A stretch of 64,000 bases of DNA from Roseibacillus sp. (lineage in GTDB: Bacteria; Verrucomicrobiota; Verrucomicrobiia; Verrucomicrobiales; Akkermansiaceae), in NCBI GenBank assembly GCA_965242925.1, contig CBDEUM010000018.1, positions 32,001-96,000 on the forward strand. The letters run 5' to 3'. The position numbers were made by a program, and so were the translations under genes. Shown here piece after piece: positions 1 through 64,000 of the stretch. The number at the start of each line of letters is the position of its first letter. The first letter of the stretch is position 1. The notes below the pieces were generated by a model. The model had not been told where the DNA came from. It saw nothing but the letters and a program-made list of their open reading frames with translations, and ran no database searches.

Positions 1-1
1 C

Positions 2-421
2 TTCGAGGCGGATGGGAAGGCCAGATTGCGCTGGAAGGCTGAACGGTTCGGCAGCCAGTTCACGACTCCGGTGGCCCATGAGGGATACCTTTATGGAGTG
101 AGTGGAACGGCGGGCACGGAAATCGTCTGTTACGAAATCAAGAGCGGTCGCGAAAGATGGCGGGACGGCATTGACATTCGGGGTGCTCGACTCGGACGGG
201 CCGGGCTGCTTCATGTGGATGGTGCATTCCTATGCCTGGGGGCACAGGGAACCCTCCTCTGGCTCAACCTCTCTCCGAAGGGAGCAGTGATTCTCTCTCA
301 GACACAGCTTTTCCGTGCTCCTGAGACCTGGGGAGTGCCCATCGTGAGTCGCGGACTGCTCTACGTGAACAGGAACTCCTTTGGTCCGCGGCTGGTCTGT
401 TACGATCTCCGGGGGGAATAG
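2..421 (+). CDS. PQQ-like beta-propeller repeat protein (BamB-like), C-terminal part; truncated at window edge
   Basis: Frame open from position 2. Motifs TPVAHEGYLYG, CYEIKSGRERW, G.LLWLNLSPKG, TWGVPIVSRGLLYVN..LVCYDL are typical of the C-termini of PVC PQQ-propeller proteins. Confidence 0.8.
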   Translation, partial: FEADGKARLRWKAERFGSQFTTPVAHEGYLYGVSGTAGTEIVCYEIKSGRERWRDGIDIRGARLGRAGLLHVDGAFLCLGAQGTLLWLNLSPKGAVILSQTQLFRAPETWGVPIVSRGLLYVNRNSFGPRLVCYDLRGE

Positions 422-490
422 AGGGCATTTCTCCCCGGTGCTTTCATGGACGTGGGATTGAAAATCAGGGATTTTCGTGTAGGGTCAGCC

Positions 491-1159
491 ATGCGCGTGC
501 GATGTAACCGGTATCTGTCGATCGCGGTGACTCTGGTTGCTGCGGCGCTCATACTTAGCGCGACCGAAGGGTGCGCGCAGGCGGCCAGGATCAAGAAAGT
601 TGAGTTCGACGAGGCAAGTCTGGAAGACCTGATTGATTTCCTGCGTGAAGGGGCTGCCGGGAAAACCCGGAACATCCTGGTTGATCCCAGGATGAAGAAG
701 GAGATCAGGGTCACTCTTACGCTGCATGATGTGACGAAGGGAGTGGCCTTTGCCTACGCCGCCGAGCTCGGGGGATTCGACTACCGCGAGGAACGACACG
801 CCATCCGGATCGTGCCCCGAAGCCCGAAGGCAACGGTTAAGGCCTTCCTCAAACGTGGAAACCCCATGACCCTGCGCCGAGCGTCGGAGATTGTGATGCC
901 CAAGGTTGAATTTGATGAGGCTGAACTGCGCCAGGTCATCGACGACATTGCCACTGCGAGCCGACAATTGGATTCCAGGAAGAAAGGGATCAATGTTCTT
1001 CTCGGGCCGGGGGTGGATCCCTCCACGCCGGTAACATTCCAGCTCCAGAACGTTCCTGTCGCCGAGGTCCTGAAGTATGTGGCCGACTTCGCCCGGCTCG
1101 ACATCCGGACGGATGGCAATGCAGTAGTCCTTCTCAAGCGCAGGAAGGTGGCGCGGTAG
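491..1159 (+). CDS. Exported protein with two tandem STN/secretin-N0-like modules
   Basis: Hydrophobic signal (LSIAVTLVAAALILSATEGCAQA), then two copies of KVEFDEA.L..(L/V)ID....N(I/V)L....VT(L/F).L..V.......Y.A. ORF is open from 446; ATG 491 preferred. Confidence 0.65.
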   Translation: MRVRCNRYLSIAVTLVAAALILSATEGCAQAARIKKVEFDEASLEDLIDFLREGAAGKTRNILVDPRMKKEIRVTLTLHDVTKGVAFAYAAELGGFDYREERHAIRIVPRSPKATVKAFLKRGNPMTLRRASEIVMPKVEFDEAELRQVIDDIATASRQLDSRKKGINVLLGPGVDPSTPVTFQLQNVPVAEVLKYVADFARLDIRTDGNAVVLLKRRKVAR

Positions 1160-1210
1160 CGTGCTCCAAACGTTTTCGTCCGGATCATGGGAGGAGGAGC
1201 GGACGCTCGG

Positions 1211-2173
1211 TCAGGGCCCGTTCCTGATCCCGGGATAACTCCGGCGAAAGGCCTTCAGCATGTGTTCACCGTAGAGGATGGGTTCGGTGGGGAGATCGCG
1301 GTAGGTATTCCGTTCGAAGGGCGGGAGGCGGGGGGCAGGCAGGGGCGTTACAACGGTGTCCAGGCTGGGCTCGAGGAAAAACGGAATGGAATATCTCGTG
1401 GAGCTGCCGCGAGGACTGCTCACCCGATGAGGCGTGGCCATGAAATAGTGTCCGGTCCAGATTTCCAGCATGTCGCCCAGATTGACTACCAGGCAATCGG
1501 GTTTCGGACCGGCTGCGATCCAGGTCCCGTCGGCGCAGCGCACTTCGAGTCCGCCCACTCCGTCCTGGGCCAGAATAGTGAGGCACCCAAAGTCAGTGTG
1601 TTCGCCAATTCCCTGCCGTTCGGGGGATCCCTGCGTCACCGGGGGGTAGGCGATGAGACGCAGCATGCAGTAGGAGGGATCAAAGTGCCGGGCAAAGGTG
1701 TCTTCTTCCAATTGCAGGGACAGGGCCAGCGTTCGCATGAGTTGTTCTCCGACGGTGCGAAGTTCTTCGAGGTAGGTTTCGCTCGCCTGCCGGAATTCCG
1801 GCCAGTCGGCGGGCCATTGGTTCGGGCCCTGCAGGACATGATAGTCCACTTCCGAATCGAGAAGGGGCGCTTCCAGACCGAGATCGAGGGTCTCCTTGTG
1901 ATCGGGGAATCCCTGAGTCTCTTCTTCGTCCAGGACTGAGTAGCCCCGATAGTGCGGGGAACGGTTGAGATGAATGGCATTCTTCTCCACCATCGGAAGA
2001 GTAAAATACTCCCGCGCGTAGTGGAACATGCTGGCGAGGGGGCCCGAGGCCAGCTGTGGATGACGCAGGTAGAAAAACCCGGTGAGGTGGCAGGTGGCGC
2101 GCAGGTGCTCCAGCAGCGAAGGGTCAGGCGAGGCGACATCCTGGTAGTTGAAGGTAGGAAGCCCTCCGTTCAT
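1211..2173 (-). CDS. 2-oxoglutarate/Fe(II)-dependent oxygenase, isopenicillin N synthase-like
   Basis: GFFYL, RGYS, KE.LD, GPNQWP, HTDFG (HxD), NLGDMLE.WT, TPHRV (distal His), RYSIPFF (RxS). Confidence 0.9.
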   Translation of the reverse strand: MNGGLPTFNYQDVASPDPSLLEHLRATCHLTGFFYLRHPQLASGPLASMFHYAREYFTLPMVEKNAIHLNRSPHYRGYSVLDEEETQGFPDHKETLDLGLEAPLLDSEVDYHVLQGPNQWPADWPEFRQASETYLEELRTVGEQLMRTLALSLQLEEDTFARHFDPSYCMLRLIAYPPVTQGSPERQGIGEHTDFGCLTILAQDGVGGLEVRCADGTWIAAGPKPDCLVVNLGDMLEIWTGHYFMATPHRVSSPRGSSTRYSIPFFLEPSLDTVVTPLPAPRLPPFERNTYRDLPTEPILYGEHMLKAFRRSYPGIRNGP

Positions 2174-2242
2174 GCGCAGGAATTATCGAAAGTCTCTCAT
2201 GACAGTCACGCGGAATTACAAGGCGTTCTCATGCAATCGCGC

Positions 2243-2277
2243 AAAAAAAATCGCCCGGTTTCTAACGAACCGGTCGA
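2243..2277 (-). terminator. Rho-independent terminator downstream of the DUF1501 gene
   Basis: Minus strand reads TCGACCGGTT-CGTTAGA-AACCGGGCGA followed by T8, 33 nt after the stop at 2311. Confidence 0.75.
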
Positions 2278-2310
2278 GTATGAATTGAGGCCGGGCATTT
2301 CCTGGATGCT

Positions 2311-3594
2311 CTAGGCGGAACCGAAGGCCTCCTTGATGATCTTGCCACGGTTGCCCACGAAGAAGGGGCGTCCGCCCATGGCGTGGATCCGCTTCTCGAC
2401 CGGGAGGCCGAGGGCGTAGGCGATGGTGGTGTGGAGATCTTTCGGTTCGTAGGCTTCAGTCTGGATATTGCTGGCCACCTCGTCGGTCTTGCCGATGACC
2501 TGACCTCCTTTTACGCCGCCGCCAGCCATCATGATGGAAAAGGCCTTGGGGAAATGATCGCGTCCGCCACGACCGTTGATCCTTGGAGTCCGGCCGAACT
2601 CGGTGGTCAGAACCACCATGGTCTCGTCCAGCATGCCCTGGGAGGAGAGGTCCTGCAGGAGGGCAGCTATGGGGCCGTCCATGGCATTGGTTCGGTTGGC
2701 TGCCGTCCCGGCATTGCCATGCTGGCCGTCCCAACCGCCGAGTTGAACTTCGACGTAACGCACGTTGTTTTGGATGAGGCGACGGGCCAGGAGGAGACCA
2801 CGGGCGAACCGCGAGTTCCCATAGAGATTCTTCACGCTGTCAGACTCCTTGTTGATGTCGAAGAGCTCGGTGGTCTTGCTGTCAAAGAGCTTGACGGTCT
2901 CTTCGTAGAAGTCGGCGTAGGATTTCACGTCGTCATGCGGGAAACCCTTGGCGAAGGACTCGCGGAAGGTCTCGGCATACTTGAGACGGCGCTCGAACTG
3001 GGTCTTGTTGATCTTGGGAAGGAGATCCTTGATTCCGCGGTTGGGATCTCCGATGGGAAGGGGGCTGTGGTCAGGCCGGAAGAAGCCAGGTCCGGGGTTG
3101 CCCCCGCCCACCACAATGCTGTCGGGGACGAGCTTGCTGCGCCTTCCCAGGAAGTGCTGGGCCCAGGAACCCATCTGCGGGTGGGAGGTCCCCGGCCGGC
3201 GGGCGTAGCCGGTGTGCATGAGGTAGTTGCCCCCGCCATGGTCGCCGGTCTTGGTGGTCATGCTGCGTACTACCGCAAACTTGTCAGCCTGTTTGCCGAG
3301 CTGTGGAAGCATGTTGGAGAGTTGCACGCCGTCCACGTTGGTGCCGGCAGGCCGTGAGGGACCTGCGATCCCGCCGGTGGTCTTGGGGTCGAAGGTATCG
3401 ACATGGGTCATGCCTCCCGCCATGTAGAGGAAGATGACGTTCTTGGCGGTGGCGTGCGCGGCCGGCTTGATGACCTGGGACTCTGCCGCTGCGGCGAGCC
3501 CCGGGAGGATGGTTACACCGAGAGTAGAGGCTGCGGCTCCGGTCAGGAAACTGCGGCGGTCCAGTTCATCGAGTTGGTGGATAATATCTTTCAT
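2311..3594 (-). CDS. DUF1501 family protein with Tat-type signal
   Basis: DRRSFL twin-Arg; NVIFLYMAGGMTHVDTFDPK; LLARRL..NVRYVEV..GGWD; TTEFGRTPRIN..GGRDH; MAGGGVKGG.VIG.TD. Start taken at MKDIIH (3594). Confidence 0.92.
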   Translation of the reverse strand: MKDIIHQLDELDRRSFLTGAAASTLGVTILPGLAAAAESQVIKPAAHATAKNVIFLYMAGGMTHVDTFDPKTTGGIAGPSRPAGTNVDGVQLSNMLPQLGKQADKFAVVRSMTTKTGDHGGGNYLMHTGYARRPGTSHPQMGSWAQHFLGRRSKLVPDSIVVGGGNPGPGFFRPDHSPLPIGDPNRGIKDLLPKINKTQFERRLKYAETFRESFAKGFPHDDVKSYADFYEETVKLFDSKTTELFDINKESDSVKNLYGNSRFARGLLLARRLIQNNVRYVEVQLGGWDGQHGNAGTAANRTNAMDGPIAALLQDLSSQGMLDETMVVLTTEFGRTPRINGRGGRDHFPKAFSIMMAGGGVKGGQVIGKTDEVASNIQTEAYEPKDLHTTIAYALGLPVEKRIHAMGGRPFFVGNRGKIIKEAFGSA

Positions 3595-3625
3595 GGCAAC
3601 ATGATGGAAGTATGCTGGGGTTGGC

Positions 3626-5770
3626 TTATTTGATGAATAAAAACTCAGGAGTGTTGAGGAGAGCCCAGATGAGATCAGAGAAAACCTCTGGTCCACCCGC
3701 ACGTAATTCGCGATCAAGCAGGTGCTGTTCGCTACCGATGGCGCGGCGGCTCAGGATGCTCATAAAGGTCACATCGGCCTTCTCGAAGTTCGAGCGGAGG
3801 TTCTTCATCTCCAGGAAGATCCTGGATCCCGGTTGGGTGAGGATCTCGGTGGCGTAGCCGTTCATGAGTTCCATGACCTGGGGGACGGACCCATCCAGCG
3901 AGCTGGCATTGATGACAAAGGTGCGGTCAGATTGGCCGAATTTACTGAGGAAGTGAGCCGGATCGGAAGGCTGGGGGAGTTCCGAGGCGCGGGCGAGGAG
4001 GAGTTTCCGCTTCTTGGCTGCTTCCATGAAGGCCATCATCATCTCCTCGTCGGTAGGGCCGGTGGGCTTCCGGCTGAGGGCGTTCTGCCCGAAGGGCTTC
4101 TCTCCCTTGGGGGGCTTGGCATTTACGATGGAGACGCCTTTGGCATTAACGAGGCTCTGCACCGGTTTGAACTTGTTGTATTCGTCGACCCGGGTCACGA
4201 ACTCCTTGGGAGATCCCGGCGCTTGCGAGGTGTTGATAAGCCGGTTGTAACGATCTCCCGAATCAAGGCGGAACTGGTTCGGGTCTTCCACCATGAGAGT
4301 GATCAGGGAGTCCCATACCTGCTCGGAACTCATCCGGCGGAGAAGCGGTCCCGGGAAGTAGTAGGGTTTGGTGACATTGACCTTCTTGCGCGTGGCCAGA
4401 CGGTTGTAGGCCTTGGTGTTCACGATCGCCCAGGCGAAGGCCTTGAGATCGAAGTCAAGAGCTGCCATCTCCTCGGTGAGGACTTTGAGAAGATCGGCGT
4501 TAAGGGAGTCCTTCGGATTGATGTCATGGAGAGGTTCGACCGCTCCGCGCCCCATGTAGCGGGCCCACATCCGGTTGGCGATGTTCATGGCAAAACGCTC
4601 GTTCTTCGCCGAGGTGAGCCAGACCGCCAGGCGCTGGCGCGGGTTGAGGGCCGCGGCAGCTGTCCCGTTCTCTTTTCCAAAGAGAATCCAAGGTTTGACC
4701 TTGTCGCGTGGGAAGCCGTCCTCGTACTGGTAATTGTTGGGGAGCCTCATGGAGCGATCGGCCACAGTGTGGACAGCCAACTCGCTGGCGCGGCTCATGT
4801 CCTGGAGCGAGCGTTGGTAACGACCGACGGTATTGTTGATCGTACGCTTCTGTTCCTCGTTCTTGGGATCGAGCTTCTGAGTAGCGGCGATGTAGGCCTC
4901 CAGTTCCTTCTTTTTCGGCATCTGGGCCTTCTGGGACTTGCCTTTCGTTTCAAGGTCCGCGAGGTAGGCGGAAAACTCGTAGTACTGGTACTGGGTCCAG
5001 TCACTGAAGGGGTCGTCGTGGCACTGCGCACAGGTGATGTTGGTGCCGAGGAAAACCTTGCCCATGAAAGCCACGTGGTCGAGTTTCATCCCGTTGTCGC
5101 GGAGGTGATAGCCCACCGCAGGGTTGTCCCAGATGCGCCCTTCGGCGGTCACCATCTCACGCACCAGTTCGTCCCAGGGCGTGTTGGTATGGATCTGCTC
5201 CTTTAGCCAGTAGATGAAGGAGTCATTGCGGAGCACCGTGCCGGGGAAGGTGGTCTTGATGCGCAAAAGCTCGGCGAGGTGATTGTAGTTGTGGCTGGCA
5301 TAGTCCCATGACCTGAGGAGTTTGATCACCAGTTCCTGTCGTTTGTTCGTGTCGCGCGAGTTGAGGAACTCCTTGGCCTCATCGTAGTTCGGGATACGTC
5401 CGGCCAGATCAAGGTAGACCCGGCGCAGGTACATGTGGTCATTGAGGTTTTCGTTGTAATTCAGTTTCTGCTTCTCCAGACCGGCATCCACCGCGGCATC
5501 AATACGCTTCACCGCGAGAGCGACGAGGTCGGCCTTTCCGGTCATGGTACGCTTCCGGACGAACTCCTGATCCGCCTTGGAGAGAACCTTGAGCGGGACA
5601 CTCACCGCTTTCCTGTCCTTATCCAAGAGGATCCTGACCGAACCGTTCCTCAATTCCAGGAAGCGACCCTTGATGGGCTGGCCGGTGGAATTGATCCAGG
5701 TCCGCGCGGAGGCGGCCTGAAAGGAAAGCAGGGCCACGAGGCTCAGAACGGGGAGAATTCGCAAATACAT
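3626..5770 (-). CDS. DUF1549/DUF1553 (PSCyt2/PSD1) protein with N-terminal SHD1-like domain
   Basis: Signal peptide; RTWINSTGQ.IKG...LSKADQEFV (SHD1-like); YLRRVYLDLAGRIP; FLG..ITCAQCHD.PF; NRMWARYMGRG.VEP; RRMSSEQVWDS; DLIWALLNTPEFLF. Confidence 0.9.
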   Translation of the reverse strand: MYLRILPVLSLVALLSFQAASARTWINSTGQPIKGRFLELRNGSVRILLDKDRKAVSVPLKVLSKADQEFVRKRTMTGKADLVALAVKRIDAAVDAGLEKQKLNYNENLNDHMYLRRVYLDLAGRIPNYDEAKEFLNSRDTNKRQELVIKLLRSWDYASHNYNHLAELLRIKTTFPGTVLRNDSFIYWLKEQIHTNTPWDELVREMVTAEGRIWDNPAVGYHLRDNGMKLDHVAFMGKVFLGTNITCAQCHDDPFSDWTQYQYYEFSAYLADLETKGKSQKAQMPKKKELEAYIAATQKLDPKNEEQKRTINNTVGRYQRSLQDMSRASELAVHTVADRSMRLPNNYQYEDGFPRDKVKPWILFGKENGTAAAALNPRQRLAVWLTSAKNERFAMNIANRMWARYMGRGAVEPLHDINPKDSLNADLLKVLTEEMAALDFDLKAFAWAIVNTKAYNRLATRKKVNVTKPYYFPGPLLRRMSSEQVWDSLITLMVEDPNQFRLDSGDRYNRLINTSQAPGSPKEFVTRVDEYNKFKPVQSLVNAKGVSIVNAKPPKGEKPFGQNALSRKPTGPTDEEMMMAFMEAAKKRKLLLARASELPQPSDPAHFLSKFGQSDRTFVINASSLDGSVPQVMELMNGYATEILTQPGSRIFLEMKNLRSNFEKADVTFMSILSRRAIGSEQHLLDRELRAGGPEVFSDLIWALLNTPEFLFIK

Positions 5771-5806
5771 GGGAACAATTGACACCCGGCGGTTGAAACG
5801 GAACTC

Positions 5807-5817
5807 ATGGTAAATAC
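5807..5817 (-). promoter_or_regulatory. GTATTTACCAT motif, candidate -10 element or regulator site shared with 39475-39485
   Basis: Identical AT-rich 11-mer in the same orientation upstream of both DUF1549/DUF1553 genes. Confidence 0.4.
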
Positions 5818-5988
5818 GCGTTTTGGGGTCCTCTGTCTATCCGATTGCTGGTAGATTCATGCGCCTCTGGATGCCCATTCCCCCCAAACAGGAGGATTCA
5901 AGGTCTGAGGTTACCTCAAAATGGGCAGGGAACGGGGCGGAGATCTCATTATCCGCGGGCCATTGTGGGGCCCCGGGGAGTTTGGCTC

Positions 5989-7401
5989 CTAACCTGTTAC
6001 TACGCCAGGAATCACGGGGGAGCCAGCCAGTTCCAGGACCTCCTTGGGCGCACTGGGAGAGAGTCGGAGTTTCCCGATATCGATCATGGTGTTGAGGAGG
6101 GTCGAGATCAGGTTATCGGGGCCGTAGGGCGTGCTGTTGGGTTCGCCTCCGTCGCGGGTCGAACGTCCGATCACCCGCCCACCTTCCATTCCTCCTCCGT
6201 AGAGGAGAAGGGGAGCGAGACGGGCCCAGTGATCGCGTCCACCCCGTTTGTTGAGCTTGGGGGTGCGGCCCATTTCCCCGGTGCAAACCAGGAGAATCTT
6301 GTCGCCCAGCCCGCGAGCCTCACAGTCGAGGATGAATTCGGCTACCGCATGGTCAAAGGAACGCCCCACCGCCTGCATACCATCCTGCATGTTGAGATTA
6401 TTGCCGTCCGCGTGCATGTCCCACACGCCGGCATAGCCCGCGTGGATGGTGACAAAGCCACATCCAGCCTCACACAGACGTCTGGCAGTGAGGAGGAGCT
6501 TGCCGATCGATTGGGCTTGCGCAGTGTAGTAGCCCTTCCTCCCACGGTTTACCTTGTTCCACTGGCCCCGTTTTGCGAAGCGGGAGGTATCATAACGGGA
6601 CAGGACCCGGGGGTCCTCCCTGCTCAGATCAAAGGCGTTGGAAACGTGTCCATTGAGAAGCACTTGGAAGGCCTGTTGCTGTAATTCGTCGAGCGCTTCC
6701 ATCCTGCCTCCCACGTCGATAGACCGGTTGAGACCATCGAGCTTGCCCAGAAGTTCTCGCCGGTCGGCGAAGAAGCGTTCCCGATTGACCTGTAACGTCA
6801 GGTCCTGCTGCAACTCGTCTCCAGCGCCCGAGAGGAAGGGAGCGAAGGAGGAGTTGTAGGGGCCGGTAGCTGCCAGGTTTCCGCGGGCCTCCGGCCTGGG
6901 TGCTCCGGGAAGCACGGTCCGGGGAAAGATGACGGCATTGGTGGGCATTCCCGAGAGGCGGCGGGTGGCGCCAGCCACCCGCGCATAATGCGTGCCGATA
7001 TTGGCTTCATGCGAGGACGGTCCTACGATCGGCTGGATGTTGTGCCCGGCATTCCGGGTCGTGAAGGAACGGACGACCGTTAACTTGTGAGCGAGTTTGG
7101 CCAGGCGCTGCATGGTGGCACCAAAATGCACCCCGGCCAGCGAGGTGCGGGTCGTGCCACCCACGGTGCGCACTTCGGAGGGCACATCCATCTTGGGGTC
7201 GAATGTCTCCAGCTGGCTCGGTCCGCCTTGCTGAAACAGGAAGATCACACACTTGTCCTTGAGTGGATTGTCCTGCGCTCTCGTGGCAGCAGCACGGCTG
7301 GCAAGAAGGGAAGGAAGGGAGAGGCCGGCCAGGCCGAGGCTGCCGAGGCGCAGAAGCTCGCGTCGTGATGTCCCGGGCCGCTGATCTGCGATCGTTAACA
7401 T
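5989..7401 (-). CDS. DUF1501 family protein (second paralog)
   Basis: SRRELLRLG.LG.AGLSLP; VIFLFQQGGPSQLETFDPK; LLTARRLCEAG..FVT; WDMH; GEMGRTPK.N..GGRDHW. Confidence 0.92.
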   Translation of the reverse strand: MLTIADQRPGTSRRELLRLGSLGLAGLSLPSLLASRAAATRAQDNPLKDKCVIFLFQQGGPSQLETFDPKMDVPSEVRTVGGTTRTSLAGVHFGATMQRLAKLAHKLTVVRSFTTRNAGHNIQPIVGPSSHEANIGTHYARVAGATRRLSGMPTNAVIFPRTVLPGAPRPEARGNLAATGPYNSSFAPFLSGAGDELQQDLTLQVNRERFFADRRELLGKLDGLNRSIDVGGRMEALDELQQQAFQVLLNGHVSNAFDLSREDPRVLSRYDTSRFAKRGQWNKVNRGRKGYYTAQAQSIGKLLLTARRLCEAGCGFVTIHAGYAGVWDMHADGNNLNMQDGMQAVGRSFDHAVAEFILDCEARGLGDKILLVCTGEMGRTPKLNKRGGRDHWARLAPLLLYGGGMEGGRVIGRSTRDGGEPNSTPYGPDNLISTLLNTMIDIGKLRLSPSAPKEVLELAGSPVIPGVVTG

Positions 7402-7498
7402 GGAAGACCGTTTCTCCGGATCCCCCCTTTCACGGGAGAATCCATGGGTGGATCTATCTTATGGAATCGTGTGTCCACTGGAAAGGCAATAGCGCCCC

Positions 7499-8932
7499 CT
7501 ACTCCTCCATCTTCAGGGTCACCCGTTGGTCAACGGCTACATCCTTGACTGTGCGGGTCGATCCGTCAGGCCAGAGAATATCCACCTGGATGGGCTTGTC
7601 GTGTCCGCCGAGGCCGAAGTGGAGGACGAGGTCGTTCTGGTTCCCCTGTCCGGTTCCCGCGGCCACCTGGCGGGTGAGGATTCTGCCGTCCGGCAGGGCC
7701 ACGCGCGCCTGGGCGCCGATGGCGAACAGGTTCACCTTCTTCCGGTTGCCGAGGAGGCGTACCTTGAGCCAGTGGTGGTCTTTCTCGCCGCCATTCACGA
7801 AGAACCTGCCTGCCGCCATGAGATCGAGATCCCCGTCATTATCGAAGTCGGCCCATGCCGCCTGATAAGTGGGGGGCAAGCCGTCCAGCTTACTCCCGGC
7901 GGTTGCATTGACGAACTTGAAGTTGCCATCGTTGCGGAAGAGGACCGAGTTATTCTTGCGCCCGAAGGAAGCCACCCCGTAGACGGTCGTGAAGAAGAGA
8001 TCGAGATCGCCATCGTTGTCGTAATCGGCGGCGGAGGGGCTGGCGTAGGATTCCTGGTAGAAGACTCCGCCCTGGCCCTTGCTCTCGAATTTGAATTCGC
8101 CCTCCCGGCCGTTGTTGCGCAGCCAGAGCGACTCGGGCTGGTTGCCGCGACCGTCCTTGTGCGCAAAGTTGCCGGCGAAGAGATCAAAGTTGCCATCGTT
8201 GTCAAAGTCCCCCCAGGCCGCGCCGATGGAGTGGCCCCCGCCGAAGCCGGGACCATTTGCGATCACGCCAAAGGCGCCCGTTACATCCGAAAAGGTTCCC
8301 TTCCCATTGTTCTGCCAAAGGATGTTCGGCTGAAGTCGGTAGTTGGAGACGTAGATGTCGAGGTCACCGTCACGATCGAAGTCACAGGCGGTCACACCGC
8401 GGGCACGGTAGCGGACCTCGCTCCAGGTCAGCTTGAAGGATTTCCCCCCCTGGTTGGTCAGCAGGAAGTCGGCATAGGTGTCATTAGGCCAGGCCTCGTA
8501 GCCACCGGCATAGAGATCGACAAACCCGTCCCTGTTGAAGTCGCCCCAACAGGCCCCCAGCGAGCTGCCCTTGGGTAATTCGGGCAATTCAATGGCAACA
8601 AACTCCTTGCCGCCCTTGTTGCGGTAAATCTTGCGCCCGCCCCAGGAGTAGAGATCGAGAAAACCGTCATTATCGAAGTCGGCTGCCACGCAGGCTCCGG
8701 TGTTGGCCACTTCCACGAATTTTCTGCCCTTCTCGTTGCGGTAAACCTTCCCTCCGACGCAGATATCGGTCCAGCCGTCGTTGTTGAAGTCGAACCAGCA
8801 GGCCTCGTTCCCGCCTGCCAGGCCGAATTGCTCGCTCTTGTCCTCGAAGACAGCGGCGTGAACGGGGAGGGCGAGGAGGGCGAGGATTGAGAAACCCGGG
8901 CGGAGTAGAGCGGATGTGTAGGTTGAACGCAT
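7499..8932 (-). CDS. CRTAC1-family protein (FG-GAP/VCBS repeats plus C-terminal ASPIC/UnbV domain)
   Basis: Signal peptide; seven D(F/Y)(D/N)xDGxxD repeats; C-terminal HWLKVRLLG..N..AIGA...G.G..NQND..LHFGLG...WPDG. Confidence 0.9.
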   Translation of the reverse strand: MRSTYTSALLRPGFSILALLALPVHAAVFEDKSEQFGLAGGNEACWFDFNNDGWTDICVGGKVYRNEKGRKFVEVANTGACVAADFDNDGFLDLYSWGGRKIYRNKGGKEFVAIELPELPKGSSLGACWGDFNRDGFVDLYAGGYEAWPNDTYADFLLTNQGGKSFKLTWSEVRYRARGVTACDFDRDGDLDIYVSNYRLQPNILWQNNGKGTFSDVTGAFGVIANGPGFGGGHSIGAAWGDFDNDGNFDLFAGNFAHKDGRGNQPESLWLRNNGREGEFKFESKGQGGVFYQESYASPSAADYDNDGDLDLFFTTVYGVASFGRKNNSVLFRNDGNFKFVNATAGSKLDGLPPTYQAAWADFDNDGDLDLMAAGRFFVNGGEKDHHWLKVRLLGNRKKVNLFAIGAQARVALPDGRILTRQVAAGTGQGNQNDLVLHFGLGGHDKPIQVDILWPDGSTRTVKDVAVDQRVTLKMEE

Positions 8933-9172
8933 TCCTCTGGTGTACACCTGTCGGGTTCAGGGTGACAGGGGAAATAAAGCAGACAATGGAAGGGCCTTGT
9001 GGTGCCTGAACAGGGAACCCGGGGTGATCTCACGCGATAGTCATCTTCTCTGGTTCACCAGTGGACAGCGATGGATCGCGAGGTGGATGCTCTGCGGTAT
9101 CGGCAGCTTGTGCTGTCCCAGGTGCGTTTTTTGATGCATCAGAGACCCGGAGGTTGTTAGATCTCCGGCACC

Positions 9173-9586
9173 ATGATTTGCGATCGTAGTCTAGTTCTGG
9201 CGGGGGCCGTGGTTGCCCTTGCCACCGGTTGCACCCAGCATTCCGGTGGTGGATCCGGGGGGGGGGCAGCTGGTCCGGAGCTTCCGGCCCTGTCGACTGT
9301 CCCGGAGGCCGCCGGACCAGTCCGGGCCAAGCCCGGCTTCAAGAACGCGCAGCAGCTCTCCGATTCGGTGAAGGTGGGTGTACCCCAGCGGGTAGTGGAG
9401 GCCATGTTCGGCCCCCCGGACAAGGCAGGCTACAAGATTTACGGCCGGGCGGCCGGGACCCCCTGGCGAGCGCTGGTGTGGGAGTGGGTCTTTCAGGATG
9501 TCAATCCGCCACGGGCGCTTTCCATCGTGTTCCAGGAAGACGGATCGGGTACGTGGCGGGTCAATCACGGGGACTGGCCGGAGTAG
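9173..9586 (+). CDS. Putative lipoprotein with SmpA/OmlA(BamE)-like small domain
   Basis: Lipobox-like VALATG-C, Gly/Pro linker, then VKVGVPQRVVEAMFGPPD...W.W....L.IVF. Confidence 0.6.
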   Translation: MICDRSLVLAGAVVALATGCTQHSGGGSGGGAAGPELPALSTVPEAAGPVRAKPGFKNAQQLSDSVKVGVPQRVVEAMFGPPDKAGYKIYGRAAGTPWRALVWEWVFQDVNPPRALSIVFQEDGSGTWRVNHGDWPE

Positions 9587-9590
9587 GGGT

Positions 9591-12500
9591 CTATCGCTGG
9601 GGAACGGGGGCTTCCAGCACGGTGGCCCCATTCCTGTCGCTCATGACAAGGACGCTGAACTTGAGCACGTCACCGATGTCACTTGTGCTCACGCTGGCAT
9701 AGTCGAACTTTCCCCGGAGATCAGTGTAGCCGTCCTTGTAGAACTGCGGACCGGAACTGGTCAGGGCATAGACCTTGACGTATGTGGCGGGGAGGGGGCG
9801 GTTGTCACCGGCGTGGCGCACGGTGAGGATGCCGTAGCGTTCGCTGACCGCGGTGTTCAGTTCGTTGGAGTAAACGGCCAGGGACCGTTTTTTCCCTCCT
9901 CCAATCACCTCGACGAGGACATTCTTGGACTGATACTCGCGGGGAAGTTCAAAATTATGCGAGCGGTTGTTGTCAGCCAGTTGGAGACGCTCGGACTTGT
10001 TGGGTCGCACTACTGAGAAGCTGCCACTGCTGCTGGATACGAACGGGTTGGTGCTGAAGAGGAACTCCAGGTCCATTTCGTAGTAGTTGACCTGCACATT
10101 GGTCACCCTCTGGTAGTCAATGGTGACCAGGGATCCGTCCACTCTGAGGTCGAGGGAGGGTTCCGCGGCGGCCAGTTTGGCCTGCTGCTGGTTCCGGTCC
10201 TCTTCAGTGGCAATCTGCGGCCCCTTGCCCTGAATCTCGTCGGCCTGTGCGATCACATTGACGAAGCGTTCGCGCCAGCGGTCCACCGGGTGCTGGGTGT
10301 ATTTCACGGCAATGGCGCGGGCCTCATCCGGTTGGGCCCGGTAGAAGGCGCTGTAGGCGCGGAAGTAGTCGTATTGGATGCTGGTGGGGAGAGCTTCCGC
10401 ATTCACCGTGTCCAGCCTGTCCATGGCCTCCGCAGCCCGGTCCTGCAGGAAGAGGTAGTAGGTAGTGCTCAGCTGGTCGGCGTGATCAAGCGTGGGTTTC
10501 TGGCTTAGAATACGCAGGAAGCTCTGGTACTGGTTGCGGATGCGGCCATTCAGGATCTTACGCGTCCCCCCTACGACGTGAGCGCGATTGTTAACGAGAG
10601 GCTTGTACTCGAGATGTTCGTAGGCGCGACGGGCCACGGGATCGATGGTGACGAGCTCACTGGCGAGATAGTCACCGCAGTTGTTGAGGTAGCGTCCGTC
10701 CACGAGGAGAAACTGGCGGGCGATGGGCATGTGATTGTGGAAGAGCCCATAGCTGTAGAGTTCGCGATGGTACTTGCCCCGGCGGTGCAGGATCTCGAGG
10801 GCCTTCCTGAAGAAGTCCCCGCTCTCGCGGCAGCGCCAGGCAACCTGGAGGAGATTGATGTTGTGCAGGTTCATTTTTGAGAGGTAGGTGAGGACCTGTT
10901 CCCCGGTGCCCCACTGACTGATGTGAGCCCAGGAACTTTCATCCACCCTGGAGGGTTCGCTCACCACCTTGAAGGTGAACTTCTCGGCGTGGGCAATGAC
11001 GGCGCCACTCTTGGAGACATGGGCCGGATAGCATGGATAGTCGCCGGCGGCTGGGAAGTAGAAGAAGTGCTCGAGACGCTGGGTGGTGTAGGGGTCGAGG
11101 GAGATCTTGCGCGTGCCCGTGGCGCGGTGACCGAGCACCGGCATGGCCCCCTGCGGAATCTGGAGCAGCACGTCGAGTTTCTGCCTGGTGCTGGTGGGGT
11201 TGGTGACCACGACCTGGGCCCCGTAGGCCACGCTGGTCACGAACTCATCGCTGACGAACTTGTCGACCTGCTCGCCATTCTCGATCCGGTGGCGGTCGCC
11301 GTGGCGGAAGTAGGCCTGGCTTACCAGGAGGGGAGGACGGTTGTCGGCCAGTCCGGCTTCCTTTATCTCACGGTGGAAGGCGATGGCGCTGTCCGCGGCG
11401 GTGAAGACAAGTTTGGGTCCATCAATATCCATGCTGCTCTCCGGTGAATCGAAGGGCAGGTCAAGAACGGCAAGGGCGAGGAGGGTTTCGTGAATATTCC
11501 GGGCGGCTTCTCCCAGGTGCCTTGAGCCGAATGCTTTCCCCTTCTCATGCCGGACGTAGTCGAGCCAGAACCTGCTCTCGGCAATGAGGTCATGAGTGTG
11601 GGAACCAATGGGCAGCCGGTAGTAATTCGTCTCGGCCCACTCCCTGGTGGTTTCCACCGCGCGGTAGAGCGCCTCCACGGTGGAAGCGTCGAGGTCGGAG
11701 TCGCTGGCATAGGCGTCGAAGGCATCTTCTTTTCCGACAAAGTCCTTCTGCTGTAGTTCTGCCTTTTCCCGTCCCTCCTTTGCCTTGGCCTGGCGTTTGT
11801 CCTGTACCGCACCCAGTTTCTTCATTTCCTCAACGGCCGACTCGGTTACGGCCCCTTCTGCCTCATCCAGGGACAGGGCATTGCTCTCCAGGCTGCGTCT
11901 CAGGGACCGGCCCCGGCTTTTTCCATCCGTGAAACCGCCCCCGGCCCCGGGGGCGGAGGCCACCGGGGGGCTTGCTGGTGCGGAGATCGCATCAGTAACC
12001 CGGCCAAACCAGCCGTTGGCCTTGTCCCGGGCCGCATTGAGGTCGCTGAAGGTCAGTCCGCCGGTCGCGAGTGCTCCATTGAAGAGCATGTTGGAGCGGG
12101 TAAGGTCGGGGGGGTGGAGCGCGAGGCGGTCGCGAAAATCCCACTGCGTGCTTTCGAGGCGGTCCTCGGAGCGATGGGCAAGGAGAATGCGCTCCAGGGA
12201 GTTGAGACGTTCGTATTCGAACGGTTCGAGGTAGGGGTTGAGCTTGGATCCCAGCAGGAACTTGTCGACGAAGGTCTGGTCGCGTTTGTTGGCAAGGTAG
12301 GGTGCGATCACCTCCGCGAAGAACCGGGGATCCTTTTTCCAGAGGAAGAAGTTCAGCTCATGGCAGGCGAACTGGGAATACCTGGTGCGTTTTTCCTCTT
12401 CCTTGAGATCCGGCCAGTTGAGGATGAACTCGAATTGACGCAGGGTTGCATCCTCCCGGACGGCAAGCAGGTAACGGTAAGCGCTGGAGAGATTCTCAAA

Positions 12501-15500
12501 AACCTCAAGGCGCGCGGTGCGCAGGTCCTTGATCTCCAGGCGCTCGCCCTTCTTCAGGAGGGTGACCGAGTCCTGTTCGGTGAAGTGGCGATCCGGGTCG
12601 AGGGCCTGGCGGAGGCGCAGGTCCGCGATTTCGGTTGCGCGTTCCGGCAGGGAGAGTTCGCCGTAGCTTGCCCCCTGATGGTCGAGGACGAGGACGTGCA
12701 CGTGCTGGCGGTCGCCGAAGGCATCGAGGTCGATGGAGAGGTGGCCCTTCTCGTCCGGTTGCAGGTTGAGAAGACTGACCGGGCCGTTGACGAGGAAATC
12801 GACCGCGCTGCCGGTAGGAACTTCCTCCCCAGCCTGTTTGCGCGCTGAAGGCGAGGATGCTCTTGCGGCCTTGGCGGCCTGGCCGGTCAGGGCGCGATCG
12901 TAATCTTCCCCCTTCGTGAGGGTTTCCTCTTCCGCCTCGGTGTCGCGGACGGCCCAGGGATTGAGGATAATCTCAGGGCGTTCGAGCATGTTGCCCGGCA
13001 GTTTCCGGGCATAGCGCCGCTCAAGGACGTAGCGGAATTCGTCCCCGATCTTGCGACCGCTGACGTAGAGGTTGGGCAGGTGGCCGGGGGTGCCGCTGAA
13101 GAGTCCGCCCCGGGGGGCGTGGCCGAGGAAGCCAAAGAGGTCGAAGTCCGGCAGGAAGCGGGTGGCAATAATGTGTACGCGGGTGGCCTTGTCGGTATTC
13201 GCCACGTTGATCTCCAGAGACTTGCCGTCGACGGAGAGCTTTGTCAGGTGCGAGGGGTCCCGGTCGACCAACTCGAGGGTCCGGGCGCTGTTGAAGACGT
13301 GCCCGTTGGCCACCGTTCCCCGGGCAACCCGGAGGGTGATGGACTGGCTGCTCTTCTTGAGGAGGAGGCGGTAGTCGCCGGGTTCAAGGTTGTCGGCCAC
13401 GAGGAAGCCGTCCTTGAGAGACAGGGCCTTGAAAGCGTCTGAAGTGATTCCGGCCGGGGAGATGGCATGGAGGGCCAGTTCTTCCCGGGTCAGGGTCCCG
13501 GCGTAGGGAATGTGGATACTTTCTCCGGCCACGGCATGGATTAACCCGGGATTTGTGCGGCGGGCCCGGGGAAGCTGCCAGACGCGCTGGTGGTTGTCCG
13601 CGGTCCGGGCAGTGATGCTCGCGACACCATCGAGAGCTCCGAGCTCAACGCCCCCTGACTTGTCGGTTTTCAGGGTGAAGCTCCGGGTATTCTTGAAATT
13701 GGGCCGTCGGATCGTGACGTAGAGATGTTGCCCCAGGCCAGGCTCTCCGCTTCGTCCGAGGAGCTGAACGGTGTACTTTCCGTTCACCCTGCTCAGGAAG
13801 AGGTCCCTGATCCGGTCACTGCGAAGCTGTCCGTTGATCGTGAAGGCCTGGTCGGCGGAGAGCTCGATCTCCTTCTGCCCCTGGCTGGCCACCTTGACAG
13901 CGGCGACCAATCGGATGTTGAGGCTGGAGAGACGGTTGGGAACCCGGATCTCGTGAGTGGCTTCCCGGTCGGAGGCGATCTTGAAGTCGCTTACCGTGCT
14001 GGTGGTGGAGATGCCGTCGAGGTCGGTCGAAACAAGGACCAGGCGGACCTTCTCGAGACGTGTCAGCGAGATGGGTTGTCCGGCCACGGTGAGGGTGGGG
14101 CGGACCATGATGGTGGCCTTGGCACCCGGACGGAGGGCCTCACGGTCGAGGCGAATGCCGGCGTGGAGCTGGTAGGATTCCGACGAGTGCTGGAAGTGGG
14201 CGAGGCTGGCGAAGCCATCGGGGGCTTCAATGACGGGGGTGCGCGTGCCGGGCTCGTTGGAGAAGGGGATGAGGGTGCGGCCCTTTTCGTCACATTCATA
14301 GCGGCGGCCTCCGAACCAGACGGCGACCCCGGGGGCTGGTTTGCGGGTTTCATCCAGGATGGTGATTACTTCTCCCCCGCTGCTGGTGGCGGAGAGGACG
14401 TCGAGGCGGCCCTTGCGGATGACGGCCCGGCTGCTCTTGCTGCCTCCAATGAATTCGACGATCCATACTCCGCGCCGGTCTTCGATCTCGGGAAACTCGA
14501 AATCGCGGGGAACCCGGCGCTGCGGGGCCTCCTTGTAATCGAAGGTGCGTTCGTGGTTGGTGACCAGTCCGTCGAGGGCGAGGTCGGTACTGACCTCGGT
14601 GCCGTGCTTGAGGTAGTAATTGAGGGTGTTCACCTCAAAGACCTTCACGATCAGGGTCTGCACGTTCTTGAGGTGAACGCGGAGGCTGACGTTGTCGCTG
14701 ACTCCGAAGTGTTCCGGATTGCTGGGATCAAATTCGATGTCGACCCGGTCCTTCAGGGCCTGGAACTGGCTGGGGCTCAGCAGGGAGGCCCAACGCTCGG
14801 GGTCACCGATCCCGTTGACGATCTTGGTTTCGGCAAAGACCGCCTTGAGCCAGCTCTCTCTGAAGTAGGGAGCGTAGGCCTTGTAGTCTCCGGATTCCCT
14901 GAGGAAATGAAGGAGATAATTCCGGACGACCGGCTCGTCAGTGCCGATGGGGGCCAGTCCGGTCACGTTACGGAAGTTCTGGCCAAGATTTGCGGGGTGA
15001 CGCCAGAGCTCGCTCTCCTTCCGGGCCCAGTCCGGATGCACGTAGGGGACACGGCGGGGGAGCTTGACGTATGTCATGAAGCGGTTGGCATCATGCGCGC
15101 CCTGGGAGTGATCAAAGACCAGACGCTGGTAGAGAAGGTGTGCCTTCAGGGAATTGAAGGAGGGCCCGAGCCGGGAGACGAATTTCCAGGCGCGTTCCAG
15201 GTAAGCCTTGCGGACTTCCGGACTGGCAGCTGGATTGGCATCGGCGCCGGGGCGCAGCTTGGCGAGGTAGGTGTGAACGTAATTTGCGTTGAGGAGGAGG
15301 TCCTTCCGCCCGCCACGCAGTTCATCGAGCTGGGCGATGGTGAGCGCGCGATGAATGTTGAACTCGCCGAACCCCCGGCTCTCCTTGCTTTTAAGATCCT
15401 CCAGGATGAGAGCGATCAGGCCGGGGAGATCGGGGTTGTCGGCGCGACTGAGGAGATCACGCCTCTGGGCTCCGGTGAGGGCATGTCCGCTGGTGAGCAG

Positions 15501-16010
15501 GGCGAAGAATTCGTTCCGGGTGATATTTTGCAGGGTCTGGATGCCTCGGAGGGCATCAGCAAGGAATTTGTTCCATGAGAGTTCCTCCTGCTTGAGGACC
15601 GAGGGAAACTCCCGGGCCCTGGCCTTGCCTTCCTGCTGGTGGCTAAACTGCAGCTTCAGCTCGCGCCGGATATGTTCCAGCGAGTTCTTTGGATCGCGAG
15701 GATAATTGATGAGGGCTTCGCGGTTGAGAATGAGGTTGCGCAGGCTGGATTTCGGAAAGCGCTTGTGCCACTGGGCAAGGATGTCAGCGAGTTCCTTGTC
15801 CTGCCTGGTATTCTGATAGTGAAGGGCATGGAAGTAGTAGTAGTCCTCGGTTCCCGGGATGAGTTGCTTGAGCGCTTCCCCGCGGTCGTCGGCAAGGGCA
15901 AATTTCTCGATGAAGCCGATCTCCTGCTGAGCGCAGATCCAGGGAATGAGGGTCGCCAGAATGGCAGAGGCAAGCATGACAGGGTGGGTGAATCGGGATG
16001 CTTTGTTCAT
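9591..16010 (-). CDS. Very large exported protein (2139 aa), possibly alpha-2-macroglobulin-like but lacking a thioester motif
   Basis: Long uninterrupted ORF with signal peptide. Beta-rich modules with (T/C/P)D..G motifs, low-complexity charged linkers, C-terminal YVKVY..FYKDGYTDLRGKFDY. No CxEQ. The CDS is secure; the family call is tentative. Confidence 0.75.
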   Translation of the reverse strand: MNKASRFTHPVMLASAILATLIPWICAQQEIGFIEKFALADDRGEALKQLIPGTEDYYYFHALHYQNTRQDKELADILAQWHKRFPKSSLRNLILNREALINYPRDPKNSLEHIRRELKLQFSHQQEGKARAREFPSVLKQEELSWNKFLADALRGIQTLQNITRNEFFALLTSGHALTGAQRRDLLSRADNPDLPGLIALILEDLKSKESRGFGEFNIHRALTIAQLDELRGGRKDLLLNANYVHTYLAKLRPGADANPAASPEVRKAYLERAWKFVSRLGPSFNSLKAHLLYQRLVFDHSQGAHDANRFMTYVKLPRRVPYVHPDWARKESELWRHPANLGQNFRNVTGLAPIGTDEPVVRNYLLHFLRESGDYKAYAPYFRESWLKAVFAETKIVNGIGDPERWASLLSPSQFQALKDRVDIEFDPSNPEHFGVSDNVSLRVHLKNVQTLIVKVFEVNTLNYYLKHGTEVSTDLALDGLVTNHERTFDYKEAPQRRVPRDFEFPEIEDRRGVWIVEFIGGSKSSRAVIRKGRLDVLSATSSGGEVITILDETRKPAPGVAVWFGGRRYECDEKGRTLIPFSNEPGTRTPVIEAPDGFASLAHFQHSSESYQLHAGIRLDREALRPGAKATIMVRPTLTVAGQPISLTRLEKVRLVLVSTDLDGISTTSTVSDFKIASDREATHEIRVPNRLSSLNIRLVAAVKVASQGQKEIELSADQAFTINGQLRSDRIRDLFLSRVNGKYTVQLLGRSGEPGLGQHLYVTIRRPNFKNTRSFTLKTDKSGGVELGALDGVASITARTADNHQRVWQLPRARRTNPGLIHAVAGESIHIPYAGTLTREELALHAISPAGITSDAFKALSLKDGFLVADNLEPGDYRLLLKKSSQSITLRVARGTVANGHVFNSARTLELVDRDPSHLTKLSVDGKSLEINVANTDKATRVHIIATRFLPDFDLFGFLGHAPRGGLFSGTPGHLPNLYVSGRKIGDEFRYVLERRYARKLPGNMLERPEIILNPWAVRDTEAEEETLTKGEDYDRALTGQAAKAARASSPSARKQAGEEVPTGSAVDFLVNGPVSLLNLQPDEKGHLSIDLDAFGDRQHVHVLVLDHQGASYGELSLPERATEIADLRLRQALDPDRHFTEQDSVTLLKKGERLEIKDLRTARLEVFENLSSAYRYLLAVREDATLRQFEFILNWPDLKEEEKRTRYSQFACHELNFFLWKKDPRFFAEVIAPYLANKRDQTFVDKFLLGSKLNPYLEPFEYERLNSLERILLAHRSEDRLESTQWDFRDRLALHPPDLTRSNMLFNGALATGGLTFSDLNAARDKANGWFGRVTDAISAPASPPVASAPGAGGGFTDGKSRGRSLRRSLESNALSLDEAEGAVTESAVEEMKKLGAVQDKRQAKAKEGREKAELQQKDFVGKEDAFDAYASDSDLDASTVEALYRAVETTREWAETNYYRLPIGSHTHDLIAESRFWLDYVRHEKGKAFGSRHLGEAARNIHETLLALAVLDLPFDSPESSMDIDGPKLVFTAADSAIAFHREIKEAGLADNRPPLLVSQAYFRHGDRHRIENGEQVDKFVSDEFVTSVAYGAQVVVTNPTSTRQKLDVLLQIPQGAMPVLGHRATGTRKISLDPYTTQRLEHFFYFPAAGDYPCYPAHVSKSGAVIAHAEKFTFKVVSEPSRVDESSWAHISQWGTGEQVLTYLSKMNLHNINLLQVAWRCRESGDFFRKALEILHRRGKYHRELYSYGLFHNHMPIARQFLLVDGRYLNNCGDYLASELVTIDPVARRAYEHLEYKPLVNNRAHVVGGTRKILNGRIRNQYQSFLRILSQKPTLDHADQLSTTYYLFLQDRAAEAMDRLDTVNAEALPTSIQYDYFRAYSAFYRAQPDEARAIAVKYTQHPVDRWRERFVNVIAQADEIQGKGPQIATEEDRNQQQAKLAAAEPSLDLRVDGSLVTIDYQRVTNVQVNYYEMDLEFLFSTNPFVSSSSGSFSVVRPNKSERLQLADNNRSHNFELPREYQSKNVLVEVIGGGKKRSLAVYSNELNTAVSERYGILTVRHAGDNRPLPATYVKVYALTSSGPQFYKDGYTDLRGKFDYASVSTSDIGDVLKFSVLVMSDRNGATVLEAPVPQR

Positions 16011-16199
16011 GAGCTGAATTCGGTTGTCTGGACGAAGTGCATGGTGTGCATGCCCTGGTTAAGGAGGATGACCACTAAGAAGCGGACACGATTCCAGTAT
16101 TTTTCTTAGGATTTTTTGGATCAGAAGAGCACATGCCATGCCCCAATCGGGGAAAGGTCAACCCGGACAGGAGCGCAGCGGGAGTCAAATATCCAGCGA

Positions 16200-16541
16200 T
16201 TATGCTTCCGGGTAGTGAAACTGGTCGAAAATCCCGGTTCTCCTGAAGAGCGGGTGCCAGCAACAGCTCAGCACCATGGAAGCGGCGGTAGGCAGGGCAA
16301 TACAGAGGATGATGAGGAAGGGATCGCTCATCCAGTCGGCCTGCGCGTTTCCTGCGGATACGGCAAGCAGGAGGAGGCCCGGGATGGTGGTGAGGAGTAA
16401 CCCGGGAAGGTTGAGCAATACCCAGGGAACAGCCGCGGCCCACCACAGCGGGGAGCCATTGGTTTCCAGGATAATGACGGCTCCCGCGGTGACGGTTCGC
16501 CAGAAATTGAGATTCAGGAGAAAGGGGGGGATCGGGGGCAT
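16200..16541 (-). CDS. Hypothetical small membrane protein
   Basis: 113-aa ORF with 2-3 hydrophobic segments, co-oriented between ptrB and the giant gene; no recognised family. Confidence 0.4.
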   Translation of the reverse strand: MPPIPPFLLNLNFWRTVTAGAVIILETNGSPLWWAAAVPWVLLNLPGLLLTTIPGLLLLAVSAGNAQADWMSDPFLIILCIALPTAASMVLSCCWHPLFRRTGIFDQFHYPEA

Positions 16542-16575
16542 GCAAGGGATGAGACCCCCGTCCTTCCCGGGGTAT

Positions 16576-18678
16576 TCATTCCAATCCCGCGAGGTTGAGG
16601 AGGAAGGCGTGCTCGAGGGCGGTATCGCGGTAGCGACCGAAGCGACCGGAAGCTCCCCCGTGTCCTGAGGTCATATCCGTTTTGAGGAGGATTGGATTGC
16701 TGCCGGTTGAGCGGTGGCGGAGACGGGCAGTCCACTTGGCCGGTTCCCAGTACTGGACCTGGGAGTCGTGCAGGCCGGCCAGGATAAGAAGGGCGGGATA
16801 GTCCACCGAGGTGACGTTGTCGTAGGGGGAGTAGGAGAGCATGTAGTGGTAGGCCTCCTCGTCGGCTGGGTTGCCCCATTCGTCATATTCAAAGGTCGTG
16901 AGCGGGATGGAATCGTCGAGCATGGTGGTCACTACGTCGACGAAGGGGACATCGGCAATGAGTCCGCGAAAGAGATCCGGTCGCATATTGGCCACCGCTC
17001 CGATCAGGAGTCCTCCCGCGCTACCTCCCCCCGCGAAGATCCGTTCGGGATCGGCGTATCTTTTTTTAACGAGGTATTCAGCGCAGTCGATGAAGTCGGT
17101 GAAGGTGTTTTTTTTCTTCATGAGCTTGCCGTCTTCGTACCAGTGCCGTCCATGCTCCTGGCCGCCACGGACGTGGGCGATGGCGTAGACGAATCCCCGG
17201 TCGACCAGGCTCAGCATCGTGCTGCGAAAGCCGGCCGACATGCTGGATCCGTAGGAACCGTAACCGTAGAGGTAGAGCGGAGCGGATCCGTCTCGCTTCA
17301 CACCCTTGTGATAAACAAGGGAGATGGGGACTTTCGTTCCGTCTCCTGCGATGGCGTCAAGGCGCTCGGTGCGATAGTCGTTCCGGTCAAATCCACCCAG
17401 GACCTTCTCTTCCTTGAGGAGAGTCTTTCTCCTCGTGCTCATGTTGTAATCGAAGACGCTGTCGGGAGTCCTCATCGATTCGAAGTTGAAGCGGAGGGTT
17501 CCGGTGTTCATTTCGGCGTTTACGCCGAGCGATGCCGAATAGGCCGGTTCGTCGAAGTCAATCTCGTGCCATTCCCCCTTTGCGTTGCGGATGCGGATAC
17601 GGTTGAGGGCATCGCGTCGTTCCACCACCACGAGATAGTCCCGAAATGCCTCCACGCTGCTCAGATAGGCATCTTCACGGGCGGGAATCATCTCCCTCCA
17701 GTTCTTCTCGGCAGTTTTTCCGACCGGGGTGACCATGAGGCGGAAGTTGGGGGCCTCCTTGTTGGTGCGCACGAGGAACTGATCACCCCAGTGCTCGATG
17801 CTGTACTCAAGGTTGCGGCGGCGGGGACTGAATACCCGCGGTTCCAGATCGGGTTGGTCGGCGTCGATGAGGAGAAATTCGTCGGAGAGTGTCTGGCTGC
17901 ACCCGATGACGATGAAGCGTTCGGACTTGGTCTTGTAGACGTAGCAGCGATAGGTTTCGTCCTTTTCCTCGAATACCAGTTCATCGTCCTGCACCGGCGA
18001 GCCCAGGACGTGCCGGTAGACCTGGTAGGAGCGCAGGGTCCTGGGATCCTGGCGGGTGTAGAAAACCGTCTTGTTGTCATTGGCCCAGGCGTGGTTGCCG
18101 GTGACCTCCTCCAGTTTGTCAGGAAGGATCTCACCGGTTTCGAGATCCTTGAACTGGAGCGTGTAGATCCGGCGGCCCTGGATGTCGGTTGAGAAGGCCA
18201 CGATCTTTTCATTGGAGCTTCTTTCCCCGGTGCGGAGACTGAAGAATTCATGGCCCCTGGCGAGGGTCGGGATATCGAACATGATCTCTTCCTTCTCCGT
18301 GCCGACTTTCCGCCGACAACTGAGCGGGTAGGAGTCCCCCTTGCGGTAGCGTCGGTAGTACTCGTAGTTCTTTTCGCGGTAAGGAACGGTGGAGTCGTCC
18401 TGCACGATGCGTCCCACGATTTCTTCGAAGAGGGTCTTCTGCAAGACCTCGGTCTCCTTCAGGACGGTTCTTGTATAGGCGTTTTCGGCCTCAAGATAGG
18501 AGACAACCGCTGGATCGTCCCTCTCCTTCAACCAGTAATAGGGATCGTCGCGGGTGTGCCCGTGCGGTGCGCCGATCTTGTGGGAAATGCGCTTGGCACG
18601 GGGTGGTTTGAGATCAGCCATGAGAAGGCAGGGCGCGAGCGAGACGAGAACAAGGAGCAATCGACCGGCAGAGTTCAT
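16576..18678 (-). CDS. ptrB: Oligopeptidase B (protease II, peptidase S9A) with signal peptide
   Basis: DDPYYWL, YGYGSYG, AHVRGG, KKNTFTDFI, GGSAGG catalytic Ser, VPFVDV, EYDEWGNP, YSPYDN, HDSQVQYWEPAKW, SGHGGASGR. Confidence 0.95.
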   Translation of the reverse strand: MNSAGRLLLVLVSLAPCLLMADLKPPRAKRISHKIGAPHGHTRDDPYYWLKERDDPAVVSYLEAENAYTRTVLKETEVLQKTLFEEIVGRIVQDDSTVPYREKNYEYYRRYRKGDSYPLSCRRKVGTEKEEIMFDIPTLARGHEFFSLRTGERSSNEKIVAFSTDIQGRRIYTLQFKDLETGEILPDKLEEVTGNHAWANDNKTVFYTRQDPRTLRSYQVYRHVLGSPVQDDELVFEEKDETYRCYVYKTKSERFIVIGCSQTLSDEFLLIDADQPDLEPRVFSPRRRNLEYSIEHWGDQFLVRTNKEAPNFRLMVTPVGKTAEKNWREMIPAREDAYLSSVEAFRDYLVVVERRDALNRIRIRNAKGEWHEIDFDEPAYSASLGVNAEMNTGTLRFNFESMRTPDSVFDYNMSTRRKTLLKEEKVLGGFDRNDYRTERLDAIAGDGTKVPISLVYHKGVKRDGSAPLYLYGYGSYGSSMSAGFRSTMLSLVDRGFVYAIAHVRGGQEHGRHWYEDGKLMKKKNTFTDFIDCAEYLVKKRYADPERIFAGGGSAGGLLIGAVANMRPDLFRGLIADVPFVDVVTTMLDDSIPLTTFEYDEWGNPADEEAYHYMLSYSPYDNVTSVDYPALLILAGLHDSQVQYWEPAKWTARLRHRSTGSNPILLKTDMTSGHGGASGRFGRYRDTALEHAFLLNLAGLE

Positions 18679-18774
18679 GGTTAAACCCTACTGCCATGGT
18701 CAAGGGGGGATCGGAGGCTTGTTCCCGGGCGGGGGGCGCGCTAAGGGGAGGGCCGACAATTACGCTCTGAACCG

Positions 18775-19641
18775 ATGCCGAATCCCTGGACTGGAAAAGG
18801 AAATCCCTATACGCGGGAAGAAGTGATCGAACGGTTGCAGGACAGCCTGGGCCGTGGAGAACCGATCATCGCGGCAGGAGCCGGCACGGGAATCAGTGCC
18901 AAGTTCATTGAGAAGGGTGGGGCTGACCTCATCATCATCTATAATTCCGGGCGCTTCCGCATGGCGGGGCACGGTTCCACCGCGGGCCTCATGGCCTACG
19001 GCGACGCCAATGCCGTGGCGATGGAAATCGGGGAGTTTGAAGTTCTTCCCGTGGTGGAGGAGATCCCGGTCATCTGCGGAGTGCACGGGAGCGATCCGCG
19101 GCGGCGCATGTGGCATTTTCTCGGGCAGGTCAGGGACATGGGTTTCAGTGGAGTGAACAATTTTCCCACCCACTCTATTGTGGATGGAAAGTTCCGGCAG
19201 ATTCTGGAGGAGACCGGCATGAGTGTGCAGAAGGAGGTTGATATGGTCGGGCTGGCACGCCGCATGGACCTCTTCTCCATCGTTTACGTCGGATCGCCGG
19301 AGGAGGCCCGGGAGATGGCGGAGGTGGGCGCTGATGCCATCATCGCCCACGTGGGAACCACCATCGGGGGGTCGGTCGGGGTGGTGGATGCCACCATGAC
19401 GATTGAGGAGGCAGCGGTCCGCACGCAGGAGATCATCGAGGCCGGGAAGTCGGTCCGCGACGATGTGATCTACCTCAGCCATGGGGGGCCCATTTCTACG
19501 CCGGAGGATGCGGCCTACATCAATGAGCACACTGATGCGGTGGGTTTTGTGGGAGCTTCCAGTCTGGAACGCATGGCGGTGGAGGAGTCTCTCACCAACC
19601 TCACACGCGAATTCAAGTCCATCCCGGTCAGGCGGAAGTAA
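18775..19641 (+). CDS. TIM-barrel signal transduction / phosphoenolpyruvate hydrolase-like protein (Tm-1 C-terminal domain family)
   Basis: GAGTGISAK, GADLIIIYNSGRFRMAG.GS.AGL.AYGDAN, GFSGV.NFPT, LEETGM...EV, HGGPI..PEDA, GF.GASS.ER. Confidence 0.9.
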   Translation: MPNPWTGKGNPYTREEVIERLQDSLGRGEPIIAAGAGTGISAKFIEKGGADLIIIYNSGRFRMAGHGSTAGLMAYGDANAVAMEIGEFEVLPVVEEIPVICGVHGSDPRRRMWHFLGQVRDMGFSGVNNFPTHSIVDGKFRQILEETGMSVQKEVDMVGLARRMDLFSIVYVGSPEEAREMAEVGADAIIAHVGTTIGGSVGVVDATMTIEEAAVRTQEIIEAGKSVRDDVIYLSHGGPISTPEDAAYINEHTDAVGFVGASSLERMAVEESLTNLTREFKSIPVRRK

Positions 19642-19643
19642 CG

Positions 19644-20864
19644 ATGTCCACCATCGCGGTTCTCGGAACCCTCGACTCCAAGGGGGCGGAGCATGCCTTT
19701 GTGGCGGAGCAGATCCGTGCCCGCGGACACGATGTGGTCCTCATTGACGTAGGCACCGGCGGTGAACCTGAAGTAAGCCCGGCGATCACCCGTTTCGAGG
19801 TGGCTGCTGCCGGGGGCATCGATCTTCAGCCGATTCTCGACCGGCGCGACCGAGGCGAATGCGTGGGAGCGATGGCACAGGCGGTGCCCGTGCTCATGGC
19901 TCAACTGGTGGAGCAGGGCAGGATTGAGGGAGTGATCTCGCTGGGGGGCGGAGGAGGCACGGCCATCGCAACCGCGGCCATGCGGGTTCTCCCGGTGGGA
20001 TTCCCCAAGCTCATGGTCTCCACCCTGGCGAGCGGCAACACGGCTCACTATGTGGGCATCCGGGATATCGTCATGATGCCCAGTATCGTGGACGTCTCGG
20101 GGCTGAACCCGGTTTCACGCACCATCTTCACGCGGGCGGCAGGGGCCATCTGCGGAATGGTGGACAGCGAGGTGGACGTCAGTGACTCAAGGCCGATCGT
20201 AGCGGCCAGCATGTTCGGCAATACCACCGATCTCGTTTCGATGGCACGTGTGCAGCTGGAGGCAGCGGGCTACGAAGTGCTGGTCTTCCACGCCACCGGG
20301 ACGGGTGGCAAAACGATGGAAGCTCTCATCGAGAGTGGGATGGTGGCCGGGGTGCTGGACGTGACCACCACCGAGTGGGCTGACGAGCTGGTCGGCGGGG
20401 TGCTGACGGCCGGTCCGGATCGCCTTGATGCCATGAGCAGGGCGGCGGTGCCCGCAGTCATCGCACCCGGGTGTCTCGACATGGTGAATTTTGGAGAGCG
20501 CGATACGGTGCCGCAGGAATTCGAGGGTCGTGCCATTTATGAGCACAACCCGCAGGTGACCCTGGTGCGTACCAGCGCGGAAGAGTGTGTCGAGCTCGGC
20601 AGGATCCTGGCGCGGAAAGCCAACGCCAACGGGGCTCCGACCGGCATCCTCATCCCTACCAGGGCGATCAGCATGATAAGTGCTGCCGGGCAGGCTTTTC
20701 ATGATCCCGTGGCGGACGCGGCACTTTTCAGCGCGATCCGGGAAGAAGCCGAGGTGGGGGTGCAGGAGCTGGCGGTTGAGATCAACAGTGAGGAATTCGC
20801 CAAGGCCTGTGCAGAGAAACTGCTTGAGCTGATGGGCGGGGACGGATCGCCCTCTTCAGCTTGA
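19644..20864 (+). CDS. UPF0261 / Tm-1-like ATP-binding domain protein
   Basis: GTLDSKG.E, GGGGGT, MR.LPVGFPKLMVST, PSIVD.SGLN, SMFGNTT, VFHATG.GG, D.TTTE.ADE..GG, PG.LDMVNFG, HNPQVTL.RT. Confidence 0.92.
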   Translation: MSTIAVLGTLDSKGAEHAFVAEQIRARGHDVVLIDVGTGGEPEVSPAITRFEVAAAGGIDLQPILDRRDRGECVGAMAQAVPVLMAQLVEQGRIEGVISLGGGGGTAIATAAMRVLPVGFPKLMVSTLASGNTAHYVGIRDIVMMPSIVDVSGLNPVSRTIFTRAAGAICGMVDSEVDVSDSRPIVAASMFGNTTDLVSMARVQLEAAGYEVLVFHATGTGGKTMEALIESGMVAGVLDVTTTEWADELVGGVLTAGPDRLDAMSRAAVPAVIAPGCLDMVNFGERDTVPQEFEGRAIYEHNPQVTLVRTSAEECVELGRILARKANANGAPTGILIPTRAISMISAAGQAFHDPVADAALFSAIREEAEVGVQELAVEINSEEFAKACAEKLLELMGGDGSPSSA

Positions 20865-20930
20865 GAGGCCGCACCAGCGCACCGGAGAGTAATTTGCTGC
20901 AATTGAGATCCCCGGATCACTCCTCCGCGG

Positions 20931-22673
20931 TTATTCATCTTCCGCTCCGCCCAGGGTCACGTTGATATTGTATTTGTTCTGAAGGTGGGCGTGGGCCCGG
21001 GCTGCCTGCTTGCTTTTCGGGTAGCGTCTGCAGGTGAGCTGGAAAGTGCGGATGGCGTTCTTGGCCTCCTTGGCTTCCTCGTAGGTGTAGGCGATTTCAA
21101 GGGTGGCCCTCGGAGCTGAGGCATCGTTGACCAGGCATTGCCTGTAGAGAGCGACAGCCTCCTTGTGCTCTCCGATCCTGCGATGGCAGATCGCCATGGC
21201 GAAGTGGGTTTTGGGGAAATCGTCGATCTGGCGGTACATCCCGATAGCCTTCTTCCACTCCGACATGCTTTCGTAGCAGCCGCCGATGGACCACTGGTAG
21301 CCCGGGGCGTTCTTGCCGTTGAGATCGATGAGCTTGACGAACACGGCGATGGCCTCGTTGAACTTGCTCATTCCCTGGTAAATCTGCGCGATCGTCTCCA
21401 GGTAACCGACCTCGTTGTCGCTGTTGAGAGCGATCAGCCGATGAAGCACCTTGATGGCCTCGGCTGGCTGCTTCACGGATTGGAGCATGGTGGCCAGTGC
21501 CTCGAGTCCCGCCACCCTGTTGTCGTACTCTTCGTAAAGCCGCCGGGCATTCTTGATGTTCTCCCGGCTCATGTGCCACTGGGCCATGCGCCCGCGGAGG
21601 TCGTCATTCCGTCCAAATTTCTCCTCTACCTCCTCGTAGATGGTCCAGATTTTGTTTGGACGGCCCAGCGTTCCGTGCAGGCCGGCGATACGGTAGAGAT
21701 GACTCCTGGCATTCTGGGAATCTTCAATGGAGTCCCGACGCACCTGAGCGATGAGCTGGTCGCCGAGTTTGAGGGCGGACCGCCTCGTCTTATCCTCCTT
21801 GAGGAGGTGGTTCATGGTCTTGACCGTCATGTCGAAGACCACCTGGATGAGTTTCTCGTCCTTGTAGCTGGTGGCCAGGGCCTTCCTGCCGGCAGCGAAG
21901 TCCTGGGCGAAGAAATACATGGTGGCGAGTTCCTGGCAGGACTGGACACAGGCGCTGGTGCTCCACTCCGTGCGTTTCATCACGTAGGTCAGGCCCTTCA
22001 GGATCTCGAGAATCCCGTCGCCGTTCTGGTGCAAGCGGGCGTAATGAAGGAGGTCGAGCGAGGAGCGCAGGGAGAGCGGAGTATCCGGGTATTCCTTGAG
22101 GACGAATTGGAAGGCGTTCTTTGCTTTTTTGACTTCTCCCATCTTCCGGTAGGCGTCGCCAATGCAGTAAGCCGCCACATTGGCAGAATGTGATTCGGGC
22201 CAGTAGTCGATGACCGACTGGAACCCTTCCCGCAGGGCGGTCTTGACCTTCTTGAGATGGATCTGGGTGTGGCTCCACATGAGTTGGGCGTAGGGAGCGC
22301 CGGGGCTCTTCTCGTAGAGGGTGAGGAACTTTTCATACTCCGCCAGGGCGACCTTGTAGTTCTTGCTGGTGTAGTACTTTTCGGCGATCTTGAGCTGGTA
22401 GCGTTCAACCTCCCGCATTTTTTCGAAGACGGGGAGGGGGATCTGCTCGAGGTCCGAGAGTGCATTGGCGGAGAGGGGGAAGAAGGCGAGCAGCAGCCCT
22501 GCCAGCGGTGCAAGCGTGGGGCCGCGATCCCGGGCCGGAGGGCGGGAGACCGTGGCAGGAAGCCAGCTCCGAAGGTGATCCGACCTGCGCTTCTTTGTGG
22601 GACGGGGGTTGTTCCCGTCCCTGCTTTCCGGCTCCCTTCCGGAGCTCAGTCTTCCTTGGTTGCCTCGAGCCAT
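20931..22673 (-). CDS. Exported tetratricopeptide repeat protein
   Basis: Multiple TPR-like units (YEKFLTLYEKSPGAPYA, FQSVIDYWPES, AF.FVLKEYPDT, FQLTCRRYPKSKQAARA). The signal-like segment lies about 55 aa after the only in-frame canonical start, so the start is uncertain. Confidence 0.8.
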   Translation of the reverse strand: MARGNQGRLSSGREPESRDGNNPRPTKKRRSDHLRSWLPATVSRPPARDRGPTLAPLAGLLLAFFPLSANALSDLEQIPLPVFEKMREVERYQLKIAEKYYTSKNYKVALAEYEKFLTLYEKSPGAPYAQLMWSHTQIHLKKVKTALREGFQSVIDYWPESHSANVAAYCIGDAYRKMGEVKKAKNAFQFVLKEYPDTPLSLRSSLDLLHYARLHQNGDGILEILKGLTYVMKRTEWSTSACVQSCQELATMYFFAQDFAAGRKALATSYKDEKLIQVVFDMTVKTMNHLLKEDKTRRSALKLGDQLIAQVRRDSIEDSQNARSHLYRIAGLHGTLGRPNKIWTIYEEVEEKFGRNDDLRGRMAQWHMSRENIKNARRLYEEYDNRVAGLEALATMLQSVKQPAEAIKVLHRLIALNSDNEVGYLETIAQIYQGMSKFNEAIAVFVKLIDLNGKNAPGYQWSIGGCYESMSEWKKAIGMYRQIDDFPKTHFAMAICHRRIGEHKEAVALYRQCLVNDASAPRATLEIAYTYEEAKEAKNAIRTFQLTCRRYPKSKQAARAHAHLQNKYNINVTLGGAEDE

Positions 22674-24067
22674 TTGTTGTATTCCGCGTGAGCGTAGAAG
22701 ATGATGTTCACTCCGAGCTGGAAGCAGGATTCCCAGATCTCGCGGGCTACCCCGGAGTGTCCGTCGGCCCAGGCATCGCCAATGTCGCCGGGATGGTAGT
22801 AGGTCACCAGACGACCATCAACCACCCAGCCAAGGGCATCGGTGCGACCATGCTTGGCGACATAGGGGAGCTTGGGCAGGGGGTAGGGGATCTGGTGGAT
22901 CTGGTGGTCAAGGTAGACCGTTATGGGTTCCACCCTGGGCAGAATCTTCTTCATCATGCCGACGAACTGACCTTCCCAGCCGCTGCTTCCCCCGTTGTCA
23001 CCGAAGAGCATGCCGTGCTTGTCGAGGAGATAGGAGCGCAGGATTTTGATCCCTTCCTCTCCCATCTGAATCTTCTGCTGGCCGGTCATGTAGACCATGG
23101 GAGGACTCTTGCGGGCCGGGAAGGCACGGAGGCGCTTGATATCCATGGGTTCGGGCCGGTCGCTGACGCGGTGCCCGGTGCGCACGCCATACTCGGTGAG
23201 CAGGTTAAGATCCGCTCCGCGGTCCATATCCTGTTGCCAGTCCCCCCCGTTGTACTTGAGACGGATGAAGCGCACCTTGCCGCGGGAAGTGCCTCCCGAG
23301 AATCCTGCACCCCGGCCTTCTCCCTGGCCCACCTTGTAGCGGTGAGCGGTTTCTTCGAGGAGCTGCAACCTGACATCGTCGATGGGGGGAGGATTGAAGA
23401 GGACGCTGCTGTAGGGGTTGATGATGTACTTCTTCTTGACCACCTTCTGAATCCTGACGACCTGTTTCAGACGTTCTTCCTCTCCGCCGCCGTAGGGCGA
23501 TTCGTAAATGGCGCAACCGGTCATGCTGTTGAAAATGAGGAAGGTGACGAGAAAGAGGGCGCTGTAGGCGCCCAGAGTGGCGGTGGACTGCCAGAGCTTG
23601 GGATTGCGGCGGCCAAAGTACCAGGCCCATCGGCGGAGCGGGTTCCAGGTGCGCTGTGGGTGGGGCGAGGGAGCCAGTTGCTTGGTTTTGCGGTCGACCG
23701 CCCAGACCACCCAGCACAGTCCGATGAAAAAGGAGATGGCTGCTCCGGCGCGGGAGAAGGCGTCCGAGAGCCGGTAGGCTGAGAAGACGAGAGGAACGAC
23801 CAAGGTAAACTGCCAGAGCGGGAGGAAGCCCACACTGAGAATGCCGCGGTAGAGGAGCGGCGAACGGCGACGCCAGTAACGGGCCCAGGAGAGGGGCACG
23901 GCGAGAGCCAGTCCGAATCCAATGGCGTGATTGAGGGGTGCAAGGTGGAAAAACAGGTGGGCGTCGGCCCAGAGGACGAGCCAGAGAACGGAGGCGTAGA
24001 CGGTAAGCGCGACCGGCTTTCGGCAATGGCGCAGAAACCAAGGCCCCACCTGTTTCCAGCAATTCAT
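22646..24067 (-). CDS. Polytopic membrane protein with C-terminal DUF4159 domain
   Basis: About five N-terminal hydrophobic segments; RFIRLKYNGGDW, PMVYMTG, LRSYL...GMLFGDN, DHQIHQ.PY, D.GDAW, FQLGVNIIFYA. Confidence 0.85.
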   Translation of the reverse strand: MNCWKQVGPWFLRHCRKPVALTVYASVLWLVLWADAHLFFHLAPLNHAIGFGLALAVPLSWARYWRRRSPLLYRGILSVGFLPLWQFTLVVPLVFSAYRLSDAFSRAGAAISFFIGLCWVVWAVDRKTKQLAPSPHPQRTWNPLRRWAWYFGRRNPKLWQSTATLGAYSALFLVTFLIFNSMTGCAIYESPYGGGEEERLKQVVRIQKVVKKKYIINPYSSVLFNPPPIDDVRLQLLEETAHRYKVGQGEGRGAGFSGGTSRGKVRFIRLKYNGGDWQQDMDRGADLNLLTEYGVRTGHRVSDRPEPMDIKRLRAFPARKSPPMVYMTGQQKIQMGEEGIKILRSYLLDKHGMLFGDNGGSSGWEGQFVGMMKKILPRVEPITVYLDHQIHQIPYPLPKLPYVAKHGRTDALGWVVDGRLVTYYHPGDIGDAWADGHSGVAREIWESCFQLGVNIIFYAHAEYNKWLEATKED

Positions 24068-24564
24068 TCGAGTCCGTCGAGGAAATTGTCCCTCTTGTTC
24101 TCCAGCGGATTCTTGTTGGGAGAGGCCTGCTTTTCCTCTGTTACGCCGAGGTTGGACAGGTTCGGTGCGGTCGGAGCGAGGGGATTGGCTTCCTGATCGG
24201 GGGGAGAAGGAGCGGTTGGGTCGGACGCTGGCCTGGGAATGGCCGGTTCCGCGGCGGAGGGTTGGCCGGATTTTCCGGAGGGTGCTTTCTCCCGGGGTTT
24301 GCCGGCGCCTATCGCAAAGGGGATGGCTGTAAGGAGCAATCCACCCGCGAGGACGATCATGGTGGAGATGCAGATGGCGCGGAAGAGCTGACTGGCTGCA
24401 ACGATGCCGAGCATCTCCTGCGGAGATCTGTCCTGGAGTTGTTTGAGAAAGCTCTTTAGCTCTGCTACGGTAGCGTTGCTGCTACTCCGAAGGTTGCGTA
24501 ACTCGCTCTTCGGGTTCGCCATGGGTTGAGGCGGATCTTCGCTGCTCTCGGGCTGGATTTTCAT
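24064..24564 (-). CDS. Hypothetical single-pass membrane protein with Pro-rich tail
   Basis: ELK.FLKQL..RSPQEMLG.VA.S.L, one long hydrophobic segment, then a P/A-rich C-terminus; 4-nt overlaps with both neighbours. Confidence 0.75.
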   Translation of the reverse strand: MKIQPESSEDPPQPMANPKSELRNLRSSSNATVAELKSFLKQLQDRSPQEMLGIVAASQLFRAICISTMIVLAGGLLLTAIPFAIGAGKPREKAPSGKSGQPSAAEPAIPRPASDPTAPSPPDQEANPLAPTAPNLSNLGVTEEKQASPNKNPLENKRDNFLDGLE

Positions 24565-24974
24565 GACTCGGGTTCCGGTTCTGGTTCAAGAATGTGGACG
24601 AGGTCGCCACCGGCTTCCCCGATGGCTTGAATGACGGGTTCAAAGTGTCGGGCCTGCGCTTCCCGGTGGACTTTCAGGAAGACGTTGCGCTGTCCGGCGG
24701 GAGTCTTCCCGAGGATGGCGTTGAGGCGGGGACCGAGCAGCTCGTTCTTGATCTCTTCGCCATTGAGGTAGGTCTTGTAGGCGCTGTCGATGGCCACATT
24801 GGCGAGGGTGGCGCCGGCCCCTTCCAGATCGGAGAGAATGGCGGGGTCCCATTGCACGTGGCTGTCGTCCTGCACGCGGGCCAGGATGACGAAGAATATC
24901 AGAAGCAGAAAGCCGATGTCGCCCATCGCGAAGGAGGGAACAGTGGCGGCCATCTTTCGGCGTGCGATCTTCAT
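24561..24974 (-). CDS. exbD: ExbD/TolR family biopolymer transport protein (second copy)
   Basis: AMGDIGFLLLIFFVI TM with the conserved Asp; YLNGE; V.LKV.REA..F..V..I..AG. Confidence 0.88.
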   Translation of the reverse strand: MKIARRKMAATVPSFAMGDIGFLLLIFFVILARVQDDSHVQWDPAILSDLEGAGATLANVAIDSAYKTYLNGEEIKNELLGPRLNAILGKTPAGQRNVFLKVHREAQARHFEPVIQAIGEAGGDLVHILEPEPEPES

Positions 24975-25072
24975 CTACTCAACAGGTGAGATCCATCCGC
25001 GCCTGTTGGTGGCACTGCCGTGATTGCGGAAGGCGGCGGAGTCGCGGGGATGGGTTGTGGCTGGATTCTCAT
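24971..25072 (-). CDS. Candidate 33-aa Pro-rich small ORF between the two exbD genes
   Basis: MRIQPQPIPATPPPSAITAVPPTGADGSHLLSR. ATG is 1 nt after the upstream stop and its TGA overlaps the next ATG (ATGA). Codon usage is atypical. Confidence 0.3.
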   Translation of the reverse strand: MRIQPQPIPATPPPSAITAVPPTGADGSHLLSR

Positions 25073-25073
25073 T

Positions 25074-25496
25074 TCAATCCACGGTAATGGTTCGTTCGCT
25101 CTCCAGTTCGAGGGTGATCACTCCGCCCGCATCATCGATGACCTGCGAGACCCGGATCCAGTGGTCGTAGGGCGTTTTCGGAGCGCTCTTTACGACCACT
25201 ACCTTGTCTTCAGGGCGCTTCTTGGCCTGCAGGGCGGCGGCGAGACGGCGGCGGAACTCGTCCAGATTGAGAGGACTGCCGTTGAGCACGATGCTGGTGG
25301 GGGTGATGGAGACCTCAAGGTTCCTGCTCTGCTGCTTGCTGTCCTGCTTTTCCTCGGTGCGTGGCAGGGTCTGGGCCATTCCGGTTTCAGGTTGCACGGA
25401 GGCACAGACCAGGAAGAAGATGATGAGAATGAAGGCGATGTCCGAACTGGACGCAGCCGGAGGATCAACCAGGAGCTGACGACGGGGGAGCTTCAC
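25074..25496 (-). CDS. exbD: ExbD/TolR family biopolymer transport protein (first copy)
   Basis: GTG start overlapping the exbB stop; SSDIAFILIIFFLV with the conserved Asp; LP; VLNG; VVVKS...PY..W..V...I..AG. Confidence 0.9.
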   Translation of the reverse strand: MKLPRRQLLVDPPAASSSDIAFILIIFFLVCASVQPETGMAQTLPRTEEKQDSKQQSRNLEVSITPTSIVLNGSPLNLDEFRRRLAAALQAKKRPEDKVVVVKSAPKTPYDHWIRVSQVIDDAGGVITLELESERTITVD

Positions 25497-26257
25497 TGTT
25501 CCTTGTTCAGGGTCAGATGGAGGCTGACCACTTCGATGAGTTCCGCTGCGGAAGACTCCACCTGCAGGACGAAGTCGTTGATGATTCCGGTGAAGTAGTT
25601 GAAGGCCATGTAGGCGGGGATTCCCACACACAGTCCGAAGGCGGTGGTGAGGAGAGCTACCCGGATTCCCGCCGCAGCAGCCTGCACGATGTTCTGCTGA
25701 CCCACGTTGGCCTCGATGTCGCCGAAGGCCACGATCATTCCCTGCACGGTGCCGAGGAAGCCCAGCATGGGCGCCACACTGGCAATGGTGGCCAGCAGGG
25801 GAAGGTGTCGCTCAAGGGCGGCCACGATATGCACCCCGGAGTTCTCCATGCTTTTTATGACCTGTTCCTCAAGCTGGGCCTGGTCATATTTCAGGCGGCG
25901 CAGGACGAGATACTTGCGCAGGCCACTGGAGAGGACGGCGGGAACCGGACCCTGTGATCTGTCACAGAGGCTGAGTGATTCCTCAACCCTGTCCTCGGAG
26001 AGCAGGGTGGTCACTTCCTCGCGCAAGCTGCTGGAATCGACTTCCAGCAGCTTGAGACTGCGATAGCGCTCGATCACGACTGCAAGGACCAGGATGAGAA
26101 GGATGAGGATGGGCCACATGAAGATTCCCCCTTCCAGGAAGATGCCGATCGCACCGCTGCTGAAGAAGTCCCGGAAAAACTCCATGGCCTTGTTCAGTGC
26201 CCCGGTGGTTTCCTCGGAGGCGGCAGATTGGGCAAGCAGGGGGGGGAGGTATGGCAT
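25493..26257 (-). CDS. exbB: MotA/TolQ/ExbB proton channel family protein
   Basis: GGIFMWPI; LATIASVAPMLGFLGTVQGMI.AF; GI.VALLTTAFGL.VGIPA (conserved Thr and Pro residues intact). Confidence 0.95.
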   Translation of the reverse strand: MPYLPPLLAQSAASEETTGALNKAMEFFRDFFSSGAIGIFLEGGIFMWPILILLILVLAVVIERYRSLKLLEVDSSSLREEVTTLLSEDRVEESLSLCDRSQGPVPAVLSSGLRKYLVLRRLKYDQAQLEEQVIKSMENSGVHIVAALERHLPLLATIASVAPMLGFLGTVQGMIVAFGDIEANVGQQNIVQAAAAGIRVALLTTAFGLCVGIPAYMAFNYFTGIINDFVLQVESSAAELIEVVSLHLTLNKEQ

Positions 26258-26268
26258 GGGGGTATGGG

Positions 26269-29200
26269 TTATTCGTCGTCCAGGTTCGCTTCGCGTTCAA
26301 ACTGGGCCAGCATCTCGGGCAGGGCAAGACGTCCGCGGGCATACTTGGCAGCGTCGGACTCGGGAAAGTCCCAGCGACAGAGGTTGTAACGCCGGAAGGC
26401 GTTGGGAACGTCGTTGTCCATGCGGTAGCTTTCCCCTGCCCAGAAGAGTGCCTGGGCGGTGAGTTCCTCTTCCGGGAAGCGCTTGACGAACTCGTCGAAG
26501 GCGGTTCCCGCCTTCTCATAGGACTCGTCCTTGTAGTGGCACTGGCCGATCCGGAACCCCATCTTGGGCGTCCATTCGTGGTTGGGGAACTTCTCCAGGA
26601 ATTTCACTCCCACGCTGGCAGCCACCGGGTAGTCCTCCTTGTTGTAGAAGTGCTCGTTGATGCGGAGCATGACATTGGCGATGAGGGGGCTCTTTGGATA
26701 AGTGGCAGCCAGAGTGACGTAGGACTCAAGCGCCTCGTCCAGTTGAGCAGCCTGTTCGTAGCACTGGCCGAGCTTGTACTGGGCGTCCGGAGCCAGCTTG
26801 TGTTCGGGATATCCCCGGACGATGGACTTATAGGCCGCGATGGCTTCATCCCATTCCTTCAACTCCTGTGCAAACTGTCCCAGAAGGTAGGCAATACGTG
26901 GCGCATATCTTGGATGAGGGTAGTCTTCCTTCACCTCGCGCAGGACCCGTCGTCCCAGGCTCAGATTGGCCAGGGCCTCTTCTTCCTGCTCCAGTTTGAG
27001 GTGGCTCTTGAAGAGTTCAAAGTAGCTCTCCGCAATGTGGAACTGGGTCTGGATGGCGAGATCCTCATTCTTGTAGACCTTGCTGAAGGCGGACATGATG
27101 CCGTCCGTTCCTACTGCGACGGGAAGGCCCACCGTAATGATGGGCTCACCCTCGGCCGTGTGGATCACGTTGTCGAGATAGCCCACCGTGAGGGCGTCAC
27201 CGAAAAAGCACTCCACCTCACCCTGTGAGTTGCCGGGGGCAGGCTGGGTCGAGGACTTGAGAGGGAAAGAGCCGCTGAAGATCCCGCTATGACTGAGAGT
27301 CTCTTCCACTTCAAGGGTTTCGTCCTCCCCCGACCCGGTCTTGACCCGGATCAGGGCCTTGTCCCGTTCGCCCGAGATGTCGAGGTCGGGGTCCTTGAGC
27401 CAGAGGTAGATCTTCTTGCCCAAATAGGCAATCTCGGCGTCTTCCTGGTATTCCTCGTCGGTAAGGCGGAGAGTGGCGGCGGTGGCGAGTTCGGCGTGGG
27501 CGGCTCGTTCTACGGCCTCGCCGGAGGGTCGGCGCTCGTCCTGATAGCGGGTTACGAACCTGTCCTGGCCGTTCACATTGAGGACGAGGAGACCAGGTTC
27601 CCGCTCTGGACCTCCATCCAGGAGATCCCCCTCCGCTGCGGGTGGCGGCAGGACGCGCCCCAGTCCGGGGCGTGCGATCGTGCCGTCCGCAGGGACGGAG
27701 GCCGCGCTGTTGAGATCGCCCAGGAGCAGGGGGACCTGCCCCACGAACCGTCCTTCCCAGAGGGCAGCATTTCCGACCTGGTCAACTTCCTCGGTGGCCG
27801 GGGCAAACCCGCGGGAGAGGACGCATTCCACCTTCACGCGGGAACCCTGCGTGGTTTCCACTTCCACGGTCACCGTACTCTGGGAGTCCTTGGCCTGGTC
27901 CGGGTCGATGACTTCCACGGTGAGAGGCAGATAATAGTCGATCTTACTTACATGGTCGGTGGGACGGGTTGCCGCCACCGGGACAAAGGTGCGTTCACCC
28001 TCCACAGCCTTCACGCTGTCAACGATCTGCAGGATCGCCTCCGTCGGCTCGTTGAGAAGGACCACCGCCTCGCGGTAGGAAGCGTGACCGGGGAAGGTGT
28101 TCTGCTCGTCCTTGTAGCGAAGGTAGATCTTGTCACCCTGTTTCACCACCAGCTTTTCGCCGTCGGGCTGGGCAGCAGTATCGATTTCGGCCACGAAGAT
28201 CCCGGTGGAAGTCCCGGTTTCAGTAGCGGTCAGGGAGCGGCGTGTATTGGCATTGACCTGGACCTGCACTTCGACGGAGTCCTTTCCGCTGGTGGTGTCC
28301 AGGTCGTAGTCGACCACTTCAGCCACGATGCGCTCGCCAGGCTCGATCCGCAGGAGTTCCTTGCGCGCCCCCCTCACCGATCCGTCTCCACCGCGAATGA
28401 AGTTGTAACTGATAGGCGTGATTCCGCCGTTGTGGTAGGTGGCGGTCAGGCGGGCGGTGAGCAGCTTGTTGCGCTGGGCGCCCCCCGCGGTGATCTCGTC
28501 GAGGTAGGAAACCTCCACCGTGTCACCGGGGGCCAGCTCAAGAATGTCATTCCCGGCCAACTGGAGGACATCCTGCTCCGGTGGCACGTGCAGGGTTGCT
28601 CCACCCCTTACCTCGATGTGATTGACGGCGACGGCTTCCCCCCGGTACTCGAGAATTTGATATTCAAGAAAGCGCATCTCGTGGGAGGGAAGGGACAGTC
28701 TCCAGACATTCTCCTGCTGGGTGATGAGGCCTTCGAGCGGTCCCTCGATCCGGGGGAAGTCCGCGGCCCGGCTCAGGTCGAAGTCCTGTTCATTAAAATT
28801 ACGGAGGGTTACGCTGGCAGTCTGGGCATTGTCCCGGGCCCGGGTGGCGCTTCCCGCTTCCCCTCCGGCCGAGACGATGGAGACCACGGTAATGGTGTGT
28901 ACTCCCGCCCTGGCGTAGATATCCGCTTCCCGGCCACCCTCCCCCATGGGCAATTCAAGGCGGCCATCGATCATGAGACCGGTGTGTTGACCGGTCACCG
29001 AGAAACGCATCCCACCTTCCCTCTCCTGAAAGAACCTGCCGGACCAGACGAGGAAGAACGCGTCCTCACCCTCTCCCGGTGGTGACCAGGAGAGCCGCGT
29101 GACGTTTTCCTCAAGGTCAGGGTTGATCTTCTCGACGAGGCTTACGATATCTTTCCAGGCGTAGCTTTGGAGCAACTTGCTCTTCTGGGTCTTGTAGAGG

Positions 29201-32200
29201 CGCATGGTCATTTCCCCCTCTCCGAAGGTGATGGGAGTATTCCGCTCCGGGGTTGGAAAGCGGGCCAGGGTGTACCAGAAGCGTCCGTCGTGGCTTCCGC
29301 GAAGGTGCAGGCGCACGGGAGCCTCCCTTTCGGCATCCGGGGACATGAGGGAGATAGTGTCGACCTCCCGAAGTTCCTTCAGATCGATGGACAGTGTCTT
29401 GGGGGCTGCGCCGTCGGGTTCACTACGCCATGCAGTGTCCTTGCTGTGGTCGATGGCCATCAGCGCGCTGTGGTCGAGGGCGGAGTCACTGGCCCGTGCC
29501 CCGGCGGGAAGTTCCCCGGTGGGCACGGTGCCGCTGAAGATGCCACCGTGCTGGCTTTCTTCCGGGATTTTCGTCTCTACCTGGTCGCCGCTGGAGGCTT
29601 TTAGAACGATGGGCACTCCATCCGGTTCCCTGGTCAGGTCGCGGTCGCCATCCTTCACCTGTGTATAAATGAGATTGCCGGGTTTGATCTGGTCGCGGGG
29701 ACGCTGATGGGCCTTGCCCTGGTCCTCAGCGACCTCCTGGTCCTTTCGTTGCAGGGCTTCCGTGAAGGATTCGTTCTCCTCGTCGAGGATCGCACTGCTG
29801 GCTACGGCGAGGCTGCCGTCGGAGGCCACCTTGAGGCGGGTGGCACTCAGGAATTCGAACTGGAACTCCTTCTTGAACTCGGCCGGATAGTCGACCGTAA
29901 TGGTGTCTCCGCCGGTAACCTCAAGGGTTCCGCTCTCAACCTGGGCCACTCCCAGAGCGGTGGGGAGATCGGACAGGAAGATGCCCTTTCCAGCGCCGCC
30001 GCTGACGAGGAAGGACTTCTCGACATCGCCGCCGGGGTCGGTGCGCACGACCACCGGGATGCGCGTTTCCCCCCGGCTGATCCCGAGATCAGTATCCTGG
30101 ACCACCACCGAAAGGGCCTTCCCCGGAGTGTGCCAGAGCTTCGATTCGCGTCCGAGCCGGCCCACCGTGCGGAGGGTTTCGAGCTGGGTGAGGTAGCGTT
30201 GTTCGATGCCGTAGACCTCAGCCAGGTTGAAGAGAGTTTCGTTGGCGAGTTCAGCGTCCGGAGCGCGTTCGAGGACGGAGAGAAAGATCCTGCGGGCCGC
30301 CACATTGTTTTCCTGCCTGATCTCAAGAACACCAAGCAGGAACTCAGCGCGAATATTGACCTGCGGGTTGGGGTTCTCGGAGAGCTCAAGGAAGATCTCC
30401 CCGGCCTGGTCGTAAACCTTCTGCGCCATGAATGTCTCCCCGATACCGAACCGGGCCTCTACGGCTTCGGGCTGATCCTTGTAGTGATTGAGGACGGAGG
30501 TGAACTCCGCGCGGGCGACATCGTACTGTTGCGAGCGCTGGTAGTTGCGGGCCAGAAGAAGTTGCACGCGGGCCTTGTCCCTGACTTCCACGCTTCCAGA
30601 CTCACCGTTCTTGATAAGCCATCCCCGCAGGATGTCTTCAGCACGCAGGTGATCTGCTTCCGTTCCCTGGCTGATATGGGCCTCCGCCCCGAAGAGGATG
30701 AGTTCGACCGGCAGGTCGGCCTGGTTCTTGTCGAAAAGCTGCCGGTTCCGGTAGTAGGCCTGCTCGGCCAGCTCTTCTTCACCCAGTCGGAGGTGGAGGA
30801 TAATCTGGAGGAGGGGAGCGATGGGGCTGTCTTCCGGAATATCGGCACTGAGGCTGCCCATCTTTCCGTAGGCCTTGCGCAGGAGTGCGCGTGCGTCATT
30901 CAATTCCTTTTCCCCTACCCCGCGAATGATGTGGATCAGGCCGTTGAGAACAGTGGCCCCCATCTGATGATCTCCGCGTGCGATGGCTCCCTGGGCGTAG
31001 GGGTAGATGCGGCGCCAGCTTTCGTGGTGCTGGTTGGAAAAGAGAATGACGCGGTAGGCTTCGCGGAGGCGGGTCATGCCCCTGGGTGCGCTGGCGAGGA
31101 GTTCCAGGGCTGCCTCGGTGCTCACACGTGGCAGGTTGAGGGCGCCGACGATTCGGTAGACCTGGGCCTTCTGGTCGGCATTCCACTCCTTGGAGGCTCG
31201 CGCAGTTTCCAGCCAGCCACGGGCTGGGAGTTCCCCGATGCGACCGGAGCGGAAGGGATGCTTCACCCGCTGCCCGATGGCATTCTTCATGATGAGATCC
31301 ATCCGGGGCAGATCACCGGCCCGGAATGCGAGGTCGGCGAGGGCGTTGGAGTGGGTACCCGGATGGTAGCTGGCGGATGCCTGGCGCAGTTTCAGGAAGG
31401 CGGAGGCCTGGGCGGGTTCCAGCCTGGCTGCTACCCGTTCGGCACAGTTGACGCATTCCTGGTGATCAGGAGCAATGTTCATCCGACCGCGCCACCATGC
31501 GATGGCCTCCTCCTTCATCTCGATTTCCCACATGATGTCACCGATGCGGGTGGTGTGATAGAGCGGATTGGAGCTGAGGGGAGAGGCCTTTGCAATCCAG
31601 GGGAGGGCTTTACGGATAATCATGGGATCGCGCGTGTCGATCAGCCGCTGCCAGGTATTCGGGGTGGTGGCCTGCGGGGGAAAGGTGAGGACATGGCGGG
31701 CGGCGGCGGCCTGCATTTCCTTGGCCTGGTCACTGTAAGTGGCAGCTTCCAGCCACTTCTGGGCTCCTGCGTAGTCCTTGGGGAATTCGGAGCAGAGTTG
31801 ACGGTAATGCTCGGCGGCCTTCTTCTGTGAGGTGCCTCCGAAGTGATGGAGATAGTTGTAGGCGAGTGTGGTGAGGAGGAGGCGGCGCAGCTCCGGAGGC
31901 TGTTTCTGCTGGAGAAGTTGTTTGCAGGCTTGTCCCGACTTTCCGCCGGGTTCCCCGACCTGGACCCACAGGCGAGTGTTGGTTTCATTGCTGAAAGTCT
32001 TGCGTGCACCCTGCCAGGACCGGTTACGCTTGGCGTCCTTGAGGCTCACGTTTGCGATGCGCTCCTGGAAACCCCGCAGGTGGAGATGCTTCCGCGCGCA
32101 TGTCAGGATGAGTTTAATATCCGCAAGGAAGGTGGCCTCGTCAGGGGCGGTTCGGAGGAGGTAGGCAATGGTGTATTCTGCCAGGCTGTCTCCGGTTGGG

Positions 32201-33420
32201 GTATTGGCGAAGTAGTTCCGGGCCATGGCCCGCGCCTTGCCGCCGGCCTCCATGCGTTTGTCGTAGAGATTCAGGGCAAGGACAGCACGGATCGGGCCCG
32301 CATGTTTTGGATTGGCACGAATTGCCCGCAGGAGGGATTGTTCAGACCGGGCGTGGGTTTCTCCGCACCAGGTGACTACGGTTTGCGCCATCTCTGCGCT
32401 CATTGCGGGGATGGCCATGAGTTCTGCACCCAGTTTCAGGGCCCGGGTCAAGTCGCCAGCGCCAGCATGGGCGGAGGCGGCCTTGGCCAGTTGCTGGTAG
32501 CGGTCGTTCGCAGTGGGATAGGCCGCCATGTAATTGCGGGCCTCCCTTTCCACCTCGGCAGGTGGACTCTTGGCCCGGATAAGAGCGTCGATGAGGGTGT
32601 TGTGGGGCTGATGCGTGATGTTGCCGTGCGCCTTCCGGTGGGACGCCACCGCGTTGATGTGTTGTCCAAGCCGTGTCTCGAAGTTGGCTGTGTAGGACCA
32701 GAGTTGGTGTTTTTCCGACCCGATGAGGGGAGCATTGCGTCGCAGAAGAACCTTTGCGAGGGCCAGTCCCTCGGCCCAGAGTTCGGCTTGGTTCGCCATT
32801 TCCAGTCCAATCAGGCCACAGCCGGTCAGGACCGTGTCAACGGGCAACTTGTCCGCCATGCCCTTGGCCAGGGCGGCGGCTTCACGGAAGCCGTCCGCGT
32901 TCTTGGCTGCCTGGAATAGTTTGAGCGCCCGCACTCCCTCGGGGATCACTCCTCCCTGGCGCCAATTGGCATCAAGTTCCCGGGCCGCCTGCAGGGGGCG
33001 GCCGGTTCGCTCGTATGTAGTGGCCATATATTTGCGCACCTCGAGGGTGAGCGCATGGCCGGGAAACATCTCCCGGAACTGGCGCCCCGTGGTGATCACG
33101 TCACTGTGGCGACCTGTAAGGGCGTAGCCTTCGATGAGCTTGACCATCACTGCGGGACGTTCGGGATGTTTGGTTTGTGCCCGGGAGAATTTCCCTGCAG
33201 TCCGGATGATTCCGAAGAGTTTCTCACCTCCCTCGTAGATCCCGATGAGATCGAGCATCATCCGGGCGGCCGGAGGTGAGGATTCCGCGGTTTCCTTGAG
33301 ACGGGCTTCCAGGTGGGCCGCTCGATCCTGACCGGCGGCGGGTGGGATACCCGCGATCAGGACGGGGACAAGGGCGGACAGGATTGACGTTTTCAAGGTG
33401 GAAAGTTTTCTACTCAACAT
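26269..33420 (-). CDS. Giant exported TPR protein (2383 aa) with repeated DxD beta-sandwich modules and discoidin/PA14-like inserts
   Basis: Signal peptide; long helical N-half; BamD/YbgF-like TPRs (YKSIVRGYPEHKLAPDAQYKLGQCY, FVKRFPEEELTAQALFWAGESY); AIDHSKDTAW..L.IDL and GS.DG..W (F5/8 type C-like). Confidence 0.85.
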   Translation of the reverse strand: MLSRKLSTLKTSILSALVPVLIAGIPPAAGQDRAAHLEARLKETAESSPPAARMMLDLIGIYEGGEKLFGIIRTAGKFSRAQTKHPERPAVMVKLIEGYALTGRHSDVITTGRQFREMFPGHALTLEVRKYMATTYERTGRPLQAARELDANWRQGGVIPEGVRALKLFQAAKNADGFREAAALAKGMADKLPVDTVLTGCGLIGLEMANQAELWAEGLALAKVLLRRNAPLIGSEKHQLWSYTANFETRLGQHINAVASHRKAHGNITHQPHNTLIDALIRAKSPPAEVEREARNYMAAYPTANDRYQQLAKAASAHAGAGDLTRALKLGAELMAIPAMSAEMAQTVVTWCGETHARSEQSLLRAIRANPKHAGPIRAVLALNLYDKRMEAGGKARAMARNYFANTPTGDSLAEYTIAYLLRTAPDEATFLADIKLILTCARKHLHLRGFQERIANVSLKDAKRNRSWQGARKTFSNETNTRLWVQVGEPGGKSGQACKQLLQQKQPPELRRLLLTTLAYNYLHHFGGTSQKKAAEHYRQLCSEFPKDYAGAQKWLEAATYSDQAKEMQAAAARHVLTFPPQATTPNTWQRLIDTRDPMIIRKALPWIAKASPLSSNPLYHTTRIGDIMWEIEMKEEAIAWWRGRMNIAPDHQECVNCAERVAARLEPAQASAFLKLRQASASYHPGTHSNALADLAFRAGDLPRMDLIMKNAIGQRVKHPFRSGRIGELPARGWLETARASKEWNADQKAQVYRIVGALNLPRVSTEAALELLASAPRGMTRLREAYRVILFSNQHHESWRRIYPYAQGAIARGDHQMGATVLNGLIHIIRGVGEKELNDARALLRKAYGKMGSLSADIPEDSPIAPLLQIILHLRLGEEELAEQAYYRNRQLFDKNQADLPVELILFGAEAHISQGTEADHLRAEDILRGWLIKNGESGSVEVRDKARVQLLLARNYQRSQQYDVARAEFTSVLNHYKDQPEAVEARFGIGETFMAQKVYDQAGEIFLELSENPNPQVNIRAEFLLGVLEIRQENNVAARRIFLSVLERAPDAELANETLFNLAEVYGIEQRYLTQLETLRTVGRLGRESKLWHTPGKALSVVVQDTDLGISRGETRIPVVVRTDPGGDVEKSFLVSGGAGKGIFLSDLPTALGVAQVESGTLEVTGGDTITVDYPAEFKKEFQFEFLSATRLKVASDGSLAVASSAILDEENESFTEALQRKDQEVAEDQGKAHQRPRDQIKPGNLIYTQVKDGDRDLTREPDGVPIVLKASSGDQVETKIPEESQHGGIFSGTVPTGELPAGARASDSALDHSALMAIDHSKDTAWRSEPDGAAPKTLSIDLKELREVDTISLMSPDAEREAPVRLHLRGSHDGRFWYTLARFPTPERNTPITFGEGEMTMRLYKTQKSKLLQSYAWKDIVSLVEKINPDLEENVTRLSWSPPGEGEDAFFLVWSGRFFQEREGGMRFSVTGQHTGLMIDGRLELPMGEGGREADIYARAGVHTITVVSIVSAGGEAGSATRARDNAQTASVTLRNFNEQDFDLSRAADFPRIEGPLEGLITQQENVWRLSLPSHEMRFLEYQILEYRGEAVAVNHIEVRGGATLHVPPEQDVLQLAGNDILELAPGDTVEVSYLDEITAGGAQRNKLLTARLTATYHNGGITPISYNFIRGGDGSVRGARKELLRIEPGERIVAEVVDYDLDTTSGKDSVEVQVQVNANTRRSLTATETGTSTGIFVAEIDTAAQPDGEKLVVKQGDKIYLRYKDEQNTFPGHASYREAVVLLNEPTEAILQIVDSVKAVEGERTFVPVAATRPTDHVSKIDYYLPLTVEVIDPDQAKDSQSTVTVEVETTQGSRVKVECVLSRGFAPATEEVDQVGNAALWEGRFVGQVPLLLGDLNSAASVPADGTIARPGLGRVLPPPAAEGDLLDGGPEREPGLLVLNVNGQDRFVTRYQDERRPSGEAVERAAHAELATAATLRLTDEEYQEDAEIAYLGKKIYLWLKDPDLDISGERDKALIRVKTGSGEDETLEVEETLSHSGIFSGSFPLKSSTQPAPGNSQGEVECFFGDALTVGYLDNVIHTAEGEPIITVGLPVAVGTDGIMSAFSKVYKNEDLAIQTQFHIAESYFELFKSHLKLEQEEEALANLSLGRRVLREVKEDYPHPRYAPRIAYLLGQFAQELKEWDEAIAAYKSIVRGYPEHKLAPDAQYKLGQCYEQAAQLDEALESYVTLAATYPKSPLIANVMLRINEHFYNKEDYPVAASVGVKFLEKFPNHEWTPKMGFRIGQCHYKDESYEKAGTAFDEFVKRFPEEELTAQALFWAGESYRMDNDVPNAFRRYNLCRWDFPESDAAKYARGRLALPEMLAQFEREANLDDE

Positions 33421-33438
33421 TCGTGAGCGCGCAGGCCG

Positions 33439-35646
33439 CTACTCTTCCGGTGCCGGGGCAACAGCCTTCTTCAGGGCGTCGACAATCTTCTTGGCTTCCG
33501 GCGCGATTTCGCTTTCAGGAAAGTCGTTGATCAACTGGTCGAAACGTCGCCGGGCCTCCTGCTTGCGTCCGAGCTTGTAGAGGCAGCGGCCGTAGTTGAA
33601 GAGGATGACATCGAGAAAGTTGGCGTCGGGGTAGTCGGCGAGCACGTTTTCAAAGACGTCGACGGCCCGGGCGTAATCTTCCTTCTGATAGTAAAAGGCC
33701 GCCATCTTGGCCACCGCATCACCGATGCGGCCAGACTCCGGGAAGTTTTCGTAGACAGCCTGATAGGCGAGGAAGGCCTTCTCGAAGAGCCTTGAGGCCT
33801 GCTCGGCAGTGGACTTGAGAGCCATCGCCTCGTAGCACTCGCCCACGAAGAACTGCCCCTCGCCGCGCAGACTGCTATTGGGAAGTTTCGCGATGGAGGA
33901 ATAGAGTCCGATGGCCCGGGAAAAGTTCTCGCGTTTCCGCTCCACGTGAGCCTGCTGCAGCATTGCTTCGTCAACGAAGGTGCTGGCGGGAAACTCGGTC
34001 TGCAGACGCCGACTCATGGCGAGAGCGAGGTTGAGTTCGTCCATTGCGAAGTAGATCCGCCAGAGCTGGACGTAGGTTTCCTCAAGGAGTTTGCCGCCGG
34101 CCTTTCGGGCCTCCTCCAGAATGCCCTCGCACACGATGAGGGCCTCGCCGTACTTGAGATCAGCCTTTTCCTTCAGGCCGAATTCCTTGTAGTGGTTGCC
34201 TACCTGGGTAAGGGCGGTGGCGGTGCGGAGCTTGGTTTTGAGTTGCAGTTCCTCGTCGGAAATCTCGGTGCGGGTCACTCGCATCTCTCCCAGGTTGCCC
34301 TCAATCACCCGGGCCTCGGCGGTGCGCGTGAGGGAGTCCTCGCCGAGGTGCCGCTTGTCGAGGTAGACCAGTCGCACCACCTGTCCGGGGTCGGCATGGA
34401 GGGCGTCGGGCACTCCGCTCCCCGGATGCAGGGGGACGGCAAGGCGAAAGACCCCGTTTTCAGCACTTTCACGCAGTTGAACCGGAAGCGAGCGCACCAG
34501 CTTGAGCGGATCGATCAGGTCCTTGAGGGTCCCATCCTCGGGGGCTTCTTCCAGTTCGCCGTTGGCCACCCTTTCCGCGATCTCCTCGTCGATCTCATCG
34601 GGAGTCTTGCGGCTGTAGACCTGCACGGTGGCCTCCAGGCGGTCGGCCTGCGGGGTGAGGTCGTGGTCGGCATCGGAGACCTGGAGGTGGAGGCGCTTGC
34701 CCAGGACCGCAGCCTGGAGGTCGTGCTGGTAGGTTCCATCCGCGATGCGGGCGATGCCGTTCCCAATTACCAGGACTTCCTTGAGGCGCTGCTCGTTGGT
34801 GCCCTTGTCGGTGGTGTGCCTGTCGAGGTAGATGACAGTGATGAGGTCTCCTCCCCGCACCTCGAGAATTCCATTGCCTGGTTCAGGGCTTCCAAGCTGT
34901 GTCACAATGCTGCCCAGGGTTATCTTGGCATTCCGTCCGACAGTATCGCAGAGAATCTTTTCCCGGTCCCCCGTCTTCGTCTGGCAGATCACTTCGACCT
35001 GCTCTCCCGGTTCCAGGATGGCGAAGTCCCTGTCATCGATCTTGATGAAGAGGCGTTTGCCGGCCTCCACTTTTTCGATTCTGGCATCGTTGTCGGAAAG
35101 GGCGGTGCCCACCTTCTCAAGTGCTTCGATGGCACGGCTGTAGTGCCCCTGTTTGAAGTGGCCAAGCCCGATATAGTAGTAGGCCTCATTGACTTCGGAC
35201 GCCGCGGGAAAGTTCTCGATCACCTGCCGCATGATCTTGAAGCAGTTGCCGTAACGCCCCGCCTCATAGTAGCAGGTGCCCGTGTTCAGGAAGGCGTAGG
35301 CCCGCAATTGGTCGTTGGGATTGGCCTCCTGGGCGGCGGCCTGATAGTGGGCGCGGGCCTTGTCGAACTGGCGCAGTTCCTGCAGGAGATGATCGGCGAG
35401 ACGCAGGTGTGCCTCGAAGCGGACCGGGCTGCGCGGGTAGCGCTCGATGACCGATTCCCAGATCTCAAGGGCCTTTTCATTTTCTCCCACCTCGAGTCGG
35501 GCATCCCCCGCTTGCAGGAGCTTGCGGGCGGCCCGGTCTTCAACGATGGATCCGCGTTCTGCGGCTGCCGGCTGCTGGGCAACGGCCACCGGGAGGAAGG
35601 TGGCAAAGGGAAGGCAGGCGAAGAGTGAGAGAACGGCGCGTGGCAC
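33439..35646 (-). CDS. Exported TPR protein with two DxD beta-sandwich modules
   Basis: GTG start 7 nt after the DUF1501 stop; signal peptide; TPRs (VIERYPRS, VIENFPAA..NEAYYYIG, LINDFPESEIA); central DxD...GD.I.V.YLD modules. Confidence 0.85.
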   Translation of the reverse strand: MPRAVLSLFACLPFATFLPVAVAQQPAAAERGSIVEDRAARKLLQAGDARLEVGENEKALEIWESVIERYPRSPVRFEAHLRLADHLLQELRQFDKARAHYQAAAQEANPNDQLRAYAFLNTGTCYYEAGRYGNCFKIMRQVIENFPAASEVNEAYYYIGLGHFKQGHYSRAIEALEKVGTALSDNDARIEKVEAGKRLFIKIDDRDFAILEPGEQVEVICQTKTGDREKILCDTVGRNAKITLGSIVTQLGSPEPGNGILEVRGGDLITVIYLDRHTTDKGTNEQRLKEVLVIGNGIARIADGTYQHDLQAAVLGKRLHLQVSDADHDLTPQADRLEATVQVYSRKTPDEIDEEIAERVANGELEEAPEDGTLKDLIDPLKLVRSLPVQLRESAENGVFRLAVPLHPGSGVPDALHADPGQVVRLVYLDKRHLGEDSLTRTAEARVIEGNLGEMRVTRTEISDEELQLKTKLRTATALTQVGNHYKEFGLKEKADLKYGEALIVCEGILEEARKAGGKLLEETYVQLWRIYFAMDELNLALAMSRRLQTEFPASTFVDEAMLQQAHVERKRENFSRAIGLYSSIAKLPNSSLRGEGQFFVGECYEAMALKSTAEQASRLFEKAFLAYQAVYENFPESGRIGDAVAKMAAFYYQKEDYARAVDVFENVLADYPDANFLDVILFNYGRCLYKLGRKQEARRRFDQLINDFPESEIAPEAKKIVDALKKAVAPAPEE

Positions 35647-35653
35647 GATGCTC

Positions 35654-36907
35654 TTATACGAGCAGTTCCCGGATGGGCTGTCCATCTTTCCGCAATAACC
35701 GCATGGGCCTGCCCTGCTGGGTGATGATTTCCCGGTTGTGATCGATTCCGAGGGCGTGGCAGACGGTGGCGTGGAGGTCAAAAGGCTTCACCGGACGTTC
35801 GGCCGGGTCCATCCCGTCCTCGTCGGATGCCCCGATGATGGTGCCGCCCTTGATGCCGCCGCCAGCCATGAAGGCACTGAAGACCCGGGCCCAGTGGTCA
35901 CGTCCACCCCCGTCGTTGATGCGTGGCGTCCGTCCGAACTCGGAGAGGACCAGCACCAGGGTCTTGCTTAGCAGGCCGTTGGCCTTGAGGTCGCTCAGGA
36001 GAGAGGCGAGGGCGGGATCCATGGTTGCCCCGTGGTTGCGCATGGCTTCGAAGATGGTGCCGTGGTTGTCAAAGCCGCCGCGGTTGACCTGGACAAAGCG
36101 TACGCCTTTTTCCACCAGGCGTCGCGCGAGGAGGGCGCCTCGTCCGAACTCGGTGTTGCCATAGCGCTCCACCGTGGCGGGATTCTCCTCGTTCAACTCG
36201 AAGGCTTTCAGAGCAGGACTTTCCATCAGGGCAATGGCATCCTTGAGAGCAGTTTCGGAGGCCTTGAGCTTGCGGGCATCGAGCTGGTCCGACGTGCGCG
36301 CATTCATTCTCGCGAGGATCTCAAGGCGCTTCTTTCCGCGTGCGTGGTGAATGCCCTCGGGGAAGGCGAGGTAGGGATCCTTTTCGCCGGGACGGCCCAC
36401 GTAGTAGGCTTCACACTGCTGGCCGAGGTAGCCTGCGCGGGCCGGGTTGCCACTGATGCTGATGTAGGCAGGAAGGTCGCCCAGGGGATCGCGCTCGTGC
36501 ACAACGATGGAGCCGAGGCCGGGGTGCATCACGTTGGGAGCCTGATTGAAGCCGGTCTGCAATTCATACTGTGCGCGCCCGTGGTCTCCATTGGTTCCCC
36601 GGATGGAGCGAATGAGAGCCGCGTTGTGCATCTGTCTGGCAAGTTCCGGAAAGATCTCGGAGATCTCCATCCCGGGCACGCTGGTCTTGATCGGGTTGAA
36701 TTCACCCTGCACCGGGCGTCCTGGCTTGGGATCCCAGGTGTCAAGGTGGCTCATGCCCCCGCTGTTCCAGAAGAGGATCACGTGTTCGGCAGTGCCACCT
36801 TTTCCGGGCGTCGCGGCGAGGAGATTGCTGATGGGCATTCCCAGAATTGAAGCGCTGAACATCTTCAGCATGTTTCTTCTGGTGTGGACGTAATCCTGGC
36901 AGCTCAT
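35654..36907 (-). CDS. DUF1501 family protein (third paralog)
   Basis: TRRNML; HVILFWNSGGMSHLDTWDPK; ALLARRLVEKGVRFVQV..GGFD.H; SEFGRTPRIN..GGRDHW; MAGGGIKGG.IIGASD. Confidence 0.93.
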   Translation of the reverse strand: MSCQDYVHTRRNMLKMFSASILGMPISNLLAATPGKGGTAEHVILFWNSGGMSHLDTWDPKPGRPVQGEFNPIKTSVPGMEISEIFPELARQMHNAALIRSIRGTNGDHGRAQYELQTGFNQAPNVMHPGLGSIVVHERDPLGDLPAYISISGNPARAGYLGQQCEAYYVGRPGEKDPYLAFPEGIHHARGKKRLEILARMNARTSDQLDARKLKASETALKDAIALMESPALKAFELNEENPATVERYGNTEFGRGALLARRLVEKGVRFVQVNRGGFDNHGTIFEAMRNHGATMDPALASLLSDLKANGLLSKTLVLVLSEFGRTPRINDGGGRDHWARVFSAFMAGGGIKGGTIIGASDEDGMDPAERPVKPFDLHATVCHALGIDHNREIITQQGRPMRLLRKDGQPIRELLV

Positions 36908-36916
36908 TTCGGGAGA

Positions 36917-36947
36917 GGTTCAAGTTTCAGGTTCAAAGTTTCAAGGT
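36917..36947. repeat. Short degenerate tandem repeat (TTGAAAC-like units on the minus strand)
   Basis: Minus strand ttgaaac-tttgaac-ctgaaac-ttgaac immediately upstream of the DUF1501 start. Confidence 0.4.
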
Positions 36948-37006
36948 GCGAGGATTGGAGAATTGGACACTGGGGATCGTTTCGAAATGAAAAGGTGGAG
37001 TTTCTG

Positions 37007-39454
37007 TCAGGGCAGGTAGCGGAACTCGTGGCTATTGAGCAGGGCCCAGCGGAGATCAGCCATGCCGCCCTTCGGTGTTCCGCCGGTTTTCAGGATCAGC
37101 TGAGCGTCGGCCAGTTCCTCGGTGGCGGGCAGGCGGGTCAGGATTTCCTGGTAGGCCCATTCGATGGCCCGCTTGTAGTTCTTGCGTTCCAGGAGCTTGT
37201 GGAGGGGCTCCATCGTGCCGACCCGCGATGCTTCGTGCGTCATGCGACCGTTCATCATCATGAGTTGCTGGCGCAGGGAAGCCTGCCCGTCGCGAAACTG
37301 GCCCAACCCGTCGCGCGCGGGCTGTCCGAAGACCCGCAGGAAGTGTGCCGGGGGTGCGGGGGTAGCCATCCTCATCGCGCTTCCGAAGCGCGGGTTGTCG
37401 TCGACCATCTCCTCCACCTTCTCGGTCCGGTACTTCATGACCATGCGCTTCTGCTCGGCCGCCTCGGCCGCCATCTTCCTGGCCTGGATCTGTTCGTTGG
37501 ACTTCCGGCGCATCTTCTCCAGTTCACTCATCTCCTCTTTCCGGAGGAGGGCGTTGAAATCGAGGGAGAGAGAGGACTCCAGGTCGTAGCCATCCATCCG
37601 CATTGCAGGCTTCGCGCTGGCCATCATCCGGGGAGTGGTCCCCTCCGGGGTGGCGGCCACCAGTTCCCCGGTGGGCACGTTGATTTCACGCACGACTTTC
37701 TTAAGGTTGGCGCCGGCGGGCCACTTGTGTTCGCCGATGTTTCCGGCCACCACCACGCTGTCGTAGAGGACTTCGCTGAGCATCCGGCGCAGGGGGGCGG
37801 CCGCGAAATTTTTCTCCGAGTGTTCCCGCCGGGCAATGGGAAGGGAACCGGAGAGGTGGGAGCGCTGGTAAGCGTCGCTCAGCATGATGAGCTTGATGAG
37901 ATGCTGCATCTCGAATCCGCTGGCGATGAATTCCTGGGCCAGGAAGTCGAGTGTCGAGGCGTGCCGCAGTTCATTGTAGTCGGAGAAGTTGTCGAGGGGT
38001 TCCACGAAGCCGTGGCCCACCAGTTCGGCCCACATGCGGTTCACGAAGGCGCGGGCAAAGTAGCCGTTGCGTGGGCTCGTGATGAGCTCGGCGAGCTGGT
38101 TGCGCAGGATACTGGCGCGGTAGATGTCGCCGAGGACATCAAGTTTCCTGCTCTCCTTCCTGGCTTCCTCGAGGACCACGTTCTTCCTGCGGCCAACGGT
38201 CGGATTCACCGAGTCGAGGAGGGCCTCAAGGGAGGCGTCCTCCGCCCCTGCGTCCGTCACCGCAGTCTGGGCGGATCGTTTTTTTTCAAAGCGGGTGAGG
38301 AAGGTCGGCAGTTTCCCGTAGTCGGTCAGGGCAAAGGGGAACCGGGGACTGACGGGCTTGCGCTGGTCGGCCTCCGCCCTGTCTTCCGGGGGCCAGAGAA
38401 CCATCATCTCGTGCCCCTCGGTGGTGTAGATCTGGTTGCGCTGACCGCCGCGCACCTGCCTGGTCTTGCCGAAGAAGGCCGCCAGTTCGTAGAAATCCTT
38501 CTGTTCCCAGTCGTCAAACGGATGGTCATGGCACTGCGCACAACCGATGCGAACTCCCAGGAAGACCTGCGAAGTGGTGGCCGCGAGCTCCATGGGGTCG
38601 GTGTTGTCTCCCAGGATGTAGCCAACCGCAGGATTGGAATTGGGCTTGCCGGAGGAACCGATGAGTTCCCTGACCATGATGTCGTAGGGCTTGCCTTGTT
38701 CGATCGACTTGTTGACGTAGGCGAGGAGCTGGTTGCCGCCCGTCACATTGGAACGAATACGCAGCATGTCGGCCAGGAAGATGGTCCAGCGGTCAGCAAA
38801 GCGTGGATGCTCGCACAGCTTCTCGATGAGTCGGGAGCGCCGGTCCTTTCCCCAGCCTTCGTAGAGCGCTACCTCCACCATGGTCGGAATCCGGCCGATG
38901 AGGTCGAGGGTTGCGCGGCGCAGGAAGGCCTCGTCACTGATCACCGGGGTGGTGATGACATCCCCTCCGAGGTTTTCGCGGCGGAGGATGTCATCGAGCA
39001 TGTGGGCAGCTTCCACCATATTGGAAGGAGTCTTCTTGGGCATGGCCACCCGTTTGACAGAAATGCGCTTGCGCTCGGTCAGGGTGATTCCCTCAGGCCA
39101 CTCCGCACCCGACTTGATCCAGGCGGTGAGCAACTCAAGTTCGTTCTTCTTAAGGGCTTGTCCTTCATCCGGCATGAAACCCTCGTCAATCGGGCGCAGG
39201 TGCGTGCGCCGGATGATTTCGCTTTCTCCGGGTTTGCCGGGGACGATGGCCTCGGCCTCCTCACCGCCTTCCAGCATGAGGGGGTGGGTTTCCATTCGCA
39301 GACCACCCTTGGCCTTACCCTGCTTGTGGCAACGGAGGCAGTTGGTCTCCAGGATGGGCTGGATGTCGCGCTTGAAGTTGAGCGCACCGGTGGCCCCCAG
39401 CGGCAGGAGCGCAAGGAAGATGATGTAGATGGACTGCGAAATGTGAGATCGCAC
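37007..39454 (-). CDS. Planctomycete cytochrome c (PSCyt1) + DUF1549/DUF1553 protein
   Basis: Signal peptide; F.RDI.PIL..NCLRCH...KGGLR...GG....IVPG.P..S....MP...W I..GA.WP; FLRRATLDLIGRIP; CAQCHDHPFD.W; NRMWAEL.G.G.VEP; DLRWALLNSHEF. Confidence 0.93.
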   Translation of the reverse strand: MRSHISQSIYIIFLALLPLGATGALNFKRDIQPILETNCLRCHKQGKAKGGLRMETHPLMLEGGEEAEAIVPGKPGESEIIRRTHLRPIDEGFMPDEGQALKKNELELLTAWIKSGAEWPEGITLTERKRISVKRVAMPKKTPSNMVEAAHMLDDILRRENLGGDVITTPVISDEAFLRRATLDLIGRIPTMVEVALYEGWGKDRRSRLIEKLCEHPRFADRWTIFLADMLRIRSNVTGGNQLLAYVNKSIEQGKPYDIMVRELIGSSGKPNSNPAVGYILGDNTDPMELAATTSQVFLGVRIGCAQCHDHPFDDWEQKDFYELAAFFGKTRQVRGGQRNQIYTTEGHEMMVLWPPEDRAEADQRKPVSPRFPFALTDYGKLPTFLTRFEKKRSAQTAVTDAGAEDASLEALLDSVNPTVGRRKNVVLEEARKESRKLDVLGDIYRASILRNQLAELITSPRNGYFARAFVNRMWAELVGHGFVEPLDNFSDYNELRHASTLDFLAQEFIASGFEMQHLIKLIMLSDAYQRSHLSGSLPIARREHSEKNFAAAPLRRMLSEVLYDSVVVAGNIGEHKWPAGANLKKVVREINVPTGELVAATPEGTTPRMMASAKPAMRMDGYDLESSLSLDFNALLRKEEMSELEKMRRKSNEQIQARKMAAEAAEQKRMVMKYRTEKVEEMVDDNPRFGSAMRMATPAPPAHFLRVFGQPARDGLGQFRDGQASLRQQLMMMNGRMTHEASRVGTMEPLHKLLERKNYKRAIEWAYQEILTRLPATEELADAQLILKTGGTPKGGMADLRWALLNSHEFRYLP

Positions 39455-39459
39455 CGGAG

Positions 39460-39475
39460 TAATCTATAGAGATTA
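39460..39475. promoter_or_regulatory. AT-rich inverted repeat TAATCT-N4-AGATTA, candidate operator of the large operon
   Basis: Perfect 6-bp arms 5 nt upstream of the GTG start and abutting the GTATTTACCAT motif. Confidence 0.35.
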
Positions 39476-39485
39476 TGGTAAATAC
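39475..39485 (-). promoter_or_regulatory. GTATTTACCAT motif, candidate -10 element or regulator site shared with 5807-5817
   Basis: Identical 11-mer upstream of both DUF1549/DUF1553 genes. Confidence 0.4.
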
Positions 39486-39656
39486 CCCACCTTTAATTCG
39501 TTCCTTACGATCAATTTGAATTGGTTGGGTGCCCGACCGTTAACTCAATCGGGGCAGGACGCTTCCTGCTATTCCATTCATCTGGTGAATAATGCTCCCG
39601 GTAACAGAGCCCACGTCCCACGTTTTTCCGTTATCCGCGTTGCTACAGGTCCGATC

Positions 39657-42374
39657 CTAGTTGGAGTCGTCAACATTGATGTTGTCAATGGTCAGACCGC
39701 TGAAGGCGTCCGGAGTGCTGTCGCTAATAAAGTTCCACTCGATGATTACGTTTTCGCCGATGGCTTCCGGGACCACATCGATGCGGATGATTGAAAAGTC
39801 GATGTCGAAGACGGACAGGTCGAGGTCGGTCTCTCCTCCGAGCTGGGCGAAGTCAGAGGCTCTCAGGAAGCGGACAAAGGCCCTGTCTCCAAAGCCGTCG
39901 GCGTCCCGGAAGACCTCGAACGTCAACTCTGCCTTGGTCACAGTGCTCAGATCGATGGCGGGCGAGCGAAGGGCGATACTGGAGTCGGGACCGTAGTCAC
40001 CAAGGTTGGTGCTCCATGCGTTGGCCGAATTGCCGGCTCCAGAGAGGGGGCCCGTCGATCCGCCGGGCGTTCCAAACTCCCAAAGGGTGTTTCCAACAGT
40101 GTCGTTAACCAGGGTGGTCCAGCCCTGCACCCCTGATTCAAGGTCATCGTTAAAGAGAATGACGGGAGGGGCTTTAAAGCCCTCGATCACAAACAGGCGG
40201 GTGAGATCGGCAGGCAGGGCAATGGTCAGGGTGTTTTCAGGAGGGGTTGCCGCCATTTCCGTGTTGCCGCCATGAATGGGCCAGTCGAGAGGGGTTGCAG
40301 AGCCAGGATCGAGTTCACTACGGAGATTGTAGAGCATTCCTGCTTCGCTCTCCCAACTGATGCTGAGATTGCCCGTTGCCTTGTCGTGATGAACGTCGGT
40401 GATCCGGACATTGCCCTCATCCGGCAGGTCCGGACCCTGGGACAGGCTCTCTGCCACCTCTTCCGGAGTCAGGGGCTTATCGTAGATGCGAAACTCCTCG
40501 AAGGTGCCGTCCAGGGTTCCATCGTTGATCCAGGTCGAGCGCCCCAGCCAGTTGTTGACATCGTTAATCTCGGAGAGTGTCGTCTGGGCGATCGCGTTGG
40601 ACGTTTGCTGTGTGCCATCACGCCAGTAATTGATTTCGGTTGTTCCATCTCCGAGGTCCTTGACCGTCACCGCGAAGTGAATCTGCTCACCGAAGACGGT
40701 CACCATGTCGCTGTCAAAGGTGTTGACCCCGCCACCGGGCGGATCCTCATTGCGGATTTCTATTCGCTGCTGGTCGTAGTTCCCACCACGTGAGGCCGAC
40801 AGCATGATGTAATCGCGACCGTCCGTGCCGCCGCCGTTGGTATTGCCGGGACCTGTGATCTCACCGGCCACCGGGTCTCCTTGAGTGTTGCCGAAATCAA
40901 AGAAGCGAGTCCAGCCTCCTCCGTTACTTGAGCTGACAGTCACCCATCCCTCGAAGGTGGCGTCGGTCAGCGAGGAAATCAGTCCATTGGGGAGATCCCC
41001 ATAGGCCGCCTTACCGTTCAGGGAATCCCCACCGGGGAGATCGAGTCCCGTCCCGGTGAAGTTGGCTCCATCCCCGCGCACCGCTCCGTCGGCACCACCT
41101 ATCGAATCGGAGAATGTTGCCCCGTCCGGGGCCGTGCTTGCTGGCTCGTTGAAGGCCCACCGGTGAATGAGTCCCCGTGGCTGTGGATGGCTGCTGGGAT
41201 CCGCAGGGTCAGATCCTTGCCTGACTTCCACGCCGTCCAGGAACCTGTCGCCATCCGTGTCCGGATTGAGAGGATTTGTCCCGAGATCGGTCTCCACGCC
41301 GTCAAGCAGGCCGTCATTGTCGCTATCCGGGTTGTTGGGATCCGTGCCGGCATCAATCTCGTCTCCATCGTTATCACCATCCGCATCGCTGTCGGGATTA
41401 TCCATGGTGGTGTGGCTGGTGAATTCCCCCAGGTTGTCGAGGCCATCATTGTCTTCGTCTTCGAGCGCGTCGTTCGGATCATTTGGATCGAGGAAGTCGA
41501 AAAGGTTTTCAATTGTGTCAGGGATTCCGTCGTCGTCGGAGTCCGGCGAAGGGGCAGGACCTGTATTGAAGTTCCCGGTGATTTCCTGAGGACTAAGTGC
41601 TTCATCGTAGATGCGAAACTCCTCGAAGGTGCCGTCCAGGGTGCCATCGTTGATCCAGGTCGACCGCCCCAGCCAGTTGTTGACATCGTTAATCTCGGAG
41701 AGCGTCGTCTGGGCGATCGCGTTGGCCGTTTGCTGTATGCCATCACGCCAGTAATTGATTTCGGCCGTTCCATTTCCGAGGTCCTTGACCGTCACCGCGA
41801 AGTGAATCTGCTCACCGAAGACGGTCACCATGTCGCTGTCAAAGGTGCTGACCCCGCCACCGGCCGGATCCTCGTTACGCCATTCCACCCGCTGCTGGTT
41901 GTAGTTTCCACCACGCGAGGCCGACAGCATGATGTAATCGCGACCGTCCGTGCCGTCGCCATTGGTATTGCCGGGACCTGTGATTTCGCCGTTCAGTCCT
42001 CCCGGCATGGTGCTGCCAAAATCAAAGAAGCGAGTCCAGCCTCCTCCGTTACTCGAGTCGACAGTCACCCATCCCTCGAAGGTGGCGTCGGTCAGCGAGG
42101 AAATCAGTCCATTGGGGAGATCCCCATAGGCCGCCCGGCCGTTCAGGGAATCCCCACCGGGGAGATCGAGTCCCGCCCCGGTGAAGTTGGCTCCATCCCC
42201 GCGCACCGCTCCGTCGGCACCACCTATCGAATCGGAGAATGTTGCCCCGTCGATTGCATTGCCCGCCGGTTCATCGAAGGACCAGCGGTGGATAAGGTCC
42301 GGACAGGCCGAATTCGTTGCCAGGGCCAGAGTCAGGATTCCTATTGGGATAGGGTTGCTGATTACCGAATTCAT
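39657..42374 (-). CDS. Secreted protein: two LamG-like jellyroll domains, TSP3-like Ca-binding repeats and C-terminal beta domains
   Basis: LIHRWSF.E...DS.G; TFEGWV; RFFDFG; HFAVT; NWLGRS.W.ND..L.G...EFRIYD (twice); DSDxDG/NPDTDGD repeats; ISWES..G..Y.L..; C-terminal DD.ESG..GW...LRSPAIDL..G..IDNI. ORF is open to 42428, so the start is uncertain. Confidence 0.85.
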   Translation of the reverse strand: MNSVISNPIPIGILTLALATNSACPDLIHRWSFDEPAGNAIDGATFSDSIGGADGAVRGDGANFTGAGLDLPGGDSLNGRAAYGDLPNGLISSLTDATFEGWVTVDSSNGGGWTRFFDFGSTMPGGLNGEITGPGNTNGDGTDGRDYIMLSASRGGNYNQQRVEWRNEDPAGGGVSTFDSDMVTVFGEQIHFAVTVKDLGNGTAEINYWRDGIQQTANAIAQTTLSEINDVNNWLGRSTWINDGTLDGTFEEFRIYDEALSPQEITGNFNTGPAPSPDSDDDGIPDTIENLFDFLDPNDPNDALEDEDNDGLDNLGEFTSHTTMDNPDSDADGDNDGDEIDAGTDPNNPDSDNDGLLDGVETDLGTNPLNPDTDGDRFLDGVEVRQGSDPADPSSHPQPRGLIHRWAFNEPASTAPDGATFSDSIGGADGAVRGDGANFTGTGLDLPGGDSLNGKAAYGDLPNGLISSLTDATFEGWVTVSSSNGGGWTRFFDFGNTQGDPVAGEITGPGNTNGGGTDGRDYIMLSASRGGNYDQQRIEIRNEDPPGGGVNTFDSDMVTVFGEQIHFAVTVKDLGDGTTEINYWRDGTQQTSNAIAQTTLSEINDVNNWLGRSTWINDGTLDGTFEEFRIYDKPLTPEEVAESLSQGPDLPDEGNVRITDVHHDKATGNLSISWESEAGMLYNLRSELDPGSATPLDWPIHGGNTEMAATPPENTLTIALPADLTRLFVIEGFKAPPVILFNDDLESGVQGWTTLVNDTVGNTLWEFGTPGGSTGPLSGAGNSANAWSTNLGDYGPDSSIALRSPAIDLSTVTKAELTFEVFRDADGFGDRAFVRFLRASDFAQLGGETDLDLSVFDIDFSIIRIDVVPEAIGENVIIEWNFISDSTPDAFSGLTIDNINVDDSN
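40479..41126. repeat. 648-bp intragenic direct repeat, copy encoding the second LamG domain
   Basis: Aligns at offset 1125 to 41604-42251 with long identical runs and scattered substitutions. Confidence 0.9.
41604..42251. repeat. 648-bp intragenic direct repeat, copy encoding the first LamG domain
   Basis: Both copies begin ATCGTAGATGCGAAACTCCTCG and end GAGAATGTTGCCCCGTC. Confidence 0.9.
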
Positions 42375-42595
42375 ATTCTCCATTTTAAGCGGATGGTTAG
42401 TTGATATGTGATGACACATCATACACAAGAGGAAGTAAAAAACTGAATCAATGGCGCGATCAAAAAAGGATCAAGCTCTCGTGTTTTGCATGAAGAATCT
42501 GATAATGAGAAGGATGCTCCCGTGACCCTCGGGCCGTCTTCTTTCGGGAGCGCAATCTCGACAGCGGATGATGTGTTGAGCAGACTCCCCTCCAT

Positions 42596-43279
42596 ATGAG
42601 ACGTTTACTTGCTACTCTGGGCCTTTTCTGGACCTTTCCTTTCCTCGCATGGGCGGACCATCACGGCAAGGCAGAGGACATGTCCATTTTTGACGGGAAG
42701 ACCCTGAAGGGATGGAATGTAAACCAGGGGGAGGAAAAGTGGTGGAAAGTGGCTGATGGTGCGATCGAGGGTGGCTCGCTCACCGAGCACGTCCCCCACA
42801 ACACCTTTTGCGTATCTGACAAGTCCTACAAGGACTTCGAGTTGAATGTGAAGTTCAAGATCACGCCGGTGAAGGGCGGGATCAACTCGGGGGTCCAGAT
42901 CCGGAGCCAGCGCATCGCGAACCATCACGAGATGATCGGCTACCAGGCGGATGCGGCGAAGAATTACTGGGGAAAGATCTATGACGAATCGCGCCGCCGG
43001 AAGGTCATCTCCAAGGTGCTGGATCCGGAGGCCCTGGCCAAGGTGGTCAAGCCGGAGGGCTGGAACCACTATCGCATTCTCTGTAAAGGTCCGCGCATCC
43101 GCATGTGGTTCAACGATGTGGCGTGTGCCGACTACACCGAGAAGGATGCCGGGATTCCTCTCGAGGGATACATTGGCCTGCAGGTGCATGGTGGCGGAAC
43201 GCTCACGGTGCGGTTCAAGGAGATCACCCTGAAGGAGTTGTCCCCCTCCAAAGCCGGGCAGCAGAAAGCGGAAGAGTAG
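42596..43279 (+). CDS. DUF1080 (3-keto-disaccharide hydrolase) family protein
   Basis: Signal peptide; IFDGKTLKGW; YKDFEL..KFK; NSGVQIRS; GYQAD; G.IYDE; WNHYRI; G.IGLQ.HGG..V.FK.I.LKEL. Confidence 0.92.
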   Translation: MRRLLATLGLFWTFPFLAWADHHGKAEDMSIFDGKTLKGWNVNQGEEKWWKVADGAIEGGSLTEHVPHNTFCVSDKSYKDFELNVKFKITPVKGGINSGVQIRSQRIANHHEMIGYQADAAKNYWGKIYDESRRRKVISKVLDPEALAKVVKPEGWNHYRILCKGPRIRMWFNDVACADYTEKDAGIPLEGYIGLQVHGGGTLTVRFKEITLKELSPSKAGQQKAEE

Positions 43280-43460
43280 AAGCGGTTTACAGGACAAATC
43301 GCATCTCATGAAAGCGTTTCTTGTCTGCCTCGCGCACCCTGGCACCTCGTCCGGGAATGGAGGGTGGGGAGGCGTGCCCGCGGACCCGGTCCCATAAACC
43401 TAAACAGGGAGATCCCGGTTTATTTTCTCCCCGGGCCTCTCCATTCCTCCACGGTGGCAA

Positions 43461-44159
43461 CTATCGACCGAAGAGCAGGTGGAGATGGTAGAGGTAGAGT
43501 TCGCGCAGGGTGAAACTTGCGCGGGACTTCATCGATTCGAATCGCGAGGTGGTGGTGCCGGAGGGGGAGGCTTCAATCCCCTGTCTGCGGGCTATCAGTA
43601 CCCCGCGCTTGAGATGCCAGGGATCGCTCACGATGAGGGCACTTGCGAAGTCCTGCTGATCCAGGATGTTCTTGGCCTCTTCCAGGTTCTGGATGGTCGT
43701 GCGGGAACGGCTTTCCACGAAGAGCACGCTTTCCGGAATGCCCCGCTGGAGGCAGTAATCGCGAGCCACTTCTCCCTCCGAGTAGGGCGCGCCCGTCCCT
43801 TTTCCCCCGGTCAGGACGAGCGCCGTGACGCGGCCCTCCTGATACACCCTGATGGCGTGATTGAGGCGTTCGCGGAATACGGGAGAGGGTTTGTCATGCC
43901 AGGCTGCTCCCCCGAGGACGATGGCACAGTCGGCATTCTGTCCGTTGTCGCGAAAACCGTATCGGTTGATCGAAACGGCTTGCCAGATGAAATAGAGTGC
44001 GAGGGTGCCGAGGAGACAGAGAATGAGGCGTCGGAGATTACGCGGCTTCCGGTTTGGGTTTTCCCGATTATCCGGTGTGGGTTGAGGAGCGGAACCAGCA
44101 GCGCCGTCCGGATTCGGATCCGTGGTACGGACCTGCCCTGTTGCCTGATCGTCGCTCAT
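43461..44159 (-). CDS. YdcF/SanA/ElyC family protein (DUF218)
   Basis: N-terminal TM; AIVLGG; RL..A; LTGG.G..SEG; E..SRTT.QN; IVSDPWHL.R; RE. Confidence 0.9.
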   Translation of the reverse strand: MSDDQATGQVRTTDPNPDGAAGSAPQPTPDNRENPNRKPRNLRRLILCLLGTLALYFIWQAVSINRYGFRDNGQNADCAIVLGGAAWHDKPSPVFRERLNHAIRVYQEGRVTALVLTGGKGTGAPYSEGEVARDYCLQRGIPESVLFVESRSRTTIQNLEEAKNILDQQDFASALIVSDPWHLKRGVLIARRQGIEASPSGTTTSRFESMKSRASFTLRELYLYHLHLLFGR

Positions 44160-44310
44160 ACCTGCAGACTCTAGTCTAGCCCAGTCTGGAGAGATGGCGA
44201 GGAATCAGTGGTCAGTCTACCGGGGAGGGCGTACCACAGTGCGGGGTACACCGTATGATGCCGCCTCTCTCTGCCGTTTGACGTTCCGGGGGGAGATGCT
44301 GGCTCAGGAC

Positions 44311-47100
44311 TTAATGCGCCTCCAGCCAGTTTGTTCCCGTTCCGGCATCCACCCTGATGGGAACGTCATGGGGAAGAGGGAGAGCCAGCTGCATCGCTTC
44401 CACGATAACCGGGACTAATTCGTCTGCTTCCTCTTCGTGGAGATCGAAGACCAGTTCGTCATGGACCTGCAGAAGCATGCGGCTCCGGTAGTTGCCGTCA
44501 CGCAGGAGTTCCTGCACCCGGATCATGGCAACTTTGATCATGTCGGCGGCACTCCCCTGGATGGGAGTGTTGATGGCCGCCCGCTGGGCATTGCCGCGCA
44601 CGGTGGCATTGGCTGAATTGATATCACGCAGGTAGCGACGTCGGCCGGTGAGGGTCTCAACGTAGCCATTCTCCTTCGCTCCCTCCACCGTGGAATCCAT
44701 GTAGTCCTTCACTCCGGGATACTGCTCGAAGTAGGTGCTGATGATTTCTCCTGCTTCTGTCCGCGGGATGCCCAGCCGTTGTCCCAGGCCAAAGGCCGAG
44801 ATCCCGTAGATGATTCCGAAGTTGACCATCTTGGCAGCACTGCGCATGGCCGGTTCCACGTTTTCGAGGCTGACGCCATGGACCCTTGCGGCGGTGGCGG
44901 AATGAATGTCGAGATCCTTCTCAAAGGCCTCGATCATGCCCGTGTCCCCCGACATGGCGGCCATGATGCGCAACTCGATCTGCGAATAGTCTGCCGAGAG
45001 AAGAATGAAGGCCCCGTCCCGGGGCACGAAGGCGGTCCGGATCTCGCGTCCGAGCTCGGTCCGGACCGGGATGTTCTGCAGGTTGGGATCGCTGGAGGCC
45101 AAGCGCCCGGTGGCTGCCACCAGCTGGTGGAACTGGGTGTGGACGCGTCCGTCCTTGGCCGCCACCCACTCGGGAAGACGGTCGATGTAGGTTGACTTGA
45201 GCTTGGCGGCTTCCCGGTAGGAAAGGATGTCGGCCACGAAAGGGTGCTTGACCGCGAGGGAGGCCAGGGTCTGCTCATCCGTCTTGTATTGTCCGGTAGC
45301 GGTCCTGCGCGGTTTGTCCACAAGCTTCATCTCATCAAAGAGAACCTCCCCGAGCTGCTTGGGAGAGTTGAGATTGAATTCCCGGCCGGCCTGCTCGACA
45401 AGTGACCGGGAGAGGTCATCGATACGCTTCTGCATGCTCTTTCCGCAGGATGCAAGCACCTCAAGGTCGAGGGCGATGCCCTCGTCCTCGATTGCCACCA
45501 GGACGGGAAGAACCGGGGCTTCGATTTCGTAGAAAACGCGCTGTTGTCCCTTTTCCTCGAGGCGGGGGCGCAGTTTGTCAGCCAGTTGGAAAGTGATATC
45601 GGCATCCTCTCCCGCATACTGGGCGAGTTTTTTCACGGGAATGGAGGCCATGTCGATGACGTCCTTTTCCTGGAAGAGGTCCCCCTGGGACGGGCTTTCG
45701 CCTGCCTTGGAGGGGTCCCCCCCGGTCAGTTCGCTCAGTTTGATGGGAGTGTAGGCCAGAAGAGACTCCGCGAGGTAGTCCATGGTGTGGCGCTGGTCGG
45801 GTAGCAGCAGGGTGTGCGCGAGGAGGGTGTCGAAGAAGGGGCCGTTCACGATCATCCCGTGATTGCGGAGGACGGCGAGATCGTATTTGAGGTTGTGCCC
45901 GATCTTCTCCGCCGGGCCTGTCAGCGCGGTCCGGAAGACCTCCAGGGCCTCCGCGTCAGGAAGGGTTGCGAAAATCGCGGTCCCACTCTTCCAGCTGAAT
46001 GAGATGCCGAGCAGCTTCGCCTCGAAGCGGTCAAGGGAGGTGGTTTCGATGTCGAAACAGAAACGCTCCTGACTCTCCAGGGATGCAGCCAGCTTGCGTC
46101 GTTTGGCATCGGTGTCGGCGAGAGTATATTCGGGATCGAGGTCCTTGATGGTTCTGAGGTCGGCAGAGAGGACTTCCTCTCCTTTCTCGTCGACCACCAG
46201 CGCAGTCTTTCCGCGCCCTGCCACGAACTCCTTGCCGAAGAGGCGTCGTCCCAGGGCATTGAACTCAAATTCCGTGAAGAGTGACTTGACCGCCTCATCG
46301 TCGAGTTCCTGCAGGACAAGGTCTTCAAGGCTCTGCTCTACCGGGACATTCTTTATGATGGTGGCGAGTTCCTTCGAGAGGCGGGCCTGGTCGGCATTCT
46401 CAATCACGCGCTCCTTGAGCTTGCCCTTCAGCGCCCCGGTATTCTCCAGCAGGTTCTCCACGGATCCCCACTCGGCGACCAGTTTTTTTGCGGTCTTTTC
46501 TCCCACCCCGGGGATCCCGGGAATGTTGTCGGACTTGTCGCCCATCAACCCCAGGATATCGATGACCTGGTCCGGGCTCTCGATTTCCCAGAGCGCGCGC
46601 AGGGCGGAGAGGTCCACGATCTCGTGGTCATTTCCCCGCCTGCCGGGCTTCCACATGACACACCGTTCCGAGATGAGTTGTCCGAAGTCCTTGTCGGGGG
46701 TCACCATGAAGGTTTCGATTCCGCCTGCCTCATCGGCCTGATGGGCGAGGGTGCCGATGATATCGTCCGCCTCGTAACCATCGAGTTCCAGCAGGGGGAT
46801 ACGGAAGGCCTGGCAGAGGCGCTTGAGATGAGGGAGTGCAGCAGCCAGGTCCTCGGGCATTTCCTCCCGGTTGGCCTTGTATTCCGGGTAGATCTCATGG
46901 CGCGGGGTGGGGGCCCGGGTGTCGAAGGCGACTGCGAGGTGAGTGGGTTTCTCCTTCTCGAGGATGGTCAGGATAGTGTTGGTAAAACCGAAGAGCGCGG
47001 AGCTGTTTACTCCTTTAGAGGTAAAGATGGGGCTGCGAATCAGCGCGAAATGGGCCCGGTAGGCCAATGCCATGCCATCGAGCAGGAAGAGTCGCCGCAT
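44311..47100 (-). CDS. polA: DNA polymerase I
   Basis: LLDG.ALAYRA, YKANR, EADD.IGT, GD.SDNIPG.PG.GEKTA; 3'-5' exonuclease FDIET/HNLKYD/YA.EDAD; TGRL.S.DPNLQNIP, ADYSQIELR, K.VNFGIIYG, QVHDEL. Confidence 0.98.
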   Translation of the reverse strand: MRRLFLLDGMALAYRAHFALIRSPIFTSKGVNSSALFGFTNTILTILEKEKPTHLAVAFDTRAPTPRHEIYPEYKANREEMPEDLAAALPHLKRLCQAFRIPLLELDGYEADDIIGTLAHQADEAGGIETFMVTPDKDFGQLISERCVMWKPGRRGNDHEIVDLSALRALWEIESPDQVIDILGLMGDKSDNIPGIPGVGEKTAKKLVAEWGSVENLLENTGALKGKLKERVIENADQARLSKELATIIKNVPVEQSLEDLVLQELDDEAVKSLFTEFEFNALGRRLFGKEFVAGRGKTALVVDEKGEEVLSADLRTIKDLDPEYTLADTDAKRRKLAASLESQERFCFDIETTSLDRFEAKLLGISFSWKSGTAIFATLPDAEALEVFRTALTGPAEKIGHNLKYDLAVLRNHGMIVNGPFFDTLLAHTLLLPDQRHTMDYLAESLLAYTPIKLSELTGGDPSKAGESPSQGDLFQEKDVIDMASIPVKKLAQYAGEDADITFQLADKLRPRLEEKGQQRVFYEIEAPVLPVLVAIEDEGIALDLEVLASCGKSMQKRIDDLSRSLVEQAGREFNLNSPKQLGEVLFDEMKLVDKPRRTATGQYKTDEQTLASLAVKHPFVADILSYREAAKLKSTYIDRLPEWVAAKDGRVHTQFHQLVAATGRLASSDPNLQNIPVRTELGREIRTAFVPRDGAFILLSADYSQIELRIMAAMSGDTGMIEAFEKDLDIHSATAARVHGVSLENVEPAMRSAAKMVNFGIIYGISAFGLGQRLGIPRTEAGEIISTYFEQYPGVKDYMDSTVEGAKENGYVETLTGRRRYLRDINSANATVRGNAQRAAINTPIQGSAADMIKVAMIRVQELLRDGNYRSRMLLQVHDELVFDLHEEEADELVPVIVEAMQLALPLPHDVPIRVDAGTGTNWLEAH

Positions 47101-47200
47101 GCCGGAGGATTCCGGGGGGAGCTCCTCAGGTCAACGGTTTCCCCCAATTTGACAAATCCACGGAAATAGCCCTTTATTGAGAGGTAGACCATTTATCAAA

Positions 47201-48061
47201 ATGAATAAATATGCCATCTGGGCTGCCGCCATCATCATCAGCTTCTTCGTGGGGCGCGGGATGTACCCACCTCTCAGCGGAGCTCTTCTCGGCGGGGAGA
47301 CGTCCGCGAGCACGCCGCAGGCGTTTCAAGAGGTAAAGTATGGGGCTGGTAGCCGTGAGCTTTTCATCAAGATCAATCTGGAGACCATCGAGGAGGGTGA
47401 GATGCCCGCGACCATCGAGCTGAAGAAACGTACGACCGTTGCCACAAGCGATGGAAGCCAGGAGACAGCGCTTGAGGTGGGAACCACGGTAAATGTTCGT
47501 AAGATGAACGGCTACAACCTTGAGATTTCCCCGGGGGGACCGCTTGTTGGATTCGTTCGCATCGTTGATACCGACTTTGTCGAGCACGTGATTGCCTACC
47601 GGGCGCGCCGTCATTTTGGAAAAGACCCTGCCGTTGCGGACAATTCGGAGCCGCGCCCCGTGCCTCCGCCCACTCTTCCGGAGATCGCGGCCAATACGCC
47701 TCCCAAGGCGGATCCCACCCCGGCTTCCGAACCCAAGCCAGAGCCCGCTCCGGAGCCCGCCGCCCCGGAGCCAGAGCCCGCCCCAGAGCCAGAGCCCACG
47801 AACCTGAACGCCGAGCAGATTGTGGCGGCCATGAAGGAGAGCGTGAAGGGAAGTCGCATCAAGGAGTTCAAGTTTGAGCAGGTGGAAGGCTGGAAGGCCG
47901 GCGAAGAGGAGAACGTGGACGGGGAGATGTACCAGACCGGGTTGGCTGCCTACAAGGCGCAGACCATCTTCGGCGAAAAGACCGTGCAGGCCAAGGCGCT
48001 CATCAAGGAGGGCAAGGTGGTCAAGTGGATCTACGCCAAGACCGGGATGGAAATCCGCTAG
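47201..48061 (+). CDS. Hypothetical membrane-anchored protein with Pro/Glu-rich linker
   Basis: N-terminal TM/signal, small beta domain (LEVGTTVNV...TDFVE), PEP repeats, compact C-terminal domain; host-like codon usage. Confidence 0.7.
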   Translation: MNKYAIWAAAIIISFFVGRGMYPPLSGALLGGETSASTPQAFQEVKYGAGSRELFIKINLETIEEGEMPATIELKKRTTVATSDGSQETALEVGTTVNVRKMNGYNLEISPGGPLVGFVRIVDTDFVEHVIAYRARRHFGKDPAVADNSEPRPVPPPTLPEIAANTPPKADPTPASEPKPEPAPEPAAPEPEPAPEPEPTNLNAEQIVAAMKESVKGSRIKEFKFEQVEGWKAGEEENVDGEMYQTGLAAYKAQTIFGEKTVQAKALIKEGKVVKWIYAKTGMEIR

Positions 48062-48225
48062 GCGGGGTTCCGTTTTGTTCCGGGTTGGCGGCTGGCGGCA
48101 GTGGGAGGGCGAAGGCTCTCATGCTTGCTCCTTCACTTCAGGGAGATGCCCTGTGGTCGGGATGCGGCCCGGGCGATTGCTTTCCGATGTTGCCAGCCCC
48201 CAACCGGCTCCTGGAACCGTTTTCC

Positions 48226-49704
48226 CTAACAGAACCGCGTTCGCAGGTGCGCCAGATAATGCTCGGGATTGGTCCGCTCCCCGGTGACGGACTCCATCAG
48301 ATCCTGGGGGAGCAGGGTGGATCCGGTGGCGTGCACCTTGTCCTGCATCCACTTGAGGAGGGGGAGGTAGTCGGCACGGATGCAGGCGGAGGCGATCTCT
48401 TCGTCGTTGATGGCAGTGTCGTGCAGCTGGGCAGCGTTGAGATTGCCAATACTGTAGGTCGAAAAATAGCCGAGCCCACCCATTGACCAGTGGATGTCCT
48501 GCAGGCAGCCGTTGGCGTCGTCGGGTGGTCGGAAGCCGAAGAGGGATTCGAATTCCGAATTCCACGCCTCCGGGACGTCAGCCACTTCCAGGGTCCGGTT
48601 GAGCAGGCGTCGTTCGATGGAGAAACGCAGGAGAATGTGCAGGTCGTAAGTGGCTTCGTCAGCTTCCACGCGAATACACGAGTAACTCGCACGGTTCACT
48701 CCACGCAGGAAGTTATCCAGGGACATGGTGCGGAGGTTGGGGAAGATCTCCGCTGCCCTTGGAAGCCACTTTTCCCAGAAGGGGCGGGCGCGTCCGACAT
48801 GGTTTTCCCATAGCCGGGACTGGGACTCGTGAATTCCGAGGGAGACCGCCTGCCCCGAGGGCAGGCCGTGTTCGCTTCCGGGCAGGCCTTGGTCGTAGAG
48901 GCCATGGCCGGCCTCGTGCATCACTCCGAAGAGCGAGGAGAGAAAGTCCCGCTCATCGTAGCGGGTGGTCAGGCGGGTGTCACTGGGGCCGAGGTGGGTG
49001 CAGAAGGGATGGGTTACAGTATCGATGCGGCCTGCCTCGAAGTCGAATCCAAGGCTCTCTGCAATTTCACGATTCAAGACCTTCTGATCCTCGATGGGGT
49101 AGTGTGCGTCCAGCAGGTCGGCAGGGGTGGATCTGGAATTCTCAACTGCCTCGCGGGCGATCTCGGCCACCGGTTTGCGAAAACGGTCGAAGAGGCTGGC
49201 CACCTCGGCAGTATCGGAACCACGCTCGTATTCCTCAAGGAGGGCGTCATAGGGCTCGCCGTGGTAGCCCCAGAGTTCGGCCTTCTCCCGGGCGATATCG
49301 AGGAGGTTGTTCAGGGAGGGGGTGAACTTCGAGAAATCAGACTCCTTGCGGGCGGTGACCCAGGCCGCCTTGCCGCGGGAGGAACTTTCGGTGTCACGTT
49401 CCACCAGTTCCCGGGGCAGCCTGGCGGATCGGTCGAAGTGGTGGCGGAACTCCCGCAGGTTGGCCACCACCACCGGGTCGTCACTGCCTTCCGCCTCGGC
49501 AGCTTCCAGGGCGGCGCGCCATCGATCGGAGGTGGCTAGTTCATGGGCCTTTCCCGAAAGCCAGGCCAGTTGACCCGCACGGTAGTTGACCGCGGCGGGA
49601 GGGAGGCGGGTTTCCTGGTCCCAGCCCAGCACCGAGGCAGTGGTGGAAATGAGAGCCCGTTCCCGGGACAGTTCGCACAGAGACTGGTAGGCGCTCGCAC
49701 TCAT
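48226..49704 (-). CDS. Carboxypeptidase M32 (Taq family)
   Basis: L.WDQET, PYDALL..YE, HPF, D.R.TTRY, HEAGHGLY (HExxH), GIHESQS, IRVEADE.TY.LH, GCLQDIHW, GYF.TY..GN. Confidence 0.95.
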   Translation of the reverse strand: MSASAYQSLCELSRERALISTTASVLGWDQETRLPPAAVNYRAGQLAWLSGKAHELATSDRWRAALEAAEAEGSDDPVVVANLREFRHHFDRSARLPRELVERDTESSSRGKAAWVTARKESDFSKFTPSLNNLLDIAREKAELWGYHGEPYDALLEEYERGSDTAEVASLFDRFRKPVAEIAREAVENSRSTPADLLDAHYPIEDQKVLNREIAESLGFDFEAGRIDTVTHPFCTHLGPSDTRLTTRYDERDFLSSLFGVMHEAGHGLYDQGLPGSEHGLPSGQAVSLGIHESQSRLWENHVGRARPFWEKWLPRAAEIFPNLRTMSLDNFLRGVNRASYSCIRVEADEATYDLHILLRFSIERRLLNRTLEVADVPEAWNSEFESLFGFRPPDDANGCLQDIHWSMGGLGYFSTYSIGNLNAAQLHDTAINDEEIASACIRADYLPLLKWMQDKVHATGSTLLPQDLMESVTGERTNPEHYLAHLRTRFC

Positions 49705-49829
49705 GGGCGAGCGCTTAGCGTTCCGGGCCCCCATGGGCAAGGTAAAGCTCGATTTCCTCCTTGTGGGAGGGAGTCCCGATGCCCAGATTAAAACCGGGTG
49801 GAGCAGAGAAAATTCGGAATCCCCCGTTC

Positions 49830-50894
49830 ATGAGTATTGTCAGTAGGAGCTACGCCAGTCCGGATGCCGCCGATGCTCTCAAACGGCAGCGGCGCATGGC
49901 GAGCGTCACCAGTCTGGTCATCGCCATCCTGGTGGTGGCGCTGGTTGCGATTGTCCTTGCTCTCTTCCTCCTGCCCGCCTTCAGGCTGGAGGTGGCTCCG
50001 ATCGTGGCTTATTCGGCGGAGGTGGAGGAAGAGGAGGTTGTCGAGCAGCCTGAAGTTACGCCTCAGGTGCAGCGCCAGCCCGCTGCTCCCAGCTCCACCA
50101 TGGCAAAGGTGATCGCGACCTCTGTTCCCAGCCCCACGGCTGTTCCGGTGCCGGAAACCGATACTCCCGATCCGTCCATGGAATACGGGGACGGCGACGA
50201 CTTCGGTGAAGGCTGGGGAGAAGGATCCGGATCCGGGCTCGGTGGAGGCACCAGCTTTTTCGGGGTAGCTTCCAGGGCGGAGCGCATCGCCTACGTCATC
50301 GACTACTCGGCATCCATGCGAGGGCAGGGGAGGGAGGAGCTGATGCGCAAGGAATTAATACGTTCGGTGGACCGGATCGCCCCCAAGACGAATTACGCTC
50401 TCATCTTCTTTGCCGGTCCGGCGTGGGTGGCGGGGGATGAGGTGGACTGGACCAAGAAGAAGGCGACCGTGACAGGGAAGGGTCGACGGAAATACGACTG
50501 GAAATCGCCCGGCACCGCTCATGAGTGGAAACAGGTCGGTGAGAAGGAACCCGTTGACTGGCTCAGAGCTACCGACGGACAGCTCTCCAAGTCACGCAAG
50601 ATCATCAAGGAGACCCGCCTGGTGTGGGGGACGCGCTGGGACAATCCCCTCCAGATGGCCCTCGACATGGATCCTCCGCCCCAGGTCATCTACTTCATGA
50701 CGGATGGTTCGGCCAGGGGGTCGGACAAGTGGTCGCGCGAGATCGGAGCCAGGGCCAGGAGCCGTGGAATCAAGATCAATTGTGTGGCCATGATGCAGCC
50801 CAAGGCGCACGATGACATGGAGGATCTTGCCAAGAGAACCGACGGTCACTTCACCATCGTCATGCAGGGTGGACAGCGAAAGAAGGTGCGCTAG
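49830..50894 (+). CDS. Membrane-anchored von Willebrand factor A domain protein
   Basis: TM helix, E/P-rich linker, Gly-rich hinge, FFG, YVIDYSASM (MIDAS DxSxS), GT.W..PL..AL, IYFMTDG, L...T.G.F. Confidence 0.8.
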   Translation: MSIVSRSYASPDAADALKRQRRMASVTSLVIAILVVALVAIVLALFLLPAFRLEVAPIVAYSAEVEEEEVVEQPEVTPQVQRQPAAPSSTMAKVIATSVPSPTAVPVPETDTPDPSMEYGDGDDFGEGWGEGSGSGLGGGTSFFGVASRAERIAYVIDYSASMRGQGREELMRKELIRSVDRIAPKTNYALIFFAGPAWVAGDEVDWTKKKATVTGKGRRKYDWKSPGTAHEWKQVGEKEPVDWLRATDGQLSKSRKIIKETRLVWGTRWDNPLQMALDMDPPPQVIYFMTDGSARGSDKWSREIGARARSRGIKINCVAMMQPKAHDDMEDLAKRTDGHFTIVMQGGQRKKVR

Positions 50895-52701
50895 ATCCCC
50901 CGCTTCCCTCCTGAATCAATTCGGGGTATGCCGCGGTGGCAACGTTGCTGCAGAGTTGCACGATTTGCTTCGTTTCGGCGGCCTGCAGGCACTGGTCGGC
51001 CAGGGTTGAGCACTTCTCAAAATCGAGCAGGCGGACAGCCTGTTTCACCAGCGGGGCGAGGGGAGCGCCCACCGAGAGTTCATCCACGCCGAGGCCCACC
51101 AGGAGGGGAAGCAATATCAGGTCGCTCGCCATTTCGCCGCATACCCCGGTCCAGATGTTATGCTGAGAAGCCCCGTCGATGACCATCTTGATCAATCGGA
51201 CGACACCCGGGTGGGCGGAGCGATAGAGTTTTGCGACGCGTGGGTTCACGCGATCGACCGCTACCGTGTACTGCACCAGATCGTTGGTTCCGATGGAAAA
51301 AAAGTCGACCTCGGAGGCGATGTCGGCGGCGATCATGGCGGCGGAGGGGACTTCGATCATGGCGCCCACCGCGATATTCTGGTTGAACTCCACTCCGCGG
51401 GCAGTGAGTTCCGCTACACACTCAGCCAGCAGGCTCTTGGCCTGTTTTACCTCCCCGAGCCCGGAGATGAGGGGAAACATGAGCCCGACCCGGCCCGCGG
51501 TGCCGGCGCGCAGAATGGCGCGCAGCTGTTCCTTGAAGAGGTCCTTGCGGTCGAGAGAGAAGCGGATGCCTCTCCAGCCGAGGAAGGGATTCGGTTCCGG
51601 TTCGCTCAGGGGTTCCCCGGGAAGCTTGTCGCCCCCGGCGTCCAGGGTTCGGAAGATCACTTCGCTGGGTGCGGCGCGTCGTGCCACCCGCGAGTACAGC
51701 GCGGCTTGCTCCTCCTCATCGGGGCATTCCTCTTTCTCCAGCAGAAAAAACTCGGTCCGGAACAGGCCCACCCCCTCCGCCCCCGAGCGGTTCACCAGAT
51801 CCAGCTCATCCTCGGACTTGATGTTGGCAGAGAGGATGATTGCGTGTCCGTCGGTGGTGATCGCCTTCAGATCGCGCAACTTATCGAGTTCGGCCCGCCG
51901 GCGCTGGTGCTCTTCTTCCAGTTCGCGATATCTGGCGACCGTTTCCGGGGTAGGATTGGAGATCAATTTGCCCTCGTATCCGTCGAGGATACAGGAATCG
52001 AGGGCGTGCAGATTGAAGACAGCGTTGCGCAGGCCCACCACCGCGGGAATACCCAGGGAACGGGCGAGGATGGCGGTGTGGGAGGTGACGCTGCCCTGTT
52101 CGGTTGCGAATCCCAGTACCTGGTGCCGGTTCATGGTCGCGGTGGCGGAGGGGCTGAGATCGTAGGCTACAAGGATGTGCAGGTGATCAGGATCGTCGGA
52201 AGCGGGTTCCTCGTGTTCCGTGTCAAAATTGCGCAGGACCCGTTGGCAGACATCCTCGATGTCGGTAGTGCGGTCGCGCAAAAAGGGGTCGGGGATGCGC
52301 CGCATCGACTCAAGCTGGTTCTGCATCACTGCGTAGAAGCAGTATTCGGCATTCTGCCGTCGTTCCTCGATGGCCTTGGGCACGCCCGTGAGCACAATCG
52401 GGTCCTCCAGGACCAGCATGTGGGCCTCGAAGATACGTCCTTCCTCGTTTCCGGAGAGGGACTCCATGTGTTCACGGAGACCTTTAAGCTGCCCATGGGT
52501 GCGGCGCAGGGCGTCTTCGAACCTTTCGGTTTCGCGGGCCACGTTGGCGATGGGATAGACGTCGGGAGCCGAAAATCCCCGCGCGACTACATGGATCGGG
52601 CCGAACACGATCCCGCCTGAGACAGGAGTCCCCGCATAGACCATTTCCTTCCTGACTCTGCCCATTGGCCCGAGTTTGACGGGCGGGCGAGGGCTGGTCA
52701 A
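50860..52701 (-). CDS. ptsI: Phosphoenolpyruvate-protein phosphotransferase (PTS enzyme I)
   Basis: G.PVS.G...G, IFEAH..L.D, G..TSHTAILARSLGIPAVVG (phospho-His), GVGLFRTEF, RTLD.GGDK, E.NPFLGWRGIR, MIEVP, SIGTNDL.QY, CGEMA. Start uncertain. Confidence 0.95.
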   Translation of the reverse strand: MTSPRPPVKLGPMGRVRKEMVYAGTPVSGGIVFGPIHVVARGFSAPDVYPIANVARETERFEDALRRTHGQLKGLREHMESLSGNEEGRIFEAHMLVLEDPIVLTGVPKAIEERRQNAEYCFYAVMQNQLESMRRIPDPFLRDRTTDIEDVCQRVLRNFDTEHEEPASDDPDHLHILVAYDLSPSATATMNRHQVLGFATEQGSVTSHTAILARSLGIPAVVGLRNAVFNLHALDSCILDGYEGKLISNPTPETVARYRELEEEHQRRRAELDKLRDLKAITTDGHAIILSANIKSEDELDLVNRSGAEGVGLFRTEFFLLEKEECPDEEEQAALYSRVARRAAPSEVIFRTLDAGGDKLPGEPLSEPEPNPFLGWRGIRFSLDRKDLFKEQLRAILRAGTAGRVGLMFPLISGLGEVKQAKSLLAECVAELTARGVEFNQNIAVGAMIEVPSAAMIAADIASEVDFFSIGTNDLVQYTVAVDRVNPRVAKLYRSAHPGVVRLIKMVIDGASQHNIWTGVCGEMASDLILLPLLVGLGVDELSVGAPLAPLVKQAVRLLDFEKCSTLADQCLQAAETKQIVQLCSNVATAAYPELIQEGSGGSSAPSFAVHPA

Positions 52702-52727
52702 TGCCGACAGGATTCACCTGAGAACGA

Positions 52728-52994
52728 TCAGATTTCCTCGAAGTTTCGGTTCACCAAATCTTCCAGAGCTTTCATAGCATCCTGAGCGTCAGATCCTTCT
52801 ACGATTATATTGATGACGGAGCCATGACCGGCCGCCAGCATCATCAGGCCCATGATGCTCTTTCCGTTCACCTCTTCACCGTCCTTTTCCACCCGGATAT
52901 CGGCTTCGAACTTACTTGCCGTCTTCACGAATTGGGCCGCAGGCCGGGCGTGAATTCCGAGTTTATTGGATATGGTGAGTTCCTTGCTGGTCAT
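52728..52994 (-). CDS. ptsH: Phosphocarrier protein HPr
   Basis: NKLGIHARPAA (His15) and NGKSIMGLMMLAAG (Ser46). Confidence 0.97.
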   Translation of the reverse strand: MTSKELTISNKLGIHARPAAQFVKTASKFEADIRVEKDGEEVNGKSIMGLMMLAAGHGSVINIIVEGSDAQDAMKALEDLVNRNFEEI

Positions 52995-53004
52995 AGACAA
53001 CATC

Positions 53005-53133
53005 TCAGCACGGGAAGTTTAGGTGGCAGCCCGGTTCGGAGGGAAGGCAAAACTCCCCGCCGTTCGTGAAGAACTGGTCATTAGCTTCATCGAACTTGAA
53101 TTTCTGGGTGTTCAATCCGCCGATGCGGGTCAT
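53005..53133 (-). CDS. Candidate 42-aa small ORF upstream of ptsH
   Basis: MTRIGGLNTQKFKFDEANDQFFTNGGEFCLPSEPGCHLNFPC; many C/G-ending codons; stop lies 1 nt before the alternative ptsH ATG at 53003. Confidence 0.25.
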   Translation of the reverse strand: MTRIGGLNTQKFKFDEANDQFFTNGGEFCLPSEPGCHLNFPC

Positions 53134-53336
53134 TTCGGGGAAGGAAGCTCCAGAATCCCGGCCTGAGAACGGGAGCGGACCGCTTTGCCCGGGGGGCAGT
53201 TCACCCGGGGTGGATCCACTGCAATCCGCGGAGGTTGGGAAAGTGGCTCGCCCCCTCGAAAAACGACTCTGCTTCCGGGTGCGGACGATGGCGGGAATGA
53301 GGGTTTTGACCAGGGGATTGCCGGACTCGCGGCTCC

Positions 53337-54302
53337 TCAGATTGCCGGGTCGTTGCCCTGCATTTTGGCGAGGAGCTTCTGGTTGAACTCGTCGGCCATG
53401 TCGTAGCCGAGGCGGCGTAGTTGCAGGTCAAGGGCGGCCACCGTCACGAGGCGGGCGGTGTCGCGTCCGGCGGCCACCGGAATCTCCACGTGGGGAACCG
53501 AGTGGTCGAGGATGACATGGCCTTCGCGGTGTAGGCCCAGACGATCAACATTGTTGAGGTCGCGTTCGTCCTTCAGGGTGACCACCAGGTCGAGTCGTTT
53601 TTCCGGGCGGATGGAGGAAAGTCCGTAGAGGTTGGCTGCGTTGATGATGCCGATACCGCGCATCTCGATGTAGCCGCGGGCCAGATCCGGACAGGAGGCG
53701 ATCAATTCGTCGCCGTGGCGTTTTATGCGAACCATGTCGTCCGCTACGAGAGCGCCACCCCGTTCGAGGAGACCAATGGCGGTTTCGCTTTTTCCTGATC
53801 CGCTGCTGCCAATGATGAGGATGCCCACGCCGCGGAAGTCGACCATGCAACCGTGCAGGGTGGTCGATTCCGAGAACTCCTGTTCGAGGAGAATGGAGGC
53901 GAGGTTGAGGAACTGCATGGTCACCATCGGGGTGCGGAAGATGGTGAGCTTGTACTCGGAAGCGATGGCCAGCAGTTCGTCGGGAAGGATGTGATCGCGG
54001 GAGGTTACGACACAGGGGATGTTCTTTTCACAGACTTGGCGGAAGCGTTGGGCACGCAGGCTGGGGTTGAGTTTTTTGAGATAGGAAGCTTCCGAATTGC
54101 CGATGATCTGGATGCGCTTGTTGGCGAAGTAGGTGAAGAAACCTGCCAGCGCGAGTCCGGGGCGGTTGGGGGCTGGTTCACGGATGGTTCGTTCGAAGCC
54201 GTCCTGCGAGTCACCGACCAACCTGAGCTTGAGGGCCTCATGGTGGCGTTCGTAGAAGCGGCTCACGCTGATGGAGGTGATCTTTTTCACCCGGGATGCC
54301 AT
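53337..54302 (-). CDS. hprK: HPr(Ser) kinase/phosphorylase
   Basis: NRPGLALAGFF, RIQI.G..E, LHG..VD..G.G.LI.G.SG.GKSE.A..L..RG..LVADD.V, E.RGIGII, IPV..GRD. Confidence 0.96.
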   Translation of the reverse strand: MASRVKKITSISVSRFYERHHEALKLRLVGDSQDGFERTIREPAPNRPGLALAGFFTYFANKRIQIIGNSEASYLKKLNPSLRAQRFRQVCEKNIPCVVTSRDHILPDELLAIASEYKLTIFRTPMVTMQFLNLASILLEQEFSESTTLHGCMVDFRGVGILIIGSSGSGKSETAIGLLERGGALVADDMVRIKRHGDELIASCPDLARGYIEMRGIGIINAANLYGLSSIRPEKRLDLVVTLKDERDLNNVDRLGLHREGHVILDHSVPHVEIPVAAGRDTARLVTVAALDLQLRRLGYDMADEFNQKLLAKMQGNDPAI

Positions 54303-54505
54303 GGCCCCAAGGTAGTGCGTCCGGGGAAATATCTAAATGCTAAATCTCAGTTTCGAGACCTCAAACCACGGATTTCGGAGTCCAGGGGCGGACCGGACCT
54401 GCTCTTGGGCAGGAGCAGTGGCATTATGAGCGGTAATCCCTGGGGGTGTGCTGCGTGCGATGTCTTGCGGGGATTGGCGAATTCCCCAATGCAGGATCCC
54501 GCTGT

Positions 54506-55114
54506 TTAAACGGTGGTGTTCAGTTCCACGAGGGCGTAGTCGCTGTCCTCCCGCCGCTTGTAGACAATCTGGAGGACATTTCGCCGGGCGTTCTTGAAGA
54601 GGACGAACGGGCGATCGCTCAGTTCCAGTTCCATGAGCGCCTCTTCCTTGAAGAGAGTGGGCAGGTGGAAGGATTCCTCGCGGGTCTTGCTTGGCCCCGG
54701 CTCCGTTCCGTCGTGCTCCTCCTCAATGACGTGGGTATCGAGGAAATCAGACGCATAGATTTTCTCATCGAGAAACCTGATGGCATCCTTGGCGCGGGGG
54801 CGATGTCGCTTGAGGAGTCGCGTCTTGTGCTTTCGCATTCGGCGGGCGATCTTGTCGATGGTCTCGTCAGTGCTCTTGTACATGTCCTCGGTCTCGGAGG
54901 AAGCGTCGATGGTGATATGATTGGCGCAAAAGAGGAGAATTTCAGCGGTGTGGCGTTTGCCCTGCACGTCCAGGATCGCTTTGGCCTCGATGATTTTCGG
55001 GTAGTCGAGATGAAGACCCTCAATCTTGCTGGTGGCGTATTCCTTGAGGAAGGCGGTCGCCTGTTCGTGGCGGACGGTTATGGTGATGTGCGGTTTGAGG
55101 TTTGCGTTTTGCAT
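54506..55114 (-). CDS. hpf: Long-form ribosome hibernation promoting factor (RaiA/HPF with S30AE C-terminal domain)
   Basis: T.RH...T..LKEY...K, DMY.S.D...DKI.R.MRK.K; C-terminal EEA.M.LEL....F..F.N......VYKR....Y.L.E. Confidence 0.9.
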   Translation of the reverse strand: MQNANLKPHITITVRHEQATAFLKEYATSKIEGLHLDYPKIIEAKAILDVQGKRHTAEILLFCANHITIDASSETEDMYKSTDETIDKIARRMRKHKTRLLKRHRPRAKDAIRFLDEKIYASDFLDTHVIEEEHDGTEPGPSKTREESFHLPTLFKEEALMELELSDRPFVLFKNARRNVLQIVYKRREDSDYALVELNTTV

Positions 55115-55322
55115 TGGAATCTTGTCGTGGGTGAGGACGGGAAAAGAACTTTCGAACTCTCGATCCATCACCTTTCAACATAGAGCACTAAAGCCACGAG
55201 CGCTACTTCCTCCTTTTGGGGGATGTTTCGATTGTTGATTAATCGAACGTTCTCATCCGAATGGACGATCTCCCCATACGATCCTCCTATGGATTGTTGC
55301 AGGTCTTCCCCTGGCCGGCGAT

Positions 55323-55350
55323 TCTCAAGATCTCCTAGGAGATCTTGAGA
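55323..55350. repeat. Perfect 28-bp palindrome just downstream of lptB
   Basis: TCTCAAGATCTCCT|AGGAGATCTTGAGA is exactly self-complementary with no spacer. Confidence 0.9.
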
Positions 55351-55355
55351 TATGC

Positions 55356-56144
55356 TTACATGGAGAAGTTCTCGCCCAGGTAGTGGCGGCGGGCCACGGG
55401 GTCGTTGGCCAGTTGCTCGGAAGGCCCCTCCAGGACCACGCGGCCTTCGAGGAGAAGGTAGGCACGGTCGACGATCTGCAGGGTTTCGCGCACGTTGTGA
55501 TCGGTGATGAGCAGGGAGATGCCGTAGTCGTTGCGGAGTTGCTTGATGATCTCCTGGATATCAAGAACTGCGATGGGATCGACGCCGCTGAACGGTTCGT
55601 CGAGCATAAGGAGGCTGGGCTCGGTGCAGAGTGACCGTGCTATTGAGAGGCGGCGTTTTTCTCCACCGGAGAGCGTGAGAGCAGAGGAGCGGCGCACGCC
55701 TTCGATGCCGAAACGCTCTAGCAACTCTTCGCAGCGGGCATGTCGCTGTCTGCGATTCAAGTCGCGACGGGTCTCCAGGACAGCCAGGAGATTCTGCTCT
55801 ACGCTGAGCTTGCGGAAGATGGATTCTTCCTGGGGGAGATAGCCGAGGCCGTGGCGGGCCCGCTTGTGCATGGGCAACCGGGTAACGTTACGGTCGCCCA
55901 TGCGAACCTGACCAGCGTCGGGGGGAATGAGGCCGGCGATCATGTAGAAGGTAGTGGTTTTGCCGGCCCCATTGGGGCCAAGCAGACCAACCACTTCACC
56001 TGGCCCCACCGTGAGGCTCACGCTCTCCACCACCGGGCGGCCGCTGTAGACCTTGCGGAGGCCCTCCACCTGCAGGACAGGTGAAGCCGCTCCCGGGGCC
56101 GGGATGGGGATCGGTTGTGGTTGTTGTTCAGCGTTGGCGTCCAC
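55356..56144 (-). CDS. lptB: LPS export ABC transporter ATP-binding protein
   Basis: GLLGPNGAGKTTTFYM, LPMHKRA..GLGYLPQE.SIFRKL, LSGGE.RR..IAR, LDEPFSGVDPIAV, LITDHNVRETL, YLGENF. Confidence 0.97.
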   Translation of the reverse strand: MDANAEQQPQPIPIPAPGAASPVLQVEGLRKVYSGRPVVESVSLTVGPGEVVGLLGPNGAGKTTTFYMIAGLIPPDAGQVRMGDRNVTRLPMHKRARHGLGYLPQEESIFRKLSVEQNLLAVLETRRDLNRRQRHARCEELLERFGIEGVRRSSALTLSGGEKRRLSIARSLCTEPSLLMLDEPFSGVDPIAVLDIQEIIKQLRNDYGISLLITDHNVRETLQIVDRAYLLLEGRVVLEGPSEQLANDPVARRHYLGENFSM

Positions 56145-56158
56145 GTTAATACCGATGG

Positions 56159-58669
56159 CTAGTTTGTTTTCTCGTTGCGAAGCTTTTCGAAGTTTTTGTC
56201 CTTGAGGTCAAAGAATTGTTCCCAGGCGCCGCGGGAAAGCTCAAAGCTGCCATTTGGATGGAAAAGGATGTAGAGGCCGTTCTCGCGGGCTTCGAAGAAG
56301 CTCTTTCCCTGACGGATTCCAGGGCGTCCGCCGCGCAGGGCGAGGATTCCCGAGCTGGCCTCGTAGGTGGCGGCGGTGGAGTTGGCCACCACCGGTTGCG
56401 CGCCGGCTCCGGGGATGCGGGTGATGAAGACATTCCCGAGGGCCACGATCTTATCGACATCGGAAAACGCTTCCGGTCCTTTCAGGCGATTTTCCGTGGT
56501 TTCTTCACGCCGGGTCAGAGTGATGCGCATGCTATCACTGCAGCGCAGGCGGAAACGTGGCTCTTGCACCGCGATCTCACCGAGGTAGACAACCTCGCCC
56601 TTGATTGAATCGAAGTAGAACCCGCCCTCGCATGTCACGGTGATAAGCTCGGCCGTTTTTTTCTTTTCACCCTTCCTCCGGCGCAGATTGGCGAGGTCGC
56701 CGGTGGTGATCCACGGGCCTGGTTCGGCAAAGAGGCTGCCGTTTTCGTAGAAGCGCATGTAGAGATCGGGCTTTCCGCCCCGCAGGGAATTGTCACCCTG
56801 GCTGATGGCAGGCGTTCCTCCGCGCAGCATGATGTTTGCAGTCGCCACGTCGAGAATGGCATGTTGAGCGGTCGCAATGACAGCGGCGCGTTTTCCGTCG
56901 GGATCTTCCCGGATAAGACGCACCCTGCCGCTGGCCACCACGTGGGTAATATCGGAGAAGGCTTCCGGTCCGGCCAAGTCCCCGCCCGAGGCTTCGGGTT
57001 TCCTTCCCAGGAAGATCTTGATCTCGTCGTCGGCCTGGATGTGAAATTGCGGATGCTGGACCTTGACGTCCTTGAGATAGACGATGTGGCCCTCCCGTGC
57101 GTCGAAGTAAAGGCCGCCACGGGAGGTGACGACGACCAGTTGCGGTTTTCCGGCTTCTCTTCCGGGCTTCACCTCCGCCTTTTTGTCGTTGTCACCTCTC
57201 TCGCGTCCCTGCGGGGAAGGTGGGTTGGCGGGTGCAGAGGGTTCGGAATCTCCGCCGGTCGGATGTCTTGTCGCGGGTGTCGCGTCGGGTGAGGGCTTCT
57301 CCCGGGTGTCGGCGCCATTCCCCAGGTGCTTGAGAGCGGAGAGGTCGCCCACGGTGGTCCAGAGGCCTTCCTCTGCATAGAAGTCCCCGTTCTGGTAGAG
57401 GCGGAGATAGAGATCGGGGCTCCCAGCGGTGAGGGAGTTGAGTCCCTGGCTGATGGTGGGGGTGCCGCCTTGCAGGACGATGTCTCCGGTGCGACGGTTG
57501 ACGACGGCGGTCTCACCGGTGGCGATGCTGGGCGGATTCCTGCCGGAGGGATCCTTGAGAGTCACCCGCACCCCACCTGAGATCACGAAGAGGTAGGGGT
57601 CGACCAGTTCGGAAAAGGTTTTTTCTTTTTCCCGGTTCCCACCCTCCACCGGGGGGGTGTTGTCCCTGCTGGATGTATCCGAGTTTCTGATGGCCTTGGA
57701 GAGATCCTGGGGGGGGAAGAAAACCTTGAGGTGTCCGGCGCAGGTTAGCGTGAAGCGGGACTCGGTAACCTCGATGTTGCGGAGGTAGGAAATGTGCCCG
57801 CGCTCGGGGTTGAGGAACATGCCGCCTTCCGCCGTGATCAGGACTTCTCCCCCGGTTGCTTTGACGGGCGGAGGAGTTACAGGGTTTCCCTGGGAGACGG
57901 GGGAGAGGAGTTTTGATTCCGGAATCTGTATGGTATGCGAAAAGCTGCGAAGGTCGGCATCCGCCTTTCCGCTCGACTGACGGCTTTGAGTCATGAAGTT
58001 GCGCGTGGGAGCACGGTTGGCGAGGACTGACCTGGTGCGCGACTGGAGGAGGGTGTCGATCTTGCGGCGTTCTGTGCCGGTCAGGCCTTCAGGTCCCGTG
58101 AAAGCGGTGGCGAGTTCGCTAAGACCCGCAGGCGAGAGGGGATTTTCCGGGGGGTGTTCATTTTTTCCGGAGGCAGGAGGATTCCCTTTCGGGTTGTCCG
58201 ACGCGGTCAAGAGGGTGGAGACCGGACCGCGTAAGAAGCCGGAGCGGGACTCCAGGTGGAAGATGCCTCCTGCTCCCTGGCCCCGGATCTTCTCACCGCG
58301 CAGGGTGATGACCTTATGGGCCCGGAGTATTCCCGTGTTGAGGGAGAAGTTTGCTGAGCCCATGCGCATGCGGATCAGAACGGAGTCGTCCTGAAAATAG
58401 CGCAGAGCAATATTCTCTGCGCGGAGGTCCCGCTTGGTGAGAACCTTGAGGAAGTCGGATTGCAGGAGCGCCATGCGCTCGAGCTTCTTGTTGAAGACGG
58501 GGATGCGGACTTCCTTCAACATGCTCCCGGCCGGCAGGTTGTCCATTATTGGCCCCAGTTTCTGGTAGGGGAGTTCCGGATTCTTTCCCTCCGGCTCCTC
58601 CTGTGCCGGTGCGCGTTCGGGGCCGGTCCCGAAAAGGACGAGAGCCAGAAGAAGCGGAGAAGCACGCAT
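56159..58669 (-). CDS. Putative LptC-like + three tandem LptA/OstA-like beta-jellyroll fusion protein
   Basis: Occupies the lptC/lptA slot between kdsA and lptB. Signal peptide, N-terminal beta domain, then three ~150-aa repeats (IT..GG.(F/Y)(F/L)....G...YL....V...(R/Q)F.....(A/S).G.V....GG.P.I.QG...LY....NG....G.W). Confidence 0.7.
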   Translation of the reverse strand: MRASPLLLALVLFGTGPERAPAQEEPEGKNPELPYQKLGPIMDNLPAGSMLKEVRIPVFNKKLERMALLQSDFLKVLTKRDLRAENIALRYFQDDSVLIRMRMGSANFSLNTGILRAHKVITLRGEKIRGQGAGGIFHLESRSGFLRGPVSTLLTASDNPKGNPPASGKNEHPPENPLSPAGLSELATAFTGPEGLTGTERRKIDTLLQSRTRSVLANRAPTRNFMTQSRQSSGKADADLRSFSHTIQIPESKLLSPVSQGNPVTPPPVKATGGEVLITAEGGMFLNPERGHISYLRNIEVTESRFTLTCAGHLKVFFPPQDLSKAIRNSDTSSRDNTPPVEGGNREKEKTFSELVDPYLFVISGGVRVTLKDPSGRNPPSIATGETAVVNRRTGDIVLQGGTPTISQGLNSLTAGSPDLYLRLYQNGDFYAEEGLWTTVGDLSALKHLGNGADTREKPSPDATPATRHPTGGDSEPSAPANPPSPQGRERGDNDKKAEVKPGREAGKPQLVVVTSRGGLYFDAREGHIVYLKDVKVQHPQFHIQADDEIKIFLGRKPEASGGDLAGPEAFSDITHVVASGRVRLIREDPDGKRAAVIATAQHAILDVATANIMLRGGTPAISQGDNSLRGGKPDLYMRFYENGSLFAEPGPWITTGDLANLRRRKGEKKKTAELITVTCEGGFYFDSIKGEVVYLGEIAVQEPRFRLRCSDSMRITLTRREETTENRLKGPEAFSDVDKIVALGNVFITRIPGAGAQPVVANSTAATYEASSGILALRGGRPGIRQGKSFFEARENGLYILFHPNGSFELSRGAWEQFFDLKDKNFEKLRNEKTN

Positions 58670-58758
58670 GGGAGGGAGCTGGAGCGTAAGGGCCTGGGTT
58701 ATGGACTAGACGTTCTGGCTGGAAAGGGCAGGGCTGTTCTCCGGGGCGGGGAGCGCCG

Positions 58759-59577
58759 TCAGGTGGAGAGAGCCCGGTGAATCTTCATCAGGGAGATGAG
58801 GACGGCTTCGATCTGTCCAAGGGAAATCTGGTTGGGTCCGTCGGAGAGAGCTTCCGCAGGGTTGGAGTGTGTTTCCATGAAAATGCCATCCACTCCGGTG
58901 GCCATTGCGGCGCGGGCCAGAACGGGGGCCAGTTCTCCGTCGCCTCCGGTCGTCCCTCCCAGGCCACCCGGACGCTGGACCGAATGAGTAGCGTCGAAGA
59001 TGACGGGAATGCCCTCCTGTCGGATCCAGTAGAGGGAGCGCATGTCGGCCACCAGGTTGTTGTAGCCAAAGGTCGTCCCGCGTTCGGTGATGAGGAATCG
59101 TTCGCAACCGAAGGAACGCAGCTTACCGGCAATATTGGTGCAATCCCAGGGGGCGAGGAACTGGCCTTTCTTCACGTTCACGGCCCGCCCGGTGGCGGCA
59201 CAGGCCTCCAGTAGATCGGTCTGGCGGCAGAGGAAAGCGGGCACTTGGAGAAGGTCGACATGCTCGGCCGCGATCGCAGCCTCCTCCGCCGTATGGATGT
59301 CGGTGGTGACCGGGATACCGAGTTCTCTCCCGATCTCACCGAGGATGCGGCATCCCGCTTTCACACCTGGTCCACGGTAGGAATCGATTGCCGTACGGTT
59401 GGCCTTGTCGTAGGAGGCCTTGAAAAGGAGGGGCACGTCCAGGCGGGAGGAGATTTCAGTGAGGGCGCGCGCCATTTCCCAGGCAAACTCCTCGCTTTCC
59501 AGGCCACAGGGGCCGAGGATGAAAAAGGGGTGCCCTCCGCCAACTTCGACGTTCTGGATCGTGAAGGAATCTACCAT
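58759..59577 (-). CDS. kdsA: KDO 8-phosphate synthase
   Basis: GPC..ES, FKASYDKANRT, TDIH, Q.PAFLCRQTDLL, NVKKGQFLAP, ERGT.FGYNNLV.D, FDATHSVQ.PG, F.E.H..P..ALSDG. Confidence 0.97.
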   Translation of the reverse strand: MVDSFTIQNVEVGGGHPFFILGPCGLESEEFAWEMARALTEISSRLDVPLLFKASYDKANRTAIDSYRGPGVKAGCRILGEIGRELGIPVTTDIHTAEEAAIAAEHVDLLQVPAFLCRQTDLLEACAATGRAVNVKKGQFLAPWDCTNIAGKLRSFGCERFLITERGTTFGYNNLVADMRSLYWIRQEGIPVIFDATHSVQRPGGLGGTTGGDGELAPVLARAAMATGVDGIFMETHSNPAEALSDGPNQISLGQIEAVLISLMKIHRALST

Positions 59578-59815
59578 CGGTTCGTGGTGCCACCACCATG
59601 CCGCAGGCTGGGGACTGATTCAATAGCGGGATTGGGCCGGGAGGACTTCTTGCCTCCGGATCCGGTTTCCCGGGGTCCCGATGAGAGTGGAATGCCCTGC
59701 CAGGGATGGCTGTCAGCGGCAAAGTTCCGGGGGTGTCCTCGGGATTTCCGCTGCTTGCGGCAACAATCCGTGCCGCCCTCCCTCCCTATCGCTGCAGGCG
59801 CTGCAGAAGGTTGAA

Positions 59816-60085
59816 TCAGGCTCCGGCAGCCTCCCCCTGTGCCTCAACCTCGGAGTGGAGGGAGCGTAGATTCAGCAAGGCGGTTTGAAGGAGCTTGTCT
59901 TCTTCCGGTGTTCGATTGCCCGTGGTCTTGTTTTCCAGCATCTCAAGCGAATCGAGAACCGAACGGGCGGCCTTGATATTCACTTCCAGCTTTCCACTGG
60001 TGGGATTGGGGACCTGGCCGAGGAACATTCCTGCGTTCTGGGCCTGCAGGATGACAAAGTCGGCGAAGCGTGGGTCGTTCTCCAT
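59816..60085 (-). CDS. DUF1844 family protein
   Basis: F..FV...AQNA.MFLG..PNP.SG.....AR..LD.L.ML..KT.GN...EE..LL...L..L. Confidence 0.88.
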   Translation of the reverse strand: MENDPRFADFVILQAQNAGMFLGQVPNPTSGKLEVNIKAARSVLDSLEMLENKTTGNRTPEEDKLLQTALLNLRSLHSEVEAQGEAAGA

Positions 60086-60195
60086 GAGGTGTCGTCGGGA
60101 CGGTTACACCGGATGAAGGCAGAAGGCCAGTCGTTACCACACGCGAAATCTCTGAGGGTTTCCTCCGGTCCTGCAGAAGTCGGACGGATGGGCAT

Positions 60196-62721
60196 TCAGG
60201 GACCGGTCTGAGGGCTGACTGTTGCGATGACCGGGTCTCTCCCGAAGTACCTCCGGGCGGTGGCAAGGATCTCTTCAGCAGTGAGGGACTTGACTCTTTC
60301 AGCGTGTTCGAGGTGGTGGAGGGGCCCAAGGCCGAAAAGGGTGTTGAGGGCACAGACCTGCGCCATGGAGTGGTTGCTCTGGTTTTCGAGTGCATCACTG
60401 GCCAGAACGCTGGTCTTGGCATGGGCCAGGGGATTCTCCGGGATGCCTTCTTGGGTGAGGATCTCTATCTGGGTAAGCAGTTCGCGGCGGGCCACGTCAG
60501 CCTGATCGGGCGCTGTTCCCACGTAGAAAGCGAAGAGCCCGGTACCCAGGCCGTGAAACTGGGTGGCATTGACGTAGTAGGCCAGTCCCAGTTCTTCCCT
60601 CAGTCGCGTGAAGAGGGGGCCAGCCATGTTGGCGCAATACTCGTGGATCAATTCCAGGGCGGGGATGTCCTCGGAGGTGATGTGGGCACCCGGGTAGCCG
60701 ATGGCAATGACAGCCTGTTCCTTGGTCAGACGCCTGGAGACCTCGCCGGAATTGATCTCTTGCCCGGTTCCGGAGGCGGTTTCGCTGGTCGATCCTTCAG
60801 GGAGGGAGGCAAAGATCCCCTCACATAGGTCCGCGGTGGCATCGGGATCGATGTCTCCAAAAACGGCCAGCACACCGTTCTGGCGCGTCATGAAGCGGAG
60901 GTGGTGGTCAAGGAGGGCCTGGCAGTCGATTTTTTCGAGCGATTCCTCGGTGCCGAGACGTGGGAGGCCATAGTGCCGATCTCCAAAGAGGGTGCTGCGC
61001 AGGAGCCGGAAGGCCGTCTTGAGGGGATCTTCCATCGCTTCCCGAAGGTCCGTGCGTTGAACCTCACGTTCCCGGGTGAGCGTATCTTCCTGAAAGGCCG
61101 GTATGCTCAGCGCTTCCCCTGACAAGCCGAGGACGGTAGCAAGGTCGGGCTGGAGACAGAAGGAGGACACGATGGTGGTGTTGTTGCCCGCGCTGGCGTG
61201 CACGGTTGCACCAAGGGACTCAACCTCCCGGGCGAATTCACCGCCGGGGTGGTCCGTGGTGCCCCTGGTGAGAAGGGATGCATGCAGCGGATTAATGCCG
61301 CAGTTCCCGGGAGTCTCCGCCAGGCGGCCTGCACGGAAGACACCCTGAAAATGCACGGTGGGCACCCTGGGGTCAGGCCGCAGCACGAGGGTGATCCCGT
61401 TGTCGAGGGTCCGCGTTGTGATTTCACCCGGAGCCTTGCTCGAACGTGTCACATGAGCAGGGGCATGCGTCTCGGTGGGATCGAGAGATGTGATGGTGAG
61501 CCCATCAGGTCGGAGATAGTGGTGAGCCACCCGCACGAGGTCGTTGGGGGTTACCTGATCGAGCAGATCAAGGTAGTCACGGGTGAAATCGAGGTTACGT
61601 GCCTCATGCCAGTTGGAGGCCAGATCAGCAGCGCGTCCCGAGGCGGTGGCGAGGGTTTTGAACTGACTGGCGAAAACCTGCCGACGGGCCCTGTCGAGAG
61701 CCGGTTGCAGTTCGCTTTCGAGGGCCGGGGTGAGTTCGGCGAGGACGGCCTGCTCCAGGCGGTCACGTTGATCATGATCGACCTCCGCGGAAATACTGAA
61801 CATTCCGGGGCCGTCTGCGGGACTCCAGGCCCAGGTTCCGATGTAATGGGCGAGTCCCTCCTGCTCGTGGAAGCGGCGGTAGAGGTAGGACGATCGCCCT
61901 CCTCCGAGTGCGCCGGAGAGCAGTTCAAGGGCGGGGGTATCCGGGTGATCGAGTCCCGGCGTCTGCCACGCCAGGGTGGTTTTGCTGACCGGGATGGCGA
62001 AAGGTTGGCGCGCTTCCCGTTGTCCGAGTTGACGGGGTTCCTGTAGACCATTGACCCGGGAGAGAGCCCGGCCGGGCAGGCGCTCACTCATCTGTTCCAG
62101 GTTGGCCAGGACGGTGGTGCGGTCGAAGTCGCCCGAGAGAACAAAGATGCTGTTGGAAGGGAGGTAGCACCGGCGGTGATAATCCATCATGTCTTCGTAG
62201 CTGAGGGCGTCGAAGAGTCTGCGATGTCCGATGACGGGATGGCGGCGGGGGTCGTGCTGAAAGAAGGTCTGAAAGAGGAGTTGGCTGGCGGCGGAGTCAG
62301 GATCGTCCCGGCCCATGTCAATCTCGCGCCGGATCACTTCGCGCTCGGTTTCGAAATCCTCCTCCGGGAAGCTGGGGAGGAAGGCCAGTTCGAAGAGGAT
62401 ATGGACAAAGGTGTCACAGGCAGTGCTGGGACCATCGATGTAATAGACTGTCCGGTCCAGGGAGGTGTAGGCATTCCATTGCCCTCCCGCGGAGTTTACG
62501 CGGGTGGCCAGTTCCGCTCCCGGAAAGGAATCCGTGCCTTTGAACACCATGTGTTCGAGGAGGTGCGAGAGTCCGCTGCCGGAGAAGTGCTCCTCGTGCT
62601 GGCTGCCGGTCGCGATCCAGCACTGGGCGGAGACAACCGGGGCGGTTTGATCCACCTGCATGATGACAGTAAGCCCGTTGGAGATGGTGTGCAGCGAGGC
62701 GTCGGTGGCGGGGAATTGCAT
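60196..62721 (-). CDS. M16 (pitrilysin/PqqL-like) zinc protease, fused two-half form
   Basis: GS..E....GLSHLLEHMVFKGT (HxxEH), NAYTS.DRT.Y, E.EREVI..EI; second half LDNG.. and LF.RLREE.GLAY. ORF is open to 62742. Confidence 0.95.
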   Translation of the reverse strand: MQFPATDASLHTISNGLTVIMQVDQTAPVVSAQCWIATGSQHEEHFSGSGLSHLLEHMVFKGTDSFPGAELATRVNSAGGQWNAYTSLDRTVYYIDGPSTACDTFVHILFELAFLPSFPEEDFETEREVIRREIDMGRDDPDSAASQLLFQTFFQHDPRRHPVIGHRRLFDALSYEDMMDYHRRCYLPSNSIFVLSGDFDRTTVLANLEQMSERLPGRALSRVNGLQEPRQLGQREARQPFAIPVSKTTLAWQTPGLDHPDTPALELLSGALGGGRSSYLYRRFHEQEGLAHYIGTWAWSPADGPGMFSISAEVDHDQRDRLEQAVLAELTPALESELQPALDRARRQVFASQFKTLATASGRAADLASNWHEARNLDFTRDYLDLLDQVTPNDLVRVAHHYLRPDGLTITSLDPTETHAPAHVTRSSKAPGEITTRTLDNGITLVLRPDPRVPTVHFQGVFRAGRLAETPGNCGINPLHASLLTRGTTDHPGGEFAREVESLGATVHASAGNNTTIVSSFCLQPDLATVLGLSGEALSIPAFQEDTLTREREVQRTDLREAMEDPLKTAFRLLRSTLFGDRHYGLPRLGTEESLEKIDCQALLDHHLRFMTRQNGVLAVFGDIDPDATADLCEGIFASLPEGSTSETASGTGQEINSGEVSRRLTKEQAVIAIGYPGAHITSEDIPALELIHEYCANMAGPLFTRLREELGLAYYVNATQFHGLGTGLFAFYVGTAPDQADVARRELLTQIEILTQEGIPENPLAHAKTSVLASDALENQSNHSMAQVCALNTLFGLGPLHHLEHAERVKSLTAEEILATARRYFGRDPVIATVSPQTGP

Positions 62722-62860
62722 TGGTTGTCGGAGGAGAGGCATCGTTATTGGGGCGAGTGGTGAGGCAGGTCAAGCGGGATGCCTGCCACGACCGTTCTGC
62801 CAAGGACCGGGATTCCCTAAATTCCCTTGGCGTGAGGGGGTGATTTGCTAGAAGAGCTTT

Positions 62861-63358
62861 ATGTCCCGGCCGGTTGTTGTCGTCATTACCGTCATTTTGC
62901 TCCTTGGTCTGGTGGGGGGAGGAATCCTGGGCTGGATGTTCATGAGCAGGGATCGGGTGGGCGTTCTGAATTACCAGGTACAGGTGGAGGAGGGGGCCAA
63001 TATGCGGGAGGTTCTTGCGAAGGAAGAGGAGTTCCTGCAGAGCGATCAGGTTCTCAAACAGGTGATCAAGAACCTGAGCCTCATCGAGGGGTGGAGCATG
63101 GATTCCGAGGAGGAAGCGCTCTCTCACATGCGCACCAAGCTCATCGTGAAGGAAGACCGGATAGGTGCCCGCGTGCGGGTGATCTATCGGGACCGCAAGC
63201 AGAATCGGGCCCTGGAGATCCTGCAGGAGATCAAGAAGGTTTTCACCCCGATACGCTCTGAGGCCGTTCGTAGGAATGAGTTGCCACCGCTCATGCCCAT
63301 GGATGACGAGGGAGCTGAGGATGATTCCAATTGGGCTCCCCTGCCGGCAAGTCCCTGA
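62861..63358 (+). CDS. Membrane-anchored protein resembling an isolated Wzz/Wzc periplasmic domain
   Basis: N-terminal TM, then E.EFLQSDQVLKQVI.NL.L...W....EEAL..MR.KL.V......V.V.Y.D....A.EI. Confidence 0.6.
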   Translation: MSRPVVVVITVILLLGLVGGGILGWMFMSRDRVGVLNYQVQVEEGANMREVLAKEEEFLQSDQVLKQVIKNLSLIEGWSMDSEEEALSHMRTKLIVKEDRIGARVRVIYRDRKQNRALEILQEIKKVFTPIRSEAVRRNELPPLMPMDDEGAEDDSNWAPLPASP

Positions 63359-63389
63359 GACTGGTCGACAAGCTGCTCTCGCAGGAGGC

Positions 63390-63998
63390 TCAATCAGCGC
63401 CGACTTTCAGGGGCAGGTTGATGGAGGGAAACTCGCGGAGAGTGAGACCGATCATGGCACCGAACTCGTCGTCGTAACGGTGGTTGCGGTGGAAAAGTCC
63501 GAGTGAGACGACCCAGTTGTCGAAGGTGCGGTGGACAGAGTAGTGCTGGTATTCCAGGACACTGTCGTCGATTTCCCATCGGTGACTGAAGCCGGCTCCC
63601 CAGTCCTTGTTGAATCGTTTGAAGGCTCCGTACTCGAAGCGGATGGAATCCTGCAGGATGGGATGGTCATTGAGGAAGCGATGTCGGACAGTGAGCTCCA
63701 GGTTGTCGGTGGGCATATAGCGGAGGGAACCCACTATCTCGGTGAAATCTCCCACTTTGCTCAGGAGTGGAAACTGGGTTTCCAGTCCCAGCTCAAGCCA
63801 CGGGACGGGATGAAAATAGATTTCATTGTAGAAGTTGGAAAACTCACGATCAAATTCTGGATCTTCCTGGAACCAGTCCAGATAGGAATTGATGGAAAGC
63901 CACTCATGGCTGCCGCCGTCGCGCTTTGTAAGGAAGCGGTTGCGAACGCCCAGACGGATGATGGTCCAGTCCTCAATATCGTCGATGGCAGTGAAGCG
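63390..63998 (-). CDS. lptD: LPS assembly protein LptD-like outer-membrane beta-barrel, C-terminal part; truncated at window edge
   Basis: One continuous frame from the window end (RFTAIDDIEDWTIIRLGVRNRFLTKRDG..HEW...) through amphipathic aromatic beta strands to ...GLTLREFP. The ORF track shows only the part after an internal GTG. Confidence 0.7.
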   Translation of the reverse strand, partial: RFTAIDDIEDWTIIRLGVRNRFLTKRDGGSHEWLSINSYLDWFQEDPEFDREFSNFYNEIYFHPVPWLELGLETQFPLLSKVGDFTEIVGSLRYMPTDNLELTVRHRFLNDHPILQDSIRFEYGAFKRFNKDWGAGFSHRWEIDDSVLEYQHYSVHRTFDNWVVSLGLFHRNHRYDDEFGAMIGLTLREFPSINLPLKVGAD

Positions 63999-64000
63999 GC

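Follow-up and report, generated by a model that had tools for sequence, protein, structure and literature searches.

Ten co-oriented, tightly packed genes (A to J) were identified on the minus strand at positions 20931-39454 of the window, the whole 64,000-nucleotide stretch of DNA analyzed, which comes from a marine verrucomicrobium (Table 1). The open reading frame calls and Pfam agreed on these genes and on the domains named in an earlier note, and the spacings given there were mostly reproduced: gaps of 99 nt (A-B), 18 nt (C-D), and 11 nt (D-E), 4-nt overlaps at E/F, sORF/G, G/H, and H/I, and a 28-nt overlap at I/J. The B-C gap, however, measures 4 nt from the start of the 736-aa protein, not 7 nt. 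The small open reading frame previously counted in the operon was matched only in the closest relative (L031, 73%), and L035-L041 have no F-G spacer, the two genes being contiguous or overlapping there; this small frame is therefore probably not a gene. Pfam detected no TonB_C, TonB-dependent receptor, PD40/TolB, OmpA/Pal, or MoxR domain within the operon. A scan for promoter and terminator consensus sequences found sites no more numerous than in shuffles. Contigs from RNA libraries covered 30/30 bins in run X1 and bridged A/B, B/C, C/D, and E/F, which is weak evidence of expression; they do not imply a single transcript, and DNA carry-over is possible.

Table 1 Features of the operon, with positions in the window
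Feature	Positions	Strand	Description	Evidence
A	37007-39454	-	Secreted, 815 aa; PSCyt1 + DUF1549 (PSCyt2) + DUF1553 (PSD1); two CxxCH	Pfam
B	35654-36907	-	DUF1501, 417 aa; Tat-type motif TRRNMLK	Pfam, 354 bits
C	33439-35649	-	Secreted TPR protein, 736 aa; beta-rich middle; CpoB/YbgF-like C-terminal TPR	Pfam, TIGR02795
D	26269-33420	-	Secreted giant, 2383 aa; TPR at both ends	Pfam, TIGR02795
E	25493-26257	-	ExbB/TolQ-type stator protein, 254 aa	PF01618 (MotA_ExbB), 97.6 bits
F	25074-25496	-	ExbD/TolR paralogue 1, 140 aa; GTG start overlaps E stop	PF02472
sORF	24971-25072	-	33 aa, F-G spacer, probably no gene	Matched in L031 alone
G	24561-24974	-	ExbD/TolR paralogue 2, 137 aa	PF02472
H	24064-24564	-	166 aa, bitopic; one TM helix, Pro/Ala-rich linker	No Pfam/NCBIfam family
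I	22646-24067	-	473 aa; five predicted TM helices + DUF4159	Pfam, AF2 model
J	20931-22673	-	Secreted TPR protein, about 500-580 aa, start uncertain	Pfam

Conservation and distribution of the module

Conservation of gene order in relatives had been named as a test of the operon. The order A-J was kept in 7/7 orthologous loci of sufficient length (four families of one order, 55-98% identity) and was unchanged in four more loci truncated at contig ends. Other genera and families repeat this order, while the flanking genes differ outside the genus; the arrangement is far beyond chance. Among 80 loci, E-F-G-H-I stood in order in 61 of the 62 with sufficient flank, and D lay upstream of E in 46/51. 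Gene B was found directly upstream of C in 14/14 genomes examined, and even where the cluster is split (G061, G062, G063, and G367), A-B-C(-D) are still together. J follows I in every complete locus, its orthologues aligning from residue ~47-73 on.

An orthologue of B was present in 15 of 61 relatives and one of I in 14, with both in 14; the sole mismatch was a genome of 70% completeness. The A/B orthologues are thus co-inherited with the TPR, motor, and DUF4159 genes as one conserved unit, as the earlier note had proposed. This unit is accessory in distribution: it was not found in 46/61 relatives, among them 10-11 of 19 same-genus genomes. The genome containing the window (G000) also encodes six other ExbB loci and one canonical TonB, all separate from the operon, which upholds the view that the operon is distinct from the housekeeping Tol and Ton systems.

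In 15/15 distant Verrucomicrobiota loci, a core was recovered consisting of a C-like TPR protein, a D-like giant TPR protein, ExbB, two ExbD, an H-like protein, and an I-like polytopic DUF4159 protein, with neither DUF1501 nor DUF1549 matched within 20 kb of any of them. The earlier claim that the DUF1549/1553-DUF1501 pair is integral to the machine was not sustained, since the older core occurs without it; the pair is a clade-specific addition at the operon head, outside the core. Because the core works without A and B elsewhere, the pair says little about core function. J is a further TPR protein that joined the operon tail in the window's clade. Three module types were distinguished, type 3 being that of the window's Verrucomicrobiales clade and types 1 and 2 sister modules; all three have two ExbDs, an old pair of paralogues. 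In a quick tree, their DUF4159 domains were placed apart from generic DUF4159 (support 91), with type 3 as one group (98).

Predicted properties of the encoded proteins

In gene product A, C39xxC42H43, M94, and C305xxC308H309 were invariant in 8/8 orthologues, and the best in-genome paralogue was 26% identical, compared with 47-95% for orthologues elsewhere. B scored 354 bits against Pfam DUF1501, compared with about 450-535 for most of the 89 matches in the genome, and its best paralogue was 38-40% identical, compared with 63-98% for orthologues. It nevertheless keeps 55/61 columns conserved in 40 paralogues, including the paired D-H motifs, and judged from its sequence it is a divergent member of a family of ~85 copies. 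A is a dihaem-motif DUF1549/1553 protein and B a Tat-exported DUF1501 enzyme with an alkaline-phosphatase fold; both would be enzyme-competent, given the retained family columns of B and the invariant CxxCH motifs of A. As described in the consulted parts of Kamneva 2012 (PMC3542564) and He 2017 (PMC5615132), the DUF1501 + PSCyt1/PSCyt2/PSD1 module of Planctomycetes, Verrucomicrobia, and Lentisphaerae places a signal-peptide PSCyt1/PSCyt2/PSD1 protein beside a Tat-signal DUF1501 protein, and A/B form such a standard pair. Unlike that module, A/B make up one divergent orthologue group that stays attached to a motor/TPR operon; the term "ExbD" is absent from the main text of both papers. According to the same parts, carbohydrate-binding modules are frequent in PSCyt proteins, and sulfatases often lie nearby.

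For the motor proteins, the best NCBIfam match of E was TolQ (104 bits against a cut-off of 221) and the best named match of F was TolR. Asp19 in the TM helix was invariant in 11/11 aligned sequences for F and likewise in 11/11 for G, confirming that both ExbDs keep this residue; the motor is accordingly predicted to be competent.

H comprises a cytoplasmic SPQEMLG motif, a TM helix, a Pro/Ala-rich linker, and an acidic tail (NPLEN..D.FL..LE), with motif and tail conserved in the alignment. Type-1/2 H-like proteins have K/E/A-rich or Pro-rich linkers and also end in short acidic tails. A TonB-type [STA]xxxH helix was observed in 16/17 type-1/2 H-like proteins, compared with 0/76 of type 3, and H is putatively a tail-only member of a TolA/TonB-like transducer family that lacks the His. 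Given the SxxxH helices in these sister modules, the operon does contain a TonB-type component, though a derived one; the earlier statement that there is no TonB thus holds for TonB_C and the receptor, both absent from the operon, but not for the H family. In TM5 of the I-like protein, SxxxH occurred in 7/7 parsed type-2 proteins, whereas in the type-3 clade a His of this type was seen in 1/77, probably a chance match. With no His in H or in TM5 of I, motor coupling may differ or be lost in this clade.

Protein I combines a four-helix TM bundle, a TM5 ending in an invariant Gly-Cys185, a conserved disordered linker of 80 aa, and DUF4159; in its AF2 model (mean pLDDT 70), a disordered linker lies between the TM region and a globular head. 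The DUF4159 domain has a class-I glutamine-amidotransferase-like fold (Foldseek 4i66, E 4e-9, TM-score 0.78 on target), the same as in the generic, uncharacterised DUF4159 protein Hoch_4089 (PDB 4i66). Generic members, however, have about 290-310 aa and occur in other contexts, while the motor-linked ones form their own tree group and add the TM region, the Gly-Cys, the conserved linker, and motifs, YHPGDxxDAW among them, that 4i66 does not keep. The reported association of DUF4159 with MoxR was seen in one of the three generic loci found but not in the other two. Gly-Cys is present in 87/91 homologues of I; 55 of these 87 carry the canonical lipobox L-[STGA]-G-C and 17 carry MTGC, the others deviating, and a lipobox reading is uncertain. 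Cys185 comes after four TM helices, an odd position for a lipoprotein precursor.

For C (99.8 bits) and D (129.2 bits), the C-terminal TPRs passed the NCBIfam YbgF/CpoB model TIGR02795 (cut-off 90.1 bits), and J (85.8 bits) fell slightly under it. D can be divided into a helical/TPR region (1-1100), a beta-rich region (1100-2100), and the CpoB-like TPR (2130-2383); type-1 modules, with 25% identity, still have homologues spanning 99% of the central region. Pfam weakly matched D to an F5/8 type C domain (E 3e-5, under its cut-offs), and comparison with the PDB gave weak hits to capsule depolymerases (E 7.5e-4) and a sialidase chain (E 0.19) that we take to be a CBM32 module. Two type-2 giants were also scanned, and Pfam gave no carbohydrate-binding match in either. 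The signal peptides of C, D, and J are of the ordinary kind, with no conserved Cys, and no outer-membrane component is encoded in the operon.

Relation to known systems and interpretation

The machine had been put forward as undescribed, which is not wholly the case. In the consulted parts of PMC12204202 (2025), PVC loci with the frame TPR-tolQ-tolR-tolR-transducer are described; section 8 predicts for them a transducer logic of TM helix, disordered linker, and head, and the supplement includes a Tichowtungia locus with two transducers. Like those loci, the present operon has an upstream TPR gene, one TolQ-like and two unlike TolR-like genes, and then membrane-anchored proteins with a TM helix, a disordered linker, and a non-TonB head. 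As far as their description goes, it differs in that the head is DUF4159 (glutamine-amidotransferase-like) and not vWA by Pfam or Foldseek, H is headless, the SHLS/His helix motif is missing in this clade, and a dedicated DUF1549/1553-DUF1501 pair is attached.

We tentatively favor, at somewhat below even odds (probability about 0.45), the reading that the locus encodes one Tol/Ton-like envelope system, driven by the proton motive force, in which transducers, scaffolds, and A/B handle a glycan-like polymer. ExbB would form a pentameric stator around an ExbD1/ExbD2 heterodimer, and H would be a TolA/TonB-derived force transducer in which a short acidic C-terminal peptide replaces the globular head. 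I could be a second motor client, its DUF4159 head carried on the conserved flexible linker and possibly with lipid at Cys185. The transducers would act upon the CpoB-like TPR scaffolds, whose beta-rich, CBM-like middles may hold the polymer, and A/B, as a clade-specific payload, would modify or cleave it in the periplasm for uptake or turnover. The lean toward a glycan counts the F5/8 and PDB matches of D, the PSCyt literature, and a Fibrobacter cluster, in which, in the parts of PMC6851124 consulted, OmpA-TPR-TPR (FSU_2396-2398) and ExbB-ExbD-ExbD-TonB (FSU_2400-2403) are up on cellulose.

A rather unlikely alternative is an envelope-maintenance machine analogous to Tol-Pal (TolQ-TolR-TolA-TolB-Pal-CpoB), with the motor, H, and the CpoB-like TPRs coordinating the outer membrane or cell wall and A/B modifying an envelope component instead of a nutrient polymer. 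The likeness lies in the TolQ/TolR-type stator (TolQ and TolR being the top named hits for E and F), a TolA-like bitopic extended partner, and the YbgF/CpoB-type TPRs of C and D. The K/E/A-rich type-1 H-like linkers also fit, as TolA domain II is likewise K/E/A-rich, and the alkaline-phosphatase fold includes envelope-modifying transferases. Unlike Tol-Pal, however, the operon has two TolR paralogues and lacks TolA domain III, there is no TolB/PD40 or Pal/OmpA gene on it or the rest of the contig, its CpoB-like modules terminate proteins of 736 and 2383 aa, and its distribution is accessory; moreover, a second G000 locus, TPR-ExbB-ExbD-PD40-PD40, looks more Tol-like. Ton-like import, in which H, I, or both would power an outer-membrane gate whose gene lies elsewhere, with the TPR giants chaperoning or guiding cargo in the periplasm, is likewise unlikely. 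In the consulted parts of PMC6851124, Fibrobacter FSU_2396-2403 has ExbB and two ExbD followed by a TonB-like gene, and the frame shared with the operon, TPR genes included, extends over FSU_2397-2403; the TPR proteins are co-regulated there, and the Vibrio TonB2 system cannot function without the TPR protein TtpD2, according to the corresponding parts of PMC6957404. G000 has 3 TonB-dependent receptors for only one canonical TonB. Against this, H has neither a TonB C-terminal domain nor the His, no receptor was linked in any locus examined, and the giant scaffolds, >3,600 residues in total and accompanied here by a DUF4159 protein, are far above any known Ton accessory.

A motor for surface motility or surface-protein transport, as in AglRQS-Glt or GldLM, appears improbable. 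AglRQS has one TolQ-like and two TolR-like genes, and this 1+2 stator arrangement is the part of the earlier comparison that stands; a secreted LamG/TSP3 protein is also encoded immediately upstream. In NCBIfam, however, J weakly matches GltE at 17.5 bits (cut-off 225) and the upstream protein CglD at 19 bits (cut-off 400), both far too low; the upstream 923-aa gene is kept in G002 only, and Glt, Gld, Spr, and T9SS genes are absent from the operon. Largely refuted is the idea of two unrelated units, one of about 85 DUF1549/DUF1501 pairs sitting by chance upstream of a motor cluster. G000 carries 89 DUF1501 matches over 4.58 Mb, or about one every 50 kb, so one such neighbour could arise by chance, and the core does occur without the pair; however, the same orthologous pair adjoins C in all 14 genomes (B 63-98%, A 47-95%; paralogues <=40% and <=26%), the B-C gap is 4-7 nt, and pair and motor block share one presence/absence pattern. 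For the DUF1501 pair, which belongs to a large family of unknown function, the motor operon supplies a testable setting.

Gene organization and conservation of the operon

Open reading frame calls and Pfam searches in the source assembly (G000; 4.58 Mb, 42 contigs, 89.9% complete) recovered the ten co-oriented genes, A to J, with the domains that the earlier note had given them. The intergenic spacings described there also agreed, except between B and C, where the gap is 4 nt when the 736-aa start of C is used. The small ORF counted as part of the operon encodes 33 aa between F and G and is not conserved among orthologous loci; it is probably not a gene. Signal peptides without a conserved Cys were found in A, C, D, and J, and a twin-arginine motif in B. 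Consensus scans of the operon returned 3 promoter-like sites (3.8 expected) and 15 terminator-like sites (17.8 expected). PADLOC models, which cover anti-phage defence systems with MotAB-like parts such as Zorya, matched none of the ten proteins (0 families). Among the fetched loci, the 923-aa protein encoded upstream of A was conserved in G002 only, and it was therefore placed outside the module. The window also holds a second DUF1501 and DUF1549/DUF1553 pair in reversed order, with two further genes ahead of it.

Features of the operon, its surroundings, and related loci, with domain content from Pfam. Positions are those of the window or, for related loci, of the locus named.
Feature	Position	Strand	Content
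Operon A-J	39454 to 20931	minus	ten ORFs
A			PSCyt1, DUF1549, DUF1553
B			DUF1501
C			TPR
D			2383 aa; TPR at N- and C-terminal ends; weak F5/8 type C match at residues 1310-1395
E			MotA_ExbB
F, G			ExbD each
H			no Pfam family
I			DUF4159 at residues 266-459
J			TPR
Upstream neighbour	39657-42428	minus	923 aa; Laminin_G_3 and bacterial TSP3 repeats
Second pair, first gene	5989-7401	minus	DUF1501
Second pair, second gene	3626-5785	minus	DUF1549/DUF1553
Ahead of second pair	7499-8947	minus	FG-GAP/ASPIC
Ahead of second pair	9591-16010	minus	2139-aa ORF; no Pfam match at E<=1e-6
L093 (G064), I gene	10001-11374		in-frame stop near end
L044 (G051), type-2 module	13536-13919		23S rRNA intervening-sequence/Avd-like gene between ExbB and first ExbD
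L161 (G044, contig C13)	5848-13219		generic 307-aa DUF4159 gene between TPR/Peptidase_MA protein and MoxR-type AAA_3 ATPase
L127, H orthologue	8907-9593		N-terminal GYF_2 domain
L129, H orthologue	9183-9851		N-terminal extension similar to that of L127 in alignment
L146, I-like protein	4812-7019		FHA domain at N-terminus

When I was searched against 61 genomes (G000 and 60 relatives), full-length orthologues were found in 13, including G000, and a partial copy at a contig end in one more. Up to 20 kb was fetched around eleven of the I-bearing loci. The order A-B-C-D-E-F-G-H-I-J was complete in all seven loci with a long enough contig, four of them from the same genus (G012, G002, G014, and G009), one from another genus (G027), and two from other families (G060 and G047). 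In the four loci ended by contig edges, the order agreed as far as it was visible. Overlapping or near-abutting junctions were retained in the orthologous loci, and flanking genes were common to loci within the genus only. A search with B at E<=1e-150 in the same 61 genomes returned 15, of which 14 are those carrying I and the odd one is 70% complete; since related genomes are not independent, this co-occurrence is a pattern, not a statistic.

When one genome per species was scanned, 482 stretches encoded relatives of I, and the best 80 were kept. Within this set, E-F-G-H-I stood in order at 61 of the 62 loci whose upstream flank measured 2.3 kb or more; where at least 9.9 kb was available, D lay upstream of E in 46/51 and C was followed by D in 39/51. 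Four of the five loci without D upstream of E were examined. In G061, A-B-C-D and E occupy one contig (L117/L139) about 13 kb apart, and the insert encodes a Fic protein, a type I restriction R subunit, and a YgjP-like peptidase. G062 and G063 carry A-B-C(-D) on other contigs than E. The fourth, from Rubritalea profundi (G064), had no C orthologue and an interrupted I gene (see table), so that its module looks decayed. In G367, A-B-C (A being uncertain) lies about 590 kb from D-J. The operon is a conserved ten-gene system with two sub-blocks, A-B-C-D and E-F-G-H-I-J.

The genome G000 contains 89 DUF1501 matches. B was directly upstream of C in 14/14 genomes in which both were located, and four more genomes had B and I on one strand with B 11.7-13.1 kb upstream, the distance expected from the full order. 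The best in-genome paralogue of B was 38-40% identical, compared with 63-98% for orthologues; for A, the values were 26% and 47-95%. Given the B-C adjacency and the far higher identity of orthologues than of paralogues, chance proximity does not explain why this particular A/B pair adjoins the TPR genes, despite the many DUF1501 copies.

The earlier note had named a transcript break between DUF1501 and the TPR genes as evidence against its proposal. Contigs from RNA libraries of four marine runs, 95-100% alike, bridge the A/B, B/C, C/D, and E/F junctions, and run X1 covers all 30 bins. DNA can be present in such libraries, and their contigs reveal neither the strand or level of expression nor whether the genes share one transcript; they lend weak support to expression of the operon and give no sign of a break.

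An older core and the enzyme pair

Among 300 evenly sampled Verrucomicrobiota genomes, distant I-like proteins were found in 15, with 34-41% identity from TM5 onward. Sixteen loci were fetched, one of them cut short, and all 15 with enough flank encoded a D-like giant, a C-like TPR protein, ExbB, two ExbD, an H-like protein, and an I-like protein. The same 15 loci had no DUF1501 or DUF1549 match within 20 kb, which contradicts the proposal that A/B are integral to the machine. Further core copies, at 30-36% identity, were present in G023, G047, and G051. Three arrangements were distinguished: type 1, D-(J-like)-C-E-F-G-H-I; type 2, C-D-p120-E-F-G-H-I-K; and type 3, that of the window. A quick tree of the DUF4159 domain (58 rows) separated the motor-linked proteins from generic DUF4159 (SH-aLRT 91) and gave one group per type, with support of 79, 99, and 98 for types 1, 2, and 3. 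The core of seven gene families is older than the clade-specific A/B pair. Since a B orthologue was found in all early-branching type-3 lineages tested (G062, G065, G363, G364, and G365), the simplest reading is that A/B were recruited once, at the base of type 3.

A and B form a DUF1501/PSCyt-PSD1 module, with adjoining PSCyt1/PSCyt2/PSD1 and DUF1501 proteins and export signals on both. Of 61 alignment columns with 85% or higher conservation across 40 in-genome paralogues, B keeps 55, including D59, K61, H109, D280/H282, D337/H338, and D362. From an alkaline-phosphatase fold, we take its conserved Asp, His, and Lys residues to be metal ligands; a single-sequence PDB search with B gave nothing useful. 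In A, two CxxCH motifs and Met94 were kept in 8/8 orthologues. Judged by these residues and by the Asp of both ExbD proteins, the motor and enzyme signatures are intact. Pairing of DUF1501 with PSCyt proteins is already known, with no function assigned, from PMC3542564 and PMC5615132, and the term ExbD was absent from the main text of both. Literature searches returned no paper with both DUF1501 and DUF1553 and none on such operons in Verrucomicrobia or Planctomycetes.

The motor, its putative transducers, and the TPR scaffolds

E belongs to the MotA/TolQ/ExbB stator family (PF01618, 97.6 bits; curated cut-off 22.9). Its translation contains LGFLGTVQGM and ALLTTAFGL, whose Thr residues may be equivalent to the essential pore-helix residues of E. 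coli. Both ExbD proteins exceeded the PF02472 cut-off of 25.4 (F, 64.3; G, 38.6 bits), and their transmembrane Asp, which had been described as kept in both, is an invariant Asp19 in 11/11 sequences of each paralogue. The best named NCBIfam matches were TolQ for E (104 bits against a cut-off of 221) and TolR for F (33.2 against 127.3), both below the equivalog thresholds.

These TolQ and TolR matches are one likeness to the Tol-Pal system. The CpoB/YbgF TPR module (TIGR02795, cut-off 90.1), a further Tol-Pal likeness, was recognized in C (99.8 bits) and D (129.2 bits) and narrowly missed in J (85.8 bits); in C and D, it is a C-terminal module inside a far larger protein. TolQ/TolR equivalogs, TolB, and Pal were not found in the operon, in which Pfam detected no PD40 or OmpA domain, in line with the claim that TolB and Pal are missing. 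G000 has seven ExbB loci, six besides the operon (L045-L050, on contigs C14, C29, C30, C42, and C19), and several of these adjoin large TPR proteins: the C14 locus reads TPR-ExbB-ExbD and continues with a pair of ~900-aa PD40 proteins that contain squalene-cyclase-like repeats, and another reads ExbB-ExbD-TPR-TPR. The inventory also includes one lone TonB_C gene (contig C13), three TonB-dependent receptors, one DUF4159 gene, and four OmpA-family genes, all four off the operon's contig. With six other ExbB loci and a separate TonB_C in the genome, and a module not found in most relatives searched, the claim that this is not the ordinary Tol/Ton system was borne out. The myxobacterial AglRQS-Glt gliding motor is another possible likeness; Glt and Cgl components fell far below the NCBIfam cut-offs (GltE, 17.5 bits against 225; CglD, 19 against 400).

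H had no TonB_C domain (PF03544) and no Pfam or NCBIfam family at E<=0.01; an Atlas label, 'SecG family', looks like an automatic mislabel and was set aside. In all three module types, H-like proteins have a short cytoplasmic part, one transmembrane helix, a Pro/Ala-rich or K/E/A-rich linker, and a short acidic-hydrophobic C-terminal tail. By alignment, H thus has the N-terminal membrane anchor and extended Pro-rich or charged linker characteristic of TonB/TolA transducers. The motif SxxxH is a signature of the TonB and TolA helices. In the helix of H-like proteins, [S/T/A]xxxH (SHLS in the transducers) was present in 16/17 of types 1 and 2 and in 0/76 of type 3. The C-terminal tail of the type-3 proteins, NPLE[ND]..D.FLKDLE, is highly conserved.

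For I, an AlphaFold2 model from 32 aligned sequences (mean pLDDT 70, pTM 0.47) showed a membrane bundle of four helices (pLDDT 83-91), a further helix, the fifth, at 158-181, a segment at 182-262 that is disordered (pLDDT below 40) yet rich in invariant residues, and an alpha/beta head. With its helix, flexible linker, and head, I is also modeled with the build of a transducer. The best Foldseek match of the head was 4i66 (E 4e-9), followed by class-I glutamine amidotransferases and ThuA; there was no vWA entry among the listed matches and no vWA Pfam match in 13 related proteins. A candidate Ser-His-Asp site in DUF4159 (S361, H425, and D428) was dropped, its residues not being kept in 4i66. 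Bacterial lipoproteins carry a lipobox, [LVI][ASTVI][GAS]C, at the end of a signal-like helix. A Gly-Cys at the end of TM5 of I occurred in 87/91 homologues, in a lipobox-like context of canonical form (L-[STGA]-G-C) in 55 of the 87 and within MTGC in a further 17 (72/87 together); in the model, the helix bearing this Cys is the fifth transmembrane helix, not an N-terminal signal. SxxxH was found in TM5 of 7/7 parsed type-2 proteins and was absent from those of types 1 and 3 (3 and 77 parsed). The His is accordingly present in both H and I in type 2, in H only in type 1, and in neither in type 3. Its loss falls in exactly the clade that gained A/B and may reflect a changed coupling mode.

A profile of I, run against 1.84 billion proteins, matched 283 representative clusters at E<=1e-30, and a literature search on DUF4159 gave nothing beyond the Pfam database paper. 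MoxR AAA, DUF58, or vWA genes were not found in the operon or the rest of the window scanned. A DUF4159-motor link of a different kind was seen at L161, where ExbB and ExbD follow the MoxR-type ATPase in the same direction. The FHA and GYF_2 additions on the cytoplasmic side of some homologues (see table) hint at cytoplasmic regulation.

Comparison with known machines and possible function

A close likeness is with the PVC vWA loci, whose transducers, according to PMC12204202, join a vWA head to an SHLS/His helix through a disordered linker. In that source, SxxxH is a TonB/TolA helix signature, AlphaFold 3 models place the transducer helix on the motor, and the supplement gives two transducers for Tichowtungia. 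Compared by its descriptions of the families, the frame is the same here, a TPR protein, a tolQ-like gene, and two heterologous tolR-like genes (D-E-F-G) preceding H and I, whereas the head of I is DUF4159 and the His is absent. TPR proteins accompany such motors elsewhere: PMC6851124 reports that Fibrobacter FSU_2396-2403 (OmpA, TPR, TPR ... ExbB, ExbD, ExbD, TonB) rises on cellulose, and PMC6957404 that TtpD2, a TPR protein, is required in the Vibrio TonB2 system.

The motor would be a 5:2 complex whose ExbD axle is a heterodimer, H and I would be its clients, and the TPR giants would act as CpoB-like adaptors with beta modules; the beta-rich middle of D gave weak matches only in a single-sequence PDB search. 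The substrate may be glycan-like, a leaning that comes from the weak CBM-like matches of D, the PSCyt literature, the Fibrobacter parallel, and the accessory distribution. Taken furthest, the operon might represent a third lineage of trans-envelope machines driven by protons, distinct from Ton and Tol, a reading to which we give roughly one chance in five. Two His-less transducers would couple the ExbB-ExbD1/ExbD2 motor to giant TPR scaffolds that bind glycan; one would end in a docking peptide, and the other, the DUF4159 protein, would be cleaved at Cys185 and so freed as an outer-membrane lipoprotein. The dihaem DUF1549/1553 and DUF1501 proteins would act on the motor-fed polymer. The overall interpretation in the earlier note is partly supported. 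Tol/Ton-like 5:2 motor systems with non-canonical transducers are already known, and the fixed DUF1549/1553-DUF1501 link is what is distinctive here.

DUF1501 and DUF1549/1553 proteins occur by the dozen per genome in many Planctomycetes and Verrucomicrobia and have had no function since their first description (PMC3542564, PMC5615132). If the third-lineage reading were true, it would provide the first physiological role for this large PVC DUF1501/PSCyt family. Here one A/B orthologue pair is tied to a defined multi-protein system whose motor is open to genetic inactivation, and this makes the function of the pair experimentally askable. The locus widens the set of Tol/Ton-like motors by one with a modular history, in which an old TPR-motor-DUF4159 core received a later enzyme add-on, and the loss of the hallmark His from both putative transducers within one clade offers a natural test of helix-stator coupling.
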